Source of the DNA: a virus
Direction: 5' to 3' (one strand)
Virus record (IMG/VR): IMGVR_UViG_3300002460_000021
Location: 1 to 64,000 of that record
DNA length: 64,000 nt
The notes under the pieces are model-generated. The model was not told the DNA's origin and made no database searches. It was given only the letters and a program-made list of their open reading frames with translations. Positions 1 to 64,000 of the stretch are shown here, piece by piece; within the stretch, counting starts at the first letter, position 1, and the number at the start of each line of letters is the position of its first letter. Position numbers and translations under genes: made by a program.

Positions 1-136
1 CCTCACACCGAGCCACCTCCCACCAGCCGTACTGGCTGGTGCCGACACAGAACGGGGCGTCGGGGTGCCGCCGGCCGAGGATGACCTCGGCCATGTGTTG
101 TGCCAGGGCCGCCGCCAACTCTTCTTTGTTATTCAC
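1..136 (-). CDS. Hypothetical protein, truncated by window edge (MNNKEELAAALAQHMAEVILG...)
   Basis: GTG start at 134-136 after GGGGAG RBS; open to the window edge; downstream of the promoter-like motif at 232-265. Confidence 0.55.
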   Translation of the reverse strand, partial: MNNKEELAAALAQHMAEVILGRRHPDAPFCVGTSQYGWWEVARCE

Positions 137-158
137 AGCCTATACTCCCCAGCGCGGC

Positions 159-172
159 AATATCCGGATATT
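159..172. repeat. AATATCCGGATATT palindrome copy 1
   Basis: Exact match; extends to 16 bp (158-173). Confidence 0.95.
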
Positions 173-231
173 GTAGAAAGCAGCTGCCGCGCAACTTGCT
201 ACTTTCGAGTGAGAAGGTACACCCCTCTCTA

Positions 232-265
232 TTTAATAGTGACAAGAAAAGGCCCGATATTTAGC
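232..265 (-). promoter_or_regulatory. Putative phage promoter CTAAAT-N15-GTCACTATTA
   Basis: Same motif and spacing at 750-783, 8549-8582 and 21872-21905, each upstream of minus-strand genes. Confidence 0.6.
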
Positions 266-319
266 TAAAAAGAAGCGCCCGTTATGGACGCTTCCTTTGC
301 TGCCGCGGCGGCCAGCACT

Positions 320-484
320 TTACTTGATCCACTCCACGCGGCGCCATTCGCCGCTGATCTTGACCTCGTACCCAAGCTGGTCCTTGCTATCCCGAACCGT
401 GCGGCGCAAACCGCACGGCAGGAAGTTGTAACACTCGACCGTCATCTTGACGGTCGTCTTGGCGACCTCTTTGGCTGCAAGCAC
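320..484 (-). CDS. Small hypothetical protein, 54 aa (MLAAKEVAKTTVKMTVEC...VEWIK)
   Basis: Manual translation; AAAGGAG RBS, GTG start. Confidence 0.6.
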   Translation of the reverse strand: MLAAKEVAKTTVKMTVECYNFLPCGLRRTVRDSKDQLGYEVKISGEWRRVEWIK

Positions 485-505
485 TGAAATCTCCTTTAGA
501 CAGAA

Positions 506-691
506 TTACTCTTTGCCGACGACCACGTCGACAAATTTAAAAATCATAATGACCAACATTATGATCCCGCAGCCCAGCGCGGTACCGCCAAAGTACCGCG
601 GACTCTGAAACAGATGCGAGATGACGACGCTACAAATGAGCGATGTCATCATCACGTACGCTCCGTAAATCGTAAGTACCGTATTCTCCAT
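506..691 (-). CDS. Small two-TM membrane protein
   Basis: Two hydrophobic segments; AGGAG RBS. Confidence 0.65.
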   Translation of the reverse strand: MENTVLTIYGAYVMMTSLICSVVISHLFQSPRYFGGTALGCGIIMLVIMIFKFVDVVVGKE

Positions 692-749
692 ATTGTACTC
701 CTAGAAACAGTGGGTCCACTGACGGCTATTTAAAATAACCGGCGACACG

Positions 750-783
750 TTTAATAATGACAAGAAATTGGCAGTTATTTAGG
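750..783 (-). promoter_or_regulatory. Putative phage promoter CTAAAT-N15-GTCATTATTA
   Basis: Second copy of the repeated motif. Confidence 0.6.
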
Positions 784-803
784 TCGCGCTAGATGTACTA
801 ACG

Positions 804-980
804 CTACCCAATGGATGTGAGGCAAAGCACAGCTCGGACCACGCGAAATGTGTGAACAATAGCCGCCCCCCTGCTAAGGCTTGCCTCACAGTCTGCGGAA
901 GAGGTGCAACTACAGGACCTACGCTGAGACTTACTAGTTTTGACGAAGACAATGCGAGGCCCAAAATATACTGGCAGCAT
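804..980 (-). CDS. Possible Ser/Arg-rich microprotein, 58 aa (MLPVYFGPRIVFVKTSKSQRRSCSCTSS...)
   Basis: Manual translation; hydrophobic N-terminus then S/R/C-rich; weakest member of the family. Confidence 0.4.
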   Translation of the reverse strand: MLPVYFGPRIVFVKTSKSQRRSCSCTSSADCEASLSRGAAIVHTFRVVRAVLCLTSIG

Positions 981-992
981 TTTGTTATCTTT

Positions 993-1208
993 CTAATTGG
1001 AACGACTGCGAACATGAATTGAAGCCGGATATGAGATGACCCGGCAACCAGATCCAGATACTGAGTAGCCCCTAGTTCCGCTCTGGGTAGGCATAACGCC
1101 GTATCCAGATCTGTATTTAGTGGTCCTGGAAGAAGCGCATCGAGAAGCAGCACGATAAATCCGACCGCTGAACAAACACCACGAAAAACTACCGCAAAAT
1201 AGATACAA
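993..1208 (-). CDS. Ser/Arg-rich microprotein
   Basis: AGGAG RBS with TTG start; contains the YSVSG motif shared with other members. Confidence 0.6.
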   Translation of the reverse strand: MYLFCGSFSWCLFSGRIYRAASRCASSRTTKYRSGYGVMPTQSGTRGYSVSGSGCRVISYPASIHVRSRSN

Positions 1209-1212
1209 AACA

Positions 1213-2916
1213 TCACTCCTCTACAGCTACTTCTTCGATGGCAGTTATCAGCCCCTGATCGTTGCGCCGTATAATCTTACGCGTGCGCGGCATTACCATC
1301 TGGACAACTTGATTAGATCTGCTAGCCATCTCCGCCAGCTTCTCTTGAATTTTAGTCATTCCAGCCCTTAGCTCCACCAACTCAGCGGTTGGCTTGGCGG
1401 GCTCAACAATATCCGGATATTGCGCAGCTGGCGTTTTAAAGTTTTCAAAATGTAATAGCAGATCCTCCAGTGCCGCGGTTTTCTTTAAACCTACCGGCTT
1501 TGTAAGATCGCCGTCCAACCACTTTTTAAAATCAACCATGGTCATGGGAGTAATGGCGCCAAGCCCTGTCCAATTCTTTGGATAGTGCTTGAGGTACATA
1601 TCTTTAGCTTCCTCCAAGAAGCGGAACCCGAGCATTACCTTGTGCTCATCGAATGTACCGTCCTTCTTGACCTGATCAACTACGAACACGATTTCACTCT
1701 CGGGGTGCTCGCCAACATAAACATCGACAGGATCACCATCTGCACCCACGCCGACACGACGCAGATAGCCGTAATTAATTAGCATATTGCGTTTGCCGGA
1801 TACCTTGGGAGCGCTGGTGTCGCCATCTTCTAAATGAGAATAGAAATAACGAGTAGCGCCAGCTGGGTATTCGATGGAGATATCGAATCCGTGTAAATGA
1901 ATATGGTGCTTACGAAAATTGCCAGCTTCCAGCTGCGCCGGTGTTGGCGACTTGTGATCGAATTCAGCCAGGGCCTGCTCTAGTCGCTCTGGATAATGTT
2001 CCTTGGCATGCCCTTCTTTGTTGCCGTCAACTGAATTACTTCCGCTAAAACGATAATCAGATTTAGATTTACCTATGGGGGAAGTAGGGTCACCCTTGGA
2101 CTCCGACGGTGCCGCGCGACCGGACGTAACCGCAGGAAGTGCGGGTTCTGGCCGCGGCTGAGTAGCGGCTTGCGCAGGGTTAATGGACTGTAGCCCGTTA
2201 TTCGAAGCTTGTTGCACGGCAGGCGGCGTGGGCGTAATAGCCGGTTGTGGAGAAGGCAAGGATGGTTGTTGCGCATTATATGGATTATTTGCCGGCAACA
2301 CGTGAGATACTGGGCGTTGCGGCATTGTGCTATAGGCCATCTCGCCATTGACCAGTAGCGCCCCGGGTATAGTATTTGATGCGGAGGGATCGACGTTGCG
2401 CGGCGGTGCTGGCAGAATAGCCTCGTTTTGGAAGAACGCCGCCTTGGTGACGGCGTACACAAGAGCATGTATCGGCATGAGATCTAAACTGGGAGAAAAT
2501 GCGTCGGTAGGCGGCATAGGCGAATCTTCCGGAATAACGAAGTGCTCTTTGGCTTCTTTGTGGCTTTCTTGTTTTATCAGGCCTAGAGGCAACTGAAACG
2601 ACGCGCCGCAAAGTTGTGGGGACAGCCCGAGCTTGCGCCGTATGTCCTCAAGATCGGGGCTAATTACACTAACTGATATGCTGTGATCATCCGACAGCTG
2701 GGAGCCAGTAAAAATAGTGGCGTTTACGTCGGCGAATCTGCTAATGCCTCCAGCTTTTGCCAGCTCACTGCCTGTCAGCACAGGTACATAGGCCGCCGTA
2801 TACCGAACAATATCGTTGGCGCACTGTGCCGCGGCATCTTTAACAAAAGATGGCGGTACCGGCATAACCAACCAACCGCTATAACTCGCCAACGGACCAG
2901 AATAAGAACACGTCAT
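1213..2916 (-). CDS. Multidomain protein with InPase (inorganic-pyrophosphatase-like, polyvalent-protein type) domain; degenerate 2H-like N-terminus
   Basis: PTPAQLEAGNF..H...G..ISIE.P.G..R / YGY / GADGDPVDVYVG / FDEHKVMLGF motifs; Pro-rich linker. Confidence 0.7.
   Translation of the reverse strand: MTCSYSGPLASYSGWLVMPVPPSFVKDAAAQCANDIVRYTAAYVPVLTGSELAKAGGISRFADVNATIFTGSQLSDDHSISVSVISPDLEDIRRKLGLSPQLCGASFQLPLGLIKQESHKEAKEHFVIPEDSPMPPTDAFSPSLDLMPIHALVYAVTKAAFFQNEAILPAPPRNVDPSASNTIPGALLVNGEMAYSTMPQRPVSHVLPANNPYNAQQPSLPSPQPAITPTPPAVQQASNNGLQSINPAQAATQPRPEPALPAVTSGRAAPSESKGDPTSPIGKSKSDYRFSGSNSVDGNKEGHAKEHYPERLEQALAEFDHKSPTPAQLEAGNFRKHHIHLHGFDISIEYPAGATRYFYSHLEDGDTSAPKVSGKRNMLINYGYLRRVGVGADGDPVDVYVGEHPESEIVFVVDQVKKDGTFDEHKVMLGFRFLEEAKDMYLKHYPKNWTGLGAITPMTMVDFKKWLDGDLTKPVGLKKTAALEDLLLHFENFKTPAAQYPDIVEPAKPTAELVELRAGMTKIQEKLAEMASRSNQVVQMVMPRTRKIIRRNDQGLITAIEEVAVEE
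1408..1421. repeat. AATATCCGGATATT palindrome copy 2 (inside CDS, encodes QYPDI)
   Basis: Exact match. Confidence 0.95.
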
Positions 2917-2931
2917 AACGATCTCCGCACT

Positions 2932-2945
2932 AATATCCGGATATT
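2932..2945. repeat. AATATCCGGATATT palindrome copy 3
   Basis: Exact match, just upstream of the 2916 start codon. Confidence 0.95.
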
Positions 2946-2969
2946 ACTCAGTCAATTTATGATACCCGA

Positions 2970-3230
2970 TTAGTACATGTGCTCTCTATATGACAAGCTG
3001 CCACGACAATGCGTGCTAGTTCTAGAAGCGCAATAGCCGCAAATAGCGCTACCGCTCACAGTTCTGCTGTACGACCTAGTGCTGTGATACACTCCTGACA
3101 TGCTGAGTACATAAGTTCTATTGGCGCCGCTACGAGCCACAGAACTATGTCTACCATTAATTTGCAATACTCGTGGAGAACGACTAGACGCGCTACAATC
3201 TACCCTTACCCGAATAGAGTACAGCAACAT
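2970..3230 (-). CDS. Ser/Arg-rich microprotein
   Basis: S-x-S periodicity, hydrophobic N-terminus, part of a tandem array. Confidence 0.65.
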   Translation of the reverse strand: MLLYSIRVRVDCSASSRSPRVLQINGRHSSVARSGANRTYVLSMSGVYHSTRSYSRTVSGSAICGYCASRTSTHCRGSLSYREHMY

Positions 3231-3236
3231 ATTATT

Positions 3237-3440
3237 TTACCAACGGGCGCTTGAAAAATACGCCACTTCTGAATTACTGGTCCCAGAAGAGGATCTTACA
3301 CGACCCCGTCCGGATTGGCCGATAGACCACGGCCTACCAAAGCTATAACGACCTATTATGCCCGTTCTGCAATACGAGACAACTCCATCCAGGCCTGATC
3401 TACTACGTCCAGCACCTAGCCAATTTATAAATACAATCAC
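3237..3440 (-). CDS. Ser/Arg-rich microprotein (MIVFINWLG subfamily)
   Basis: Paralog of 3452-3658 and 3670-3792; GGAG RBS. Confidence 0.8.
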   Translation of the reverse strand: MIVFINWLGAGRSRSGLDGVVSYCRTGIIGRYSFGRPWSIGQSGRGRVRSSSGTSNSEVAYFSSARW

Positions 3441-3451
3441 GCTATCTCCGA

Positions 3452-3658
3452 TTACCAGAGGTGGCTGTTTGAACGATACCCCGTCTCTGACGTATCAGTT
3501 CCAGAGCAAGATCTAACGACATTCCATCCGGATCGGCTGGCCGTATACTGGTTGCCCTCAGCTGATCCAGAGGTTGACTCGCAGCACAAAGCGTAGCTTT
3601 CGCTGCCTGACAGACTACGACTAGCCCCACTTCCCAACCAATTTATAAATACGATCAT
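3452..3658 (-). CDS. Ser/Arg-rich microprotein (MIVFINWLG subfamily)
   Basis: N-terminus identical to 3237-3440; AGGAG RBS. Confidence 0.8.
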   Translation of the reverse strand: MIVFINWLGSGASRSLSGSESYALCCESTSGSAEGNQYTASRSGWNVVRSCSGTDTSETGYRSNSHLW

Positions 3659-3669
3659 GCTAGCTCCTG

Positions 3670-3792
3670 TTACCAGCGGCTCTTTGAAGAATACACCGTC
3701 TCTGACGTATCCGTTCCAGAGCAGGATCTAATGCAGAAGCTGCCTGATCGGCTACGATTACCTACCCCCAGCAAATTTATAAATACAGTCAT
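3670..3792 (-). CDS. Ser/Arg-rich microprotein, 40 aa (MTVFINLLGVGNRSRSGSFCIRSCSGTDTSETVYSSKSRW)
   Basis: Manual translation; shares RSCSGTDTSET with 3452-3658. Confidence 0.75.
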   Translation of the reverse strand: MTVFINLLGVGNRSRSGSFCIRSCSGTDTSETVYSSKSRW

Positions 3793-3797
3793 TTGCA

Positions 3798-3992
3798 TTA
3801 CCCCGGGATTAAACTGCTAGATAAACACGTAGCTCCCGCGGCGTCGCCTGAAACGGAGGCAGGGCGCCGTTTAGATAAAGATTCACTGCGGCTACGGATC
3901 CTGTTATGTCCGCTACCAGACCTGGCGCAAGATAGCCTCCAGGCGGGAACCGCGTACCCACGAAAGATGGCTGTAAAATGCATAGTTAACAT
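3798..3992 (-). CDS. Ser/Arg-rich microprotein
   Basis: RSGSG/RSRSES runs; overlaps the upstream member. Confidence 0.65.
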   Translation of the reverse strand: MLTMHFTAIFRGYAVPAWRLSCARSGSGHNRIRSRSESLSKRRPASVSGDAAGATCLSSSLIPG

Positions 3993-4222
3993 GAATAGCC
4001 CCTCCTAGAAATACTGTAGGGCGACCGCCGAGTTGGCCAAGACACGCGCGTCGTGTGAGCATAGATATCGCTGTGATTAGATTTTCTCGAGAATGACCCG
4101 CACATCAACGTACGCCCGACAGAACGTGAGTTAGATCGGGACTCTCGCCGCCCGATGGGACTAGAAAATGACCTGGAAAACGCGAAAGAATTAAACGAAA
4201 GCCACGGAATAATAGGTATCAT
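3986..4222 (-). CDS. Ser/Arg-rich microprotein (start MIPIIPWL)
   Basis: GGAGG RBS before the ATG at 4222; SRSFS/SRSNSRS runs. Confidence 0.7.
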   Translation of the reverse strand: MIPIIPWLSFNSFAFSRSFSSPIGRRESRSNSRSVGRTLMCGSFSRKSNHSDIYAHTTRVSWPTRRSPYSISRRGYSC

Positions 4223-4239
4223 GCCCCCTCCGATAATTA

Positions 4240-4270
4240 AAAGAGGCGAGCCAGACCGGCTCGCCTCTTT
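4240..4270. terminator. Intrinsic terminator-like hairpin
   Basis: AAAGAGGCGAGCC-agacc-GGCTCGCCTCTTT. Confidence 0.7.
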
Positions 4271-4284
4271 AGCGTAACTATGCG

Positions 4285-4569
4285 CTACTGGGCACGACAC
4301 AGGCGCGTGAAACGAGCCGCCTGCGTGCCGCGCAGCGTAGCGCCCTCGGTTTCAACTGGGCGACACGAGGTTTTACGTACTTCGCTTACTCTGCGCGCAC
4401 CTAGTAGCCGTTGCGAGGGCTCGGGCAGTCCCTGACGCCGGATGATGGTGTACGCGCCTTCGTGGCGCAACACCTCAAAACATCCCACGACATCGACCAC
4501 TTTAAATACGGCACCGGGAGCCAGCAAAGCCACAGGACGAGGAGACAGGACGACTTCAGATTCAGCCAT
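4285..4569 (-). CDS. Hypothetical protein
   Basis: 94 aa ORF in operon position. Confidence 0.5.
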   Translation of the reverse strand: MAESEVVLSPRPVALLAPGAVFKVVDVVGCFEVLRHEGAYTIIRRQGLPEPSQRLLGARRVSEVRKTSCRPVETEGATLRGTQAARFTRLCRAQ

Positions 4570-4583
4570 GAGACACCCCTTTA

Positions 4584-5294
4584 TTAGGCGGCTTCCACCG
4601 CAACAGACGATGTGCGATGGATAGCCAGCCCCGCGTAATTATCGTCGCCAGTTTGCCACACAGTCAAAACCACATCCGCGCCAAAAGTAGTACCATCCCG
4701 TGCGGCTAGTTTAAAAAATCGAGACACAGTCCGCGTCTCATGCTCGACTTTAAATAGTTGTTCTCGTTGTTGCCGACACCACTCCAGACATTCAGCTGAC
4801 AATATGTCCCCTAGATGGCGGCCTAGCGCCTCTGTCTCTGTATAGTGGAACGTTATGCCGGCGCTGCTATCCCACTGGATAACGCGATTACTGGCGTCGA
4901 CCACTATAGAAGCGTTTGAATAGACAGGAAGAGGCGAAAATCCTCCGTTGGCGCGAAGTTGTTGAACGTATAGATGCAGCAGGCGCATTTCGCCGCGCAA
5001 GTTTTCGTTCTCAACACGACAGTTCGCGTGGGCAAACTGCAGGTCTGTAATAGACTTTTGCAGCGCGGCCGTTTGCGCAGAGTGAGTTAACTGTATGCCA
5101 GCCAGGGCAGCCTGCAATTCGTCCGTGCGCTTGGTGAGCCGATCTATTAAATCGCGATATTGCTCACTAACTTGTGCGTGGGCAGCCGCAACGTGCTGAT
5201 GCCGACCTTTGGAGTAAGATATAAGGAAGGACAAAAACGGAGAGATAGTGGCACCAGCCAACGCAGAAAACGCGGCAATCACGGTCGTATCCAC
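4584..5294 (-). CDS. Membrane-anchored coiled-coil protein with C-terminal PAS domain
   Basis: N-terminal TM helix, heptad region, then ASIVVDASNRVIQWD.SAG..FHY...EALGRHL..IL and RDGTTF PAS/PAC pattern. Confidence 0.7.
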   Translation of the reverse strand: MDTTVIAAFSALAGATISPFLSFLISYSKGRHQHVAAAHAQVSEQYRDLIDRLTKRTDELQAALAGIQLTHSAQTAALQKSITDLQFAHANCRVENENLRGEMRLLHLYVQQLRANGGFSPLPVYSNASIVVDASNRVIQWDSSAGITFHYTETEALGRHLGDILSAECLEWCRQQREQLFKVEHETRTVSRFFKLAARDGTTFGADVVLTVWQTGDDNYAGLAIHRTSSVAVEAA

Positions 5295-5353
5295 GGTGCC
5301 TCCTGGGCAACAGCCCTAATGAGCTATATGCACCTTACCGCGTTAAAATCCAC

Positions 5354-5611
5354 TCAACAAGACATAACGTCAGGGCAATAATCAGATCGGCGGTGACGCG
5401 CGATAGACAAAAAGCGCCAGCCGCCGCCAGTACAACCACGAGTACAGCTATAGCGTGCGCCACTGAGTCCACGCAGCAGACGCCTGACGGTAAGGGCGGG
5501 AGATGTGGCCGTTCTCATATCCTTGGAGGATGCGCTTGTACGCACAAATAACGTTTGCGAACCGCTACAGCATGACTTGATAGAGGAGCTAGCAAATGGA
5601 TGATAAAGCAT
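5354..5611 (-). CDS. Ser/Arg/Cys-rich microprotein
   Basis: Composition, size and tandem position. Confidence 0.65.
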   Translation of the reverse strand: MLYHPFASSSIKSCCSGSQTLFVRTSASSKDMRTATSPALTVRRLLRGLSGARYSCTRGCTGGGWRFLSIARHRRSDYCPDVMSC

Positions 5612-5614
5612 GGT

Positions 5615-5818
5615 TTACCTGCGTGCTCCGTGAGATATGGATTGTATATACCGCGTTTCGCGACCTGAGCTAGATGAGCCTATATCGGACTTCCTATCCT
5701 GATCACTTCTCCACACCGGCCCCGGGGCTCCAGCCCAACACATAGAACAAAATATGCGCGCGGTAGGCTTGCTCGAACAACTGCTATAAAATGTTCCATA
5801 TACGAAAGGCCAGAGCAT
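5615..5818 (-). CDS. Ser/Arg-rich microprotein
   Basis: GGAGG RBS; MLWPF N-terminus resembles neighbouring MLYHPF. Confidence 0.7.
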   Translation of the reverse strand: MLWPFVYGTFYSSCSSKPTARIFCSMCWAGAPGPVWRSDQDRKSDIGSSSSGRETRYIQSISHGARR

Positions 5819-5841
5819 AACTACCTCCGCAATACGTTATC

Positions 5842-6036
5842 TCACCTACAGCTGCTGCTAATAGAAGCCGTAGTCCCGGATATGCTACGGCTTGTTGATC
5901 TTCTGTTGGTTGAATTTGCTGGCGTACAGGAAAGAGACCGCCACGAACTACGCCCTGTACGACTTCGTGAGTACGATATAGCGGCGCCAGAGGAGGCGCT
6001 ACTCATAACTAACCCTAAACGACACAGATCATACAA
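5842..6036 (-). CDS. Ser/Arg-rich microprotein (TTG start, MYDLCRLGLVMSSASS...)
   Basis: GGAGG RBS before TTG; SYSRSR, STSRSIS runs. Confidence 0.65.
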   Translation of the reverse strand: MYDLCRLGLVMSSASSGAAISYSRSRTGRSSWRSLSCTPANSTNRRSTSRSISGTTASISSSCR

Positions 6037-6058
6037 ATCAGTTTCCTCCCGACTGACG

Positions 6059-6283
6059 TCAAACAACCCGGGTGCTTCGGCTGCAGTTACGCATAGCGCA
6101 TCTGCTGCTGGCGCCGCCGGCGGGATAGCCCAGCCTGTTAGAGCAAGATGAGCGTATGCAATTATTTGACATACTAGCTCTGGTGTAATGTTCATATCCG
6201 CCATAAAACGCACGACAAACGGACGCGTTTACGTTGTCTGACCTACTTTGAAATAGGTACCCTTGTACAAATAAGTTAATCAT
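6059..6283 (-). CDS. Ser/Arg/Cys-rich microprotein
   Basis: Overlaps the upstream member; STRV C-terminus shared with 6276-6503. Confidence 0.65.
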   Translation of the reverse strand: MINLFVQGYLFQSRSDNVNASVCRAFYGGYEHYTRASMSNNCIRSSCSNRLGYPAGGASSRCAMRNCSRSTRVV

Positions 6284-6503
6284 CGACGCTCACCCTGGTG
6301 GAGTTGCTATGGCTATATCTACGGAGATGAATATTTTGAGAACAGCTGTATTGATAGTCGTGGTCCAGCCCCCTTGTCGTACTGGGCATAGGGTGACTAT
6401 GCCAGGTGCTATCGTGCATCCGTGACTTTGACCTGCTTCCTGACATATGCCGATTCGCCGACTTACTTTGAATGTCTAGCCCGATTTTGTAGCTGTTGTA
6501 CAT
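6276..6503 (-). CDS. Ser/Arg/His-rich microprotein (MYN subfamily)
   Basis: GGAGG RBS; shares MYN...IG and WHSH with 6504-6680. Confidence 0.7.
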   Translation of the reverse strand: MYNSYKIGLDIQSKSANRHMSGSRSKSRMHDSTWHSHPMPSTTRGLDHDYQYSCSQNIHLRRYSHSNSTRVSVDD

Positions 6504-6680
6504 CTATGTACCACGCCTCCGATAATAGCTAGCGATGACGCGCTTGGTGCCGCTGGACGAGTAGGACGGCGAAGTATGGCTATGCCAGCGCGGTACGTTA
6601 CTGGCGCTCCTACTATAAGATATGTGCTTGCCGTAAGCGCCGCTTTGCTCTAACACGCCTATGGTAAAAATATTGTACAT
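6504..6680 (-). CDS. Ser/Arg-rich microprotein (MYN subfamily)
   Basis: GAGG RBS; paralog of 6276-6503. Confidence 0.7.
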   Translation of the reverse strand: MYNIFTIGVLEQSGAYGKHISYSRSASNVPRWHSHTSPSYSSSGTKRVIASYYRRRGT

Positions 6681-6696
6681 AAGTAGAAACCTCAAA

Positions 6697-6725
6697 GGCC
6701 CGACCAGCGCAAGGCTGGCCGGGCC
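6697..6725 (-). terminator. Hairpin downstream of the DUF6948-like gene
   Basis: GGCCCG.CCAGC-gcaag-GCTGG.CGGGCC followed by TTT on the minus strand. Confidence 0.55.
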
Positions 6726-6762
6726 CGGTAAACGCGGACAGCATAGCCTGCCCAGGATGGCC

Positions 6763-7167
6763 TTATTTCGCGGTGCGCGGCAGAGGATGCGTCCACGGAG
6801 CCGCGTCGACGATGGCCGCGCACGACACGATCACGGTATCAGGATACGGTTCGACTTCGGCCAGGGTGCCCTTCTTCAGACACTCGTGAAAACGCCCGGT
6901 GTCGGGGATCCAGGCCGCCTCGGAGAGGACCAGGTCGGTGTGGGTCTTTTCGACCACCTTACCGGTGTAGTAGTGAGTAACGGTGCGGATGAGGTAATTG
7001 CCGCCGATTTTGATGCTGACCATGTTTTCAAATTTCCTTTCTTTGAGCATTTCTGCCAACTTGGGTACCGCAAGATGATTTCCGCCGAGAACGTCGAGAG
7101 CTACCTGATGCACGTCATCCCCCTCAGGGAACGCATCCAGAACCTGATACAGTAACGTTGGCGTCAT
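6763..7167 (-). CDS. DUF6948-like phage protein (small beta-barrel)
   Basis: IGGNYLIRTVTHYYTGKVV...LVLSEAAWIPDTGRF..L..G...EVEPYP motif; strong GGAAGGAG RBS before ATG at 7167; family name recalled, not searched. Confidence 0.65.
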   Translation of the reverse strand: MTPTLLYQVLDAFPEGDDVHQVALDVLGGNHLAVPKLAEMLKERKFENMVSIKIGGNYLIRTVTHYYTGKVVEKTHTDLVLSEAAWIPDTGRFHECLKKGTLAEVEPYPDTVIVSCAAIVDAAPWTHPLPRTAK

Positions 7168-7311
7168 AAAACTCCTTCCTGTCAAACTCATTGAAGATCT
7201 CATTGCAACGGTGTCAGCGGCCGTCCTCCAAGTATGACAATCCCAACTTCTAAACCACGGGGAGGCCTGCTTCCCGGCCCACAATTTGTGATAGTGTGAA
7301 GCCAAGAGTCG

Positions 7312-7551
7312 TTACCCCTGATTACCCAACCTGGGACGTAGCTTAAACATTGAACGTGACTGCCTAAGCCCCACTCTGATCGAGTCACAGCACGAATACG
7401 TCACGTCACAGCTGCCGCTGATAAACGCGCCGTCGCTTGAAGAAAACTCTCCACACGTGTCTGACGACGAAAAAGCTCGCGAAACCCTGCCGGAGTAACT
7501 TCTACTACCACAAACTCCGAAGTTAGTAATGGCGTAAAATGTTATCATCAA
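7312..7551 (-). CDS. Ser/Arg/Cys-rich microprotein
   Basis: 4-nt overlap with upstream member; SRSYS, FSSS. Confidence 0.7.
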   Translation of the reverse strand: MMITFYAITNFGVCGSRSYSGRVSRAFSSSDTCGEFSSSDGAFISGSCDVTYSCCDSIRVGLRQSRSMFKLRPRLGNQG

Positions 7552-7757
7552 TGACGACTCACTGAATGACTTGTACCTGATTTAAAACGAGTGCGACATC
7601 TAGATACCGTGTCTCCATTAGTAGTGCTATACGTACTAAAAGCGCTAGTGGATACAAAATGAGAACCACAACTTGAAGTGTACCTGCCGCGCGGATATGT
7701 TCCTGTGCCACAGCGGCTGTTATTGGTAGAAACAACGGTTATTGCTAATGTTAGCAT
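7548..7757 (-). CDS. Ser/Thr/Arg-rich microprotein
   Basis: Overlaps neighbours on both sides. Confidence 0.7.
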   Translation of the reverse strand: MLTLAITVVSTNNSRCGTGTYPRGRYTSSCGSHFVSTSAFSTYSTTNGDTVSRCRTRFKSGTSHSVSRH

Positions 7758-7984
7758 CGTTTATACGGGCCTTTGCCGGAAAACGACCACGCTCCAGAAC
7801 TAGTATAGCTGGACCTAGACCTGGCCATATATCCATCACTCCCCGAAGAAGATTTGCTTCCGGAGATCCCATTGGCAAAACTTAGTGCGTCGTCCAGAGA
7901 ATGTGAATACGGACACGTGGCACGTGCTGATGCGGATGAACTGACACATAACGTATCGTTAGCGGCTATTAGTAGTTTAATCAT
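7751..7984 (-). CDS. Ser/Arg-rich microprotein with GAWSFS motif
   Basis: GAWSFS shared with members at 39-41 kb. Confidence 0.75.
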   Translation of the reverse strand: MIKLLIAANDTLCVSSSASARATCPYSHSLDDALSFANGISGSKSSSGSDGYMARSRSSYTSSGAWSFSGKGPYKRC

Positions 7985-8425
7985 TTAATTTAAACTAAAC
8001 CCGCGAGTCGACGATCCTATGTATGGAAAGAACGGCAAACTAACTAAATTACCAGGACGGTACGCTAGTAGCACGCGAGTGGAGCTCTCGTCGCCGAACG
8101 CCGGCATAGCCAACACTACTGCAAGGGAACACGGCTCACTTAAAATGCGCGCAACCGTATCGGCCGCCTGCAAGCCTTGCAAGCTACATGGAAACCGGCT
8201 CTGTAACAGTTCTCCTCCTGGTGTCATGCCCATAGCAACAAAACTACGACCAAAATTTCGCATCGTCATTGGTTGAGTTACCTTCTGGATTCCCCACCCA
8301 GAACCACTGACAGAACCAAGGTTCTTATCAGGTATACCGGCCAGGGTGCCAAGCCCGGTATACACCACGCGACGTGCCGGCGCTCTCTCGAGAAAGGCAC
8401 GTATGCTTGAGCAATTTGTGACCAT
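7985..8425 (-). CDS. Hypothetical protein, first gene after the promoter motif
   Basis: 146 aa ORF abutting the microprotein array. Confidence 0.5.
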   Translation of the reverse strand: MVTNCSSIRAFLERAPARRVVYTGLGTLAGIPDKNLGSVSGSGWGIQKVTQPMTMRNFGRSFVAMGMTPGGELLQSRFPCSLQGLQAADTVARILSEPCSLAVVLAMPAFGDESSTRVLLAYRPGNLVSLPFFPYIGSSTRGFSLN

Positions 8426-8548
8426 CCTAAATCACACGAACTCCGTCCAACCAGCCTGGCACGGGCCAAGTTACTCAACCGAGAGGTCAGGTTAAGTATA
8501 CTGTAGAGGACAGAATTTACAAGGGCGTGTGCACGCAAGATATTAACA

Positions 8549-8582
8549 AGTAATCATGACAGAAAATGTTAAGGAATTTAGC
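8549..8582 (-). promoter_or_regulatory. Putative phage promoter CTAAAT-N15-GTCATGATTA
   Basis: Third copy of the motif; upstream of the microprotein/DUF6948 region. Confidence 0.55.
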
Positions 8583-8617
8583 AAAAAAAAAAAACGACAC
8601 GGGAATCCGGGTCGTTT
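8583..8617 (-). terminator. Intrinsic terminator after the tubulin gene
   Basis: Imperfect hairpin followed by a 12-T tract on the minus strand. Confidence 0.6.
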
Positions 8618-8637
8618 ATGCTGGCTGTGGCTACTAA

Positions 8638-9738
8638 TTAACTAGTGCGCTTGCGCAGCTCTTGCAGACGTACTTCCGGAAGACCCAATCCACCGACCAT
8701 GACATAACAACGTAAATCGTCCTGGGCGCCAGGATATAGCGCATGATGTACAACAGCGCCAGGAGCTAGCATACGACTAATTGCCGCGGCGCTATAGTCC
8801 AGGAACTCAACGGGCAGCTTAGAAAAAACAGAGGGCCCGCCAACGAAGACCAGTGCCGCGCGAGTTCCTTTACTAAGATCGACGTCGACCACGGTGTTAC
8901 GCAAGAGCTGATCTCGCATGGCCTTGGCTACGTCAGATTCAGTGTCACACGGTTTAATTATAGTCGATCCCAAGACAACCGATCCGGAATCCATTATGGT
9001 GGCGAAGTCAATCTTATCCAACGGCTTGTATTCAGATGACGTTGCCGCGATCCTGTTAAACAGATGTAGCAAAGTACAAAAGCCGTTGTTGCTAATAGTC
9101 CAGAACTTATCGATGGCCGTACGCGGGTATAACACCTTGCTGAGCTTTTCGTTATCGACGACTAGCAGCGGGCTAAGCGCCGGCTGAGCAGCCTTAATCT
9201 TATCGAACGCGACCGCGGCGTTTTGCGCGGCACAGGTGCCTTCCTCATTTTTAGGCAGCGCCACCATTCCGCCAATCCTAGCAGGACGCCGTAACCCGTC
9301 AAAATAAGCGCGCAGGACACTTACAGCCACCGGCCAGGTACCGCTACCTGTGCCCCCACCAGCTCCAAAACAAACTAGCGCGTAATCAACTTCGTCACCA
9401 AGACAACGCTTGAATAGGTCGTGGACATCTTCTTCACGGCCCGTGATGGCCTTAAGCGCTACAGCGGGATCCTTGCCGGCGCCGCCAGTGCCCAGGTCCA
9501 GCTTATTGGCAGCTGGCAAATTTAAACTGTCTAGATCCTGCTTGGCTGTGTTTATGGCGACTACGCGACGATAGCCCAGGCCATAGTAGTGCGCGGCTAG
9601 GCGTCCGCCAGCTTGTCCCAGGCCAACGAAAGCCAGCTTATATGCTAGCTCCCCAGAAATCTCGTCATTAACTTTGTTGCCACGGTCCACTGCTTCTGGG
9701 ACGGGGATATCGCCCACGTCGATGAGACTGCCAGACAT
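8638..9738 (-). CDS. Tubulin/FtsZ-superfamily GTPase
   Basis: FVGLGQAGGRL, AINTA..DL, GAGKDP, signature GAGGGTGSG, VVDNEKL, T7-loop-like PLDKIDF; likely start MSGSLIDV. Confidence 0.9.
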   Translation of the reverse strand: MSGSLIDVGDIPVPEAVDRGNKVNDEISGELAYKLAFVGLGQAGGRLAAHYYGLGYRRVVAINTAKQDLDSLNLPAANKLDLGTGGAGKDPAVALKAITGREEDVHDLFKRCLGDEVDYALVCFGAGGGTGSGTWPVAVSVLRAYFDGLRRPARIGGMVALPKNEEGTCAAQNAAVAFDKIKAAQPALSPLLVVDNEKLSKVLYPRTAIDKFWTISNNGFCTLLHLFNRIAATSSEYKPLDKIDFATIMDSGSVVLGSTIIKPCDTESDVAKAMRDQLLRNTVVDVDLSKGTRAALVFVGGPSVFSKLPVEFLDYSAAAISRMLAPGAVVHHALYPGAQDDLRCYVMVGGLGLPEVRLQELRKRTS

Positions 9739-9827
9739 ACAGGAATCCTTTCTATTTAACTCACTGATCGAAGATTGAACTAAAATGGTGCCACGCCGAT
9801 GCTGTGCTACCAAACGGCACCGCCTCT

Positions 9828-9841
9828 AATACCCGGATATT
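9828..9841. repeat. Palindrome variant AATACCCGGATATT
   Basis: One mismatch; overlaps the TAA stop at 9840-9842. Confidence 0.8.
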
Positions 9842-10085
9842 AACTGCTAACTGCGTTGGTACTTGCCAGCTGTTTCTCCAGCGCAGCGACCTTATTCTCG
9901 AGTTCAACACAGCGCTTGCATGTTACTATTCGCCTATAGGCCGTGCAATTACAAGACTTATGAGAAACGTTATTCCCCGACCAGCCGGCCTTGAACTCCA
10001 CTATAGCGCCACTGCCATGACACTTGGAGCACTCAGGATCTGGGTAGTTACCCCAGCGAACAGGACTGTCATAACATGATAGCAT
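9840..10085 (-). CDS. Small Cys-rich zinc-finger protein
   Basis: CSKCHGSG and further Cys pairs. Confidence 0.55.
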   Translation of the reverse strand: MLSCYDSPVRWGNYPDPECSKCHGSGAIVEFKAGWSGNNVSHKSCNCTAYRRIVTCKRCVELENKVAALEKQLASTNAVSS

Positions 10086-10720
10086 TATAGCCTTTTCAAA
10101 ATCCGGGTTATTAGTGGGTTGCGTACAATGTCTGTCTCGGGGAAATAAACGATGGATACGCCCTGCACGCCTTTAAGCTTTTTAACCACTTCGCTTAGAG
10201 CGCAGGTGCCGTCCAAATCTGTTTGATCGGGGTCGCCAGCAATGATCAACTTACTCTTACAGCCCAGGCGCGTCAAGAATAGCTTTAACTGCGCGTAAGT
10301 GGCGTTGCTGGCTTCGTCTAAAATGGCTACACAGCTGTCTAAACTTCTGCCGCGCAAATAAGCTAGCGGCGCAATTTCAAATATCTCTTCAGGCAACTTG
10401 TATGCCATCTTTGCCGCCACATCGTAAATGGGCATCATAAATGGCTCGACTTTGGCAGAGATTTCGCCTGGAAGGAAACCAAGGTGTTCACCTGCTTCGA
10501 CAAGGGGCCTAGTAATAACTACACGCTCATACCGGCCAGCTAGCGTATCGTTTAACGCCATGCCCACAGCCGTAAATGTCTTACCGCTACCAGCAGGACC
10601 TAGTAGAAACAGTACTTCAGATTTAGCATATTCATCTACCGCCTGTTGTTGGGATTTAGTTATCGGTTTAAAAGTGAAGGCGCAGTCACCATGGACACGA
10701 CGCGAGCGGGCTCGACTCAC
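10085..10720 (-). CDS. phoH: PhoH-family ATPase
   Basis: GPAGSGKT, LGFLPG, LAYLRGRS, ILDEA, LTRLG, GDPDQTD, DIVRNPLI. Confidence 0.92.
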   Translation of the reverse strand: MSRARSRRVHGDCAFTFKPITKSQQQAVDEYAKSEVLFLLGPAGSGKTFTAVGMALNDTLAGRYERVVITRPLVEAGEHLGFLPGEISAKVEPFMMPIYDVAAKMAYKLPEEIFEIAPLAYLRGRSLDSCVAILDEASNATYAQLKLFLTRLGCKSKLIIAGDPDQTDLDGTCALSEVVKKLKGVQGVSIVYFPETDIVRNPLITRILKRL

Positions 10721-10722
10721 AA

Positions 10723-11310
10723 TTACCCCCTGCGACGTAGCTGTTGGAGATATCGATACACCGGCTTAACGACATAGTAACCAATGAATGCACGAATTTC
10801 GGTTCTACCTGACGCGCGGCGGACATAGTTTTCGATACGTGTTAGCGGGCACTCGACAGCACGTGACGTACTTAACCAACCCACAAACGTAGTAAGAGGA
10901 ATAGCGATATACCATGGCGCGAACACCAGCAACCAGAATACGGCCAAAAAATTAGCTACAACCAGCGCGGCATGAATAAGCACTATGGCATGAAAAATAC
11001 ACTCAAGCCATACGCGCTTATTTGGCAGCATCGCTTCAATAGGAATAGCAGACTCACCAGGGGCGCTCAAAGCTACTGTAGGAGGCTGGTAGCTGATATC
11101 TGCGTAATCCATGGTGTGCGCCGCATAATCTGCAGGGGCTGACGTGATGCCCTGCTTGAGCATAGCTAGCGTGACTTTTAAAGAGTCATTTGTGGTATGT
11201 CGTCCCACCTCGGCGTCTAACCGCGTAAATAACTCTCGTAGCTTACGGACTGAAAGATATTGCGTGGAAATTTCAACGATCTTGGCGGCTTCTTCGGCAG
11301 TAGTTGGCAT
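10723..11310 (-). CDS. Membrane protein, DUF2784-like C-terminus
   Basis: TM helices followed by ECPLTRIENYVRR..G. Confidence 0.55.
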   Translation of the reverse strand: MPTTAEEAAKIVEISTQYLSVRKLRELFTRLDAEVGRHTTNDSLKVTLAMLKQGITSAPADYAAHTMDYADISYQPPTVALSAPGESAIPIEAMLPNKRVWLECIFHAIVLIHAALVVANFLAVFWLLVFAPWYIAIPLTTFVGWLSTSRAVECPLTRIENYVRRASGRTEIRAFIGYYVVKPVYRYLQQLRRRG

Positions 11311-11357
11311 AAAAGGTCCCCGTATAAGATAATGTCCACGACTAACGATTTGTCATT

Positions 11358-14222
11358 TTAGCTACCGAATGGATTTGCGCCAGCCCAGAAGTGAGGCTTG
11401 GTGACTAACGACGGATGTCCGCCAGTTAGTCCGTATCCAGCTAGTCCAGCTCCGCCCAGTGTCATTAAAGGCGAAAAATATGACATCGGTCCGCCGCCCC
11501 CGTCGTCGTCATCTCCACCGCCAAACAAACTAGATAAGAAACCTATTAAGCCCAAGCCAGCGCCAGCGTACACTAGCAGCTTGTAGTTATCAGGAAGGCG
11601 TTGCCAGATATTTAAAGCTACTCCGTATTGTTTCTGAGGATCCAAGTTGGCGAATTCGGGGTTACTACGAAATTCAGGGCTCTTCCAGATATTCTCAACG
11701 CCGCGCACTTGCGCGGGCGTTTTACCCGTAGGATCCATAAACTGCTTAACTAAGTCTTTTGGGCTAGCTACGCCGTCAGCTTGCATAGTCGCTGGCAGTG
11801 TCTCCTGCGCCGCCTGCAGACGAGGAATGTAATCGGTAAAAAGGCGCTGTTTTTGCGCGGCGATTTCTGGAGGAATGGGCTCTCCAGTAACTGGATGCTT
11901 GTTTTGTGCTAACAAAGACTGAGCCTTAGAAAGTACCTGGTGGTAGTTTTGGAACGGCGTTGGCACAGCGGCAGGCGCAACTGTAGGTGCTGCCGCTGGT
12001 GCCGCCGTGGGCACTGCCGGAGCAAGCTGCCGGGGAGCCGGCACTAGTTCACGCCCCTCGCCCTTAGCTAATCCGGCTGCAGCTGGTGAGGGTGGTGGCA
12101 GCTTAGCCGCTGCAGCGGCTTCCGACGACGGCGGGCCGGACTTGATAGGCTCGTTTGGCGGTCTAATCCCTAACGCGGTCTGAACATCTTCCTCTGTTAA
12201 CTCTGGCGCCGGTGTTTGTTGCACAGCGGATGCGCCGCCAGCCGGAGCCGGTACCGGCAGCGTAGCCGGCTGTAACTTAGCGGCTTCTTCTGGATAATTC
12301 GCCTTTAAATATTCACGAAACTGCTCTTTATTGCCAGCGGGGTTGTCTTTAGTAAATTGAAGGTAGCGCTGTTCCAGCCGCATATCCAGCGGCACCTCTT
12401 TTCCGCTAGCCGTCAGTTTATCTACCTGCGCGTTTATTTCTGCCAACGCACCAGTGGTCTTGCGCCACGAGTCTACGGTCACAGGCGATTCGCCGCCGCC
12501 CATCTGCGCAATTCCCTCGGCAGTATTGACTATTTCCGGTATGGCTTTCTCAGCTACCGCGGTGGCGGTAGGTATAACTTTACCGTATGGAGAATATATT
12601 TCTGACAGCCGCTTAGGCAATTCTCCGCGCCTTAAATCACCGAGAAGGCTGCCAAAAAACATTGGTTGCGTACTAATGCTGGTATGCGGCAAATACGCGG
12701 CAGGACCGGCCGGATGGGGCGCACCACGCTCCAACGGCGCGCCGGGCTCCTGTCCTTCCACGGCAGGACGTTCTAGGTTTGCCAGCGCCACCTGCTGCGC
12801 TGTCATGTATGCCGGAATAGCCAGAGCTTTAGATAGCGGCGAGCCGCCGCCCACCAAACTATGCGCTACACCGGAGCCGGTGTAGGCGCGCAGAGGGAAC
12901 GCCGCGGTGTTAAGCCCGCCCTGTAAAAGTTTAAGCGCTGGCTGCGCGGCCGCCGGCATGCTCGGCAGACGCGATAAATATGGTATGAGATCATTGGTAA
13001 CTAGACGAGAAGGCTCCATACGAGAAACAGCCCATGGAATTAATTCTCTTTTGGTAGCGGTTCCTCGCCACCAATCTAGCGGGGTATGCGCTATATCCTT
13101 AGCTATTGGTTTAAGCGACTGCCCCGGCAATCCCTTCATTGTCTGCCACCAGCCAGCGGCGGGGGGCGGCGGCGTTACTATCGGCTCAGCGCCGGTTAGT
13201 TTAGCAAATCCACCAAGATCCCTGGTGCCTGCTGTAGCCGCCGTACCGACCGGCTTAATCTTTGGCCGGATGAGGGTGGCGCCGTCCGCGGTGCTAATAC
13301 TTGGCCTGACGCCGAGCAAGGCAAAGTTTGTTAATGCTTCATCCCGCCGCTGCATTCGTTCTGCAAATGTAGTCTCAGTCTCAGGGTAAGAACTCCCCGG
13401 TTCGCCAGGAGCGAGCGGACGTTGTTCTCCTAGTTGTCTACCCAGCACGGTCTCTTCAAGCCCACCGGTAATCCTACCCGGCAATTTAGATAGATATCTG
13501 CCCATGAACTTAGGGTCAACAAGGCGACGTAGCCCTTTTGGTGGCGTATACTCTTCTTCTGGCGTGGCACTTACCACAGGACGTCGTGCCTTCCCGCCTG
13601 CGGCTATGGCTCTAGCCGTATTATCAGCAACCCAAGCCTCATACTGCTGTGGGCTTAATTGTTTTATTTGTTCTTCACTTAGCGTGCCTGCAAAAGGCCG
13701 TTTAACTTCAGGTAACTTAGATATATAAAGTAATTCGCCGAGATTGGGTTTAGCTATAGATGAAGTCGCGCCGACGCGAGCAGCCGCGCCACGCGCTATT
13801 GCCCTGGCGAATGGCGCAGGCATGACAGCAGTAGCCGATGGTAACGCCGCGGCAACGTCCACCGGACTGGTAAGGTTAATCGGCGCCACGTTCGGCTTGG
13901 CTGCCGGGGACTGTGTCGGCGGCGCAGCTAACGACAACTCAGGGGCAGCCGTGCCGCCAGCGGGCAGTTTCTTGAGAATGCCTTGTAAGTCAAGCGGCTC
14001 TACCGGCGGCGGCGTACGTGGCGCTGGCGCTAGCTCTGGCAATTGACTTTGTTTAAACAGGCTTTCCCATTCCTCAGCTACCGCCGGATCCACAGCCGAC
14101 CTTTTAATAAGATCGACCAGATCACCGGTACAGGCGCCGTTATCTAGCGCTTGTTTAATAAATCCGTAGCAGAAAGGGTGATTGGATTGAATAGACGTGA
14201 GATCAATGGCGCTTACTGACAT
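11358..14222 (-). CDS. Large Pro/Ala-rich protein, possibly virion-internal
   Basis: 954 aa, low complexity, C-terminal Gly-rich hydrophobic helices. Confidence 0.5.
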   Translation of the reverse strand: MSVSAIDLTSIQSNHPFCYGFIKQALDNGACTGDLVDLIKRSAVDPAVAEEWESLFKQSQLPELAPAPRTPPPVEPLDLQGILKKLPAGGTAAPELSLAAPPTQSPAAKPNVAPINLTSPVDVAAALPSATAVMPAPFARAIARGAAARVGATSSIAKPNLGELLYISKLPEVKRPFAGTLSEEQIKQLSPQQYEAWVADNTARAIAAGGKARRPVVSATPEEEYTPPKGLRRLVDPKFMGRYLSKLPGRITGGLEETVLGRQLGEQRPLAPGEPGSSYPETETTFAERMQRRDEALTNFALLGVRPSISTADGATLIRPKIKPVGTAATAGTRDLGGFAKLTGAEPIVTPPPPAAGWWQTMKGLPGQSLKPIAKDIAHTPLDWWRGTATKRELIPWAVSRMEPSRLVTNDLIPYLSRLPSMPAAAQPALKLLQGGLNTAAFPLRAYTGSGVAHSLVGGGSPLSKALAIPAYMTAQQVALANLERPAVEGQEPGAPLERGAPHPAGPAAYLPHTSISTQPMFFGSLLGDLRRGELPKRLSEIYSPYGKVIPTATAVAEKAIPEIVNTAEGIAQMGGGESPVTVDSWRKTTGALAEINAQVDKLTASGKEVPLDMRLEQRYLQFTKDNPAGNKEQFREYLKANYPEEAAKLQPATLPVPAPAGGASAVQQTPAPELTEEDVQTALGIRPPNEPIKSGPPSSEAAAAAKLPPPSPAAAGLAKGEGRELVPAPRQLAPAVPTAAPAAAPTVAPAAVPTPFQNYHQVLSKAQSLLAQNKHPVTGEPIPPEIAAQKQRLFTDYIPRLQAAQETLPATMQADGVASPKDLVKQFMDPTGKTPAQVRGVENIWKSPEFRSNPEFANLDPQKQYGVALNIWQRLPDNYKLLVYAGAGLGLIGFLSSLFGGGDDDDGGGGPMSYFSPLMTLGGAGLAGYGLTGGHPSLVTKPHFWAGANPFGS

Positions 14223-14276
14223 GACAGCCCCCCGTAGTAGTGCTGTCAGTAGTTTAACTAAATGCGTACAAACCGG

Positions 14277-14531
14277 CTAGTCTTCAGACTCTAGAGGAAG
14301 GTCTTCTTCTGGATCGGTGTCATCCAGCAGTTGAAAACCTTCCTCTAGAGAGTTACGCTCTTCTTCGCGAGTTGCTTCGTCTAAATCAAAAAGAATGTTT
14401 TCATCAGACTCTTTAAACTCTTTGCGTATACGCTTCTTTAAATTGCGGCGCCGCAGCCTCTTGCGCTCTAGTTCTTTAGCGCGCTCGTAGCGAGACGGGC
14501 CGTAATCAAATTCGTCGTCAGGATGGCTCAT
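14277..14531 (-). CDS. Small charged hypothetical protein
   Basis: ORF track; basic then acidic halves. Confidence 0.6.
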   Translation of the reverse strand: MSHPDDEFDYGPSRYERAKELERKRLRRRNLKKRIRKEFKESDENILFDLDEATREEERNSLEEGFQLLDDTDPEEDLPLESED

Positions 14532-14542
14532 TGCAATTAAAG

Positions 14543-14785
14543 TTAATTAGACTCAGTACCATAACGCCGCTCCAACGAACGTTTAAGCGCGTCCGAATAT
14601 AGCTCCTTGCGTTCACTCTCGATAAGCTGATCCATCATGAGATGCACGACTTTAGCGGCCACTTCCGAAGCGTCTTGCAAGTCGCAATCGCTATCTCCGT
14701 ACAAGGCCGGAGATACCATGGTTACTTTCTTGTTAGTATCAAGTTCCATAACAATACTGCAGACCATCTTGCGAACCTGCGCCAT
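14543..14785 (-). CDS. Hypothetical protein
   Basis: AGGAG RBS, operon position. Confidence 0.65.
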   Translation of the reverse strand: MAQVRKMVCSIVMELDTNKKVTMVSPALYGDSDCDLQDASEVAAKVVHLMMDQLIESERKELYSDALKRSLERRYGTESN

Positions 14786-14796
14786 AACTTCTCCTA

Positions 14797-15120
14797 CTAT
14801 CTGTTTCGATTAGTGATAGCCACCGAAACGCTAGGTACGATAGAGCCGCCACCGCGCTGCAGATTTTGAAAGGTAATAGGATTCATGATGTCTTCTTGCA
14901 TGTCGGACTCAAAAGAAACAGACAACATAGACAGCCGTAAACCATTGGCCATAACCAAGCCAAGCCCGGGGGTGATAGTTTCGTCGACAGTGATAGGAGG
15001 ATTTTTAACCAGGTGATCCGCGGCAAACTTTAGAAAAGCACCGAGATCATTGGCCTGGTAGGGCGGCGTTTGCGCCAGATATTCCGCAGACAAGTAATCC
15101 AGCAACGTAGGTATATTCAT
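14797..15120 (-). CDS. Hypothetical protein
   Basis: AAGGA RBS, operon position. Confidence 0.65.
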   Translation of the reverse strand: MNIPTLLDYLSAEYLAQTPPYQANDLGAFLKFAADHLVKNPPITVDETITPGLGLVMANGLRLSMLSVSFESDMQEDIMNPITFQNLQRGGGSIVPSVSVAITNRNR

Positions 15121-15129
15121 GACGTTCCT

Positions 15130-16626
15130 TTAGGGGCGCTCGGCAATGCCCCAATTAAATAGGATAGGAGGAAAATCTAAGCCCACAGTCTTGCAGAACA
15201 TCGCGTATGCATTTTGAACACCTTCATCCTCCTGACCTGACACAAGGAAGGCCCCAGGTGAAGATAGCATATTCCAGCCCAAACGCAAACCGGTTGTCAA
15301 ATTATCTACAACCGACTTACCGTCCACCACAACAGCCGAGTACGCTGCATTGAGCTGTCGACTAGACATTACGTTAGATATTGAATTATTGATAGCCCTG
15401 ATAGCACAGGGCCGCGACACACGCCAGCTTGCCTTAGTTACAGCGGCCACTACAGCGGATAGATCACTCTCACTAACCAATGTAACATGCGCCAGTGGCG
15501 TACCGCTGTCCAATACTCCGGTAACAAAAGCCGCCGTGTTAGCGGCAGAGGACGGATTTAAAAACAATACCACACGAGAGCGGTAGTGTCGCCCCAATGC
15601 GTAGCTAATGGCATCCGTATCTGCCGGCCAGCCGTGCTGAGTGGGTTTGAACTGCCGCGCATAACCAGCCAATACGGCCGCCGGTTCCTCGCCTGGTAAT
15701 TTAGATGAAACTGGACCGATGAGCGGAGACCATGCGGTTTGATTGTTGTGCCGCAGCGCGGCACATATGCCCTTAACTCCTTCTTTAAACTCGGCGTCTG
15801 TACTGACATGCAACTGATCTGTAAATTCAGGATCCGCCCATGATCCCCGCAAGTTAGGAAGTGCTCGAGGATTGACACACATACCTGGAACTCTAAGCAC
15901 GTTGGCTAAAATAGTAATTCCAGACGCGTGACCAAGACAATATTTAGCGCGCCCCAACAAATGATACACATCAGCCCACGGCAGGTCAGTGGCAATAATC
16001 GCCTTAGGCGCCTCATTACGGATTCGTGGCAACAGCCTTGCACTGCGGCCGTCGTATGTGCCAGTCATTATATATACGTTAGCTACTTCACTAAGTACGG
16101 CCGCAGAAGCTACCCATGTCTCATCGTGAATATCTGACCAGCCGGTGAAGTGGAGAACGACTATGGGGTCATCCGCTTTTAAAGTCGATACGCCCGGATC
16201 ACCCATGCAATAGTGAAAGTTGGTGGGCAGATCTGGTAGGTAGTCTTGAAGTAAGTTGCCGTCCTCCAGCCACCGATTAACCTCTAGACGGGTCCGAATA
16301 TTTGGTTGAATATTTAAATCGCGCCAACGCCTACCGTAAGCGGCGGCCGCATGGGAGGGCGGTACCCATGTACCATGCTCGTAAAAATATTCGTCGCTAT
16401 ACCGATATCCCAGTACGTGGGGCAATTGATCCAAGTAACCGGATGCGCGACGCGGACGTGTAGGTGCTTCGTTTGCCAGGTCTAAAAAAATAGGTAGCGG
16501 CAAATTGCATAGCTTCGAATAGAGCCACGACAAATCACCTATGCCAGAGTGAGTAAACAGATGATAGCAGGCGACACCTGGTGGCGGCGCAACCATCTCT
16601 TTCTTGCTCACGACATGCCCTTTCAA
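15130..16626 (-). CDS. GT9-like (heptosyltransferase-like) glycosyltransferase with extra C-terminal domain
   Basis: N-terminal SGIGDL and central LLGRAKYCLGHASGITILANVLRVP (GT9 DSG..H.A..L..P pattern). Confidence 0.6.
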   Translation of the reverse strand: MKGHVVSKKEMVAPPPGVACYHLFTHSGIGDLSWLYSKLCNLPLPIFLDLANEAPTRPRRASGYLDQLPHVLGYRYSDEYFYEHGTWVPPSHAAAAYGRRWRDLNIQPNIRTRLEVNRWLEDGNLLQDYLPDLPTNFHYCMGDPGVSTLKADDPIVVLHFTGWSDIHDETWVASAAVLSEVANVYIMTGTYDGRSARLLPRIRNEAPKAIIATDLPWADVYHLLGRAKYCLGHASGITILANVLRVPGMCVNPRALPNLRGSWADPEFTDQLHVSTDAEFKEGVKGICAALRHNNQTAWSPLIGPVSSKLPGEEPAAVLAGYARQFKPTQHGWPADTDAISYALGRHYRSRVVLFLNPSSAANTAAFVTGVLDSGTPLAHVTLVSESDLSAVVAAVTKASWRVSRPCAIRAINNSISNVMSSRQLNAAYSAVVVDGKSVVDNLTTGLRLGWNMLSSPGAFLVSGQEDEGVQNAYAMFCKTVGLDFPPILFNWGIAERP

Positions 16627-16629
16627 CTT

Positions 16630-16643
16630 AATATCCGGATATT
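16630..16643. repeat. AATATCCGGATATT palindrome copy 4
   Basis: Exact; overlaps TAA stop 16642-16644. Confidence 0.95.
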
Positions 16644-17391
16644 ATAGCGGCTTCTTCCAGACGACCTGAAGTTTTCCAGCTATCGGAATTGCTTCATGTA
16701 CTCGTTCAAAACTGGGTAAGGCCTTGGAGCGCAACATCTCTAGTGAAGGCGACGAAAAATGAAATAGATGCTCATCTGGCTTGTGATGTGAAAATGTTTC
16801 CAGGTTTTCATCGAGGTGCTGGCCAATGTCTGGGAACTCGAACACTAGACAGCCGCCGGCCGCTAAGTTATCGCCAGCGTGCGAAACTACGGCGAAAGGA
16901 TCAGCAACGTGCTCGAGTACATCAAAAAAACTAATTACCTGTGCCTCTGGAGTGCAACCGATAAAAAATTCGTAAGACGTTTCCACAGCAGCTATTAGGA
17001 AGTGGCTCAGATCCTTACAAAAGGCAGGATCTGTCTCAACACCTATTACGGAATATCCGATTTGCCGCGCCAGAGATATGAACCCGCCAGAGCCACAACC
17101 TACATCTACCCACAAACAATCGGGGCTGGGGCCAGGCAGCACGTGGGAGAGTTGTTGCATACGCTTAAGAGCTACGCCGCGATCGTGCTGAAAACGTTCC
17201 CACACGCCAAGCCGTAGTCCGACTTGTGCTCGCGCGGCATCGTAATTATCGCGCGTATATACTGCCATAGGATCTGCTGGCAGTCTAACCTGGAAAACTA
17301 GCGAACAGTTTAAACACTTGCGAAATAAATCATCACTACATGAGGCCAGCTGTTCGCTCAGGCACACCGGACAGTAAAGACACAAGTCCAT
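16642..17391 (-). CDS. Class I SAM-dependent methyltransferase with N-terminal Zn ribbon
   Basis: CPVC..CLNC; VDVGCGSG; FDVLEHV.DP; EHLFHFS. Confidence 0.85.
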   Translation of the reverse strand: MDLCLYCPVCLSEQLASCSDDLFRKCLNCSLVFQVRLPADPMAVYTRDNYDAARAQVGLRLGVWERFQHDRGVALKRMQQLSHVLPGPSPDCLWVDVGCGSGGFISLARQIGYSVIGVETDPAFCKDLSHFLIAAVETSYEFFIGCTPEAQVISFFDVLEHVADPFAVVSHAGDNLAAGGCLVFEFPDIGQHLDENLETFSHHKPDEHLFHFSSPSLEMLRSKALPSFERVHEAIPIAGKLQVVWKKPL

Positions 17392-17405
17392 GACGTAAAT
17401 CCTTT

Positions 17406-19301
17406 CTACTGAGCGCCGAACTGCTGCTGCATTACCATTTGCCGCCCCTGCGACGCAGCCTGCGACCGCATATCCCGCAACATCGACGTAACGGCCATGT
17501 GCATGGTCGGATTAGCCTGCTTAAGCGTAAGCAGCTCAGTGCGTCGCTGTGCATCAGGTAGGGCTAACAGCTGGCTAGCCAGAGCCTGTGCGCGGCCCCA
17601 CAGATCCTGCGGTGTAATGGCACTATTGGGCCCGATGGGCATCTGTGCCATCGCCTGTTGAACAGGGCTGGGCGGCGCGCCCATGCCTTGACCCTGCTGA
17701 CTAGGATCGCCGCCGCCCTGTCCAGCCGGCGGTGCTCCGCCAGGAGGTGCCGCGCCACCAGGAGCTCCCGGTGCGCCGCCCTGAGACAGCTGCTGTTGTG
17801 TCTGCTTATCTTGCATGCGCTCCTGGAACTCTTGCTGCAGCGTAACCTGATATTCTTCCTCTTCAAGCATTTTACGCATTTCCTTGCGCACATCAAGATC
17901 GAGAGGACGAAGCGCAGTATCCTGCGAAATCTGTTTGCCGGCGGCCAGCTGCAGTTGTGCTGTGATCTTGCTAAGATCGTCAGCATGCATGGGCCTGGTA
18001 AGACGCAATTCCGCGTGTTCCCAGCTAAGCAACTCAGTTAGCCGATCAGACAGAAAATCCAAAAAGGCATTAAGACTCTGTGGTAAATAAACCCACTGGG
18101 ATTCAAATAAACGAATAGCTGCCGGGGCTGTTTGTAACTGTAACGTTCCTTTAAACAGCTCCACCGGCACACCCAATCCATTAAGCAGCACTTCTAGCCC
18201 TTGCTCAAGCAGGTCCTTTGGAGCTAACGCGCGAGCGTCGCCGCCTAATGCTTTATATTCAATCGGGAAAGGCAGCACATTCCACGCAGCTGGATCCCGG
18301 CGACGGCGACGTAACATGGACTGTACACGTGAAACGAACGAACTCATATTGAGGTTTGCCAACGGTTCTTGCGCCGAGTCCCCCGACCGTTGTGCCGGGG
18401 TGATCGTCCTAAATGGAATAACGTAATCTAGGGCAATTGCTTCGTTATAGCGATGCAAGACCTGGCAGTACCACATTTGCCGGAAGGCGGTGAGAAAATG
18501 CGGGATACCCCAGCCGCGCGTACGCAGACCAGCCAGCGGCTCTTCTCTTAGGTGATACACCACATTGTCAGCAAATCTGAAGAAGTTATTGTGCTTGATA
18601 GCCTGGATTACTTCCCATGGCGCGTGCATGATATGAAGTAACTTGCCCTCAGTAACTTGCTTACGATAATCAGCAGGTATCTTCCAAATAATATTTGTAG
18701 TGTCGGTGTATAGATCGTGATTAATTTCGATGTCGTTAGGGTTCCAGCGCATTACGTATACGTCTTCAGCTCTGCCGCGGCGATCTATAGGCTTGCCCCA
18801 ACTGCCTCTAAACTTGCAGGCAGGGCAGGTCGCATGGAACTCGAAATTACTCCATATAAAATTAAACTTGGGATCATTGGCAATAACGTCTAGCGGAAAT
18901 TCAACTCTACTGCACTTGGGACAGCGCAGTGAACGTTTAAACTTCATCAAGACACTAACGAACGAATTTCCGTAAATCAAGAAGTCTAGTCCGATAGCAC
19001 GCAAGTGTCGCCTCACGTGCAGCGTATTATCTAGAAAATCTTCGTAATTATCTTTTTCATCGTCACTGATATCCTCGCCAGCTATCTCGATATCTGTTAG
19101 GAAGTAGGCTACGACACGAGACATGGCCTGACGATACGTAACGTTGTTGGAGGCGATATACTCCGCCCAACGTACCATCGTGATCGGGTTTTCTGGGTAG
19201 GCCGTAGACGCCATGTCCGACCACGGGCTCGGGAAGCCATACGTGTCGGTGGCGTTTAAGCTGGTAGAGGACGAAGCCGAAATATCGAATAGACTTCCCA
19301 T
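17406..19301 (-). CDS. Putative portal protein
   Basis: IGLDFLIYGNSFV and WNPNDIEI patterns, LGVPVELF, Gln/Gly-rich tail; size typical of large-phage portals. Confidence 0.55.
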   Translation of the reverse strand: MGSLFDISASSSTSLNATDTYGFPSPWSDMASTAYPENPITMVRWAEYIASNNVTYRQAMSRVVAYFLTDIEIAGEDISDDEKDNYEDFLDNTLHVRRHLRAIGLDFLIYGNSFVSVLMKFKRSLRCPKCSRVEFPLDVIANDPKFNFIWSNFEFHATCPACKFRGSWGKPIDRRGRAEDVYVMRWNPNDIEINHDLYTDTTNIIWKIPADYRKQVTEGKLLHIMHAPWEVIQAIKHNNFFRFADNVVYHLREEPLAGLRTRGWGIPHFLTAFRQMWYCQVLHRYNEAIALDYVIPFRTITPAQRSGDSAQEPLANLNMSSFVSRVQSMLRRRRRDPAAWNVLPFPIEYKALGGDARALAPKDLLEQGLEVLLNGLGVPVELFKGTLQLQTAPAAIRLFESQWVYLPQSLNAFLDFLSDRLTELLSWEHAELRLTRPMHADDLSKITAQLQLAAGKQISQDTALRPLDLDVRKEMRKMLEEEEYQVTLQQEFQERMQDKQTQQQLSQGGAPGAPGGAAPPGGAPPAGQGGGDPSQQGQGMGAPPSPVQQAMAQMPIGPNSAITPQDLWGRAQALASQLLALPDAQRRTELLTLKQANPTMHMAVTSMLRDMRSQAASQGRQMVMQQQFGAQ

Positions 19302-19319
19302 TGAGCCGTCCCTGGCAAC

Positions 19320-19333
19320 AATATCCGGATATT
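19320..19333. repeat. AATATCCGGATATT palindrome copy 5
   Basis: Exact; overlaps TAA stop 19332-19334. Confidence 0.95.
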
Positions 19334-19529
19334 ACCCGCAGCAGCCGGCGTCGTCTTCGTTACACCGTGATGGCGAGCAGTACTTGGCAATAGCGTCAGC
19401 CATGCGCTTAGTTGGATGCGCGGCCAGATGTCGTAGAGAACACGGCTTATCCGACTGTGCCGCTTTTTCTACTGTCCCCTGATCCTCGGGCGGAGTGTTT
19501 TCCGCGTTAATCATACCGTGTTTTTCCAC
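19332..19529 (-). CDS. Small hypothetical protein
   Basis: GAGG RBS, GTG start. Confidence 0.6.
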   Translation of the reverse strand: MEKHGMINAENTPPEDQGTVEKAAQSDKPCSLRHLAAHPTKRMADAIAKYCSPSRCNEDDAGCCG

Positions 19530-19543
19530 GACTAGTACCTCAT

Positions 19544-20404
19544 TTAATTTTTAGCTCGAGCCTGGTCTACAATTAGTAGACAAATATCCCAATCCATAAA
19601 TGGGATTACACAACCAAGTGATTGAACAGCATATACCTCGGGTAGCTCTTCAATATCGACAAATAGCGTCTGACCGTCCTTGGTAGCAGGCGGGAAATAC
19701 TTGGGACCACGATAACGCCTATCAAACGCAAGCACTAGCCACATGTCATAACGATACGCTAGGTGATAATACGCATCCAGGGAGCCGAATGCATCTAGCT
19801 CAAAGATGACATGATTTTCAGGCGGAGCGACTTGCATCGGAGGCGCCGCAACAGGAGCCGCAGTAGCTTTATCCATATGAGCCCTAAAAGCAGAAGCTGG
19901 AGATGGCATAGAGTGTGTCGCGGTAGCAAACACTTGCCTGGATTGAACAACTGTAGGAGTGGGGTAAGGCCCGCCAAGGTCGGCGCCGGCAAACGGTGGC
20001 CTCGCGGCGGCCTCGGCTACACCGCGATCGTACTCTTTAGCAATACCGGCCATATTTCTGAATGACGTTACGGCAGCCTCTCTGGCGTCCTCATTAGTTG
20101 ACGCATTCTTAATAAGATCGCCGTTATGAGTGGCGGTTACAATGTCCCCGGAGTTTAGCTTTCGCAAATCAACCTCTATGTGCAGTGACGGATCATCCAC
20201 ATCAACGACATGCACAGTACCGGGCATGTGGGGATTAAACCCAACCAACCCGCCTTCCTTACTAGCCTTACCGACCACGTGGCCCCGGATCGGGTACGCC
20301 CCGGCCGTTGTCTCTTGTAGACGGCGCTGGGCTAATTCCTGCAATGCTGCCGCGTTAGTTAAATCTACTGACGTGGAAGGAGCAGACATACACAATCCTT
20401 TCAT
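19544..20404 (-). CDS. Hypothetical protein
   Basis: 286 aa ORF. Confidence 0.65.
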   Translation of the reverse strand: MKGLCMSAPSTSVDLTNAAALQELAQRRLQETTAGAYPIRGHVVGKASKEGGLVGFNPHMPGTVHVVDVDDPSLHIEVDLRKLNSGDIVTATHNGDLIKNASTNEDAREAAVTSFRNMAGIAKEYDRGVAEAAARPPFAGADLGGPYPTPTVVQSRQVFATATHSMPSPASAFRAHMDKATAAPVAAPPMQVAPPENHVIFELDAFGSLDAYYHLAYRYDMWLVLAFDRRYRGPKYFPPATKDGQTLFVDIEELPEVYAVQSLGCVIPFMDWDICLLIVDQARAKN

Positions 20405-20489
20405 TTAAAAATAATAGCACAGTAACTGTGCTTCTCTTGAGAGTATCGCCTATTATTTAAAATCGCGGTAGCCCAAGCCCGCGGTATAC

Positions 20490-20517
20490 TTGACTGACGC
20501 GACCCGAAAGCTATAAT
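20490..20517 (+). promoter_or_regulatory. sigma70-type promoter for csrA
   Basis: TTGACT-16-TATAAT. Confidence 0.7.
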
Positions 20518-20551
20518 CATCTTAACAGCACCAAACAAAAAGGGAGTAGTC

Positions 20552-20737
20552 ATGCTGGTATTAACTAGAAAGCCGGATGAAACGTTAATCCTCGAGTTGC
20601 CACAAGGTACCGTACAAATTATGGTTGTGTCAATCGAAGGTGGACGAGCCAAGCTAGGAATAAGCGCACCAGCTAGCGTTAACATCCGCCGCGGCGAATT
20701 AGCGCCACGCTACGATCCAGTGCCGGTCAAAGGCTAA
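20552..20737 (+). CDS. csrA: Carbon storage regulator CsrA/RsmA
   Basis: MLVLTRK..E...I.V..I.G..AKLGISAP.SV.I.RGEL; GGGAG RBS. Confidence 0.9.
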   Translation: MLVLTRKPDETLILELPQGTVQIMVVSIEGGRAKLGISAPASVNIRRGELAPRYDPVPVKG

Positions 20738-20775
20738 AAAAATAAGCGCCTGGGGTTAACCCAGGCGCTTATTTT
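20737..20775. terminator. Bidirectional intrinsic terminator
   Basis: AAAATAAGCGCCTGGG-gttaa-CCCAGGCGCTTATTTT between convergent genes. Confidence 0.85.
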
Positions 20776-20776
20776 G

Positions 20777-21772
20777 TTATGGCGCCTCTTCTTCCACAGA
20801 AGTAGGCGCGGCCTCGGCCTCCTCCTCATTCTCTGGTTCTCTCAATTTGTACAGGGCGTCCGAGAGAGAGTACCGCCCCCCTCGAACATCCCCATCCAAC
20901 ACTTCCTGCCAGACGTAGATTCGGCTCCTATTCAGGACAATCTCCCTCTCCGGCGCCCTGGGGCCTCGATGACCGCGGTCATTGATGAGATGCGCGCCCA
21001 GCAGGGCTCGCATGTCCAATACCGCCCCCTGGCCGAACGCGTTGGGCACTGACTCAGCCGGGAAGTAGAGCTCCCGACCGTCCGCGCTTGGTAGCACCTC
21101 GGCATCGACAACCTTGTCGAGAGCTTCGCCCGTTATGAGCTCATGCTCATTGGGCACCCATCCGTAGATGGACGCTTGCCGGGCGGCCCAGGTCCTGAAC
21201 AAGCTGGAGGCCATGACGGCGTCACCATAAACCTCATCAACTATCCTCATGACGCTCGGCAGGGGCGGCAACAGCCGATTGAGCTGTCGATGAAGTCGTT
21301 CCAGCTTACGCTGGTCGTCATCGCCCCAGGCTGACTGGGTGTTGCGCTTGTTATAAAGCGCCACCAAGTTGCGCTGGTCGTTATAGGCCAGCTCCCGCGC
21401 CGCTTCGGCATCCAGGATTAGCTGTGCGTCAGAAGACGGCCCAATCTTCACCTCATTCCAGGTGGAGCCGTCGATGACATTGCCGCAGTTGCCGAAGCCT
21501 CCGATCCGAATTTGGTCATTAGCCATCACGGTAACGTCCCATGTCGCCACCTCGATCCAGGGCGGAGCGCCGTCAGGCGTGACGATGCGACTACTGACGA
21601 AAATAACATCGTCAGGATTCATCACATCGTCCAGGGCGATCGAGCCCCGCTTCATGTACCATCCCGTGATGAGTTTCCTCATCGACCACGTAAGGTTGCG
21701 CGGCCGGCGTCCGATGAAGTTCCACCACAGTTTCATGATATCCTTCTGCATAGCCATCCCCCTTTCGACCAC
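20777..21772 (-). CDS. Hypothetical protein with its own promoter
   Basis: 331 aa ORF, GC-rich codon usage. Confidence 0.65.
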   Translation of the reverse strand: MVERGMAMQKDIMKLWWNFIGRRPRNLTWSMRKLITGWYMKRGSIALDDVMNPDDVIFVSSRIVTPDGAPPWIEVATWDVTVMANDQIRIGGFGNCGNVIDGSTWNEVKIGPSSDAQLILDAEAARELAYNDQRNLVALYNKRNTQSAWGDDDQRKLERLHRQLNRLLPPLPSVMRIVDEVYGDAVMASSLFRTWAARQASIYGWVPNEHELITGEALDKVVDAEVLPSADGRELYFPAESVPNAFGQGAVLDMRALLGAHLINDRGHRGPRAPEREIVLNRSRIYVWQEVLDGDVRGGRYSLSDALYKLREPENEEEAEAAPTSVEEEAP

Positions 21773-21871
21773 ACTTTGTGGCCCGTTAGAAACACAGAGC
21801 CGGCTAGCAAGCGCCAGCCGGCTCTTATCGAAACACGGTCTGCCGCGCTAAGCGGCAGTGACAGAAGACTA

Positions 21872-21905
21872 GTTAATAATGCCAGGAAAGCTATTTAAAT
21901 TTAGC
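21872..21905 (-). promoter_or_regulatory. Putative phage promoter CTAAAT-N15-GGCATTATTA, followed by two leader hairpins (21797-21858)
   Basis: Fourth copy of the motif. Confidence 0.6.
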
Positions 21906-21921
21906 ATGCCGCGCGAACGCG

Positions 21922-22314
21922 TCAAAATTCTAACGCGTCATCATATTCAAGCGGCCCGGACTCCTCCGAAGCCGCGGCTCTGGCGGGGCGCTCCGCCGAC
22001 GCGGACCTAGCCACAAGCCACACGTCAGGATCAGGCTCAATTGGGACAGGCGCTTCCAGAGGTATCGGCTCAGCTCCATTAACAAGCAAATAACGATGCG
22101 GGCCCTTCGATAAATGAATACGCTCACCTTTAACTATGGCAACGCATCTATACTCGACGTCTTCAGAGGCATATGCCTTACGTACAGCTTCAATTAAATC
22201 GGCCTCAGTAGGGTACGCGGTTATACTAAAAAAGTCGCCTTCTACAAGAAAATATGCTGCACTTTTAACTGGCGTGTCTGCGCACTCTGGAACAATACTT
22301 GTTGGGCTACTCAT
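21922..22314 (-). CDS. Hypothetical protein
   Basis: ORF coupled to the upstream gene. Confidence 0.6.
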   Translation of the reverse strand: MSSPTSIVPECADTPVKSAAYFLVEGDFFSITAYPTEADLIEAVRKAYASEDVEYRCVAIVKGERIHLSKGPHRYLLVNGAEPIPLEAPVPIEPDPDVWLVARSASAERPARAAASEESGPLEYDDALEF

Positions 22315-22951
22315 CTAGCTTATCCCCAAATAAAGTTTGTACAAATATAGCCGTGTCGGACAATGGCGGGCTCTTCGTAAGACTAATGGGGCCGGCGTAC
22401 ATCGGTAGTGGTGGCGCCCAGTGCCAACAACCCACGGAACTGTCGAGACCGACAATGTTTAACACAATTGTAGGCCAGTCCGCTAGAAGCGGTAGTTTTT
22501 GTTGCGCCAAATAATCGACAGATAGTATGCGCTGACGCAACGAACGCCAGAACAGCCGCCGCGGCGTATTCATGGCCGAAGTGGCGTCTAGCTGTTTTTC
22601 CAAAATCGGCCAATGTTCTTTGGGCGCGGCGTAAAGTACAGAATCAAAGGCGTTACCTAGCCCCGATAGAATAGGCTTATCAAACCAGATTGCCAGAGGG
22701 CGATCAGTATCAGGCAGGTTATATTCTGCGTAGGCCAGGGCGATGGGATCAAAGGACAAACCACCCAAAGTAAACAAAATAGCGTGATGAAAGAAAACAT
22801 AATCCTTTTCCAAAGCTATTAGCCGATCCACATTAGCCGGTAACTTACGCAGCGGCGGCCCGGCGTGATCGGCATGCACGGCCGCCGCTGGTGTAATTCC
22901 GGCGGTAAGCGGACGGATTAGTTGGCCATCCTGATTGACAATAGTCATCAT
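22307..22951 (-). CDS. Hypothetical protein
   Basis: 214 aa ORF. Confidence 0.6.
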   Translation of the reverse strand: MMTIVNQDGQLIRPLTAGITPAAAVHADHAGPPLRKLPANVDRLIALEKDYVFFHHAILFTLGGLSFDPIALAYAEYNLPDTDRPLAIWFDKPILSGLGNAFDSVLYAAPKEHWPILEKQLDATSAMNTPRRLFWRSLRQRILSVDYLAQQKLPLLADWPTIVLNIVGLDSSVGCWHWAPPLPMYAGPISLTKSPPLSDTAIFVQTLFGDKLDE

Positions 22952-22957
22952 GAATTC

Positions 22958-23377
22958 CTAGTCGTCGTTATCGTCTTCCTCGTCCTCCTCTAGCCAATCC
23001 TCATCCCAATCACGCTCGACCTCTTCGTCATCACCGTCCTCATCCAGCAACGAGTCACAGGTGCCGCAAACAAGAAAAGAAGGCGCGCCAGTCTTCGTAT
23101 CGACGTATAAATTCCAGCCATCTGGAACGTCTTCCTCGTTATCCGGCGGCCAAACACCGGGAACTTGCCCGCCACAATCAATGCAAGTGCCGTTAACCAT
23201 TGATTCTTTGGAAATCGCGTCCAGTTGCTCTAATGAGCGTTGAACGTCCGCCGGCAGCTCCTCTTCGATGTCGCCAGCGAACTTAACCTCGTACCCCGGT
23301 AACTCAGCATGAAACCTGTCCTCAATCTCTTTGACAACCTTAGGCGGTAAATCTTCTCTTCGAATCTCGCCAGACAT
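22958..23377 (-). CDS. Acidic protein with CxxC...CxxC
   Basis: CIDC/CGTC, acidic tail. Confidence 0.6.
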   Translation of the reverse strand: MSGEIRREDLPPKVVKEIEDRFHAELPGYEVKFAGDIEEELPADVQRSLEQLDAISKESMVNGTCIDCGGQVPGVWPPDNEEDVPDGWNLYVDTKTGAPSFLVCGTCDSLLDEDGDDEEVERDWDEDWLEEDEEDDNDD

Positions 23378-23390
23378 TCTGCTTACCCCC

Positions 23391-23404
23391 AATATCCGGA
23401 TATT
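23391..23404. repeat. AATATCCGGATATT palindrome copy 6
   Basis: Exact; overlaps TAA stop 23403-23405. Confidence 0.95.
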
Positions 23405-24002
23405 AGGTAGAGGCGCACCAGGCCTTACCTACTTTAGCCACAGGACTAAGCCACAGCTTGTCATGTCCTTTATCCGCTACGTCCGTGTTATCGTCAGTTG
23501 CCATATATTGTGCGTAGTGAAGCATGCAGATAGCGTCCGCCATGCCATCATGCGGAGTACGCGAGCGCGGCGTGGCCATCAGGCTGGCCTCGGGGTGGCG
23601 CGCCTGTGCATAGGATATAGCTGCAACCTTATCCTTCTTAGTGCCGCGCAAAGTGTGGGCCTTCCAATCTTGCGAGCGCATTATATGAAGCTTGATCCCA
23701 AGAGTGTGAATAATGCCCAGCCAAATACCGTAGCCCCTGCCAAAACTAAATGTACTAGAGACCCCTTGCACGCGGCCCTCTTTTCTCATAGGAACGGCGC
23801 GTTCAATAACTAGCAAATCTAAATCACAGTAATCCTTTAGACATTGCACCATCGCCGGAATATTAAAATCTCGTGACGTGCCATCTTTAACCAGCGGTGT
23901 AGGGCGCGCTATGACGGAACCGTCATAATACATAAAAGCCAGAGCGCCGTCTAAACCAGGGTCAATGGCGCCAAATTTAACAATCGGTTTAATCACAGAC
24001 AC
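23403..24002 (-). CDS. RuvC-like Holliday junction resolvase
   Basis: AIDPGLDGA, VIE, QGVSSTFSFGRGYG, WK, HDGMADA. Confidence 0.85.
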   Translation of the reverse strand: MSVIKPIVKFGAIDPGLDGALAFMYYDGSVIARPTPLVKDGTSRDFNIPAMVQCLKDYCDLDLLVIERAVPMRKEGRVQGVSSTFSFGRGYGIWLGIIHTLGIKLHIMRSQDWKAHTLRGTKKDKVAAISYAQARHPEASLMATPRSRTPHDGMADAICMLHYAQYMATDDNTDVADKGHDKLWLSPVAKVGKAWCAST

Positions 24003-24304
24003 GGGGGCTCCTGGCTGTCATAATTTACAAGTACAAAAGCAAGTACGTAAGCCGCAATAGCCGCAGGTAGCACTACGATGTAATCAAATACGAAACACGT
24101 CAACTTGTAGGAAATGAAAACAAGTAACAGGACCGGATAAAAGAATACCACGGCTGTCAAAACAAGACCGGCATCGCCACTAGCTTTTTCAGGGTACGGC
24201 CCCCAGAATTTTTCCATCTTGTCGTATACAGCGCCACCGATACCCAAATAAACCGACACACCAATAATGCACGCAACAATTACTTGAACAAGGCCATACT
24301 CCAT
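23993..24304 (-). CDS. Membrane protein
   Basis: Three hydrophobic segments. Confidence 0.6.
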   Translation of the reverse strand: MEYGLVQVIVACIIGVSVYLGIGGAVYDKMEKFWGPYPEKASGDAGLVLTAVVFFYPVLLLVFISYKLTCFVFDYIVVLPAAIAAYVLAFVLVNYDSQEPPCL

Positions 24305-24318
24305 GCAGACATCTCCAT

Positions 24319-25038
24319 TCAGACTTGAGCCAGCTCACGCATTGTTTCTAGCACTAGCGCCGCAACTCTGGAATCGTACGCCGCCGTGTGCGCGAGCGAC
24401 GTGTCTAAGTTATACTTTTTATCAAGCCCCAATACGGGTACAGCATAACCGTCTAATGACCATTTTATACGGCACGGCGCATGCAGTACACGAGAGGCAA
24501 ACTTCCACGGAGGCTCCATCGGGTCGGGCATCCAATCCATCTGCGCGGCTTTGATGAAACAACCAGTATCCATAATGGATTCGGCAGGAAGCTCGTAACT
24601 ATAATGAAGGAACCGCCTTAAGTGGGCAGATAGCATCGGAGAATCAAAACGGATTATATTGTGCCCTACGATAACGGACGGTAACCAGCTAAGTACACGG
24701 TGAAAAAAGCCCGACAGCGCATCTACCGGGTCCTCGCCAGTTGCAAGTTTACCCATAGTCCAGTTATATGGCTTGCCCCGCTTAGTTACCTTATCTCTTG
24801 TCCACTCTAGTCTGCGCTTAAGCCAAGCCGGATCGACATCTGGATGGTTGGTCCAATTAAGAATTGTGCTGCCGTTCTCGACTATCTCTTGATTGACAAC
24901 ATGACACCAGCCCAATTGAAGAACCGGATCTTCATTAAGGCTAAGCCCTGATGTCTCACAATCTATTACTAAGTAGTCCTGGGGAAGTGGGCCATAAACT
25001 CTGACCCACTCGCGCATCCAGCGCTTCCAGACCTCCAT
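24319..25038 (-). CDS. DEDDh 3'-5' exonuclease (DnaQ-like)
   Basis: IDCETSG, VGHNIIRFD, AHTAAYDS. Confidence 0.85.
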   Translation of the reverse strand: MEVWKRWMREWVRVYGPLPQDYLVIDCETSGLSLNEDPVLQLGWCHVVNQEIVENGSTILNWTNHPDVDPAWLKRRLEWTRDKVTKRGKPYNWTMGKLATGEDPVDALSGFFHRVLSWLPSVIVGHNIIRFDSPMLSAHLRRFLHYSYELPAESIMDTGCFIKAAQMDWMPDPMEPPWKFASRVLHAPCRIKWSLDGYAVPVLGLDKKYNLDTSLAHTAAYDSRVAALVLETMRELAQV

Positions 25039-25056
25039 AGCAGCAAATCCTTCTAA

Positions 25057-25509
25057 TTAACGCGCGGCAACATGCTCAGCTAGCGCTGTCTGGACTTCTT
25101 GTCCGACTTTAACTAGCTCTTCAGACAAAGCTGGTCGCGTATTTATAGCTGTTGCTTCACGTATACCCATAAAAAACATACCAAGAACGACCTGACCAAT
25201 TTCAGCAAGTAATGCAAACTGCGCCGGAGCCGGCAATTCGAAAAATCCCGCGCCCTCAAGCCACGGGACAACGCCCTCCAACTCGGCAGCCGTACTAGTG
25301 TTAATCAGTTTAGCTAGCACGACCGCGGCATCGCCCAGACAACTTTCATCAACATTAGTGTGCTCTAGATAGCCAGCAAGCCACGGATCCCACGCTTCCC
25401 GAGCCAGCCCGTATGCAGCAGCACGAGCCAGATGCGGGAAAAAATGAGCTATATCCCGGTATGGGGCGTAAGGCATCCCGCCGCCGCTTGGAACGATTTG
25501 CATACTCAT
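25057..25509 (-). CDS. Hypothetical protein
   Basis: ORF in operon. Confidence 0.6.
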   Translation of the reverse strand: MSMQIVPSGGGMPYAPYRDIAHFFPHLARAAAYGLAREAWDPWLAGYLEHTNVDESCLGDAAVVLAKLINTSTAAELEGVVPWLEGAGFFELPAPAQFALLAEIGQVVLGMFFMGIREATAINTRPALSEELVKVGQEVQTALAEHVAAR

Positions 25510-25511
25510 AG

Positions 25512-25937
25512 TTACACCCCGCTAGAACCGAAGCCGTTGGTGCCGCGCACTGTAGCAGACAACTCAGCAACCTCTACCGGAGTACAGCACACAACGGGCT
25601 GAATAAGCAACTGCGCTATCTTATGCCCAGCGTCAACGTAGTACTGAGTGTGACCTAAATTAAATAGCAACACACGAATTTCGCCCCTATACGAACAGTC
25701 TATCACGCCCCCGACAGTGTGAATGTTCTTATTACCCATGCTGGAACGGTCCCATATAAGTCCTACGTATCCTTCCGGTATGGCAAGCGCTATCCCGGTG
25801 GAGATAACGGCCTTATCCCCAGGACTAATGGTGCACTCATCCAGCGCGTATAAGTCTAGTCCAGCGTCAGTATCTCCATTTCGCGTGGGTACTCGCGCGT
25901 TGGAAACCAATCGTTTAACTTCCACATACTGGAACAA
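25512..25937 (-). CDS. dut: Trimeric dUTPase
   Basis: AGLDL, RSSMG, GVIDCSYRGEI, IAQL, RGTNGFGSSG. Confidence 0.95.
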   Translation of the reverse strand: MFQYVEVKRLVSNARVPTRNGDTDAGLDLYALDECTISPGDKAVISTGIALAIPEGYVGLIWDRSSMGNKNIHTVGGVIDCSYRGEIRVLLFNLGHTQYYVDAGHKIAQLLIQPVVCCTPVEVAELSATVRGTNGFGSSGV

Positions 25938-25983
25938 AGCAGATCCTCCAGACTAACGCTTTGAACAACGTAGCAAGACTGTC

Positions 25984-26523
25984 TCAAAAACATGCAAGAA
26001 TGTCTAGAGCATCAGTTGCGCGTAAGCTCTGCATTAACTCCGCCAGCGGCTTTATCTCAAAATCCATATCTACAGAGCCATCAACTTTATATGTTGTTAG
26101 GCCCGCGCTCCAGCCCACGCCTGGCGGCGTCGACACCTTCCAAGAACAGCCGCGCCAAAACGCAGTACCATTTATACGTTTATTGCGTTGAGTGCAAAGC
26201 CCACCTATGTGCATTTCTGGAAAATAGGCGTACATAAGTGCGGCGCCTGAACTGCCAACAGCAAATTTCCAATAGCGCACCGCACAAAACTTATACACAG
26301 AAGAACCGACAAGGGGCGACGCAATCTCAGTATTAGTAAGCAATTTAAGAGGACTGGCCGAGGCGGCAGCCGCCTCGGCCAGTTTCTCAAGCTGCTGCAG
26401 CCAAAGCACAAAGGCCTCAGGATGCAAATGCATGCCAAAATGGCAACAGAATTCATAGCTCCCTAGCTCTCTGCTTGGCTCGACGTGTATGACTACTCCC
26501 GGAGCATGAATCTGTAGCGCCAA
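25984..26523 (-). CDS. Hypothetical protein
   Basis: ORF track. Confidence 0.45.
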   Translation of the reverse strand: MALQIHAPGVVIHVEPSRELGSYEFCCHFGMHLHPEAFVLWLQQLEKLAEAAAASASPLKLLTNTEIASPLVGSSVYKFCAVRYWKFAVGSSGAALMYAYFPEMHIGGLCTQRNKRINGTAFWRGCSWKVSTPPGVGWSAGLTTYKVDGSVDMDFEIKPLAELMQSLRATDALDILACF

Positions 26524-26830
26524 TTAGTTCCCCGCTGTTAACTGGAAAGTACAATTTATCGTTATTCTCACCAAATCGTATAGTCGCGTATCCGCGTCTA
26601 ACCATGTCTCGCAATATGCCGTTAATAACCTGCCTGGCGCCTACTAACAACGATTCTTCGAACGAAATAGAGGCCAGCGTACCGGCACGGTAATGCCGCG
26701 TACTGCAAAATCGTCGTCGCGCTTGTTCCGGTCTTACGTGCTTACCTACCCTGGCCACCAGACGATCCAGTGTCCACTGGATCGTCTGGTCTGCCAGGTG
26801 TCGAAGAATCTCGTCCTTAAGCACGAGCAT
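26453..26830 (-). CDS. Basic hypothetical protein, possibly winged-helix
   Basis: C-terminal LRDMVRRGYATI...KLYF. Confidence 0.5.
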   Translation of the reverse strand: MLVLKDEILRHLADQTIQWTLDRLVARVGKHVRPEQARRRFCSTRHYRAGTLASISFEESLLVGARQVINGILRDMVRRGYATIRFGENNDKLYFPVNSGELIGATDSCSGSSHTRRAKQRAREL

Positions 26831-26863
26831 TCATGACCCTACTTTCTATAACGCATTTAGATG

Positions 26864-27859
26864 CTAGCGAGTCACACCAGCCGGGCGCGGCAGAGTAACT
26901 CGCTGGTGCTTGCTGAGCAAGCTTCCGAAGTTATCGCAGATGTCGTCCCACAGGCGAGCGACAATATCAAGGTCCAGGCCTTCGAGCTGCAATTGCGTAA
27001 GGGTCCTGGCAGGCACAACCTGATTATGCAGCCGGCGCATCGTCACCAATACACGATTCCTAACCTGCCGGCCGGCGCGCTGAGCAGGAGCGGAGCGACT
27101 AGCCGACAGAAGCTCGCGCCATACCGCAACGCGCTCCTTACGATCGGCGTCAGACCGGCCCTTCTTGACATCGTTGACAAGGTCGTTGGCGTCGTCAGAC
27201 TTGAGCTTGTGTTGATTAATAAGCGTAGCCACGGCACCGAGCGCGTCCTTGTCGGTCTTAACGAGCTTGGACATGCTGCTCAAAACCGACTTAGAAAAAC
27301 ATCCCTTGATGCCCATTTCCTGGATAGCCTGCGCAGTAGACAGGCGTCCACGATAGGCAGATAGGGCCTTTCCATTCTTGAGCTCGGGGAATTTAGCGAT
27401 GATTTCCTTGGTAAGCGCGCCAAAATTATTGATCATAAAGTTGGCGTTAGCCAGCATCTCGTCACGGGAAAGGCCGGAGCCCTCCCAATTATTGACCACG
27501 CGCGGAATCAATGCTTCGTGATACAGCCCAGAGACTTCGGTAACGTACGCATCGACGGTTTTGGCCCCGTTGCGGATAGCCGCGGCAATACGGTGATTCA
27601 TATCAAGCGGATAGTACTCGTAGCTGCCATTGATGAATCTATTAAGTAGACCCATAGGAAGCATGGCCGCAGGGTGCCGCATAGCCGCCGCCATCAGCTC
27701 AACCTTCTCGTCGTTCAACTTACGATCTGCACGTGCCTGGCGCCGCATTCCCTCCGCACGATCAATAAGTGCAATGGGAATGTCACGAACAATCTTAAAC
27801 TTAACCTCAGCGATGTACTGCAAATTATTCTCGTACGCCGGATCCTTGGACCACTGCAT
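26864..27859 (-). CDS. ParB/Srx-like N-terminal-domain protein
   Basis: IPIALID...QAR...LNDEKV...AAAM...LDMNHRIAAA...G..TVDAYV resembles the ParB DG.HR..A box; helical C-terminus. Confidence 0.6.
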   Translation of the reverse strand: MQWSKDPAYENNLQYIAEVKFKIVRDIPIALIDRAEGMRRQARADRKLNDEKVELMAAAMRHPAAMLPMGLLNRFINGSYEYYPLDMNHRIAAAIRNGAKTVDAYVTEVSGLYHEALIPRVVNNWEGSGLSRDEMLANANFMINNFGALTKEIIAKFPELKNGKALSAYRGRLSTAQAIQEMGIKGCFSKSVLSSMSKLVKTDKDALGAVATLINQHKLKSDDANDLVNDVKKGRSDADRKERVAVWRELLSASRSAPAQRAGRQVRNRVLVTMRRLHNQVVPARTLTQLQLEGLDLDIVARLWDDICDNFGSLLSKHQRVTLPRPAGVTR

Positions 27860-27919
27860 GACTTTGCCTTTCTAATGGTAAAGTACTGAAACACTGTGAG
27901 ACATCAACTGCTGAAAGTA

Positions 27920-27948
27920 ATAGTAGTTAAAAGCTCGTCTCTGTTCAA
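27920..27948 (-). promoter_or_regulatory. sigma70-type promoter for the ParB-like gene
   Basis: TTGAAC-17-TACTAT on the minus strand. Confidence 0.6.
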
Positions 27949-27980
27949 GGGTAGCTGTGAAGATTTTTTTCTGAGATTCT

Positions 27981-28817
27981 CTAGACTAGTTTCTTACTTT
28001 GTCGACAAACTAAACAATGATTTAGAATCTTGGGATCGTGCCAAGAATCTTTATGGCACGAACTACACAGCTTCCAAACATACGTAGTAGGATGAGTTCC
28101 AGCCATGCACTGATCTACGCCAATCGGGCACTGGTGGCAGGGGTGCTGGTAGTTACTAGGGCACGGCGGAACAAGATGCGCACGCGCTTTAAAAATCTTG
28201 CGATTCCACGTTAAATGCTCAGAGCGGACACTAACTTTATCAAACCCAGGCTTACCGTAACGACAATACTCAGCATCTATCTCAACGTCAAAACGTAAAC
28301 TAACCAGCTCTGTCGCATCGACATACGGGGACTTACCCCACGGCGCCGAAAACCCTAACTCACTTCGTGCAAAGTACGAAATAAATCTATTGGACCACGT
28401 CTTGGTTATAATCGCCGGACAGGCGCTACCAGCCATTAGTCTAATACGATACTCTGTTGCCGCGATCCTTTTCTTCTGAGCAAACTGATATGTTTGTTGC
28501 GCCTCAATAACTTGTACCGGGTGCCACTCTGGAACGAGCTGCCCCTGCCAGATACATACCGGATGACCGCGGCGTAACGTATCCAAGTTGCCTGCTAGGC
28601 GCCAAGCTAGCCTATACAGAACCGTCTTATCCAACGTCTGACCAGACAAGCCACACAAAGTCTGAAAAATAGCTGTGTAGGGTATCTCCGGCGGAAGCAT
28701 AGTGGCGACATGATCTGCGAATAAACGAAGGCCGCCTCCGTCTGTTGAGAAGGAGGCGGCCGCAAAGCTAGCCACTAGACGATCCCTGGTTTTTAAAACA
28801 GAGGACACACTGGGCAT
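27981..28817 (-). CDS. Hypothetical protein with Cys-rich C-terminus
   Basis: CHQC, CSSC, CLVC. Confidence 0.6.
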   Translation of the reverse strand: MPSVSSVLKTRDRLVASFAAASFSTDGGGLRLFADHVATMLPPEIPYTAIFQTLCGLSGQTLDKTVLYRLAWRLAGNLDTLRRGHPVCIWQGQLVPEWHPVQVIEAQQTYQFAQKKRIAATEYRIRLMAGSACPAIITKTWSNRFISYFARSELGFSAPWGKSPYVDATELVSLRFDVEIDAEYCRYGKPGFDKVSVRSEHLTWNRKIFKARAHLVPPCPSNYQHPCHQCPIGVDQCMAGTHPTTYVWKLCSSCHKDSWHDPKILNHCLVCRQSKKLV

Positions 28818-28825
28818 ACGCTGTC

Positions 28826-29623
28826 CTATCCCTTAATAGCCGGGTCCTTCCTGTGGCCAGACAATTCCTCGATCTTAGCCCGCAGCCGCGGCAGATCACG
28901 CGTCAGCGCACTAGAAATCTGCTCAATTTGATCAACGACACTAATGGCGGAGGAGATCTTATCCAGTAGCTGTCGCTTCTCAACAGCGTTCATTTGACCA
29001 ATCTCGCCCAGGTACTCATCCTGAAGATGGCTCCAGACCTGGGTATAGTGGTTCTGCCAATACTGGCTCTTTTTGATGATCTGCGTAACACAGCCGGCTA
29101 GATCGTGCGGCTTGGCCACGTGTCGCCCGCGGCCGGGAGCAACAGCATCCTCTCCAGACTTTTGAACAAAGTCGTTAAGCTCTTTAGTCTTCCAGCTCTC
29201 GGCCAGCAGTCGCTCGATAACGAGATTACGCGCGGAAGCATCGGCAATACGCGCCAAGACACGAACATGCGCCCAGTAGATAGGAGAGCCGTCGGCGCAA
29301 CGCCGCGCTAGCAAATTAGTTAGCTCGTCCTCGGTAAAACGCTGATAAATCATCAGGCCTACCGACAGCGTATCTTGTCCCATAACAAAATAAACCTGCA
29401 GTCTTGACAACGTCCTATCACCACACGCCTTCTGTAGCACATCAATCTCACGCCCGAGATTGTACGCGTTCCAGACGTTGGACGAAATATTCTTGGACAT
29501 CAACTTCTGGACGCGACCAAGTCCGGCCAGAAACTCCGGCGAGGCCGCCTCATAGATGCGCTTCTGCTCCGGCGTCATCGTTTCGACATTCCATTCACAT
29601 TCGACGCGCGTCTTAATAGCCAT
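28826..29623 (-). CDS. Putative DNA-binding protein (DUF1016_N/LmbU-like helical motif)
   Basis: IYWAHVRVLA.....R..VI......SWKTKEL. Confidence 0.45.
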   Translation of the reverse strand: MAIKTRVECEWNVETMTPEQKRIYEAASPEFLAGLGRVQKLMSKNISSNVWNAYNLGREIDVLQKACGDRTLSRLQVYFVMGQDTLSVGLMIYQRFTEDELTNLLARRCADGSPIYWAHVRVLARIADASARNLVIERLLAESWKTKELNDFVQKSGEDAVAPGRGRHVAKPHDLAGCVTQIIKKSQYWQNHYTQVWSHLQDEYLGEIGQMNAVEKRQLLDKISSAISVVDQIEQISSALTRDLPRLRAKIEELSGHRKDPAIKG

Positions 29624-29634
29624 AGTGCTGCCCC

Positions 29635-30720
29635 TTAAACAATAGTTGGTAGAATTGCTGACATTAACAGTTTCCATGCCATGCGGCCAATACGTTCTTT
29701 CGCCGTAATTGGCTGCTGCTGCGCATCTGATAGTAACCAGCGTAACACGGCGTATTGAGTCGGATCTTCTGGCGCACTTCTAATAAACTTGCGAGTTAGC
29801 GTATCAGCCGCCGTACCCGCCGCACCGAGTTTGTTCCATAGTAGCTCAAGTTTAGCGGCCGTATTAGAAAATGTAAGTGGAACTAACAGACGATCTGTCT
29901 CAATGCCTAAAGATTGCTTGTCTAATTCAATAAGGCGTTGGCGCAATTCCCGTCTGTCGCACCCTGGCCGCGTTGCTCTCTGTAGTAGCTGCCGCGCACG
30001 AGTATATAGGTTACGCCCCGCATGTAAACAACGTTGCTCCGGCCCCGATTCCAGCAGCATTTCTTCCGTGTTACCGCGAAACAACGTAAACGAGGCCCAC
30101 AGGCTTGAATCACCCGCATCGCTATTAGAGCAGTAACATCCAGCGTAGTAAACTTCTGGCTTAGTAGTGAACGGCTCAGCCAGCTTATAAGAAACACTAA
30201 GGCGCCTACCAAGCACTATCCCACCATTAAACTTCCAGTCGTCGCCGGTAGCACTGAGTATTGTACGAACCAGCTCCATAAACAAATCGTGTGGTACTCG
30301 TTGATAGCTAGGGCCCACTACTCCATCAACACGATTAGCGGGCTTGTTGACAACTAACTGATGGTCGCGTACACACGAATCAAAACGCATAGCGGCTAAA
30401 CGGTTAAAAATCTTAGCCGCCAGAGGCGTGTCCAGAGGCATGCCGGGGTTACGGTCATCAACGACGGATAAGCTGGTCATCAGACTCGCCAGACCGGGGC
30501 AAATCTCAGCGCACAGCTGGGAAAACGCGGCCTGGCTAAAAGTGAGCTCGTTGGGCAGCTTGCCGTCGCTACTTAATGTAATAGCCCCGGCGTTATTAAT
30601 GGCCAGTACTTCTGTGTCATCTTCCAACGAAGCTACCAGCGCATCAAGCCCACTTTCTTGCGCGGCAGTAAATACTAGCGGATCAACCGAAGATGTCCAC
30701 GTTGGCAGAGCCGCACTCAT
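29635..30720 (-). CDS. DUF932-like protein
   Basis: AFSQLC, GVVGPSYQRVPH..F, G.YCSNSDAGDSSL. Confidence 0.45.
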   Translation of the reverse strand: MSAALPTWTSSVDPLVFTAAQESGLDALVASLEDDTEVLAINNAGAITLSSDGKLPNELTFSQAAFSQLCAEICPGLASLMTSLSVVDDRNPGMPLDTPLAAKIFNRLAAMRFDSCVRDHQLVVNKPANRVDGVVGPSYQRVPHDLFMELVRTILSATGDDWKFNGGIVLGRRLSVSYKLAEPFTTKPEVYYAGCYCSNSDAGDSSLWASFTLFRGNTEEMLLESGPEQRCLHAGRNLYTRARQLLQRATRPGCDRRELRQRLIELDKQSLGIETDRLLVPLTFSNTAAKLELLWNKLGAAGTAADTLTRKFIRSAPEDPTQYAVLRWLLSDAQQQPITAKERIGRMAWKLLMSAILPTIV

Positions 30721-30726
30721 TTCATT

Positions 30727-30740
30727 AATATCCGGATATT
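30727..30740. repeat. AATATCCGGATATT palindrome copy 7
   Basis: Exact; overlaps TAA stop 30739-30741. Confidence 0.95.
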
Positions 30741-31332
30741 AGGGCACCCATATGCGCGCCACAGCATCTAAGAAGGATTCGGGTTCATCTAAAATAGGCA
30801 CATTCTCAGGCTGTGTCTTGCTGGCCCTAGCGGTACCAAAACGCTCTAGATGTAACATAGGCAGCGTCCTACCAAGCTGCCAGGTTATTCTAAATCCGCG
30901 CTCAGGGATTAGCGTAGAGTTATGCAGTATCATATCACCTTGGCCGCCCCAAGGTACAACCATACCGAAGCTACCTGAATGTGCTTCCGGCTCTAACTCC
31001 GCAAAATCCTGCAGCGCACTATACAGCCGCGTCTTGTAGAAATTACGATCAAGGTCAGACAACGTCAACTCATGTAGCCGCGGCAACGAACGCGTATGTA
31101 AAAACACCGGGAACTCGGGGAACACCGCATTAAACGAAGTAAAAGTGATGGAGCCATCGCCATAAGCGCGGCTCCACTCACGCAAATCTGCCTCGCATGA
31201 ACGAATGCGGAAACGATCTAAAACACGTCTTACTATGCGCTCTTCGTAGCTAGCTTCTTTCTGCTGCAGCCACTCTTGTTTAGCCAGCTCTTGTTCAGCG
31301 AACGCATTAAACTTTTTTTGAAATTCGTCCAT
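30739..31332 (-). CDS. Hypothetical protein
   Basis: 197 aa ORF. Confidence 0.6.
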   Translation of the reverse strand: MDEFQKKFNAFAEQELAKQEWLQQKEASYEERIVRRVLDRFRIRSCEADLREWSRAYGDGSITFTSFNAVFPEFPVFLHTRSLPRLHELTLSDLDRNFYKTRLYSALQDFAELEPEAHSGSFGMVVPWGGQGDMILHNSTLIPERGFRITWQLGRTLPMLHLERFGTARASKTQPENVPILDEPESFLDAVARIWVP

Positions 31333-31338
31333 GACAGT

Positions 31339-32664
31339 TTAAACCTCGCCGCCAGCATCGAATTCGTCGCGTAGCGACGCAGCATGACTCCACGGAACAC
31401 CGGCGGTAGCCTCTATAATCTCCCCATTGCTATCCAGCGCCGGCACCAGCTGCTTCTGTGCCTCATCTAGCTGCACTCGGTAGTCCATACCTGGTTTAAA
31501 CGTAGCGCGATTGCGAATGCCAAAGAGCTTGTGTAGCTCAGCGCATACATCGTCTCTGGCCTCGATCTTCTCACCGGCCTCATAAAATGAAACCGGGTCG
31601 TCGCGTGAAATGCCGAGGCAGTTAGACCAAACTTTCTTACCCTTCATATTAACCACATGCAGATCAACGATGTTCTGAATCGCATCCTGCATCCACTTAT
31701 CTTTATGAAAGGCCAATAGTAGCTCGATAGTTGCCGCGTTCCAGTTCCATAAAACTCTCTGCCGCATAACGCCAGCCTCATCCGGCTCATCCCACCATAT
31801 GAGACTGGCTCCGATCTTGCGGCGTGACGGCCCCATGGAGTTCTTGCGCAGACATAGCGTCACCTCAATACCTTGATAACTCTTGAGGCGAATATCGCCG
31901 ACAAAAGCCATCTCGAGCTCGTAGGTCGCCTGAAAACGGAGACCAAGACCACCAGGGAGGCGCTTCGCCGCCCGAGGATCTTCACTCTGAGCATCTTTGA
32001 GGTGGTTAATGCCCGCCAACGTGAAGGGGAAGTCGCGAATTTCAGCAGGGAGCACGCGGAACATATCCGTAATCTTCATGGCCTCGATAGGATAACGCCG
32101 GCTGGGCGCCCCATTCTTATTGATATTGGCCCTGGTCTCTTCAGCAGCAACAGCCGTTAGGCTGTCGATGCCAAAGCAGACCGGACGGATACGCCCCGGG
32201 CCCGGGTTCGCTGGAGTGCCGTCGAACGCGCCTTGCGCGATTCTAATGCACTTAAGCAGCGTGCCCATCCAGCCCTCGAGAGAATCGGCCATGATAGAAG
32301 CTACAGCGTCACTATCGCCCACAATAGCATTGCGCAAATCTGGCGAATCCTTCGATTCGGTTTCAACCAAAAATGAATATCCGCCATAGTAGTAATGCCA
32401 CCGAAACAACTCGTATAGCATAGCGCTCTTGCCAGAGCCCTGCTTACCGACAATATCTATAAATCGACCTAGCGGAAACACCGCACTTTGGAATAAATAT
32501 CGCAAACACAAGGCCGGTATTGGCAGCCCGACAATGCGCTGCTCTGCCTCCGTACCGGTATAAACGGCGCCGGCGCCAAATTCTTCACGCGCTTGGTCAA
32601 ACATCGCCTGACGTAGTGAATCAACTTGCCCAATGTCCCAGGTATCTTTCTTACGCCGTCCCAT
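31339..32664 (-). CDS. RecA/UvsX-like recombinase
   Basis: FPLGRFIDIVGKQGSGKS, ETE, IDSLTA, INHL, PGGLGLRFQA, KN. Confidence 0.85.
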   Translation of the reverse strand: MGRRKKDTWDIGQVDSLRQAMFDQAREEFGAGAVYTGTEAEQRIVGLPIPALCLRYLFQSAVFPLGRFIDIVGKQGSGKSAMLYELFRWHYYYGGYSFLVETESKDSPDLRNAIVGDSDAVASIMADSLEGWMGTLLKCIRIAQGAFDGTPANPGPGRIRPVCFGIDSLTAVAAEETRANINKNGAPSRRYPIEAMKITDMFRVLPAEIRDFPFTLAGINHLKDAQSEDPRAAKRLPGGLGLRFQATYELEMAFVGDIRLKSYQGIEVTLCLRKNSMGPSRRKIGASLIWWDEPDEAGVMRQRVLWNWNAATIELLLAFHKDKWMQDAIQNIVDLHVVNMKGKKVWSNCLGISRDDPVSFYEAGEKIEARDDVCAELHKLFGIRNRATFKPGMDYRVQLDEAQKQLVPALDSNGEIIEATAGVPWSHAASLRDEFDAGGEV

Positions 32665-32701
32665 ATACACCCCATCGCGCAAAAATAAACTCAACTAGCA
32701 G

Positions 32702-32738
32702 AAAACAACACCCGGCCGGCTTCCCGCCCGGGTGTTGT
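32702..32738 (-). terminator. Intrinsic terminator-like hairpin
   Basis: ACAACACCCGG...CCGGGTGTTGT with TTTT on the minus strand. Confidence 0.65.
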
Positions 32739-32768
32739 CACAGCGGCCCCTCGCTAACACTACTACAA

Positions 32769-34304
32769 CTAAGCCGGAGGCTTGTGAGCCAATCGACTGC
32801 GGGCCTGCGCCTTGGCAACGGCGGTAGCCAGTGCCTGTTTAGCCGTCTCCAGCGGGTCAGCCGCCGGAACCGCGGCGGACGGCGTAGGTACGGCCGGGCC
32901 GGTTACAAGAGATGCCGGCAGAGGCGCGAACGCCGCGGCAGTAGGCATCTCTGTAACTGGAGGAGCGCCCTGCGCGGGTTCTCCATTCCAGCCGTTATAA
33001 GGATCAAGCCAACTAGACTCAGCTGCCATTACCACAGACGTGTCCGACGCCATAGGAGGAGTCGGCCGCATAGGGGGAGTCGGCCGCGGAACGACCACAG
33101 GCTGGTAAGTCGTCGCCTGTGGGGAAGCGGGGTCGGTAGAGTAGCCCGGTTGCCGCGCGGCCGCCGGAACTTGTACCGCTGGAGTCGAAATCGACGCCAT
33201 CGCGGAATGCACCTCATCCGTAAGCCACCCCGGCCGATCGCTGAAGGCGTAAGCAATAGCCGTCAGCATGGAACGATAACGCTGGCCTAGATCCTTAGCC
33301 TCCAAAACACACCGACAAATACGGTGAGCCTGCTCCACGTCGCTATAAAAGCGGAACAATTTATCCCACGGTTTAACCTTGCTAGCTACTAGCGCCTCAC
33401 GTCCGATCAAGCTAGCATGAATATCGCGCCCGTGAATATTAATAGATGGCGTAAAGAACGCGGCATACTTCGAAAATCCGCCACTATTCTCATTACTATT
33501 GCCACGCCTCTGCCTGCTGCCGCCATAAACGTCATCCGCCATGGCGGACACGGCAACGCGAGGGTCGAACTTGTCAGGAAATAGATGAACGAATGCGCCG
33601 TACTGAATAGACACCGGATCGCCGTTACGGAACCGGGCCGGGTCTTCAGGAGCGCCCTTCCAGTCCTCTTCCTCTTCATCCATAAGCCGCAAAATAGCGT
33701 TACCAGCGGTAGAGGACATAGCGATAATAACGGTCTTATCCTCAGGCCCAGCACCAAATGGAGACTCGCCCCGTTCGAAGGCCGGCTTGTTATCTCGCAC
33801 AAACAAAAACGCCTGCGCAAAATAAGTCATCTTCGGACGAGGGAAGACAGGGCGCACGCCCTGAATAAGAGAGGCCCATCCCTGCTGGTCGGTGCCGTTC
33901 TTGCAAGCCCGTGTAATTGCTTGAACCAACACACCAAAAGGATTATCGGTATCGATGTTATAATTGGGATCGCCCACTTCAGGATGCAGCAGCATAGAGA
34001 TGCCAGTATGGTTGTCATCGACAGAGCCGAAATACCTGGCAGTGTCGTAACGGACCAGCCAGGTATGCGCCTCATCGCCGTACTCGCCCATCAACATACG
34101 CGTCGGCAGAAACTGCCCGGGAACAGCCGGATTAGGGGGCGGCAGCAATCTAAACACGGTTTCGGATGCCTGGTCGTTACTCCAGGAAGGATTCTTAATA
34201 ATAGCGTTTGCATCTGCAGCAACGATATAGTTGCCATACTTGTCGCCAGCACGTGATTCACAGTACGCCTTAGTAGAAACACCAGTGGAACGCATTTGAG
34301 CCAT
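32769..34304 (-). CDS. Putative single-stranded DNA-binding protein (gp32-like)
   Basis: VFRLLPP N-terminal motif, position between polymerase and recA, disordered tail; weak. Confidence 0.4.
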   Translation of the reverse strand: MAQMRSTGVSTKAYCESRAGDKYGNYIVAADANAIIKNPSWSNDQASETVFRLLPPPNPAVPGQFLPTRMLMGEYGDEAHTWLVRYDTARYFGSVDDNHTGISMLLHPEVGDPNYNIDTDNPFGVLVQAITRACKNGTDQQGWASLIQGVRPVFPRPKMTYFAQAFLFVRDNKPAFERGESPFGAGPEDKTVIIAMSSTAGNAILRLMDEEEEDWKGAPEDPARFRNGDPVSIQYGAFVHLFPDKFDPRVAVSAMADDVYGGSRQRRGNSNENSGGFSKYAAFFTPSINIHGRDIHASLIGREALVASKVKPWDKLFRFYSDVEQAHRICRCVLEAKDLGQRYRSMLTAIAYAFSDRPGWLTDEVHSAMASISTPAVQVPAAARQPGYSTDPASPQATTYQPVVVPRPTPPMRPTPPMASDTSVVMAAESSWLDPYNGWNGEPAQGAPPVTEMPTAAAFAPLPASLVTGPAVPTPSAAVPAADPLETAKQALATAVAKAQARSRLAHKPPA

Positions 34305-34331
34305 AAAATTACGGGTAAGAAACCCGCCTCC

Positions 34332-35315
34332 TTAGTTAAAAGCCCACGAATTAAAGGTCAAAAACTGACAATCTTCCACCTTGAAAGATTGTCCCAAACG
34401 TTTACCTTCCATACTATATAGACTAATCCGATTCTTGCTAGTACCACCAACATACACTAAGCCGTGTTTCTTGTGTTTAACTAAGCTACCGCGCTTCAAT
34501 CCAATACTCATCGTACTGCCGTATGTTTTCCTTATACCACCCTTACCCGGACACAGCCTATGAAGTTGTCGTCTATGAAAGTGCAGCGGCCTTAAGTAGA
34601 GTATCTTTTTGTTATCCGGAACCGTATGCTTGCCAACGATATAATTTGCCAACACCCAGCTATCGACGCAGTGCGCATCAAAAGATTCGCTCAGCTTGTT
34701 GCTAGTTTTTTTTAATCCGAAGCTGTCTCGTAATCCCTTAGTTTCCCAGCCTTGTTTTAACGTCAAATTAGATAGTTGTGAATAAAACCACCGTTTACCA
34801 ATTTGAAGAGGACTAAAACTCTTATTCCAGCGCCGGCCGCCTGTCGTCTTAGCCTTTATATCCTCGACAACAATATGTGAAACGGGAAACATTTTCTTCA
34901 ACCAATTAATAATCCTTAACTTCCACTGCCATCGCGCTTTAGTGGATGGCGCCAGGCCGCCTTTCTTACGATTAAATCTTGGCTGACGACAAGGGCACTT
35001 TCTATTTCGCCGTGCGCGGCGCATATTACGCCTTGTTTCCATGGCGTCTTTAACCCAGGTCACGGCATCTGCTTGAATATTCAAAAAAGTGTGAGCTTCA
35101 CTCTTAACAGTAAAGCCTTCTTTTTTACTGCCAGGGTCCACGCCAACTGCAATCGGCTGTTTGTTTTCTTCGGTTTTTATGTTGAGTCGCACACAAAACA
35201 CCCCTTTCTTCCAAAATGGCGTAGCTTTACCAGATGCAATCCACCTCCGTGCCCGCAACAGCGTTGTTGGCATTAGTGGTTGATTATCCAGATTTAGCAC
35301 AGGTACATGGAACAT
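34332..35315 (-). CDS. isrB: IsrB (HNH-less IscB-family RNA-guided nickase)
   Basis: PLMP, RuvC-I GVDPGSK, bridge helix RRNMRRARRNRK, RuvC-II VVEDI, RuvC-III HCVDS; no HNH; ~327 aa. Confidence 0.85.
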   Translation of the reverse strand: MFHVPVLNLDNQPLMPTTLLRARRWIASGKATPFWKKGVFCVRLNIKTEENKQPIAVGVDPGSKKEGFTVKSEAHTFLNIQADAVTWVKDAMETRRNMRRARRNRKCPCRQPRFNRKKGGLAPSTKARWQWKLRIINWLKKMFPVSHIVVEDIKAKTTGGRRWNKSFSPLQIGKRWFYSQLSNLTLKQGWETKGLRDSFGLKKTSNKLSESFDAHCVDSWVLANYIVGKHTVPDNKKILYLRPLHFHRRQLHRLCPGKGGIRKTYGSTMSIGLKRGSLVKHKKHGLVYVGGTSKNRISLYSMEGKRLGQSFKVEDCQFLTFNSWAFN

Positions 35316-35327
35316 AGTAATTAACAA

Positions 35328-35545
35328 GTTTTACGGTAAGTGGGTGCTTGTTAGACCTCCGATATACATCCCTTCGACACTGGCTAACGTAGAGGATACA
35401 GATTAGGGAGGCGTCCGTATCGTACTTATACCTACCACAGTATAGTTAGTTCAGTTGAGGTTCTAGCCTCTTGTCTAATACACTGCTTGCGTTGACTCGT
35501 TACCTAGTGGTTAGGTGGAGCCAAACCCCGGGGCTTGCCTTGAGG
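35328..35545 (-). ncRNA. Putative omega-RNA of IsrB (boundaries approximate)
   Basis: Non-coding region directly upstream of isrB containing GGACGCCTCCCTAATC...CAGTGTCGAAGGGA, resembling IscB/IsrB omega-RNA scaffolds. Confidence 0.65.
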
Positions 35546-35702
35546 TCAGCGATTTCAATAAAACTTAACCAACCTCGACAACGACTAGCTTTCGACCAAG
35601 TTAAACGACTACTGACAAAAATACAACACCTGATTTTTACATGCGCAGCCCTCCATAAATGAAAACTAAGCTACGTAATTATAACACGTTTACAGGCATA
35701 GT

Positions 35703-38700
35703 TTAGTGGCTAGCAAGCCGCTCAGACAAATCTAATTCACGGCAACGCTCAACCGTTAGTTCTTCGCCCCAGTACTCGTATACGGCGCAGCCAATACCAA
35801 GATGATACGGCCCGGTACCAAGCGGGAAGCCGTCTAGGTCGCAAGGAATAACGGGAACTTGTTCAACCATACATAGCGGTAAAACAACGTCATAGACATA
35901 TTCAGCCCACTCAATCGGCACCTCCAACATCACCGCGTCGTGAACCTGTAGCACCATGGAGAATTTAACTTCTGGATGCTCAAATCGATATTGCCGTAAG
36001 TTGGCTAGCGCCAGTGCCATAGCATCGGCCACGCCAGACTGTGTACCCATGTTCATACTCTGGCGTTCAAACTCACCTTGTTTCTGACGATCGTTAGTTT
36101 TTGGAAAACGTCGATATCGGCCAAAACAAGTGCAACTCCAACCAGGATTGACGACGCGCCGACGACATTTATCAAAGTACTTATCGAGATCCGGATACAT
36201 TTGCGTAAGCGCTGCTATGAGCTCCTGCGCTTGTTGCACCGTAATAGGCGCCTCTTTAGAACGCGCGGTTCGTGCAAGAGCCTCCGCCCCCTGACCATAA
36301 AAGCGACCAAACACTACAGATTTAGCAGCCACGCGGTAGTGCTTCTTACCGATAGAGTCCAGGCCCTTCTTAGTCGGAAGGCAGCCAAGTTGAAACGCAC
36401 GTACGGCCAGAGACGAGTGAATATCATAGAAGTCAGGATGATCGTCAGGTAACGTAGAGCGCCGCGCGTGCTCAATTAAATTGGCGTCATTTGAAAGCCA
36501 CGCAGCAACCGCAACCTCAGCTCCAGTATAGTCAGCATCTATAAACACACAGCCAGGACGAGCCTTCAAACAACTGCGAATAGAGTGTTTATAAACGCTG
36601 CCCAAAATCCTCTGATAATCCGCATCGCGTTGACCAGAGAAATTTTGGCAGTTTGGTTTACTCGATGATACGCGCCCAGTTTCAACAGGAAAGAAATGCG
36701 TACGTACGGCACCATCAGAATCGACGTAGCTCAAGAGCCCCTTTTCATACACGGGTTCGCTGCCCTCGTCATCGTCTGGTTCCGGACCACGCGGCGGACG
36801 CAGCGTAGTTTTAAGAGCATGCGCAACGTATCGCAAATCACGTAAGAGCTTAAGCAACGGCTGACTACTGCTGCCCGCCAAAATGCTAATAGTTTCTCTG
36901 TCAGTGGACGGCAGCTGATTTAAAGGACACGGCTCGTCCGCATATAAATCTTCGTAAGGCACAGCGGCCTTGCCTTTACCAGACGGCTTAATGGGGGTTA
37001 GCCCAAAGTGCTGTACGCCGGCGGGCAACACAGTAATAATTGTACCGTCTTTATTACGTCGACCAACGAAACGGTCGCCGAACAAAATAGCGCGGCGATG
37101 ATAAGTAGACTCTGGATTGAAATCAACCCAGCCCACGGCATTACGGAATTCCGCAAGTTTGGCTGACTTGGACTGTTGGAAAATGTCGATCAACTGCTCT
37201 ACTCTGGCACGATCCACTAAAATACCTGTCGTTTCCATCTCAAGAAATGGAAGCGCGGTTTTCTGGGTTCGCCAGAACGCCTCGCGTGCACAGTTCCCGT
37301 ATCGATCGCAATCAAGCATGCCGCTCTTATCAGTGCCGTTGCCGTTAAATAACTCAAATAGCCTGAATGAAAGGTCCACGTCATACACACTGTAAGGCAG
37401 CAACAAATCTTCAGGTACATCCCCATAGCCTTCCAGGGCATCTCGCTTCATACCGCGCGACTTACAGTGCTCGTCTAGCCACGCATCTAGCAGAAGGTCG
37501 TAGCGAGGCGTACCTATAAACTGAGAACCAACTACCTCAAGTTTAAACGGGCCGGTCTCGACCAGAGCATGAGTTGCATACAGCGTATCAAAACCACCCT
37601 CGGTCCTAGTCTTCTCCCAACCTAGCTTGCCCGGGGGTGGATCGTCGTTGGGCGCATCAAATTGGTCACGAACATCGATGCCAAGATGAACTAGCCAGGG
37701 CAAGTCAGCCTTAAGGTTGTGCCCGATTAAGCGCACGTGCCGGCCGGGCCTGCTGCGCATAACACGCTCTAGCTGCCCGAGAACCACGCCTAAATCTAAC
37801 CCAGTATTACGTGCGCCGCCAGTCTCACGCAAAATGATAGCCGCGCCAAACTTAGCCTTGTGGCTAAGCTGAATCGTTCGCAAGTACCCCTCTTCTGGCC
37901 GCTTGCCGTGCCACTCGCAATCTACTGCCAGTGGCGCAATAGGGCCCGGAGCCTCACTTAAAATTTTATCGGCCAGCGCTACTAACTCGTCATTAGTACG
38001 AACGTACACTCTCTCAAGATTTGCTTCCTCTAATGTACCACAACCCCGGATACACCGAACAAAGAAACGCAGTGCCGCTGTAAACTGAGGCAATTCGTCA
38101 GGGTTGCGAGTCACGTGCGCGGGATGTGTACATCCCATAACTTTAATAGTGTGATCAAAAGAAGATACTTTACCCAAAACGTTAACGTCGCGCTCTGCTG
38201 GCTCGTAGTGAACGCCGTTGCACATTGGAATTGTAAGGTCAACAGTCTGGCCTATTAGATCGCCAATTTTCGCACTGCGGCCTAACACTGCCTTGGCCGC
38301 CTCTGAGCCTAAACACAACAAATAGTCTGGGCGAACTAGTCTAAGTTCCTGATGCAGCAACGGAAGACAATCCTTAACCCAGCTGGCAGGTAACGCCGAC
38401 TTGTCCAAATCAATATTAGGAAAGCGTACGGCATTAGCCAAATACCAGGCCTGTGTAGCCTGGTAATCAATACCGAGTTCCTCCAGCGTATTCCATAGTA
38501 CGTCACTGGCAGGCCCAACAAAATTAGTACGAGCCCTGACTTCTTCCCGCCCGGGACACTTGCCAAGAATCATGACAGTTGCACGTGCCGGACCAACGCG
38601 ATTACGTTCTCGTAGATGCCCAGGAACGAATGATGAAGTATGCGTTGTGAATTGATATTCAACTGGAAGAGAGAAGTTCTCGCTGTACAGCGCGGCGTGG

Positions 38701-38942
38701 TACAGCGCTGTCAGGAACGGCAAGTCACCGACACGCTTAGAAAAAGTAGCCGGCGTAATTTTACACTCCGGGTCGCCGCGGCGCCGACCCTCCGCTATGA
38801 AGTCGGGGCCGGGCGCTGGCATGCCAACAGCGTCTAGCGGATAGACAGGACAACGTTCTTGAATTGTCTCGTACGGCATACCGCCCATTAACAATTCAAG
38901 ATGATACTGTGCATTAGCACTAGGAGACATGGTTGTAGACAA
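35703..38942 (-). CDS. polA: Family A DNA polymerase with N-terminal uracil-DNA-glycosylase-like domain and 3'-5' exonuclease
   Basis: UDG4-like GKCPG..E....FVGP, HPA; exo DCE, GHNLKAD; TGRVSSSKPNCQN, motif A DADYTGAE, motif B R..AKSVVFG..YG, motif C QVHDA. Confidence 0.92.
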   Translation of the reverse strand: MSTTMSPSANAQYHLELLMGGMPYETIQERCPVYPLDAVGMPAPGPDFIAEGRRRGDPECKITPATFSKRVGDLPFLTALYHAALYSENFSLPVEYQFTTHTSSFVPGHLRERNRVGPARATVMILGKCPGREEVRARTNFVGPASDVLWNTLEELGIDYQATQAWYLANAVRFPNIDLDKSALPASWVKDCLPLLHQELRLVRPDYLLCLGSEAAKAVLGRSAKIGDLIGQTVDLTIPMCNGVHYEPAERDVNVLGKVSSFDHTIKVMGCTHPAHVTRNPDELPQFTAALRFFVRCIRGCGTLEEANLERVYVRTNDELVALADKILSEAPGPIAPLAVDCEWHGKRPEEGYLRTIQLSHKAKFGAAIILRETGGARNTGLDLGVVLGQLERVMRSRPGRHVRLIGHNLKADLPWLVHLGIDVRDQFDAPNDDPPPGKLGWEKTRTEGGFDTLYATHALVETGPFKLEVVGSQFIGTPRYDLLLDAWLDEHCKSRGMKRDALEGYGDVPEDLLLPYSVYDVDLSFRLFELFNGNGTDKSGMLDCDRYGNCAREAFWRTQKTALPFLEMETTGILVDRARVEQLIDIFQQSKSAKLAEFRNAVGWVDFNPESTYHRRAILFGDRFVGRRNKDGTIITVLPAGVQHFGLTPIKPSGKGKAAVPYEDLYADEPCPLNQLPSTDRETISILAGSSSQPLLKLLRDLRYVAHALKTTLRPPRGPEPDDDEGSEPVYEKGLLSYVDSDGAVRTHFFPVETGRVSSSKPNCQNFSGQRDADYQRILGSVYKHSIRSCLKARPGCVFIDADYTGAEVAVAAWLSNDANLIEHARRSTLPDDHPDFYDIHSSLAVRAFQLGCLPTKKGLDSIGKKHYRVAAKSVVFGRFYGQGAEALARTARSKEAPITVQQAQELIAALTQMYPDLDKYFDKCRRRVVNPGWSCTCFGRYRRFPKTNDRQKQGEFERQSMNMGTQSGVADAMALALANLRQYRFEHPEVKFSMVLQVHDAVMLEVPIEWAEYVYDVVLPLCMVEQVPVIPCDLDGFPLGTGPYHLGIGCAVYEYWGEELTVERCRELDLSERLASH

Positions 38943-39158
38943 TTACCGACTTCCTTTCTCCGCAGACCGGCTAAAACTCCACGCGCCATTATGGCTGGGC
39001 CGACTGTAGCTCTTATACTTATTCCGATGCCCGCTAACACTATACGTCAATCTGTGCCTACCAGGGAAAGGCGACAGTGCGCGACAAAAGCTACGATTGT
39101 TGTCAGTAAGTATTACGGGATTATGGTCCTTTTCTGAAGATATCCATGGAGCAAACAT
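38943..39158 (-). CDS. Ser/Arg-rich microprotein (MFAPW subfamily)
   Basis: YSVSG, KSYS, GAWSFS; stop abuts the polA start. Confidence 0.8.
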   Translation of the reverse strand: MFAPWISSEKDHNPVILTDNNRSFCRALSPFPGRHRLTYSVSGHRNKYKSYSRPSHNGAWSFSRSAEKGSR

Positions 39159-39168
39159 ATATTTATTC

Positions 39169-39372
39169 CTACCAAAAGTTGCTGCAGCTAAAGCTCCAAC
39201 ATCCCCTTACATCTCCGGAGTAACTTTTGAAAACACGCAATGAATAACTACTATACAGCTTACGATCGCCATCGACTGTGACGGTAGAACCGCTCACTCT
39301 CGCGACGCCCTGGGCACAGCCAAGCAGCATGTAAGAAAACTCACGCTTATTGAGTATCCATGGAGCAAACAT
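39169..39372 (-). CDS. Ser/Arg-rich microprotein (MFAPW subfamily)
   Basis: MFAPWI, KSYS, GCWSFS; GAGG RBS. Confidence 0.8.
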   Translation of the reverse strand: MFAPWILNKREFSYMLLGCAQGVARVSGSTVTVDGDRKLYSSYSLRVFKSYSGDVRGCWSFSCSNFW

Positions 39373-39373
39373 A

Positions 39374-39598
39374 TTAAGACCTCTGCCTACTACTAGCAGT
39401 TCCAACAGTTAAAGAACGGCTAACACTGTAGCTCTCCCTCCCGACCCTGAGTCCAGCACAGCTCTTAAAACCATAGATTGATCTACTAGCAAATGCTCTT
39501 GAACAACTAGCAGTCATACTAACTGAGCGCGGGCGACATCGTTCACGTGGCGACACGACAACAAAATAAAGCTTATTTATTCCGGACAATAATATCAT
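39374..39598 (-). CDS. Ser/Arg-rich microprotein
   Basis: SYSVSRS; overlaps the primase 3' end. Confidence 0.65.
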   Translation of the reverse strand: MILLSGINKLYFVVVSPRERCRPRSVSMTASCSRAFASRSIYGFKSCAGLRVGRESYSVSRSLTVGTASSRQRS

Positions 39599-40679
39599 CG
39601 GTAGTCCCTAGCTGTGGCAATAGTACATCCTGCTCCATAGCTGCTGCACGTATAAACTCATGTAATGCATCACGAGGGCAATCACCGGGATCCAGTCCCT
39701 CCGGTAAACGTAATGATAATACGGTAGCGCGCTCACAATCAGTACGTAACTTGACACAAATCTTATTGGCGTCTTCTGCCGCAGCAGGGTCGTCAGAATC
39801 AAGCAACACAATTACTACCTTGTCACCCCAATGCTTGTGAATAAGCCGTATCTGCTGCTCACTAATAGTCTTACCGAGAAGAGCGACTCCGCACGATCCA
39901 AGCCTCCATACGTCACTAGGTCCTTCGGCTATAACTACAAACGGCTGATTCTTAGCCCTATCGTAATTGTATAACACCAGGCGCTTAGGCAACCCTGGCA
40001 TCGTTAGATATTTTGGCGAACCTGCGTGTGTAAATTCGCCAACACACCGTGCCTGCCAACCAACCATGATACCGTCCATCATTATTGGAATGACGATGCG
40101 GCCCTCGACAGCAGGGTAACTGCACGGCTCTACGGCGTAACGGACGCCCCATACGGTATCCAGTTCAACTAAATCAAAACCACGATTCTGAATGTACTGC
40201 CGCGCAGGATGATCGGCAGACAAAGTTACCAATGACAATAATCGGCCTGGGTGGGGCACCGGATGCAAGCAGCGGCCGTTGTCTGCAGACACGCGCCCAG
40301 GCAATATCTTCATCTCATTACGGCGGTGCTCTGCACTCAACCTGATAAAGACTCTGTCCGCTAACCGGTGTCTATGGTCATAATCTTGTAAACAGTCAGA
40401 ACGAAAACATTTAACCAAGTCAAACAGATCCCGTTGAACGTGCACACTATAGGTGCCGTATAAATGTGAAAAGTATAAGTGACCGGAGTGATCGGCACAG
40501 TAAGGGCATCTAGTCACATACTGCTCGCCGCGGTGCATCCAACGTAAGTACGGTCGACGTGTATCAAGTGACGTGGCTTCTGTATAAGAAGCAGCCTCTC
40601 CTTTATTGACTACCTTAACAACACCACCCATACGCTCATCTAGCAAACGGTAAAGCTTACTGTTTAAATAGGCGTCCAT
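39573..40679 (-). CDS. DNA primase (Zn finger + TOPRIM)
   Basis: CPYC..H...C; RIVIP, WQAR, PKY, AEGPSD, ALLG, LDSD, DPGD. Confidence 0.9.
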   Translation of the reverse strand: MDAYLNSKLYRLLDERMGGVVKVVNKGEAASYTEATSLDTRRPYLRWMHRGEQYVTRCPYCADHSGHLYFSHLYGTYSVHVQRDLFDLVKCFRSDCLQDYDHRHRLADRVFIRLSAEHRRNEMKILPGRVSADNGRCLHPVPHPGRLLSLVTLSADHPARQYIQNRGFDLVELDTVWGVRYAVEPCSYPAVEGRIVIPIMMDGIMVGWQARCVGEFTHAGSPKYLTMPGLPKRLVLYNYDRAKNQPFVVIAEGPSDVWRLGSCGVALLGKTISEQQIRLIHKHWGDKVVIVLLDSDDPAAAEDANKICVKLRTDCERATVLSLRLPEGLDPGDCPRDALHEFIRAAAMEQDVLLPQLGTTDDIIVRNK

Positions 40680-40685
40680 TGTTTG

Positions 40686-40883
40686 TTACCTATTCATACT
40701 GGATGAATGGGCCCTACTAAAGCTCCAAGCCCCGGCTACAGTCTGCGCGTAGCTCTTAAAGTTGGCGTCGGACAGACACGCGTCTGGGCGGCTGCCACTA
40801 ACGGAGCAGCGGAAAATAGCACCTTTAGGGCTACCAGGATTAAATGTTATTTTTGCGTAACACCACGGGGGTAAAACCATCAC
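40686..40883 (-). CDS. Ser/Arg-rich microprotein (MVLPPW subfamily)
   Basis: GGAGG RBS; CSVSG, KSYA, GAWSFS. Confidence 0.8.
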   Translation of the reverse strand: MMVLPPWCYAKITFNPGSPKGAIFRCSVSGSRPDACLSDANFKSYAQTVAGAWSFSRAHSSSMNR

Positions 40884-40899
40884 ACACCCTCCATGTTTA

Positions 40900-41127
40900 T
40901 TAGCTACTACGGCTACGCGACATGTACGGCATACTAAAACTCCAAGCTCCGCCTCGATTACGACTATAGCTCTTATACGCGGCGTGCCTGTCACACCTGC
41001 CAGTCGAAGGGAAACCTAAGCTAGCGCCCGAGCGTCCACTAACTGAATAGCGCCGCCGCCCGCGTCTATTGCCGTACTGCGACTCAAAATTAATTTTTAT
41101 GCAACACCACGGCGGTAAAACCATCAC
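40900..41127 (-). CDS. Ser/Arg-rich microprotein (MVLPPW subfamily)
   Basis: GTGA overlap with helicase stop; YSVSG, KSYS, GAWSFS. Confidence 0.8.
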   Translation of the reverse strand: MMVLPPWCCIKINFESQYGNRRGRRRYSVSGRSGASLGFPSTGRCDRHAAYKSYSRNRGGAWSFSMPYMSRSRSS

Positions 41128-42830
41128 ACATCCTCTGGGCCTGTGACCCTAGAGCCATCATAGGGACCCTGGGTATTGACGAAACCGCTAAAGGACGAAC
41201 CAGGAGTACCAGGAGTCGCCACCTGCACACCAGGCGCGACGATAACGCCCCTGTCGGCCTTGTTAGCAAAGCCACCGCACGCGCGGCTACTTACAGCGTA
41301 CGTCTCATTAGCCGGCTTAAAGTGAGCGACCCGGCCATCGAGCACAAATATAGCCGGCTCATTGGAGGCTGCAGCACGTCGATGCTTAGTACACTCAATT
41401 TGTAACGCAGAAGTCTGTGGGTCTAAGTTACCCATAACAAAAGCGAAGGCCGCGTTATCGGCGAAGTTACGAGCGCCGCGCATGCGAGAGTGATGCTGCC
41501 TGGCCGTGGGGCCCTTGCGAGTCTCGTCGCCATGTAACTGATGCAGCACCCACACAGAACAATTATAGGGAATGGCTACTTTACGACGAATGTCGTTAAT
41601 GTAATTGTTAAGCATTTGCCATTCCTCCATCCTGACCTGAGGATGGGCATTGATATAGTTGGTCACAGCAATGCCGGCGTAATCGACAATCACTAGAACC
41701 GGACGTCTGCCAAGATGCTGCTCACGTTCTAAATCGACAACGATCTCGTCTATACCGCCGTTACCAACACCTGGGTAAGTCCCAGAGTAATCCTTAAGCC
41801 ACAGGTTTTTGTTGTCCAGTCGCTTACGCGCGTTGATGAGACGTTCCCTCTCGCCATGAATGACCTTGCCGCGGCCAATTTCATGACAGGCAGCGCGTTC
41901 GTAATCCTTGTACGAAGTCGGGTCTTCCTGTGTAGACAAAGGCTTATTTAGACGAAACGTGTCATAATCAATCTCGCCAGCACGAACCCATACCCTTAGC
42001 CGAATATCGGTATCCACGGGAGACTCGTAGCTGTAGTAAAAACAGTGCCCATAGCCTATCGGATGCTCATTAAGCTGGTACTGCGCAGACGAAAGTGCCA
42101 ACTGCACAGCGAACGTGGTTTTGCCTCCGCCGGTAGGACCGCCTAACACGTACACCTCGCCTGGCGCCTGCCCATTGCCCATAAGATGATCGATAAAACC
42201 CATTCCGGTTGGCCAGATGCCCGTTGGCTTAGTACTAAAATCGTCGTTAGAGGGAAATGGCGTTGTGTCTTCTACGGCGTTTAATCCGCTAATCGCCATC
42301 TGATTAGCCGACAACTGCTGAAAGAACGGAGCCAGGCTGTCAGGGACGCTGTTGCCCCAATTATCGACGAATCGCCGCAATTTGCTGTAAACCTTGCGCT
42401 CTTCTAGATACTTAGTAAGAAATATCTGTGCCGATACTTCGTCCAACTCGGCCTCAGCAAAATCGCCGGCCCACGCAAAAAAGCCGTCGCCATCCTTGCC
42501 GAATAGAAGAAAGTTGTGCTCATCTAAGACCCGCTCTGGGTCGTCGGCGGCCATCTTCTTGGCCTCTATTTCTAGCAAAGGCCGAAGTTTGCCATAAGGT
42601 TGTGGCAAGTCACGTCCATTGCGTGTCGCCACGGTTAGCGCGGCACGCCACACGACGAGGAAAACCACGTCTTCGATAGAATCAATATCCTCTGGCTGCA
42701 GCAAATCCCTCGCTCGCATGAACAGCAAGGGACACCGCAGCAGATGGGCCAACAAATACTCTTTTTCGCCGGCGGTAAGGCGCGAACGCTGCGCTAGCTC
42801 AGGCGCTAGCTTGCGCGGATCGTAGGCCAT
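41124..42830 (-). CDS. DnaB-like SF4 replicative helicase
   Basis: WPTGMGFIDHLM, GPTGGGKT, YSYE, VIVDYA, LHQL, KHR. Confidence 0.85.
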   Translation of the reverse strand: MAYDPRKLAPELAQRSRLTAGEKEYLLAHLLRCPLLFMRARDLLQPEDIDSIEDVVFLVVWRAALTVATRNGRDLPQPYGKLRPLLEIEAKKMAADDPERVLDEHNFLLFGKDGDGFFAWAGDFAEAELDEVSAQIFLTKYLEERKVYSKLRRFVDNWGNSVPDSLAPFFQQLSANQMAISGLNAVEDTTPFPSNDDFSTKPTGIWPTGMGFIDHLMGNGQAPGEVYVLGGPTGGGKTTFAVQLALSSAQYQLNEHPIGYGHCFYYSYESPVDTDIRLRVWVRAGEIDYDTFRLNKPLSTQEDPTSYKDYERAACHEIGRGKVIHGERERLINARKRLDNKNLWLKDYSGTYPGVGNGGIDEIVVDLEREQHLGRRPVLVIVDYAGIAVTNYINAHPQVRMEEWQMLNNYINDIRRKVAIPYNCSVWVLHQLHGDETRKGPTARQHHSRMRGARNFADNAAFAFVMGNLDPQTSALQIECTKHRRAAASNEPAIFVLDGRVAHFKPANETYAVSSRACGGFANKADRGVIVAPGVQVATPGTPGSSFSGFVNTQGPYDGSRVTGPEDV

Positions 42831-42845
42831 TGTGGCATCTCCGTT

Positions 42846-43529
42846 TTATTGTGATTTACGATACTGCGGTGGAAGTTTTTGCTGTAACTGCACAGGCAAA
42901 AACGCGCCGAATATCCTTTCTAGATCATCGGGGTTCAGCATAAATTGACTTAGTGCATCGGGTTCCCAGACATCTGCCAGATCACTATGGCCGGTCGCTA
43001 CAGCCAGACAGTACCTATAAAGCGGCGAGAGGACCGTGAAACCCGAGTCAATAACCAGTCGACACGCCTGATCCTGCTGGTACCCGTCTTGAAGAAACCG
43101 CCTGAGAGAGTACTCGGCTTCGCGATTTTGTTGCTGAAATTCAAACGTCAGCCTGGTGAAGATCTTGTCTGAATACTCCTTATAACGCTGCACCGCCGAT
43201 GGTGTCAGACACATATTAGGAGTAGGCGCATTACTGAGTCGTCCGTGAAACTGGGAGCGCACAAATTGAACAGGATCCAGGTGATGCGACAACACAAACT
43301 TGGCGATCTTGGGCCAAATAGGCTGTGACCGGCGCCCGGCAGCATCGCGACCGCCGTCCCAGCGCGGCGATGAGCAATACTGGCTATTTTGGCCCTTAAC
43401 AGCACGCTGGTGTAATCGCACCGCCTGGATCCATAGTTCTCGTATCTGCTGCCCCAGCCTAGTCTCGAGCTCGACAGCCGATATTACTAGGTTTGCAGGC
43501 GTACTTTCGTCATGAAATGGAAGAGCCAT
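42846..43529 (-). CDS. Hypothetical protein in the replication operon
   Basis: 227 aa ORF upstream of the helicase. Confidence 0.6.
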   Translation of the reverse strand: MALPFHDESTPANLVISAVELETRLGQQIRELWIQAVRLHQRAVKGQNSQYCSSPRWDGGRDAAGRRSQPIWPKIAKFVLSHHLDPVQFVRSQFHGRLSNAPTPNMCLTPSAVQRYKEYSDKIFTRLTFEFQQQNREAEYSLRRFLQDGYQQDQACRLVIDSGFTVLSPLYRYCLAVATGHSDLADVWEPDALSQFMLNPDDLERIFGAFLPVQLQQKLPPQYRKSQ

Positions 43530-43541
43530 TTGTCCCCCAAC

Positions 43542-43555
43542 AATATCCGGATATT
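43542..43555. repeat. AATATCCGGATATT palindrome copy 8
   Basis: Exact; overlaps TAA stop 43554-43556. Confidence 0.95.
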
Positions 43556-43799
43556 AGTCGGATCCAGTGGACTGCTCTGCTCCGGTGGTCGGTCGATTAC
43601 AGTTAACGGCAGCCACGATCTCAGCCACGGATTCGAGCTCGGCGCTAATGCACCAGCTGTTCTTGAGCGCGTCCATAATGACACGCAGCATACGTATTGT
43701 ACCGCGCACAAACAACCAGCACAGCAGCAGCTGCTGGATGAATACGGCAGCAATAAACAGCACAGCCACAAACAGAGGGTCGCTAAACAAATCGTTCAT
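43554..43799 (-). CDS. Small membrane protein (start MNDLF)
   Basis: One TM helix; AAGGGA RBS. Confidence 0.6.
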   Translation of the reverse strand: MNDLFSDPLFVAVLFIAAVFIQQLLLCWLFVRGTIRMLRVIMDALKNSWCISAELESVAEIVAAVNCNRPTTGAEQSTGSD

Positions 43800-43800
43800 C

Positions 43801-45318
43801 TTATTCCCTTTTAATAAAAACAGACCCACCCAGGCGCTTGGGCAGCACATTCTCCCACCCCTGCGCGGCGTAGTTACGGCGACGAGCCACAGCACGCCGT
43901 CTAAACGTATCGTCAAATTGATCCACGCAATCAATTACAATGCCGACTTCCTTTCCAACGTCATTAATACGACTAACTCGACCTGGCAACTGCCCGTCCT
44001 GAATTGGTGAAGCCATGCCATCCGCGCGAACAACCACCTGTAACAGAGGAAAATCTACGCCGGTACCCCACACTGAAGTAGCTATGACCTTAAGCACATC
44101 GCCTTTAGCAAACGCCAACCTGAGCGCCTCGCGGCTCTCGGCCGTCATCACTTCCTCGCCAGTACACATTAATCCTTTTTTGACATAAGCCTCAGCATCG
44201 ACAGGACTAATGCCGCCAGACGAATAGCACAACTGAAAATCCGGCAGTAGTTTACGTAGATGTAGCGCGTGCTCCACGGTTTCAACTAGCACCAGCACCT
44301 GAATGTCTGGCCCATACGCGCACAACTTTTCAGCTATAACCTCGTTACGAACCTTGTTGCGCCAAATACCGTGGCGCTTGCGTGTTGTGTCGTTCGTCTT
44401 ATTTGCTACAGGGTTATCGTCCATTTGTACATCTAGCCACTCAACGCGAATCGGCACAACCAAGCCGCGACGCAGAGCGTCGCTATAGGGCATATGCCAA
44501 ATGATAGGACCAAACAGAGATTCTAATTCAGCGTCAGCGCCATCTAGGCGACCCTCGGGGGTAGCAGAGAAGCCGTAATTACGGCTACGACGGTAGCGCG
44601 CCAAACCGCGAGCATATGTTGGAGCGGCCAGACGATGAATCTCATCGCCAATCAGAATGTCAGCATCTCCATCTGATTTCTCAAGTGAATCCGCTGAAAT
44701 AACGGTTACACGCCCCTGGATACACTTAGTTCCATCCAGCTGACCGACGCCAGGAATGTTGCGGGACAGCGTAGCCACAGTCTTTTCGACTAAGGACAGC
44801 CCAGGAACAACAACATGGATATTAGCACGATCGTACAAAGTACAAATCATACGAATCGATTCGCCTTTACCGAATCCGCACGGCGCACTAATGATACCAC
44901 ACTCATTGCCCGCTATAGCAACTAGGCAGTCGTCCTGACCCGGCCTAAATTGAAAATTACGTACAACGGCGTCCCAATTTGTAATAAATCTATCCGGGCG
45001 CTCGTGCGGCGCGTCGCAAGACACCAACTCGTACAGCAACTTATTGATTTCCAACACACTACGTACGCGCGGCCACAGACCCACCCCGAAACAAAGACGA
45101 CCATACGTGTCATACTGGTAGAGATTGCGAGGGATCACTTCCACTTTAGGCAGCTGCACGCCAGTGACCGGATCACGCCGCTGGCTACTGTGGCGCCATT
45201 TCTTATACAGATAGGTCAACGGAGGTTCAACTAGACGTCTAACAGTTAGAGGCAACGCCTCCGGCTGTCCCGTAGACAACTCCATTAAATTTCCGGAACG
45301 CCTCACTAATAATGACAT
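43801..45318 (-). CDS. SF2 DExH helicase (UvsW-like)
   Basis: FRPGQ, APCGFGKG, DEIH, SAT, GTGVDFP, Q..GRVSR. Confidence 0.9.
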   Translation of the reverse strand: MSLLVRRSGNLMELSTGQPEALPLTVRRLVEPPLTYLYKKWRHSSQRRDPVTGVQLPKVEVIPRNLYQYDTYGRLCFGVGLWPRVRSVLEINKLLYELVSCDAPHERPDRFITNWDAVVRNFQFRPGQDDCLVAIAGNECGIISAPCGFGKGESIRMICTLYDRANIHVVVPGLSLVEKTVATLSRNIPGVGQLDGTKCIQGRVTVISADSLEKSDGDADILIGDEIHRLAAPTYARGLARYRRSRNYGFSATPEGRLDGADAELESLFGPIIWHMPYSDALRRGLVVPIRVEWLDVQMDDNPVANKTNDTTRKRHGIWRNKVRNEVIAEKLCAYGPDIQVLVLVETVEHALHLRKLLPDFQLCYSSGGISPVDAEAYVKKGLMCTGEEVMTAESREALRLAFAKGDVLKVIATSVWGTGVDFPLLQVVVRADGMASPIQDGQLPGRVSRINDVGKEVGIVIDCVDQFDDTFRRRAVARRRNYAAQGWENVLPKRLGGSVFIKRE

Positions 45319-45326
45319 AAAGCATC

Positions 45327-46259
45327 CTAGCTATTCTGATGTAACCTAAATGCAGTTGCTTCGCCGCACGTATCGAAAAAGTATTCGGGAACAAAATAAT
45401 TATCGCTTAAAAATCCAGGCAGGATGCCGCGCCACAGGCCGCACAAAAACTGCAAAAACTTACGCCCAGTTCTAAATTCTGCTACTTCTGGAGTCGGCTG
45501 CCGCGCGTAAAACCGCCATAAAAAGCAGCCGGGATCATACTGAAGAGACGCTGCGTTAGGAGGAGCCCCGATGCCCTGCCAGGCTTCTCGTATCTGTCGA
45601 CGGCGCCAGCAATACTTTGGGGACGCGCTCCATCCTCGGCGACACAGGCCAAAGAACGCCATAAGTCTGGACGAGCTATCCGGCTTTGTCGGATCCACAA
45701 ACCACCGCGGATCTCTCAATAAGCCGATAACTCGCGCGCACGCTAACTCAGAACTTCCACGAATAAACTGTAAAGATTTAAACAAAGGATGAGAGACCAG
45801 CAATCCTAATAGTTGGCGCCGTTGCGCGAGCGTCGTATCTGAAGCAGCTGTCATTCTATAAGTTAACGCGTCGAGCGCGGTTAGCGGGCGCCAGCCGCCC
45901 TGGCTAGGAACCGTACCCGTCCATTGAGATAACAAGCATAGCGCATAATCGGGATCTACGGCGCACTTAACTGCCGTTGAGCAAGCTAACGGAGTACACA
46001 CGAACGCTGATATATCACTATGCTCGGCTAAACTTGAAATAAGTGGTGCGTTTTCCACAGTGCCGGCTAGGTACCACTGGCGGTCTACGCCACATGGCGG
46101 GTCTGCCAAAAATGCGGCGGCTCTTCGACCGGAAGAACGCGTACGGTTATCTGACAGAGAATACCACACGTTGCCATCCATAGCCGTATGTATATATTGT
46201 CTCTCGCCAGCCACTGGTGTTGCTGTAATCTTAGGAATTGTAATAGCGAGTACTGGCAT
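45327..46259 (-). CDS. Hypothetical protein with a segment resembling the IS110 transposase C-terminal domain
   Basis: LQFIRG.S..ACARVIG...DP.WF.....SRLMAFFGL. Confidence 0.4.
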   Translation of the reverse strand: MPVLAITIPKITATPVAGERQYIHTAMDGNVWYSLSDNRTRSSGRRAAAFLADPPCGVDRQWYLAGTVENAPLISSLAEHSDISAFVCTPLACSTAVKCAVDPDYALCLLSQWTGTVPSQGGWRPLTALDALTYRMTAASDTTLAQRRQLLGLLVSHPLFKSLQFIRGSSELACARVIGLLRDPRWFVDPTKPDSSSRLMAFFGLCRRGWSASPKYCWRRRQIREAWQGIGAPPNAASLQYDPGCFLWRFYARQPTPEVAEFRTGRKFLQFLCGLWRGILPGFLSDNYFVPEYFFDTCGEATAFRLHQNS

Positions 46260-46271
46260 AGCGACCTCTAG

Positions 46272-48395
46272 TTATTGTGGCGGAGATAGCTCGATAACGT
46301 GGTCAAATAAAGGTAGAAAACTTCGTTCATGCGTGATCATGACACATTGCAAGCCATGAGATCCTGTCATTGAACGAATCTGACCAAGTGCGCGGCGTAA
46401 ACACTCTAGCCGCTCATCGTCTAAACCGGCTGTAGGCTCATCGAGACACAGTATACCCACATCTGTGGCAAACTCGGCGTTAACGGCCAGGCGCCAAGCT
46501 AGTGCAAACACGACCTTTTCACCGCCAGACAGCCTCTCCGCCGGCTGCTCTCGCCCATCGAAAAACTTAGCCCTAAACGTCAGATGTTCGCCAACTGTGA
46601 TACGAAAATTAACGCCGAGCTCTTCCAAATTCCTATTAACGCTACCCTCAAGTAACTCAAGACTGCGCTGCGCCTCGCTAGCAGGTAACGCGTCTCGATG
46701 AAAAATTGCACGCAGCTCTTCTAATGATTGACGCCATTCATGACGACTGGCGGCTTGCTTTTGTAACTCTCTTAGATGCAAACATGTGGACTCAACCGCA
46801 GATAATTCACGCCGCGCCAAGGTCAAGTCTATGCTTAATTTATCTCGCCGTAATTTATGACCGATACTAGCTTGCATCAAAGCTTGCGCTTCTTCCTCCG
46901 TACACGTAACAGACGCCATTTCACTAAACAGCGACGTCTGCTCAGTTTCTAAGCTACCACGCTGCGACTTTAAAATACCTAGAGTTATAAACAAGTCCCT
47001 CTGCTGGACCTCCAATCCGTTGCTGCAAATTTCTAACTTTTTCATCTCCTCGGCGGCAGCGCGCGCGGCAATCAGAAAAGACTCCAGACTGGCGGCGTTA
47101 GCTGCCGGCTGAGGCCCGATAGACTCCTGTAACATATCCCTTTGAATTTGCAATGCAGCTAATCGTTTTTGATGATCAGCTCCCCATACTATGTACACCG
47201 CGGCTACCTCTCCTTCTTGCCACGACTCTAATTTACGCCGCTGCAACTCAGCCATGCGCTGCAACAGCGTGGCGTGTTGCTCCTTGTACGCTGAATACTG
47301 ATCGGCCAACTGGTCAGTGGCAGTACCACATGTAGGACATGCGGAAACGCCTGTGCTGATATCGAACGTTGTCAAAAATGAATTAACGTGCGCTAGTTTT
47401 TCAGCCGTCTGTGCCCACTGCTGCACATCAGCAGCCGTCCACGGTACTTCTTTAGGCAGCAGCGGGGGAATTTCGTTTTGAATTAAATCCAGCTGGTTCA
47501 GCACGCCTTGAAGTCTGACTTCTAGTGCCGCGCGCTCCCTAAGTGCCCGTAGATCTGACTGCGCCTCCGCTATTTTCTCTGCGGGATACAGCTGTTTCAA
47601 ATTATCTAGTGACGCATACGTCGACAACAGGTCTTCCTCTAATTCAGATAGCGCGATAGTTAGTTGCGTGTGTCGTTCAGCTATATTCAACAACTCATTA
47701 TCAATCTGACGCAGCCGCGATTGGCTAACTAGATACTTTCTTAACGAAGCTGTGGTGTCTTCGTCGATATCTGGAAGTACCGCCAGGGCCTCAGTTAACC
47801 GCAGAACCTCCGCATTAAGCCGCAGGCGCTTGGCTTCCCATTCAGCGACATCGGCTACTTCTTGCTCCGGCAGCCGTGTTAAGCGCTCGCCCAGTGCTTG
47901 CCATATAGTCTCAACGCGATCTAGCCGGAACAGTCGCTGAATAGCCTTGGCACGAATTGTGGGCGTCTCATCTAAAAAGGAGGCTATCTGGTTTTGGTCA
48001 ACGAATAAATAATCGCCAACAACCTTAAGAGGCAGATTAAACCACTGGGCCAATCTCTCGCTGACTTCATCTTCACGAGTATACGTGACGCCGCCAACGA
48101 CTAAAGAACGATTAGCTGGCCTCATACCGCGAGTAACAATCGCCTGCTGCCCCTGATGCTCGATAGTGACACGTATATATGATTTGTCCTTCGCACCGGC
48201 AAATTGAAATATGTTATCTGTTTTGATGCCGGCAAATCGCGAGAAGTCGTTTGTTAGGCAGGCATGTACGGCACGCATAAGCGTCGATTTTCCACTGGCG
48301 TTGGCCCCGCATATGCCGGTTAACCCGCGGTGAAAGTTCACAGACAGATCTCTAAGCTGTCCAAAATTTTTAAGCTCGGCGCTAATTAAATGCAT
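46272..48395 (-). CDS. sbcC: SbcC/Rad50-like SMC ATPase
   Basis: LKNF, GANASGKS, coiled coils with CPTC hook, LSGGE, LDEPT..LD, ITH; likely start MHLIS. Confidence 0.92.
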   Translation of the reverse strand: MHLISAELKNFGQLRDLSVNFHRGLTGICGANASGKSTLMRAVHACLTNDFSRFAGIKTDNIFQFAGAKDKSYIRVTIEHQGQQAIVTRGMRPANRSLVVGGVTYTREDEVSERLAQWFNLPLKVVGDYLFVDQNQIASFLDETPTIRAKAIQRLFRLDRVETIWQALGERLTRLPEQEVADVAEWEAKRLRLNAEVLRLTEALAVLPDIDEDTTASLRKYLVSQSRLRQIDNELLNIAERHTQLTIALSELEEDLLSTYASLDNLKQLYPAEKIAEAQSDLRALRERAALEVRLQGVLNQLDLIQNEIPPLLPKEVPWTAADVQQWAQTAEKLAHVNSFLTTFDISTGVSACPTCGTATDQLADQYSAYKEQHATLLQRMAELQRRKLESWQEGEVAAVYIVWGADHQKRLAALQIQRDMLQESIGPQPAANAASLESFLIAARAAAEEMKKLEICSNGLEVQQRDLFITLGILKSQRGSLETEQTSLFSEMASVTCTEEEAQALMQASIGHKLRRDKLSIDLTLARRELSAVESTCLHLRELQKQAASRHEWRQSLEELRAIFHRDALPASEAQRSLELLEGSVNRNLEELGVNFRITVGEHLTFRAKFFDGREQPAERLSGGEKVVFALAWRLAVNAEFATDVGILCLDEPTAGLDDERLECLRRALGQIRSMTGSHGLQCVMITHERSFLPLFDHVIELSPPQ

Positions 48396-48398
48396 GTC

Positions 48399-48412
48399 AA
48401 TATCCGGATATT
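48399..48412. repeat. AATATCCGGATATT palindrome copy 9
   Basis: Exact; 18 bp extended; 3 nt upstream of the sbcC ATG. Confidence 0.95.
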
Positions 48413-48471
48413 GAGAAAAGATGAGCCTGGCAGCAAGCCACCAGGCGCATCCGCACGGACCACCATAGCGT

Positions 48472-48843
48472 CTAAACACTGTGAATTAACGTGCGCAGCA
48501 CAACCGAAGTGTGCGCTTCTTTCTCGCCGACAAGCTCGAGGTTGTCGGCATCTCGAATGGACGTGTAATCCGCATTAACCCAGGCAACTAGTGCCTGCCG
48601 CGGGGAATACTTGGTGGGATCCATCCAGCCTTCAATACGCCCAACCTGGCCCGTTTCCTTGCAACGCACGAACTTGGCATCCGCCAGTTCGGAAGGAATG
48701 TTCGTGAGAATCTGCTCCACACGCGTCTCCCTGACAGGAGTGACTTTAGACTTACGCCGCTTAGTTACCACGCCGGCAACTTTTCTTTTTCGCGGCGCCG
48801 TCTTGGCAGTAACCGTAGCTACAGCGGATGTCTTCTTAGCCAT
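48472..48843 (-). CDS. Small protein with Lys/Arg-rich N-terminal tail
   Basis: MAKKTS...RKRK...KRRKSK; possible nucleoid-associated protein. Confidence 0.6.
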   Translation of the reverse strand: MAKKTSAVATVTAKTAPRKRKVAGVVTKRRKSKVTPVRETRVEQILTNIPSELADAKFVRCKETGQVGRIEGWMDPTKYSPRQALVAWVNADYTSIRDADNLELVGEKEAHTSVVLRTLIHSV

Positions 48844-48844
48844 G

Positions 48845-49963
48845 CTAATCGCCTTTCTGCGCAATAAATTCTTTTTCTAATTTCAAGATTTCCTCTGCCG
48901 GGTCAGCGCAAGCCAGCAGCCGCCTAGCCCGCTGATGTGTCGGAGAGCCGACAACACACCTATTATCCAGGCTACCCTCTAGCCCACGTTTAATAGGCCG
49001 CAACTCGCTCTCGTCGGCTGTAACTGAAAACGACACCGGCTTCACAACCAGCGGCTGCAAAAAGACGTGACCCCTATCACCAATGCGCGATGTTAGTATT
49101 TTGTAAACATCGGTGATTTGAGGATGATACAATACATGCACAATGGGTCGTGCAATGGAATCCGGCACGCCCTTCTGGTACCGGATGCTTTCCATCTCCT
49201 CTGCCAACCAGCGCTCAAGCTCATCAGCAGTCTCTAATCGTACACGATATACACGTCGGCAAGGCAGTGACAATGAGCAGTACGTCAGGTCATCATAGAG
49301 CAAAAATATCTTCTTGTCCTCGGGCTCGTCGATGGCTTGCATGCACGTAGACCCAGGAGAAAGTACTGTCAGAGGCTGTCCGTCCTTACCCTCGCCCACC
49401 CACGACAAATGCTTGTGGTAATCACCAGTCAGCACACAACGTACATGTGGCACGTCCATAAACGACGCCTGACCTATCTTCGCTCCCATAAACTCGGTCC
49501 AGACCTGATGCGTCATTAACAAATCAGCGCTAGACGGGACAGCCGTGAACTCTGCTACAGCTTGCTCGGCTTTGAGAATATCGAGACCGTACGCTTTGAT
49601 GGGCCCAACACTAAAAGATTTCTGATGCACGTAACGGACATATGGACTGAGCAACAGCCACGGCTGCCGCGACCACTCATGTTGACCCTGGATAACATAT
49701 GTAATTATGCCATCTTGGCCCGCTTTATTTAGCGCTGCGATGACACTAGTGACCACGGCCGAAGCGGGGTACGGACGGTCAATAAGATCGCCAGCGCCCA
49801 GCACTGTAGTCACATTGTACTGACGTGCCAGATCGTAGATTGCGCCAAGTGCTACGAATGCGTCATCGCGTAAAGTGGGGTGTCTCTGCCACGCCATTTC
49901 GGCGGCGTGCCAATCACTTGTACCGAGTGCAATAGGCTTAGAGCTTGTTTTGACAGTCGCCAT
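48845..49963 (-). CDS. sbcD: SbcD/Mre11-like metallophosphoesterase nuclease
   Basis: SDWH, AGDLID, GQHE, THQ, GDYH, SPGS. Confidence 0.88.
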   Translation of the reverse strand: MATVKTSSKPIALGTSDWHAAEMAWQRHPTLRDDAFVALGAIYDLARQYNVTTVLGAGDLIDRPYPASAVVTSVIAALNKAGQDGIITYVIQGQHEWSRQPWLLLSPYVRYVHQKSFSVGPIKAYGLDILKAEQAVAEFTAVPSSADLLMTHQVWTEFMGAKIGQASFMDVPHVRCVLTGDYHKHLSWVGEGKDGQPLTVLSPGSTCMQAIDEPEDKKIFLLYDDLTYCSLSLPCRRVYRVRLETADELERWLAEEMESIRYQKGVPDSIARPIVHVLYHPQITDVYKILTSRIGDRGHVFLQPLVVKPVSFSVTADESELRPIKRGLEGSLDNRCVVGSPTHQRARRLLACADPAEEILKLEKEFIAQKGD

Positions 49964-51428
49964 CACAGCCTTTCTGCAGTTGCTCGGAATTGACAACACG
50001 CTCAATTACCTGCGTGGTACTCCAGCGCGGCAGCATTGGTGCCTGTACCGTACGGCCGCCCCAACTCTCAACCAATTCACTGCCAGGTATTTGATCTAGA
50101 TTGTACTCGGATCCCTTGACCAGTACCTCGGGGCGCACCTGGTTAATTAAAGCCCTGGGATCCGTGCCATCGAACATAGTGACGGCGTCTACTGTCTCCA
50201 GGTAAGTTAGTGCGTTCAAACGCGCCTCTTGCGGGCATATAGGCCTGTATGGACCTTTAAGTGCCTGGACAGCAGCATCTGTATTAATAGCGACTATAAG
50301 CGCATCGCCGCACGACCGCGCATGCGATAGCAGATGATAATGACCCAGGTGTAACAAGTCGTAGCAACCGTTAGTGAACACTATACGATGACCGGCACGC
50401 CGCTGTGCTGTGCACCAGGCCTCGATGGCAAAAGAGTCACGCAAGATTTTAGAAGAAGGACAGCGCCCACCACAATCCAGCGCGGCGTCTACCTCAGCAC
50501 GTAACACACGAACAGTACCAGGGCGACTGACTGATAAGCCTGCCGCGCAAGCGGCGCGCCTTAGTGCGTCGTCAATGGATAGCCCTTCGCCAAGTGCCAC
50601 AGCTAGCGCGGCAATAACTACATCGCCAGCGCCAACTACATCGAATACCTGTTGAGGATGCCACGCCGGAACGTGTTTAACGCCGGCAGCGGTGCACCAG
50701 CTCATCCCTGACGAGCCGCGTTTAAGAAGAACAGCTCTCGCCATGGGGGCAATTTCGTCAAACAGTACCTGCCCCATGGCTGCCGCATCGGCATCTATAA
50801 CAGGCCCTACCGGCAACGGTTTGCCGGCCGCCGCGCAGGCTTCCATTAAGTTGGGGGTCAAAATATCCACGGCGCCATATCGTTTAAAATCTAGCCCCTT
50901 AGGATCCGCCAACACCAACTTAACGTTGTCGTGGGCCCAGTGCAGTATCTCCGCTATAACGGCGGGAGTTAGCATACCCTTGTTATAATCAGACAATACT
51001 AGTACATCTACCGGACTACTGGCGGCTAGCAGTTTAATGATTGCCTCGTGCGCATCCTTGGCCGCTGGAGGTGACTCGTAGTCATACCTGGCCAGGAAGT
51101 GACGATCGGCGAATAGCCTGGTTTTAACTGTTGTCGCCATATCAGACGACTGTACGAAGTGATAATGAATACCCGCCTCTTCTACCGCTTTACGCAAACG
51201 TCTTGAATTAGAATCAATACCGACCATTCCACCCAAGTGGACAATGCCCCCGAGCGTAGCCACATTAGCGGCTACGTTAGCGGCGCCGCCAGGAACTAAA
51301 CTTTCTATGGGGTTACGCACAACAGGCACGGGGTGCTCCGGCGCTAGCCGCTGCGCGGATCCAACCAGCGTATGATCCAGCATGACATCGCCAATAACCA
51401 ACACGCGCGCCTGAGGAATAGTATTCAT
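49938..51428 (-). CDS. hldE: Bifunctional heptose-7-phosphate kinase / heptose-1-phosphate adenylyltransferase
   Basis: VIGDVMLD, PGGAANVA, SDYNKG, DPKG, TPNL.EA, DVVGAGD; FTNGCYDLLHLGH, LVKG. Confidence 0.93.
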   Translation of the reverse strand: MNTIPQARVLVIGDVMLDHTLVGSAQRLAPEHPVPVVRNPIESLVPGGAANVAANVATLGGIVHLGGMVGIDSNSRRLRKAVEEAGIHYHFVQSSDMATTVKTRLFADRHFLARYDYESPPAAKDAHEAIIKLLAASSPVDVLVLSDYNKGMLTPAVIAEILHWAHDNVKLVLADPKGLDFKRYGAVDILTPNLMEACAAAGKPLPVGPVIDADAAAMGQVLFDEIAPMARAVLLKRGSSGMSWCTAAGVKHVPAWHPQQVFDVVGAGDVVIAALAVALGEGLSIDDALRRAACAAGLSVSRPGTVRVLRAEVDAALDCGGRCPSSKILRDSFAIEAWCTAQRRAGHRIVFTNGCYDLLHLGHYHLLSHARSCGDALIVAINTDAAVQALKGPYRPICPQEARLNALTYLETVDAVTMFDGTDPRALINQVRPEVLVKGSEYNLDQIPGSELVESWGGRTVQAPMLPRWSTTQVIERVVNSEQLQKGCDGDCQNKL

Positions 51429-51637
51429 GGTTTCTCGCGCTTGTCCTCTTCTACGTTTTTATTTTGCGTGGCGTAGAATTCCGCCGACTGCCGCGCAGAC
51501 CGAGCGCCTGCGTCATAGATATACAGCACTACTAACCACAAGCAACCAGCGAGTATTCCTAGCCATAACACAATCTCTACCGTACAAAACACTATCCACA
51601 GCGTCATAATAAAAACTTCGTTGTAGGCTGTTAGCAT
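51425..51637 (-). CDS. Small membrane protein
   Basis: Long hydrophobic segment; ATGA overlap with hldE. Confidence 0.55.
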   Translation of the reverse strand: MLTAYNEVFIMTLWIVFCTVEIVLWLGILAGCLWLVVLYIYDAGARSARQSAEFYATQNKNVEEDKREKP

Positions 51638-51670
51638 TACGTGTTTCCAATCTGTTTAACCGATCAATTC

Positions 51671-51714
51671 AACTAACCTCTAGCTAATATCCGGATATTA
51701 GCTAGAGGTCAGTT
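51671..51714. repeat. 44-bp near-perfect palindrome centred on AATATCCGGATATT (copy 10, 51686-51699)
   Basis: 34 bp perfect (51676-51709), one mismatched pair, then 4 more pairs. Confidence 0.95.
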
Positions 51715-51908
51715 AAACGAGGAGGTGGCGGTAAGTGGTCCTCGCCTTCCGTTCGAACCTTAACAATCCGAGGTGCGTATACCTCTAGGTTTTGTTGGTT
51801 ACACTTTAAACATAATCTATTGGTAACCCGGTTTTCGGAATAAAACCTCGCAGCGCACTTCAAGCAGTAGCGGTAACCGCCAAGCTTGGGTTGCTTCTTG
51901 CTACCCAT
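51702..51908 (-). CDS. Small zinc-finger protein (start MGSKKQ)
   Basis: CLKC...NRLCLKC. Confidence 0.6.
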   Translation of the reverse strand: MGSKKQPKLGGYRYCLKCAARFYSENRVTNRLCLKCNQQNLEVYAPRIVKVRTEGEDHLPPPPRLTDL

Positions 51909-51927
51909 GGTCGTCGCGTCCTGCTCT

Positions 51928-53082
51928 CTAAAGTGTGCCCACAAGTGAGCACGGTTTAGTTCCTGCTTCAACGATGCCCGTTGACATCTCCACAGGCGTT
52001 ACTTCGCCGAAAGCCTCGGCTAGACTTCGTAAGTTTAATGCGGCGTTTAGATCACGATCGATTCGCAAACCGCACTCACATACGAAGATTCGTTCACCAA
52101 GCGACAACTTGTCCTTAATGAGTCCGCAAGATGAACAAGTCTTGCTAGACGGAAAGAAACGGTCAGCCACGACAATCTGCGTCCCGTATTGCTCAGCCTT
52201 ATAGGTGAGTAAGGAACGGAACTTTCCGAAACTGGCATCGCTGATCGATTGTGCAAGCTGGTGGTTATGCACCATCCCACGCACGTTTAAATCTTCGATT
52301 ACTACCGCCCGGTTTTGGCGGCAGAGACGCGTTGTCAGTTTGTGATGATTGTCGTGACGGATGTTTCCAATGCGCTGATAGATGCGAGCAACCACCTTGC
52401 GTTGTTTGTTGCGATTACCTGACCCCTTGACGCGGCGGTGTAGTTTTCTGTTGGCTCGACGCAGTCGCCGCTGCGCCTTGCGAAGCGGTCTCGTGTTTTC
52501 TATCTTCTCTCCAGTGGACAGCGTAGCCAGCATAGCGATACCCAGATCAACGCCAACGATCCCATTATCTGTGCGTGGCGTCTTAATATCGCCAATATCG
52601 ACTGAAATGCAGACGTACCATTCACCACAATCCTCAACGACACGGGCCGAATTGATCTTGCCAGCGAAGCACAGAGCTTCGCGCATTTTAACCTTGCCAA
52701 TTCTAGGCAGACGAATCATTTTGTCGCTTAGGGAGAACTTATCATTAGCAACATAAAACGAACGACGTGTCTTGTTTCTACTCTTGAAAACTGGCTTTCG
52801 TCCTCGTCCGGCGAAGAAGTTACCGAAGGCTGTTTGCAGATCGGAGAATGGTTGGGAGTGGCAGTCGCGATGGACTTCACGTATCCACGGGAATGTTTCT
52901 GGATAAAGGGCGTTGAATTGGGTTTTCAATTTATTGGCGTTTGTCTTCTTGCCTATTTCATAACGCCTGTTCAACTCAGCGAGTGCCCAGTTGAAAACGA
53001 AACGATGCGTACCGGAAGCGTGGACGAAATATTTGCGTTGCCGACAAGTTGGATCAAGTCTTATCTTGTGCGTCCGTTGCAT
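51928..53082 (-). CDS. tnpB: TnpB RNA-guided endonuclease
   Basis: HKIRLDP, RFVFNWAL, GVDLG, VIEDL, FFPSSKTCSSCG, CECG..IDRDLNAALNL; D-E-D intact. Confidence 0.93.
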   Translation of the reverse strand: MQRTHKIRLDPTCRQRKYFVHASGTHRFVFNWALAELNRRYEIGKKTNANKLKTQFNALYPETFPWIREVHRDCHSQPFSDLQTAFGNFFAGRGRKPVFKSRNKTRRSFYVANDKFSLSDKMIRLPRIGKVKMREALCFAGKINSARVVEDCGEWYVCISVDIGDIKTPRTDNGIVGVDLGIAMLATLSTGEKIENTRPLRKAQRRLRRANRKLHRRVKGSGNRNKQRKVVARIYQRIGNIRHDNHHKLTTRLCRQNRAVVIEDLNVRGMVHNHQLAQSISDASFGKFRSLLTYKAEQYGTQIVVADRFFPSSKTCSSCGLIKDKLSLGERIFVCECGLRIDRDLNAALNLRSLAEAFGEVTPVEMSTGIVEAGTKPCSLVGTL

Positions 53083-53099
53083 TCGGGGCTTCCTTGAAC

Positions 53100-53173
53100 T
53101 AGCCGCTCCTAGCGGTCCCAGCGTTGTAGTGTCTTGACGCCACGCCCGATCTTTTGGCTGCTTCGCCAATCGA
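53100..53173 (-). pseudogene. IS607 tnpA N-terminal MerR-type HTH remnant
   Basis: Reads SIGEAAKRSGV, frameshift, VKTLQRWDR then stop. Confidence 0.7.
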
Positions 53174-53312
53174 TGGATGTTTAGATATCGACACACTGTA
53201 TGCACATGTGCGTACTAAATCAATATCTAGCTATGCCTCCTTGACGCCGCTTCATCGTTTTAATAACAGTCAGACAGAGTACATTACTTAATTAAATTGA
53301 ACAAGCATAGAA

Positions 53313-54059
53313 TTAAAGCGGCGTATTTTTAAATACTTCCATTGCCTGAGCCACAGCTTCAGACGCCGCCTGGCACGTTCGCCTACAGCGCGTGTCGCCC
53401 AAAATGTTGTCGTTATTAATTCGAGTAGTGGCGGCCTGCTCGGCAAATTTAACTCGCATGAGCTCATCAGCAGGAAGGTTATCGCGCAAGTTAGCTTTAG
53501 CCGGCAACTGCCGCGCACTTTTAACTGTCTTGGCGTTACCGCCAAGAATAGGATAGTAAATAGCGTTAGTGCAGCCGGCATAATCAGTCACTTCGTGTTC
53601 AGACAATGTCGATGTTAGCGTCTTACGTTCGACAATACCTTCCTCGCGACTCTCGATCCACTCGCCACTCTTGCCCAAGGCCTCGTACTTCTTGCGTCGC
53701 CTAGCGTCGTACACACCGGTCTTTCGGATGGCGGGAAGCACCTCGCCGGCAACCCAGTCCATAAATGCCGCGGCCTCTGGCTTACGAGAACGGAAAGTCA
53801 GCCTATAGACAGCGGCCTCGCGGATAATGACAACATCCTGCTGCTGGAAGCCAAGACTGCCGTGCTGGTTACTTAGGGGGGTAAGGAGTTTCCTCACCCC
53901 CCTCCAATCTGCCGGAATACCAGCCAGTGTCTTGCTGTTCCAGGTAAGCTCCAGAGCGGCGCAGACGTCCCTAGCTACAAACCAGGGCTCGTTGTTAATC
54001 ATAACGGGTGGGCGGATTTCATGGCCATTAAATTTCAGTGCCTGCATAGCTGTTGCCAT
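53313..54059 (-). CDS. BRO-N domain protein (antirepressor-like)
   Basis: EPWFVARDVC.AL, E.AVYRL.FRSRKPEA..F.DWV..EVLPAIRKTG.Y. Confidence 0.88.
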   Translation of the reverse strand: MATAMQALKFNGHEIRPPVMINNEPWFVARDVCAALELTWNSKTLAGIPADWRGVRKLLTPLSNQHGSLGFQQQDVVIIREAAVYRLTFRSRKPEAAAFMDWVAGEVLPAIRKTGVYDARRRKKYEALGKSGEWIESREEGIVERKTLTSTLSEHEVTDYAGCTNAIYYPILGGNAKTVKSARQLPAKANLRDNLPADELMRVKFAEQAATTRINNDNILGDTRCRRTCQAASEAVAQAMEVFKNTPL

Positions 54060-54208
54060 TGGTGTTATGCCCTTTATCTAAGTTATTTAAATTGTTGAGT
54101 GGTGCAAACTAACTCTCAGACCACCACATTTAGAGTTACGTCTTAGTATGTTGCGCTGTAACATACCACGCCAAGCCGGTTTAATACCGTGTGAGTTCAC
54201 TCTTCATA

Positions 54209-54547
54209 TCACTTACAATCCTTTATAATCCAGTCCACGAGCATTTCAGCCTCCGGCGTATCGGCGCTGAAGATCAGCTTATAGACCGCCACCTTGTTAA
54301 TCAAAATAGTATCCTGTGCATACGCTCGCTCAGTCACATCTTCACCGGGGCATGGAAACAGAGTACAGAATTTACGTACACTGCGCCAACCCTCGCTAAT
54401 ACATGCGTTATCTAAAGATTCAATTCCTCTGTACTCGATACCAAGTATCTCGTAAATATCCTCGGCGGCAAACCACGGCGTACTATCGATCATATAACGA
54501 CGCACCGCGCTACACTTAAACTCTAATACGTCCGGCGCACGCTTCAC
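54209..54547 (-). CDS. Short BRO-N domain paralog
   Basis: PWFAAEDIYEIL, AVYKLIFSADTPEA...DW. Confidence 0.7.
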   Translation of the reverse strand: MKRAPDVLEFKCSAVRRYMIDSTPWFAAEDIYEILGIEYRGIESLDNACISEGWRSVRKFCTLFPCPGEDVTERAYAQDTILINKVAVYKLIFSADTPEAEMLVDWIIKDCK

Positions 54548-54605
54548 GCTACCAGTCCTTTCTAAATCGACTCAACCCAATTGTCAGATTACTAACTATA
54601 CGCCT

Positions 54606-54944
54606 CTAGTCAAGTCTCCCATCATCCTCCCAGGCGCGAATAGCGTTGTCCTGCCACCCGATATCAGTGACCGTGGTGTCACAAAAACCGGCAGCCATAA
54701 TCTCCCCTATAGACGCACGTGTATGGCAGATGTGTCTTCCAGCGTCGTAAACTTCTCCACAGGAAGAACATACATAAATTGAATGGCTGGGAGGTTCGTC
54801 ATCAGTCGTGTCTATCTCAACGTACATTGTCATCTTTGCATAACTACGTTTACTGGTACGCAACACGGCTCGCTTCCTGCGCTCAAGCTCTTCAGGCGGT
54901 AAAGGGATGTGCGTATTTTTATATGGGTAATCCGAGCCACTCAT
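54606..54944 (-). CDS. Hypothetical protein
   Basis: ORF track; CSSC..HIC. Confidence 0.5.
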   Translation of the reverse strand: MSGSDYPYKNTHIPLPPEELERRKRAVLRTSKRSYAKMTMYVEIDTTDDEPPSHSIYVCSSCGEVYDAGRHICHTRASIGEIMAAGFCDTTVTDIGWQDNAIRAWEDDGRLD

Positions 54945-55326
54945 AATTAATCATTCCTATTAAATGTGGGCCGGGCGAGAAAGAAACCCAGTAAGCACGA
55001 TGGCCGCAGCTCGAGCAATAATGGTGCCCTATTTGCCATAACGTCGTAACGGCGGAAACCGGGCTAATCTTATGGCAATTACACAGCGGGCAGACTAAAT
55101 CGCGCTCACACTGCCGCGCACGCTTCTGGTTACAGGCGTAACAAGCTAGCACGGCACTGCGCCACTGGCCGCCTCTAGATAAAGGCGGCTCGTGATCAAT
55201 GGTTGCCGAGCTGAAAGTCAAATCACAGCCGCACCAATAACACGGCACGACTTTAACCGCGCCAAATGTCTTAAACCAAATACCGTTCTTTAATCCTCGG
55301 CGTCTTTTACAAGATGGTCTAGGCAT
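54919..55326 (-). CDS. HNH endonuclease-like protein with second Zn ribbon
   Basis: CYWCG...TIDH..PLSRGG...LACYACNQKR. Confidence 0.75.
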   Translation of the reverse strand: MPRPSCKRRRGLKNGIWFKTFGAVKVVPCYWCGCDLTFSSATIDHEPPLSRGGQWRSAVLACYACNQKRARQCERDLVCPLCNCHKISPVSAVTTLWQIGHHYCSSCGHRAYWVSFSPGPHLIGMINYEWLGLPI

Positions 55327-55341
55327 GACACAATCCTCAAA

Positions 55342-56175
55342 TCATACGTCGTCAAGAGCGTAGCGCGGCAATGAGCGCATAAGACCGTAAGTAGCCGAGG
55401 CGCGTATTCCCTGCCGCGCCTTGACGAGTCTCATAAATTTAGACGGCCTACAAGTCATTAGATGCCGCGGATACCTCATAACACGCCCAACAAACCACGC
55501 CAGTTTCCACGGACAAAACTCAATATCCGGATATTCCCTGGTTATGAATACATCACCAAACCAGTGTGGTAGTTTTACGTCGCGGCCTAGCAGCATAAGG
55601 CCCACGCGCCTTACCGACCATGCGCTCTTATTAACTGGCTCAGCAACTAGCTGCAAATAGCCGGCAGCCGGTTGCAGCGCAGATGTGCGACAGTGCCACC
55701 TTTTTCTATCAGATTTAAGCATTTGCTTCAATGAAAGCCGCGCGTTACAGACGGAATCATGCAGCGAAGTCCTAAACCCATACAGCGTCAATGGTTCTAT
55801 GGAAGTAGCGTCTGACAATATATTAGAAAATCCACGGTAAACACGAACGACTTCCCGCCCATAACACCACGGACACACCGTAGTCTGATGACACCATCTC
55901 TTGTGGTGAGTCGATACGAGACCAATTGGGTTGCAGTAAGAGCAAGGATAGACGCCAAGTTTCCCAGTAATGGCCTGCCACTCCGAGTCGTATAACGTTG
56001 AAATACGCGTGCGCCACATTTTATGGACAATTCCCGTTAGTCGTTCGTGCTCGTGCCGCGCAGCCGGATCACTAGGCCACGGCACTTTTCCAGCCAGTGG
56101 CAGCAAGACCGCAAATCTGGCAGCCATGATCTCAGGCGTACAGAACAATCGGTTGATGATCAGGGGCTTAGACAT
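55342..56175 (-). CDS. Divergent Rep_1-like (rolling-circle initiator fold) protein
   Basis: C....VCPWC, LTL, G.....E, RY, and C-terminal GIRASATYGLMR; HUH histidines absent. Confidence 0.45.
   Translation of the reverse strand: MSKPLIINRLFCTPEIMAARFAVLLPLAGKVPWPSDPAARHEHERLTGIVHKMWRTRISTLYDSEWQAITGKLGVYPCSYCNPIGLVSTHHKRWCHQTTVCPWCYGREVVRVYRGFSNILSDATSIEPLTLYGFRTSLHDSVCNARLSLKQMLKSDRKRWHCRTSALQPAAGYLQLVAEPVNKSAWSVRRVGLMLLGRDVKLPHWFGDVFITREYPDIEFCPWKLAWFVGRVMRYPRHLMTCRPSKFMRLVKARQGIRASATYGLMRSLPRYALDDV
55522..55535. repeat. AATATCCGGATATT palindrome copy 11 (inside CDS, EYPDI)
   Basis: Exact match. Confidence 0.95.
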
Positions 56176-56199
56176 GACAAATTCCTCGGGGCTAACGCA

Positions 56200-57060
56200 A
56201 TAATAGCCGGCATAAGCAGAAAATCAAGCAAAACTTGGTGACCGTACTGCTAGATTACCTAAACTACCCAAACTACCTAAGCACAACTCTAGGTAATCTG
56301 GGTAAGATGGAAACTAGTGAAATATCAAAGACAAAGCGGATACGGTCGGTTTTTATTGGCGTAGGCGGCGAAGCCTCCAAAAGTGCAAATCTGCTGTAAA
56401 AATAGGCAAATACTGCGTATGTATAGTTTTGTATATTTTCAAAATTTTAGTGCTCATTTTTAGCAAAAAAGCCGACGTAACACATCTGACGATTGTTTCC
56501 ATACGTCCTACCAAAAGCGCTCAAAATTAGGCCCAAAATCAAGAATAGTCACTTTCTGCCATAACAATATAGTCATACACAAGTTATGGCAAAACATCGA
56601 GTAGCATACTTGAGATGTAGCTATTGATGTAACTCCTTATTAAATAAGTAGTTATATAAACCGACCAAATTGTACTAGCAGTTATTACCTAACTATAATT
56701 CTATATAGTTTGCGGTGCGCCGGAAGACGCGCACCTGAAGGCAAACTATATAGAATTATCCCTACGGGCATCTTCAGTTCGTTAGTCCCCTGTCAGTACC
56801 CGGCCTAACTTCACTTCGATGCCCGTGCGGGGTGGTAAGATTAAAAACACAAAACACCACTCTCAAAATAACAACGCCAGCTACCGAATATCGGTAACCG
56901 GCGTAATGGCATGTCCTCGTTATTAACACTATCCGTTTATTTAAATCAGGCTCGCTTAAAATAAACTTAAAACTAAAAAGTGATCTGAGCCTCGTCTATG
57001 CTCTTTAGAGGCCGGCTAATGCTAAATGGAGCGTTCGACCAGCAGCTCGTAATGAGAGGT
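56200..57060. other. AT-rich non-coding region with several inverted repeats; candidate replication origin or structured RNA
   Basis: No ORF of 60 aa or more within it; 19-bp perfect IR 56695-56713/56741-56759 with an inner 7-bp stem; further IRs and short direct repeats. Confidence 0.55.
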
Positions 57061-57070
57061 ATTATTTAGG

Positions 57071-57294
57071 TTAGCGCCTACAACCGCTCAATCGGGATAC
57101 TTTTCTAGGTGTTGAGCCACTATTACGTCTCAGTTCAGATATGCTGCAGTAGTGCGGTCGTTGTAAAGCTCTTGAATAGGAAAACGCTGTAGCCGTAATA
57201 CTTCCAGCCGCGATACTTGTAGCTCGATAACCAGATCATAAGCTGCGGTAGGGCCAGCAATATATCGCGGAAATCACAAATAAAATTTTAGCAC
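57071..57294 (-). pseudogene. Decayed Ser/Arg-rich microprotein
   Basis: GTG start out of frame with ...YRSL*SGYRATS...AFSYSR...SRLSGCRR; internal TGA at 57236-57238. Confidence 0.5.
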
Positions 57295-57301
57295 CTGCTT
57301 T

Positions 57302-57517
57302 CTACTTTCTACTTAGACCTACGACACGCTTACCGTGGCTAGCGCGCGACCAAGAACGATACCATTTCATCAAGTGGGATTTTGCCCCAGATAAGGCGCA
57401 CTGCTTGTGGCTCGTACCACGGCTACAAAAAGAAACGCTGTATTTAAAAGACTGTGGGAGTGGGCCGGATCTAGAAAACGAAGTCTGTTTATACACTAGT
57501 TTATTCAATAGCATCAT
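57302..57517 (-). CDS. Ser/Arg-rich microprotein (WYRSW subfamily)
   Basis: SFSRSG, YSVS, WYRSWS; TAATG coupling. Confidence 0.75.
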   Translation of the reverse strand: MMLLNKLVYKQTSFSRSGPLPQSFKYSVSFCSRGTSHKQCALSGAKSHLMKWYRSWSRASHGKRVVGLSRK

Positions 57518-57726
57518 TAGACTCGTCGGTTGGACGTAGTAGATCTAACAGCGGCACCGCGTCTAGTTTTTGTCCACGACCTATACCAGTTCGTAGTGCT
57601 TGACTGTGCTACGGAGCATTGCCGGGCAAACATTCTGATGGTTCGGCTACCAGAGATAGTAGTATTATGATAACAATATTTAGATTTAGGCCAGTTATGT
57701 GTGTGCACCGCATGAGGTAATAGCAT
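57517..57726 (-). CDS. Ser/Arg/Thr-rich microprotein (WYRSW subfamily)
   Basis: WYRSWTK..G.AVRST. Confidence 0.75.
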   Translation of the reverse strand: MLLPHAVHTHNWPKSKYCYHNTTISGSRTIRMFARQCSVAQSSTTNWYRSWTKTRRGAAVRSTTSNRRV

Positions 57727-57954
57727 TTAGCGCTCCAGTCTACACATCCTTATCGAGGTAGATCTAACAGCCGGGCCATAGCTGGACTTTGTCCATGGCT
57801 TATACTTACCCGTAGTCCTAGTACGTGAGATAGATCTTATTCTGCTACCGGGCCTGTCCCAATGTAAGCTATAGGATTCAATAGCCACCCGACATACCGA
57901 CGATGACCGGCAACAAGACCGACGCTCACTGTACAACGAGGTATACATCAGCAT
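57727..57954 (-). CDS. Ser/Arg-rich microprotein
   Basis: WTKSSYGPAVRST, paralogous to 57517-57726. Confidence 0.75.
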   Translation of the reverse strand: MLMYTSLYSERRSCCRSSSVCRVAIESYSLHWDRPGSRIRSISRTRTTGKYKPWTKSSYGPAVRSTSIRMCRLER

Positions 57955-57977
57955 GACTGACCTTTTCTCCTGCAGTC

Positions 57978-57991
57978 AATATCCGGATATT
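57978..57991. repeat. AATATCCGGATATT palindrome copy 12
   Basis: Exact; intergenic within the microprotein cluster. Confidence 0.95.
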
Positions 57992-58003
57992 GCCACTAGC
58001 AGC

Positions 58004-58234
58004 TTACTTTCGCGGGCTTGACTGAGATTTAACGTAACAAGCATTTGCTGCTCTTGAACTTGAATAAGATGCACTTTTAAATATGTTAGAACCTGTCACT
58101 CTACGTCTCAGGGCAGTAAGGGTAGAGCCATATAATGAACTACTGCGTCCGCTATAAGAGCCTACATACCTCTCTCGGCCACAAGATGTAGACCTTCTAT
58201 TGTCACATAGCAAACTACTTAACAACTTTAACAT
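58004..58234 (-). CDS. Ser/Arg-rich microprotein
   Basis: GSYSGRSSS, SASYSSSR; GGAG-like RBS. Confidence 0.7.
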   Translation of the reverse strand: MLKLLSSLLCDNRRSTSCGRERYVGSYSGRSSSLYGSTLTALRRRVTGSNIFKSASYSSSRAANACYVKSQSSPRK

Positions 58235-58238
58235 ACTG

Positions 58239-58613
58239 TCACTCTTCTCTTGCCTCTTCTACATTGCCAGATTTCACCGGCTTGTTGCCGCGCACCAGCC
58301 CACTGTCTAGCTGCTTCTTGGGCCCATCGTAATCAAAATGTGTTAGTGTATCTAAACAACACGGTATACCGAGGTCTGTAGCAAATTTAAGAGCCGCGGC
58401 AGCTAACCTAATAGCTGCCGCGGCTCCGTAGATCTCCGCACTTTCACCTTTCCTTAGACTAAGGCACATATCTTGCCAGTAACTATTTAAAGTTATCATG
58501 GCGTCTCGCGGACAAACGAACTCTACCGGCTCGCCGCTTTGCGTGCGCTGGTAGTCCAGCTGGCTGATGTGCTTGTGCGCGGTACGTGTAGCGCGAGCTA
58601 GGTCTAAGGCCAT
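58239..58613 (-). CDS. Hypothetical protein
   Basis: AAGGA RBS; upstream TTGACT-16-TACAAC at 58663-58690. Confidence 0.6.
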   Translation of the reverse strand: MALDLARATRTAHKHISQLDYQRTQSGEPVEFVCPRDAMITLNSYWQDMCLSLRKGESAEIYGAAAAIRLAAAALKFATDLGIPCCLDTLTHFDYDGPKKQLDSGLVRGNKPVKSGNVEEAREE

Positions 58614-58726
58614 AGGATATCATCCTTAACAGAAGAATGTAACGGTGTACGCCATTACTTCTGTTGTACCTTATATTTACAATCAGTCAAGTTAAATTAA
58701 GGCCGAGGATGAGTAATTTGCTCAAC

Positions 58727-59005
58727 TTAGTGATGTTGCTTCTGGAATGACATGCCGGTCTTAGGTATGTGCCTGTTTAACAATTCACTGACGGCGTCGT
58801 TGCCGCCGCGGCTCATGAGGCGTTCTCTGCCGTAGATCTTCCACGGATAGACAGCGTAGGTGTATGTCTTGACTAGCAAGTCTGTGATGACTATTTCAAA
58901 GTCGGTACGGCAGCCGTTGCAGCGACTTGAGCACAAATCTGGTTCGTTTGTCGCGTTAATCTCGAGTGACGCATTACAGAGCGGACAGTTAAACGCTAGG
59001 GTCAT
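58727..59005 (-). CDS. Zn-ribbon protein
   Basis: CPLC...CNGC. Confidence 0.6.
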   Translation of the reverse strand: MTLAFNCPLCNASLEINATNEPDLCSSRCNGCRTDFEIVITDLLVKTYTYAVYPWKIYGRERLMSRGGNDAVSELLNRHIPKTGMSFQKQHH

Positions 59006-59007
59006 TG

Positions 59008-59277
59008 CTACTCCGGTACATCTTCTAGAAGGGGAAAGAAGTACAACTTGCGCAATATTTTACAGATACTCGTCCAGTTGTGAGGCGCTTCCAGATCATA
59101 TGTCGGATCTAGTTTATGCGCCTGTTGCTCGTACGCGTACTCGCGGCAATCCTGGCATATCATAGCGGTGCGCTCAGTGTACGCAGCGCCTGCGTCGTCT
59201 TGTTTAACGCAATAGCGCGTTGGCATGTCCACACCGCAACCAAAGCACGGTTCGTCCGTCCAGGTTATCTGGCTCAC
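59008..59277 (-). CDS. Small Cys-pair protein
   Basis: CFGC...CQDC; GTGA coupling. Confidence 0.55.
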   Translation of the reverse strand: MSQITWTDEPCFGCGVDMPTRYCVKQDDAGAAYTERTAMICQDCREYAYEQQAHKLDPTYDLEAPHNWTSICKILRKLYFFPLLEDVPE

Positions 59278-59726
59278 TTCGGCTTCTTCCTCCTGGCCTT
59301 AGCCTCTTCAGCCCGCAGCTGTTCGAGGCTGCGCATACCTTCAGGTATCTTGAAGGATTTAACAATACGCTCTTTCTTGCGGCGCATCGGCTTGTCACCG
59401 GCCTTTACCGCAACCTTAAGCATCCATGGTTCAACAGCGATACACCTCAACCAGTCCTTAATCGTCGGGATGCGTCCGCAGTCTTCCATGACATGCTGCT
59501 CGCCAATAAATCGTACTGGTACGAGCTTGCCGTCAGAATTTTTAATGGTAACTCCAAACACACGTTCGCACTCAAATATACCTTCGGCGTGATGACGCAT
59601 TGCTCGGTGACGTATGTCCGGCATGTGTTCTTTAGAGGCGTCAAACCAGTTATGAACTGGCATATAGTCAGAAACACAACCGCCCCAGCGCTGAACGGAA
59701 GATAGGCTATGATGATACGGATGCAT
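59274..59726 (-). CDS. DUF6915-like His-rich protein
   Basis: HPYHH..SS..RWGG...DY...H.WFD.SK...D.RHRA.RHH.EGIF...EQHV.ED.G.IP. Confidence 0.7.
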   Translation of the reverse strand: MHPYHHSLSSVQRWGGCVSDYMPVHNWFDASKEHMPDIRHRAMRHHAEGIFECERVFGVTIKNSDGKLVPVRFIGEQHVMEDCGRIPTIKDWLRCIAVEPWMLKVAVKAGDKPMRRKKERIVKSFKIPEGMRSLEQLRAEEAKARRKKPK

Positions 59727-59737
59727 CTTACTCCTGT

Positions 59738-60436
59738 TTAAAAATAATAGTTTTCGCCTGACGCGGCTGAGCTAATGCAGTTGGCTTTATGGTTTATTGT
59801 TAACTGCGCCGCTTTGTCAGTTAACGAGAGTACAACCTCACCACTACTGCCCTCGCCATCCTGCCACCCGTCAGGCAATAACTCGTAAATCAAATTCTCG
59901 ATTGCTTTGACCAACGTTAAGCACAAGTCTGTAGTTGGCTCAGCGTATATATCTTCGATAGTGCCGTCGTCCCCACAGCCATGGTAGGACGCCATTACAG
60001 ATTCAACTTTTAGCTTTCGCAACTCTGTTAGTGTGTTGTTATAGTTGGCACCATCTAGCGTCGCCTGGTATGTTTCTGCATCGTCTTGATCCGTGTAATT
60101 CTCGTTATGTGCTAGGCTGGCCGTACGTTCGCTGATATCGAACGTTATGGTGCCAAATCCACCTTCGTTGTTCTCAAAACCCGCCGGCATTATTTCATAG
60201 GCCGCGTTTTCGACGATGTCGTTTATTCTTTTTGGCACGCGCACCGCGGGCTCATACACTACGTCTTCAATACCGCCGGAATCGCCGTATCCTTCATACT
60301 TAATAATTACATTCGTTACTCCGTGATCTTCTAACCAATTGCACGCAGAACCTAGTTCATTTAGAATCCTATCCCTCTTAATAGCCTGATCCTTTAGATA
60401 CTTGGAGTACCAATCCTCTACAGATGCTTTTGCCAT
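59738..60436 (-). CDS. Tandem double DUF6878-like domain protein
   Basis: Two repeats of Y.G.GD.G.IED...YE..P.G....EG..G. Confidence 0.65.
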   Translation of the reverse strand: MAKASVEDWYSKYLKDQAIKRDRILNELGSACNWLEDHGVTNVIIKYEGYGDSGGIEDVVYEPAVRVPKRINDIVENAAYEIMPAGFENNEGGFGTITFDISERTASLAHNENYTDQDDAETYQATLDGANYNNTLTELRKLKVESVMASYHGCGDDGTIEDIYAEPTTDLCLTLVKAIENLIYELLPDGWQDGEGSSGEVVLSLTDKAAQLTINHKANCISSAASGENYYF

Positions 60437-60454
60437 TTAGCGCCCCGTTATGAA

Positions 60455-60487
60455 CAGGGCCCGGCGTAGCAGCTACGCCGGGCCCTG
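60455..60487. repeat. Perfect 16-bp-arm inverted repeat (terminator or leader hairpin)
   Basis: CAGGGCCCGGCGTAGC-a-GCTACGCCGGGCCCTG. Confidence 0.8.
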
Positions 60488-60512
60488 CAACGCCCACCAT
60501 TAATTCAAAACA

Positions 60513-60737
60513 TTATCCTTGGCTTTCGCGCTGCATCTGCGCCGCGGCGTGCATACGCGACGCCTGCACCCAGTTCCACAGTTGATCGTACGTGGCGGTG
60601 TATTTCTGATGCGATCCCTTGGTCCAGATCTCTAGAACTTTCCCGCCTTCTTTAAGCTTAATCAGCAGGTTCTTGCCGGTACGTCCGTCGACCGCCGCCG
60701 TTTCACGCGCAACGCTTCTCGTCAATGCCGTAGCCAT
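60513..60737 (-). CDS. Hypothetical protein
   Basis: TAATG coupling, GGAGG RBS. Confidence 0.65.
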   Translation of the reverse strand: MATALTRSVARETAAVDGRTGKNLLIKLKEGGKVLEIWTKGSHQKYTATYDQLWNWVQASRMHAAAQMQRESQG

Positions 60738-61054
60738 TACCTTTCCTCCGGGCCATACACTTCGTGCTCAAAATCTTTCAAACCATACAGGCAAAGCTGA
60801 ACATTTTGGAAAACGCCCGGGCCGGCGTCCTGTAAGTTCCAGACAACTAGCGAATACGCAGATTTGTTACTATTAAGCGGTTTGTTCTTCGCCCTAATAA
60901 GGGCCTGTCGTACTTTTTCCGGCGTCATGTCATGCTGGGCGTCGCCGCTGAGTCCGCTAATTTTAACAGTGCGTTTTTCCCAATTAATCTCTAGCAAACC
61001 TACAGCACATTCGTCGAGAGCCTTATCAATGCACTGCTGACCTTTACTCATCAT
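60737..61054 (-). CDS. Hypothetical protein
   Basis: TAATG coupling. Confidence 0.6.
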   Translation of the reverse strand: MMSKGQQCIDKALDECAVGLLEINWEKRTVKISGLSGDAQHDMTPEKVRQALIRAKNKPLNSNKSAYSLVVWNLQDAGPGVFQNVQLCLYGLKDFEHEVYGPEER

Positions 61055-61743
61055 TACACCAGGGTTAGAGATAAGCGACGGCCGGTCTCAAATGTACGCG
61101 GCGCTGTAAAACAATACTGACAGCGTGAACATGTGACTTTAGTTTGTCGCGGGATCGCTTGTTCGTACGGACATACCAGGCTTCCGCCGGGGGTAAACCG
61201 CATGGGCGTTGCCTCCTTTTCACGGAAGACAAGATCGACCGGAAAGTCCGGTTGATCTGTGTCGTCAACGCTGAGGTAGGCTACGCGCACGCGTCTGGCC
61301 CGGGGCGGGCGGCCGGTATCGCGATCCGCTGAAAACCAAAGACGCACGTTGGGTTCGCGGCCCAGTTCCCGCAATAGCGGTAAGAGACCGGGTACGCGGT
61401 AGCTTCGAGTATAGGCATAGATAGTCACGTGGGGGCTGGCTCGTGCTATCTGTAGCCACTTCTTGATATATCGTTTGCTGAAGAAGTCGCCGGCGCAGTG
61501 TATCCGCAAGATACGGACACGTCGTTTAGCCAATTCCTGTAACATGCGCGGCACGAACGTACGTTTTCTGGTTCGTTCTAAGTTACGCTTTTGTTTATCT
61601 AGTACCCAGCTGGTTTTAAAGCGACCGCGTAGCGCGTAACAGATACTAGAGCAAAGTGGCGTAGCACCAGGACAAGTATGAAGGGCTGGGATACTAAAAG
61701 ACCATATTCTACTACCTAGCTTACTATTCCCTTTTGTCAGCAT
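61054..61743 (-). CDS. GP88-like (radical-SAM-like Fe-S) phage protein
   Basis: LTKGNSKLG, SFSIPA..TCPGA...C...CYA, RIH.AGDF, YAYTRS, CP...CSRCQYC. Confidence 0.75.
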   Translation of the reverse strand: MLTKGNSKLGSRIWSFSIPALHTCPGATPLCSSICYALRGRFKTSWVLDKQKRNLERTRKRTFVPRMLQELAKRRVRILRIHCAGDFFSKRYIKKWLQIARASPHVTIYAYTRSYRVPGLLPLLRELGREPNVRLWFSADRDTGRPPRARRVRVAYLSVDDTDQPDFPVDLVFREKEATPMRFTPGGSLVCPYEQAIPRQTKVTCSRCQYCFTAPRTFETGRRLSLTLV

Positions 61744-61978
61744 CGCTAATTCCTTTTCGCGTTTTACTTTCAATTACTGTATCGTTGATTGCTAGTGCCG
61801 CTAAATTATTTAATTCTGTGTCTGACAATGTTGCCAGATAAGTAGTTACAAGCGTGTGTAACCTGATATGTTCACGTACATAATCGTAGGCGCAGCGGTA
61901 TTTGTAGTGCTGATTATCCAACTTTAACCGCTCCTTCTCTGGGTAACACGGAGGCGTGATCCAGGCGCACTGGCTCAC
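61724..61978 (-). CDS. Hypothetical protein
   Basis: ORF track; start uncertain. Confidence 0.4.
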   Translation of the reverse strand: MSQCAWITPPCYPEKERLKLDNQHYKYRCAYDYVREHIRLHTLVTTYLATLSDTELNNLAALAINDTVIESKTRKGISDADKRE

Positions 61979-62171
61979 AGCAGTGAAGTAGTTTCACACG
62001 ATAGTTACCTTCTCGTAGAACAACGCCCCAGGCGTCGGGATGCAGGTTGCCCTGAATGGCCGCACGTACTATCGGACGCAAGTTCATCTCGTTAGGGTGG
62101 CCAGACGGCACGCTGTCTTCAGAGCCAGCGCCGCCAATAATCTCAACGTCTATGGATATTCTAAAAACCAT
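61914..62171 (-). CDS. Hypothetical protein
   Basis: ORF track. Confidence 0.5.
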   Translation of the reverse strand: MVFRISIDVEIIGGAGSEDSVPSGHPNEMNLRPIVRAAIQGNLHPDAWGVVLREGNYRVKLLHCCEPVRLDHASVLPREGAVKVG

Positions 62172-62192
62172 GCTATGACCCCCAGATCAATA

Positions 62193-62465
62193 TTAAACTG
62201 GTGTTGTGGGCGTGTTGGTAGTTGCTGGTAGTTTGTCGGCCACGTTAATTAACATTTTACCGATTTGTACAATCACACCACGTTGCGCGGCAGGAGACTT
62301 CTCCCTGCCGCATATCATGCCGGCAGGGAAGTCATTTTGACCGACCTCCCAGTCAGTCACTAGCACTAAGCTGCGCACTTCTGGACACGTTTCCATATTG
62401 GATAGCGCCCACTCTCTAAAACTATCTAGCAACTTCTCATAGCATACTGGCGCATGTTCGCTCAT
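62193..62465 (-). CDS. Hypothetical protein
   Basis: ORF track. Confidence 0.6.
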   Translation of the reverse strand: MSEHAPVCYEKLLDSFREWALSNMETCPEVRSLVLVTDWEVGQNDFPAGMICGREKSPAAQRGVIVQIGKMLINVADKLPATTNTPTTPV

Positions 62466-62473
62466 TAAGAGGG

Positions 62474-62770
62474 CTACTCCCTAAGTTTGTGATAAAGCTG
62501 CCATCCCGATATCGCTGCGCCGGGTATGTATATAACCCAGCGACTAAGCCAGCTATCGGCAGGAAGCCAGTACATAGGAACTTGCCAGAGAATAAACAGC
62601 GTAGCGGCAATCCAGAACGACATGCACAACGGGCATGCTAGTAGTTCGACCACCCACGAATCGCTGACCTCCAATCTTGCGCGGCAGGTCGCGAATAGGC
62701 TGCCATGAAACCAGACCATCATCACCCCACACGTGGCGAGCACCCAGAATAACAAATCTAGCGCAATCAT
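62474..62770 (-). CDS. Membrane protein with CPLC.SFW motif (DUF1360-like)
   Basis: LF...R....ELLACPLCMSFW plus TM helices. Confidence 0.55.
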   Translation of the reverse strand: MIALDLLFWVLATCGVMMVWFHGSLFATCRARLEVSDSWVVELLACPLCMSFWIAATLFILWQVPMYWLPADSWLSRWVIYIPGAAISGWQLYHKLRE

Positions 62771-62779
62771 AGTGCTAAA

Positions 62780-62801
62780 CCTCAATATCCGGATATTGAG
62801 G
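62780..62801. repeat. 22-bp palindrome containing AATATCCGGATATT (copy 13, 62784-62797)
   Basis: CCTCAATATCCGGATATTGAGG, overlapping a GC-rich hairpin at 62798-62827. Confidence 0.95.
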
Positions 62802-62869
62802 GGCCGGGTTACGTTACCCGGCCCCTCAGTTCTTACCTCTATAGTTTTATGCTTACGTTTACAGTAAAT

Positions 62870-63016
62870 CTAGGCTCTATTCACTACGTGCAGTAATGCG
62901 ACCATGGCAAATATTACCACTATCATTGGCAAGAAGTTACCATAATCAAATATACTGTAAATTGCGCTGCTGAGTATCATTAAAAATGCGAATACGCTAA
63001 ACGTACCAGATTCCAT
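62870..63016 (-). CDS. Small membrane protein, 48 aa (MESGTFSVFAFLMIL...)
   Basis: Manual translation; AGGAG RBS; two hydrophobic segments. Confidence 0.55.
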   Translation of the reverse strand: MESGTFSVFAFLMILSSAIYSIFDYGNFLPMIVVIFAMVALLHVVNRA

Positions 63017-63161
63017 TACTGGGGCTCCTGGCTGGCCCGCGGCCAAGTCAGGCAGTTTCCGTTCTTGACCGAGGGTTCGGCAAATATAGGGCCTTGCGGC
63101 ATTTCACAAGAATCCGTTACACTCATCCCTAGGCCTTACGGCATGGGAATTACGCTACGTA

Positions 63162-63299
63162 TCACTTCTTGTGGTAGCGCCAGAGCCACGCGATCGCCGC
63201 GAACGGAAGTACGACGATCTCGATGACGATTCCCAATAGCGTGTGCCACAAATCCTCTAGTGGCTGCAGCTCGGGATCGTGTCTTTGAGAATTGGGCAT
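63162..63299 (-). CDS. Small single-TM protein, 45 aa (MPNSQRHDPE...AWLWRYHKK)
   Basis: Manual translation; AAGGGA RBS. Confidence 0.45.
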   Translation of the reverse strand: MPNSQRHDPELQPLEDLWHTLLGIVIEIVVLPFAAIAWLWRYHKK

Positions 63300-64000
63300 G
63301 GATGTTTCCCTTAAATCGGCTTTCACTTCTGCAGGATGTAACGATTACACCCAGCTAACTGACATCCAGCGGCTGGAGTTATTCCAAAAGCTTGTGGCGC
63401 CAGAAAAACTCCCCACCTTAGTGCCCCTACTGCCTTTACTTTTGTCCTTGAAGGGTCGCCCCTATACCCTACAGAATCACTTTCCCTTTGAATCCTTATT
63501 TTCTACACATGTCCCTCATAAACTTGTTATCCGCTCTGGCCGACAAGTAGCGAAGTCTAGCTCGATCGCAGCGCGAGGTGTAGTCACGTGCGCGGCACGA
63601 CCTTATTTTAAAATGCTATACCTCACACCGTTACACGAGCAAATCTTGCGATTTTCAAATGACTATATACGACCATTATTAGAAGATTCTCCTATTCGTC
63701 GATTTATGTCGACACGCAATAGCACAGGATCAGTGTTGCGCCGCGCGTTTAGTAATCGTGCTGTTATGTACTTCTCGTACGCATTTCAATCCGTAGAACG
63801 CGTGCGCGGCCTCAGCCTAGATGCCGTTGCGGTGGACGAAGTGCAGGACCTGGATCCTAACCATCTGCCCGTCATTGAAGAAACCATGTCCGCGTCTGAA
63901 TACGGGCTATTCCAATATACCGGAACTAGTAAGACCAGGGACGGTACGCTAGAAGGCCTATGGATGAGTTCTAGCCAAGCCGAGTGGTGTATTCTTTGTC
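63298..64000 (+). CDS. terL: Terminase large subunit, N-terminal ATPase part (runs off the window)
   Basis: Manual translation: VIRSGRQVAKS (Walker A), LYLTP..EQ..RFS, RVRGLS, VAVDEVQD (Walker B), YTGTSKT. Confidence 0.88.
   Translation, partial: MDVSLKSAFTSAGCNDYTQLTDIQRLELFQKLVAPEKLPTLVPLLPLLLSLKGRPYTLQNHFPFESLFSTHVPHKLVIRSGRQVAKSSSIAARGVVTCAARPYFKMLYLTPLHEQILRFSNDYIRPLLEDSPIRRFMSTRNSTGSVLRRAFSNRAVMYFSYAFQSVERVRGLSLDAVAVDEVQDLDPNHLPVIEETMSASEYGLFQYTGTSKTRDGTLEGLWMSSSQAEWCILC

Follow-up and report, generated by a model that had tools for sequence, protein, structure and literature searches.

What does a perfect 14-bp palindrome, AATATCCGGATATT, do in the genome of an uncultivated jumbo phage that carries it many times over, within genes of no evident kinship and between them? 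The window analyzed here comprises 64,000 nt, bases 1-64000 of a 98,681-bp record that represents about half of a ~204-kb phage genome. All 13 exact copies and the single variant described by the first-pass annotation were found in it (Table 1), the variant at 9828 reading AATACCCGGATATT on the + strand and deviating at one position. When up to two mismatches are allowed, the window contains 14 matches, whereas 100 dinucleotide shuffles gave an expectation of 0.18 and never more than one match, and the copy number exceeds chance ~90-fold. Extending the motif scan beyond the window, as had been proposed, added three exact copies at 77032, 89128, and 94838, resulting in 16 exact and 1 one-mismatch copy in the 98.7-kb record, ~1 per 6 kb.

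Table 1 Palindrome copies in the window and the candidate binder.
Feature	Position	Strand	Context
Exact copy	159..172		by contig start
Exact copy	1408..1421		within gene 1213-2916 for a 567-aa InPase-domain virion-type protein
Exact copy	2932..2945		separates 2970-3230 from 1213-2916
One-mismatch copy, only one	9828..9841		overlaps stop of 81-aa zinc-ribbon ORF 9840-10085
Exact copy	16630..16643		first AA finishes TAA stop of 16642-17391; then gene 15130-16626
Exact copy	19320..19333		overlaps TAA stop of 19332-19529; portal ATG (19301) 18 nt on
Exact copy	23391..23404		overlaps TAA stop of 23403-24002
Exact copy	30727..30740		between 30739-31332 and 29635-30720; overlaps upstream TAA
Exact copy	43542..43555		overlaps TAA stop of 43554-43934; ATG of 42846-43529 12 nt on
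Exact copy	48399..48412		3 nt ahead of true start (48395) of SbcC/Rad50-like gene
Exact copy	51686..51699		tip of perfect 46-nt hairpin 51670-51715 (-29.3 kcal/mol)
Exact copy	55522..55535		within gene 55342-56175 for a 277-aa Cys4 protein; reads EYPDI
Exact copy	57978..57991		separates 58004-58234 from 57727-57954
Exact copy	62784..62797		immediately behind 13-bp G+C-rich hairpin
Candidate binder, 331 aa	26864..27859	-	ParB/KorB-like by ESM Atlas features and predicted structure

The anatomy of the repeat, directly observed like its statistics, is that of a spacer-free 7+7 palindrome with a CCGG center, lengthened by its flanks to Y-N14-R; symmetric Y...R flanks are present in 16/17 copies. 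Across the whole record, sites with zero to four mismatches number 16, 1, 2, 2, and 36, against 0.0, 0.014, 0.28, 3.3, and 27.9 expected, so that the family is sharply delimited and chance level is reached beyond three mismatches, and judged from this spectrum recognition looks all-or-none. Half-sites occur at chance level. Together, half-site frequency, flanks, and mismatch spectrum back the earlier view of a two-fold symmetric unit that is read whole. Multiple copies of the word are peculiar to this phage: any further IMG/VR contig containing it has a single chance copy, never more than one, and bacteria have one copy per genome, as by chance, among the at least 120 stretches listed.

Copies span structural, replication, and accessory modules with marginally even spacing (CV 0.68, P = 0.06), in line with the annotation's statement that spacing ignores gene function. 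Gene structure, however, is not ignored, as direct inspection places 13/17 copies in gene junctions, not wholly within coding sequence, vs 92.5% of all 14-mers lying within (P = 4e-12). Commonly, a copy overlaps a TAA stop and the following start lies 12-23 nt onward; 8/17 copies are followed at 12-23 nt by a start with its Shine-Dalgarno motif, vs 10% of control positions. The ATG follows 15 nt after the copy at 2932 with GGAG between, 13 nt after that at 23391 with GGGGG ahead of it, and 23 nt after that at 57978 with AGGAG between, while a tubulin/FtsZ-family gene (8638-9813) starts 14 nt after the variant at 9828 and a 103-aa gene (62474-62785), with homologs in most relatives, has its ATG 13 nt after the copy at 62784. 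Homologs in most relatives also exist for both genes flanking the copy at 30727, and the stop of 51702-51971 lies 2 nt before the copy at 51686. The copy at 48399 is assigned to a junction because every PHROG alignment to the SbcC/Rad50-like ORF starts at residue 29, which corresponds to the ATG at 48395.

Three copies (1408, 55522, and 77032), rather than the two previously counted, lie in genes, and all use the YPDI frame, reading (Q/E)YPDI. They were produced by substitution at tolerant positions: QYPDI at 1408 is located in a linker behind the conserved domain of the InPase-domain protein, and a family alignment of the Cys4 protein identifies the copy at 55522 as a substitution in a variable stretch, with no insertion. 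The third lies in a GT9 heptosyltransferase gene at the YPD motif typical of that family, and its paralog has a 2-mismatch copy of AATATCCGGATATT coding YPAI. The claim that sites impose YPDI on unrelated proteins therefore holds for two of the three in-gene copies and fails for 77032, where the site arose in part from the motif of the protein.

Sigma-70-like promoters and terminators occur at chance-level frequency and are uncoupled from the sites, which was observed directly and, with the spread across modules, agrees with the annotation in speaking against a regulon-specific operator. We tentatively favor, with slightly less than even confidence, docking of a dimeric phage protein at sites throughout the genome, the protein being most likely the product of 26864-27859. 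A homodimeric sequence-specific protein would read the 14-16 bp symmetric word YAATATCC|GGATATTR on double-stranded DNA, at sites maintained at the observed density throughout the genome and presumably confined to the short stretch from a stop codon to the following ribosome-binding site, since coding sequence can hardly accommodate an exact 14-mer. The bound protein might act genome-wide, to organize phage DNA, to silence it or serve as a roadblock, or to mark it, without serving any single regulon as an operator; as a side effect, identical copies could serve as joints for gain and loss of gene cassettes. The original proposal of a genome-wide site for a dimeric protein thus finds partial support, in symmetry, spread, and missing coupling to promoters, terminators, or stable RNA structure, whereas binding itself, the identity of the binder, and the effect of binding are what we infer, and roadblock and recombination readings compete with it.

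Of the candidate binders named previously, the first, 26864-27859, gives a ParB/KorB-like signal seen for no other protein of the record, although sequence-level support did not emerge. The ParB-like call has one source, language-model features with predicted structure: ESM Atlas ParB/KorB-like features reach 0.95 at a low feature overlap (141-154 of 256), and the predicted structure matches eight ParB clusters (ParB_N+HTH_ParB) with TM 0.48-0.56 over 211-246 residues. By sequence, the protein is blank in Pfam (even at E = 10), PHROGs, NCBIfam, PDB phmmer, and phage tblastn, and its single-sequence AlphaFold model has a pLDDT of 42. No ParA partner was found, and on visual inspection the CTP-binding motif GERRxR is not preserved (DMNHRIAAA instead), making a KorB/Noc-type sliding clamp doubtful. 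The nearest sites are ~3 kb distant, none adjoining the gene. The protein gave no tblastn match in nine relatives, which are also without AATATCCGGATATT, and a ParB_N domain was likewise missing from 10 relatives searched. For this phage, 9 recorded contigs encode the protein, of which the longest measures 203,762 bp; as half of the genome is missing from our record, the true binder may be encoded there.

In keeping with genome-wide docking sites, some ~200-kb relatives have over-represented palindromes of their own, AGATATCT in 42 copies (0.6-1.5 expected) and TGATATCA in 31, at a density similar to that of AATATCCGGATATT. These use all three reading frames, lie mostly deep within genes with no start bias, are spaced more evenly than random (CV 0.56, P = 5e-5), and were kept at orthologous places in 5/5 cases between two genomes 74% identical. 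As these relatives have no tubulin, a link of the palindromes to the tubulin gene is unlikely. More accessory genes are common to our phage and palindrome-free relatives than to our phage and palindrome-bearing ones, and the relatives' palindromes and AATATCCGGATATT may be unrelated systems.

The strong junction bias, with nearly half of the copies just ahead of a start, could alternatively reflect an intercistronic operator or roadblock, at which another phage regulator, possibly from the missing half, would block or pace transcription in long co-directional operons in a stoperator-like manner. Near-uniform gene orientation over >60 kb and terminator-like hairpins immediately upstream of the copies at 48399 (48446-48425) and 62784 are consistent with such a role, as is a sigma-like factor encoded by the phage itself, which implies that it reprograms transcription. 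We nevertheless consider this unlikely. The sites are symmetric and hence cannot be polar, unlike asymmetric, oriented stoperators; the sequenced half of the genome revealed no integrase or repressor; structural, replication, and accessory genes would all be among the targets; the analogous words in relatives show no preference for starts; and the coding constraint on a 14-mer accounts equally for the junction bias.

Rather improbable is that AATATCCGGATATT primarily forms a recombination joint, a target of a phage nuclease or recombinase or a shared microhomology at which co-infecting relatives would exchange gene cassettes. The baseplate J gene (94850-96502) and a 479-aa gene (87685-89124), adjacent in six relatives, are here parted by a 5.7-kb six-gene cassette whose exact bounds, as directly observed, are the copies at 89128 and 94838. 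Moreover, four copies lie directly 5' of a gene that most relatives also have, while the gene upstream is unshared, invariance is compatible with all-or-none recognition, and recombination is documented between copies of the Cluster O 17-bp repeat (PMC4351075). However, this cassette is the one clean case, boundaries where a shared gene meets an unshared one are not significantly enriched in copies (odds ratio 1.9, P = 0.32), other insertions relative to relatives are without the palindrome, and at this very baseplate J/479-aa junction two relatives (G010 and G007) carry inserts without AATATCCGGATATT. The in-gene copies originated by substitution, a symmetric site would permit inversion besides deletion, and such events are a by-product of any repeated binding site.

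It is improbable that a host protein, of ParB/Noc/SlmA type or another nucleoid protein, reads the sites and is exploited by the phage. Failure of sequence searches to identify a phage binder, a format like that of NBS and parS sites, and different words in different relatives, as different hosts would fit, point in this direction. Yet host genome-wide sites are usually degenerate while AATATCCGGATATT is invariant, and the single chance copy per genome in the listed bacterial stretches argues weakly against it. An RNA-level element, acting as a hairpin, processing site, or translational signal within polycistronic mRNA, is very improbable. Sites are intercistronic and just ahead of ribosome-binding sites, a U-G flank pair in four copies pairs in the sense transcript only, and a 21-bp stem encloses the copy at 51686; the U-G flanks, however, result from the TAA stop at the left and purine-rich ribosome-binding sites at the right, the bare hairpin (0 to -1.1 kcal/mol) is not better than shuffles, selected structure would show compensatory changes where the sequence is invariant, and an Rfam search matched no family. 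An assembly or adapter artefact, which the first-pass annotation had raised, or a neutral functionless repeat has negligible probability, given copies internal to one contig, stop codons shared with real ORFs, open in-gene frames, the candidate binder's recovery on several contigs, and the excess over chance.

Docking of a dimeric phage protein can be set against known systems; dispersed palindromes of this kind are already known, without explanation there, in other phages. PeSLs (promoter-early stem-loops) of T4-type phages, each consisting of a promoter and a stable stem-loop, flank accessory cassettes and probably mediate their shuffling; AATATCCGGATATT is likewise a repeated intergenic element flanking an accessory gene cassette, but without promoter-like sequence or stable hairpin. 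Stoperators (L5, Bxb1; Cluster A mycobacteriophages) are asymmetric, transcription-oriented sites of a monomeric immunity repressor in temperate phages, by which one phage protein blocks transcription from many copies of a short site placed in the narrow gaps between genes of long operons. AATATCCGGATATT resembles them as a many-copy short site in such gaps and differs in its symmetry and in the lack of visible lysogeny genes in this phage half. On plasmid RK2, OB is present in several dispersed copies. There, KorB (ParB family) binds this palindromic 16-bp site and acts on gene expression at distance (PMC11790492). Likeness consists in a 16-bp palindrome of 8+8 format with a C|G center on a mobile genome and a candidate that is ParB/KorB-like by features and predicted structure, whereas sequence-level family membership, a recognizable GERRxR, and a KorA or IncC/ParA partner were not found, and the phage sites lie in operon junctions while plasmid OB lies near promoters. 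The Noc NBS consensus, TATTTCCC-GGGAAATA, is palindromic over 16 bp, its A/T-rich arms meeting at a C|G center (PMC7383237), and its sites are dispersed over the whole Bacillus subtilis genome and read by the ParB paralog Noc (PMC7383237, PMC8429893). NBS and parS consensus share the 8+8 format and C|G center with our site (PMC7383237), and 5/8 half-site positions agree with NBS, which is however a degenerate chromosomal family with a cell-division role, unlike the invariant word on a phage. Cluster O mycobacteriophages contain a 17-bp dyad repeat, TGTTCGG-NNN-CCGAACA, with 34 copies in Corndog, for which the authors suggested a dimeric binding protein; recombination between copies yields indels (PMC4351075). 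This repeat belongs to an unrelated host and phage lineage, compared with a ~200-kb phage here whose heptose and GT9 genes point to a Gram-negative host, and has an NNN spacer where AATATCCGGATATT has none; the junction bias is stronger for AATATCCGGATATT (13/17 vs 14/34 between ORFs in Corndog). Both are nevertheless one invariant scattered inverted repeat with very few one-mismatch copies, inter- and intragenic, private to a phage group, and mostly away from promoters.

A scan of the window at up to two mismatches recovered 13 exact copies of the palindrome AATATCCGGATATT and one variant, AATACCCGGATATT at 9828, the same 14 places that the first-pass annotation had reported from the sequence alone, with 0.18 expected from shuffles. 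Extended to the whole 98,681-bp record, which is about 50% complete according to CheckV, the scan yields 16 exact copies and one variant (additional exact copies at 77032, 89128 and 94838), a density of ~1 per 5.8 kb. The palindrome is real and far above chance. Copies per mismatch class from zero to three number 16, 1, 2 and 2, and matches beyond these are chance. The half-site GGATATT is not enriched outside the copies (13 versus 10 expected), and a pyrimidine precedes and a purine follows the word in 16 of 17 copies, with no flank conservation beyond 16 bp. Given this sharp mismatch spectrum, the unenriched half-sites and the Y/R flanks, the recognised unit is therefore the whole 14-16 bp perfect dyad, YAATATCC followed directly by GGATATTR. 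The idea of a restriction site was dropped, as TCCGGA and CCGG occur outside the copies only at the frequency expected for the record. By sequence comparison the word is private to this phage: elsewhere in IMG/VR the 16-mer is found as one chance copy per contig, except for a contig with two copies, both within its terminal repeat.

The placement of the copies relative to genes is strongly biased. Not wholly within coding sequence are 13 of the 17, compared with a coding share of 92.5% for all 14-mers of the record (P = 4e-12), and one of the four copies counted as coding, 48399, is in fact intergenic: in every case the homology of the Rad50-like ORF begins at an ATG 3 nt past the copy. In about seven copies the preceding T together with the first AA of the word supplies the upstream gene with its TAA stop, and a Shine-Dalgarno motif plus start codon lies 12-23 nt downstream of 8/17 copies versus 10% of control positions. 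The YPDI reading of in-gene copies noted at first pass holds, but the record has three such copies, not two, all encoding (Q/E)YPDI. One lies in an unalignable region of a 567-aa protein, the linker following its InPase domain. Another coincides with a variable part of a 277-aa protein, and the alignment of that family indicates a substitution, residues being replaced without a gap. The third is in a GT9 enzyme, on the YPD motif typical of the GT9 family; a 2-mismatch copy in its paralogue codes YPAI. A 15-bp mobile unit inserting into genes was rejected on the gapless substitution in the 277-aa family; the copy of the 567-aa protein sits in its unalignable linker. The sites of relatives show no enrichment before start codons, which suggests that the junction bias observed here arises because a 14-mer is hard to accommodate in codons.

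Genes of this phage lie nearly throughout on the minus strand, at a coding density of ~95%. Family searches identified a family A DNA polymerase, a DnaB-like and an SF2 helicase, SbcC/Rad50-like and Mre11-like proteins, a portal, a baseplate J protein, PhoH, dUTPase, HldE, two GT9 glycosyltransferases, a sigma-70-like factor, a tubulin/FtsZ-family protein, two Bro-N proteins, HNH endonucleases and a TnpB-like protein; they returned no integrase, no ParA and no ParB at Pfam level. The nearest cultured phages are very distant, with ~26% polymerase identity to T5-like phages and ~25% portal identity to Vibrio and Salmonella jumbo phages. Uncultivated portal relatives number in the hundreds (~50% identity, contigs of 190-230 kb), and close relatives were found neither by megablast against phages nor with DNA polymerase and portal in IMG/VR or portal in JGI metagenomes, the best portal identity being at most ~53%. 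Across 50 portal loci the shared genes are the portal and one other, leaving junction-by-junction synteny uninformative. The TnpB-like gene has homologues in 8/8 complete relatives (35-39% identity), and its divergent neighbour is unchanged in the three relatives with coordinates read; it appears to be resident, possibly domesticated, and not a fresh insertion. The sigma-70-like factor likewise has homologues in 8/8 complete relatives (40-45% identity). The 277-aa protein is confidently modelled by AlphaFold (pLDDT 85.5, pTM 0.88); Foldseek gave no PDB match at E <= 0.001, and in VIA-align HUH Rep nuclease domains and GGDEF-like folds were among the best matches, all of them weak (Z <= 4.3). 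The ~1.1 kb beside its gene is possibly an origin.

Features of the record discussed in the text, with positions counted from the start of the record
Feature	Position	Region	Strand	Description
AT-rich motif of long gaps	692-778; 21773-21921	window
AT-rich motif of long gaps	76079-76164	record
Tubulin/FtsZ-family gene	8638-9813	window	-	only variant copy (9828) precedes gene
331-aa protein, candidate binder	26864-27859	window	-
DUF1016_N-like protein	28826-29677	window
Hairpin	51670-51715	window		perfect, 46 nt; 21-bp stem, -29.3 kcal/mol; copy 51686 at tip
Bro-N protein	53313-54059	window
277-aa protein	55342-56175	window	-	family of ~160 members; invariant Cys4 cluster, RYP motif
Hairpin-rich stretch	56176-57301	window		only a 51-aa ORF
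TnpB-like gene	67007-68188	beyond window	+ (minority strand)	OrfB_IS605, Cas12f1-like TNB and HTH_OrfB_IS605 domains
479-aa gene	87685-89124	beyond window
Six-gene cassette	89144-94788	beyond window		cytochrome c-like; 634-aa protein with intein holding LAGLIDADG domain
Baseplate J gene	94850-96502	beyond window
Sigma-70-like factor	97460-98245	record	-	region 3 and region 4-type HTH

No dispersed 12-bp palindrome was seen at any of 80 portal loci, and relatives were therefore scanned de novo, namely eight complete ~200-kb genomes and half of a ninth. AATATCCGGATATT itself is absent from all nine, yet some hold words of their own, all AT-rich. G005 carries AGATATCT 42 times (0.6-1.5 expected), with the longer forms CAAAGATATCTTTG and AATAGATATCTATT, and G002 carries TGATATCA 31 times and TTGATATCAA 21 times. 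The words of these two strong genomes recur more weakly in G003, G011 and G006, a different one (AAAAGTACTTTT, five copies in 100 kb) is found in G009, and the scan returned no over-represented palindrome in G007, G008 and G010. Densities in G005 and G002 (1 per 4.9 kb and 1 per 6.4 kb) are near that of the phage under study. Spacing is more even than random in G005 (CV 0.56, P = 5e-5) and G002 (CV 0.74, P = 0.05), and the copies studied here give a CV of 0.68 (P = 0.06). Within called ORFs lie 36 of the 42 copies of G005, in all three frames and encoding differing peptides, and all five AGATATCT sites in the 22 kb that G005 shares with a 74% identical contig are at orthologous places. Since accessory genes are shared more with relatives lacking such a word, we treat the relatives as an analogy and not as proof of a shared system. 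Another word, GCCGCGGC, occurs 32 times in the record (1.7-3.9 expected), and several relatives have it in excess too; it is probably coding bias and not a signal, because 18 of its 30 in-gene copies are in an Ala-Ala-Ala frame.

Three proteins had been nominated as binders at first pass. Pfam searches of every ORF returned as nucleic-acid binders only sigma-like, HNH-HTH, TnpB and Bro-N proteins, and PF02195 was not found in the record even at E = 10. One nominee is a Bro-N protein; a second is DUF1016_N-like, with a weaker structural likeness to ParB. The 331-aa protein keeps its candidacy as ParB/KorB-like by Atlas features and structure, but not by any sequence method: it is blank in Pfam at E = 10, PHROGs, NCBIfam, PDB phmmer and phage tblastn, hhalign against three ParB_N-containing proteins gave nothing, and a search of 5.8 billion proteins returned no relatives. 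Its ESM Atlas features lie near ParB/Srx, HTH_ParB and KorB clusters (score 0.95), and its stored model superposes on eight ParB clusters with TM 0.48-0.56 over 211-246 residues, a single-sequence AlphaFold model (pLDDT 42) being unusable. Aligned to ParB by eye, the candidate shows a box II-like stretch, YYPLDMNHRIAAAIRNGAKTVDAYV, and a second stretch, LSRDEMLANANFMINNFGALTKEIIAK, that resembles box III and the HTH. The same by-eye alignment, made with no tool, reads DMNHRIAAA where the CTP-binding GERRxR is expected, a motif that would thus be lost. Homologues of the candidate are missing from the nine relatives, which likewise lack this palindrome. A phylogenetic profile over the nine relatives returned no binder, HldE and two GT9 genes alone roughly tracking the strong-palindrome genomes. 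The identical protein occurs on nine recorded contigs of up to 203,762 bp, and public assemblies probably include a complete genome of this phage.

Our preferred reading, offered tentatively, is that the palindrome serves a dimeric phage protein as docking site throughout the genome, with cassette exchange at the copies as a by-product; the protein would most likely be the ParB/KorB-like candidate, for which no ParA partner was found. The first-pass annotation had likewise proposed a genome-wide site for a dimeric protein; the dispersed, whole-dyad word supports this in part, and sequence methods gave the candidate no support. A ParA/CbiA-type partner was found in no ORF of the record, i.e. 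half of the genome, and the sites are dispersed and not clustered at an origin. Because KorB and Noc sites are dispersed too, these observations exclude a classical parS role only. A tubulin-based centromere is unlikely: PF00091 is missing from five complete relatives, including the strong-palindrome genomes G002 and G005, tblastn found no homologues of the tubulin/FtsZ-family gene in the relatives searched, and an 81-aa ORF upstream of it, considered as TubR-like, is a zinc ribbon instead.

A roadblock operator of another regulator is an unlikely reading, though the junction copies and their nearby ribosome-binding sites would accommodate one. In consensus scans sigma-70-like promoters and intrinsic terminators occur at chance frequency, and one chance promoter-like match and one weak terminator-like match are the only ones overlapping copies. 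A promoter was rejected, since GATATT as -10 would put the transcript start downstream of ribosome-binding sites, and the long gaps hold a different motif. This AT-rich motif, AAATTTAAATAG ... CTGGCAT(T/A)ATT, is common to long intergenic gaps, is never found with the palindrome and may be a phage promoter. The stoperators of Cluster A mycobacteriophages are asymmetric sites oriented with transcription, in temperate phages with an immunity repressor; the site described here is, in contrast, a perfect palindrome, and integrase and repressor families were not found in this half of the genome.

In six relatives the baseplate J gene and the 479-aa gene are directly adjacent, whereas here a 5.7-kb six-gene insert parts them and ends exactly at copies 89128 and 94838. 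This arrangement is what speaks for a dedicated recombination joint, a reading that we consider distinctly improbable; the same junction carries other inserts without this word in G010 (4.1 kb) and G007 (0.5 kb), and over all junctions no significant excess of copies was seen where shared and unshared genes meet. More doubtful yet is a site of a host protein. Bacterial stretches have one copy apiece among the 120 matches listed. An RNA element has very little probability: copy 51686 alone is embedded in a long structure and strong hairpins precede copies 48399 and 62784, but the bare hairpin of the palindrome reaches only 0 to -1.1 kcal/mol, shuffles are equally good, and no Rfam family matched. 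REP elements are stable G+C-rich imperfect hairpins that carry a conserved tetranucleotide at the 5' end and are served by a cognate HUH Y1 transposase (RAYT); unlike these, the palindrome forms no stable hairpin, and no Y1_Tnp family was found in the record. An artefact, finally, has next to no probability for a word so far above its expected count.

Beyond the docking site preferred for this phage, it is conceivable but rather doubtful that lineage-specific palindromes (AATATCCGGATATT here and the words of G005, G002 and G009 in relatives) are maintained across a whole clade of uncultivated ~200-kb phages, spaced evenly at ~1 per 5-6 kb, orthologously conserved and selected in all frames. 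Lytic jumbo phages would then have a genome-level function that has yet to be described. Such sites might, for example, load or anchor a ParA-less ParB-like protein with degenerate CTP motifs that would organise or mark the chromosome, and the same sites might also serve as joints for cassette exchange. If the candidate protein binds, KorB/Noc-like genome-wide systems would be extended to large lytic phages.

Invariant dispersed phage palindromes have been known since at least 2015 from Cluster O and are still without explanation. The Cluster O repeats consist of one invariant dyad word present in tens of copies per genome, lineage-private, located between and inside genes and mostly away from promoters (PMC4351075). 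The palindrome described here is likewise invariant, lineage-private, placed between and inside genes and not linked to promoters, and the 5.7-kb cassette is an indel bounded by copies, the type of event seen in Cluster O between copies of a 17-bp repeat (PMC4351075). It is thus one more case of an already known, unexplained kind of phage repeat, to which it adds a concrete candidate binder whose ParB-like signal is visible to structure-aware methods only, evidence from relatives for DNA-level selection and even spacing of such words, and a clean instance of a cassette with a copy at either end. Like the parS and NBS consensus sequences (PMC7383237), the site is a 16-bp palindrome without spacer. 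The closest known systems are the Cluster O 17-bp repeat, which shares its anatomy, KorB-OB and Noc-NBS.
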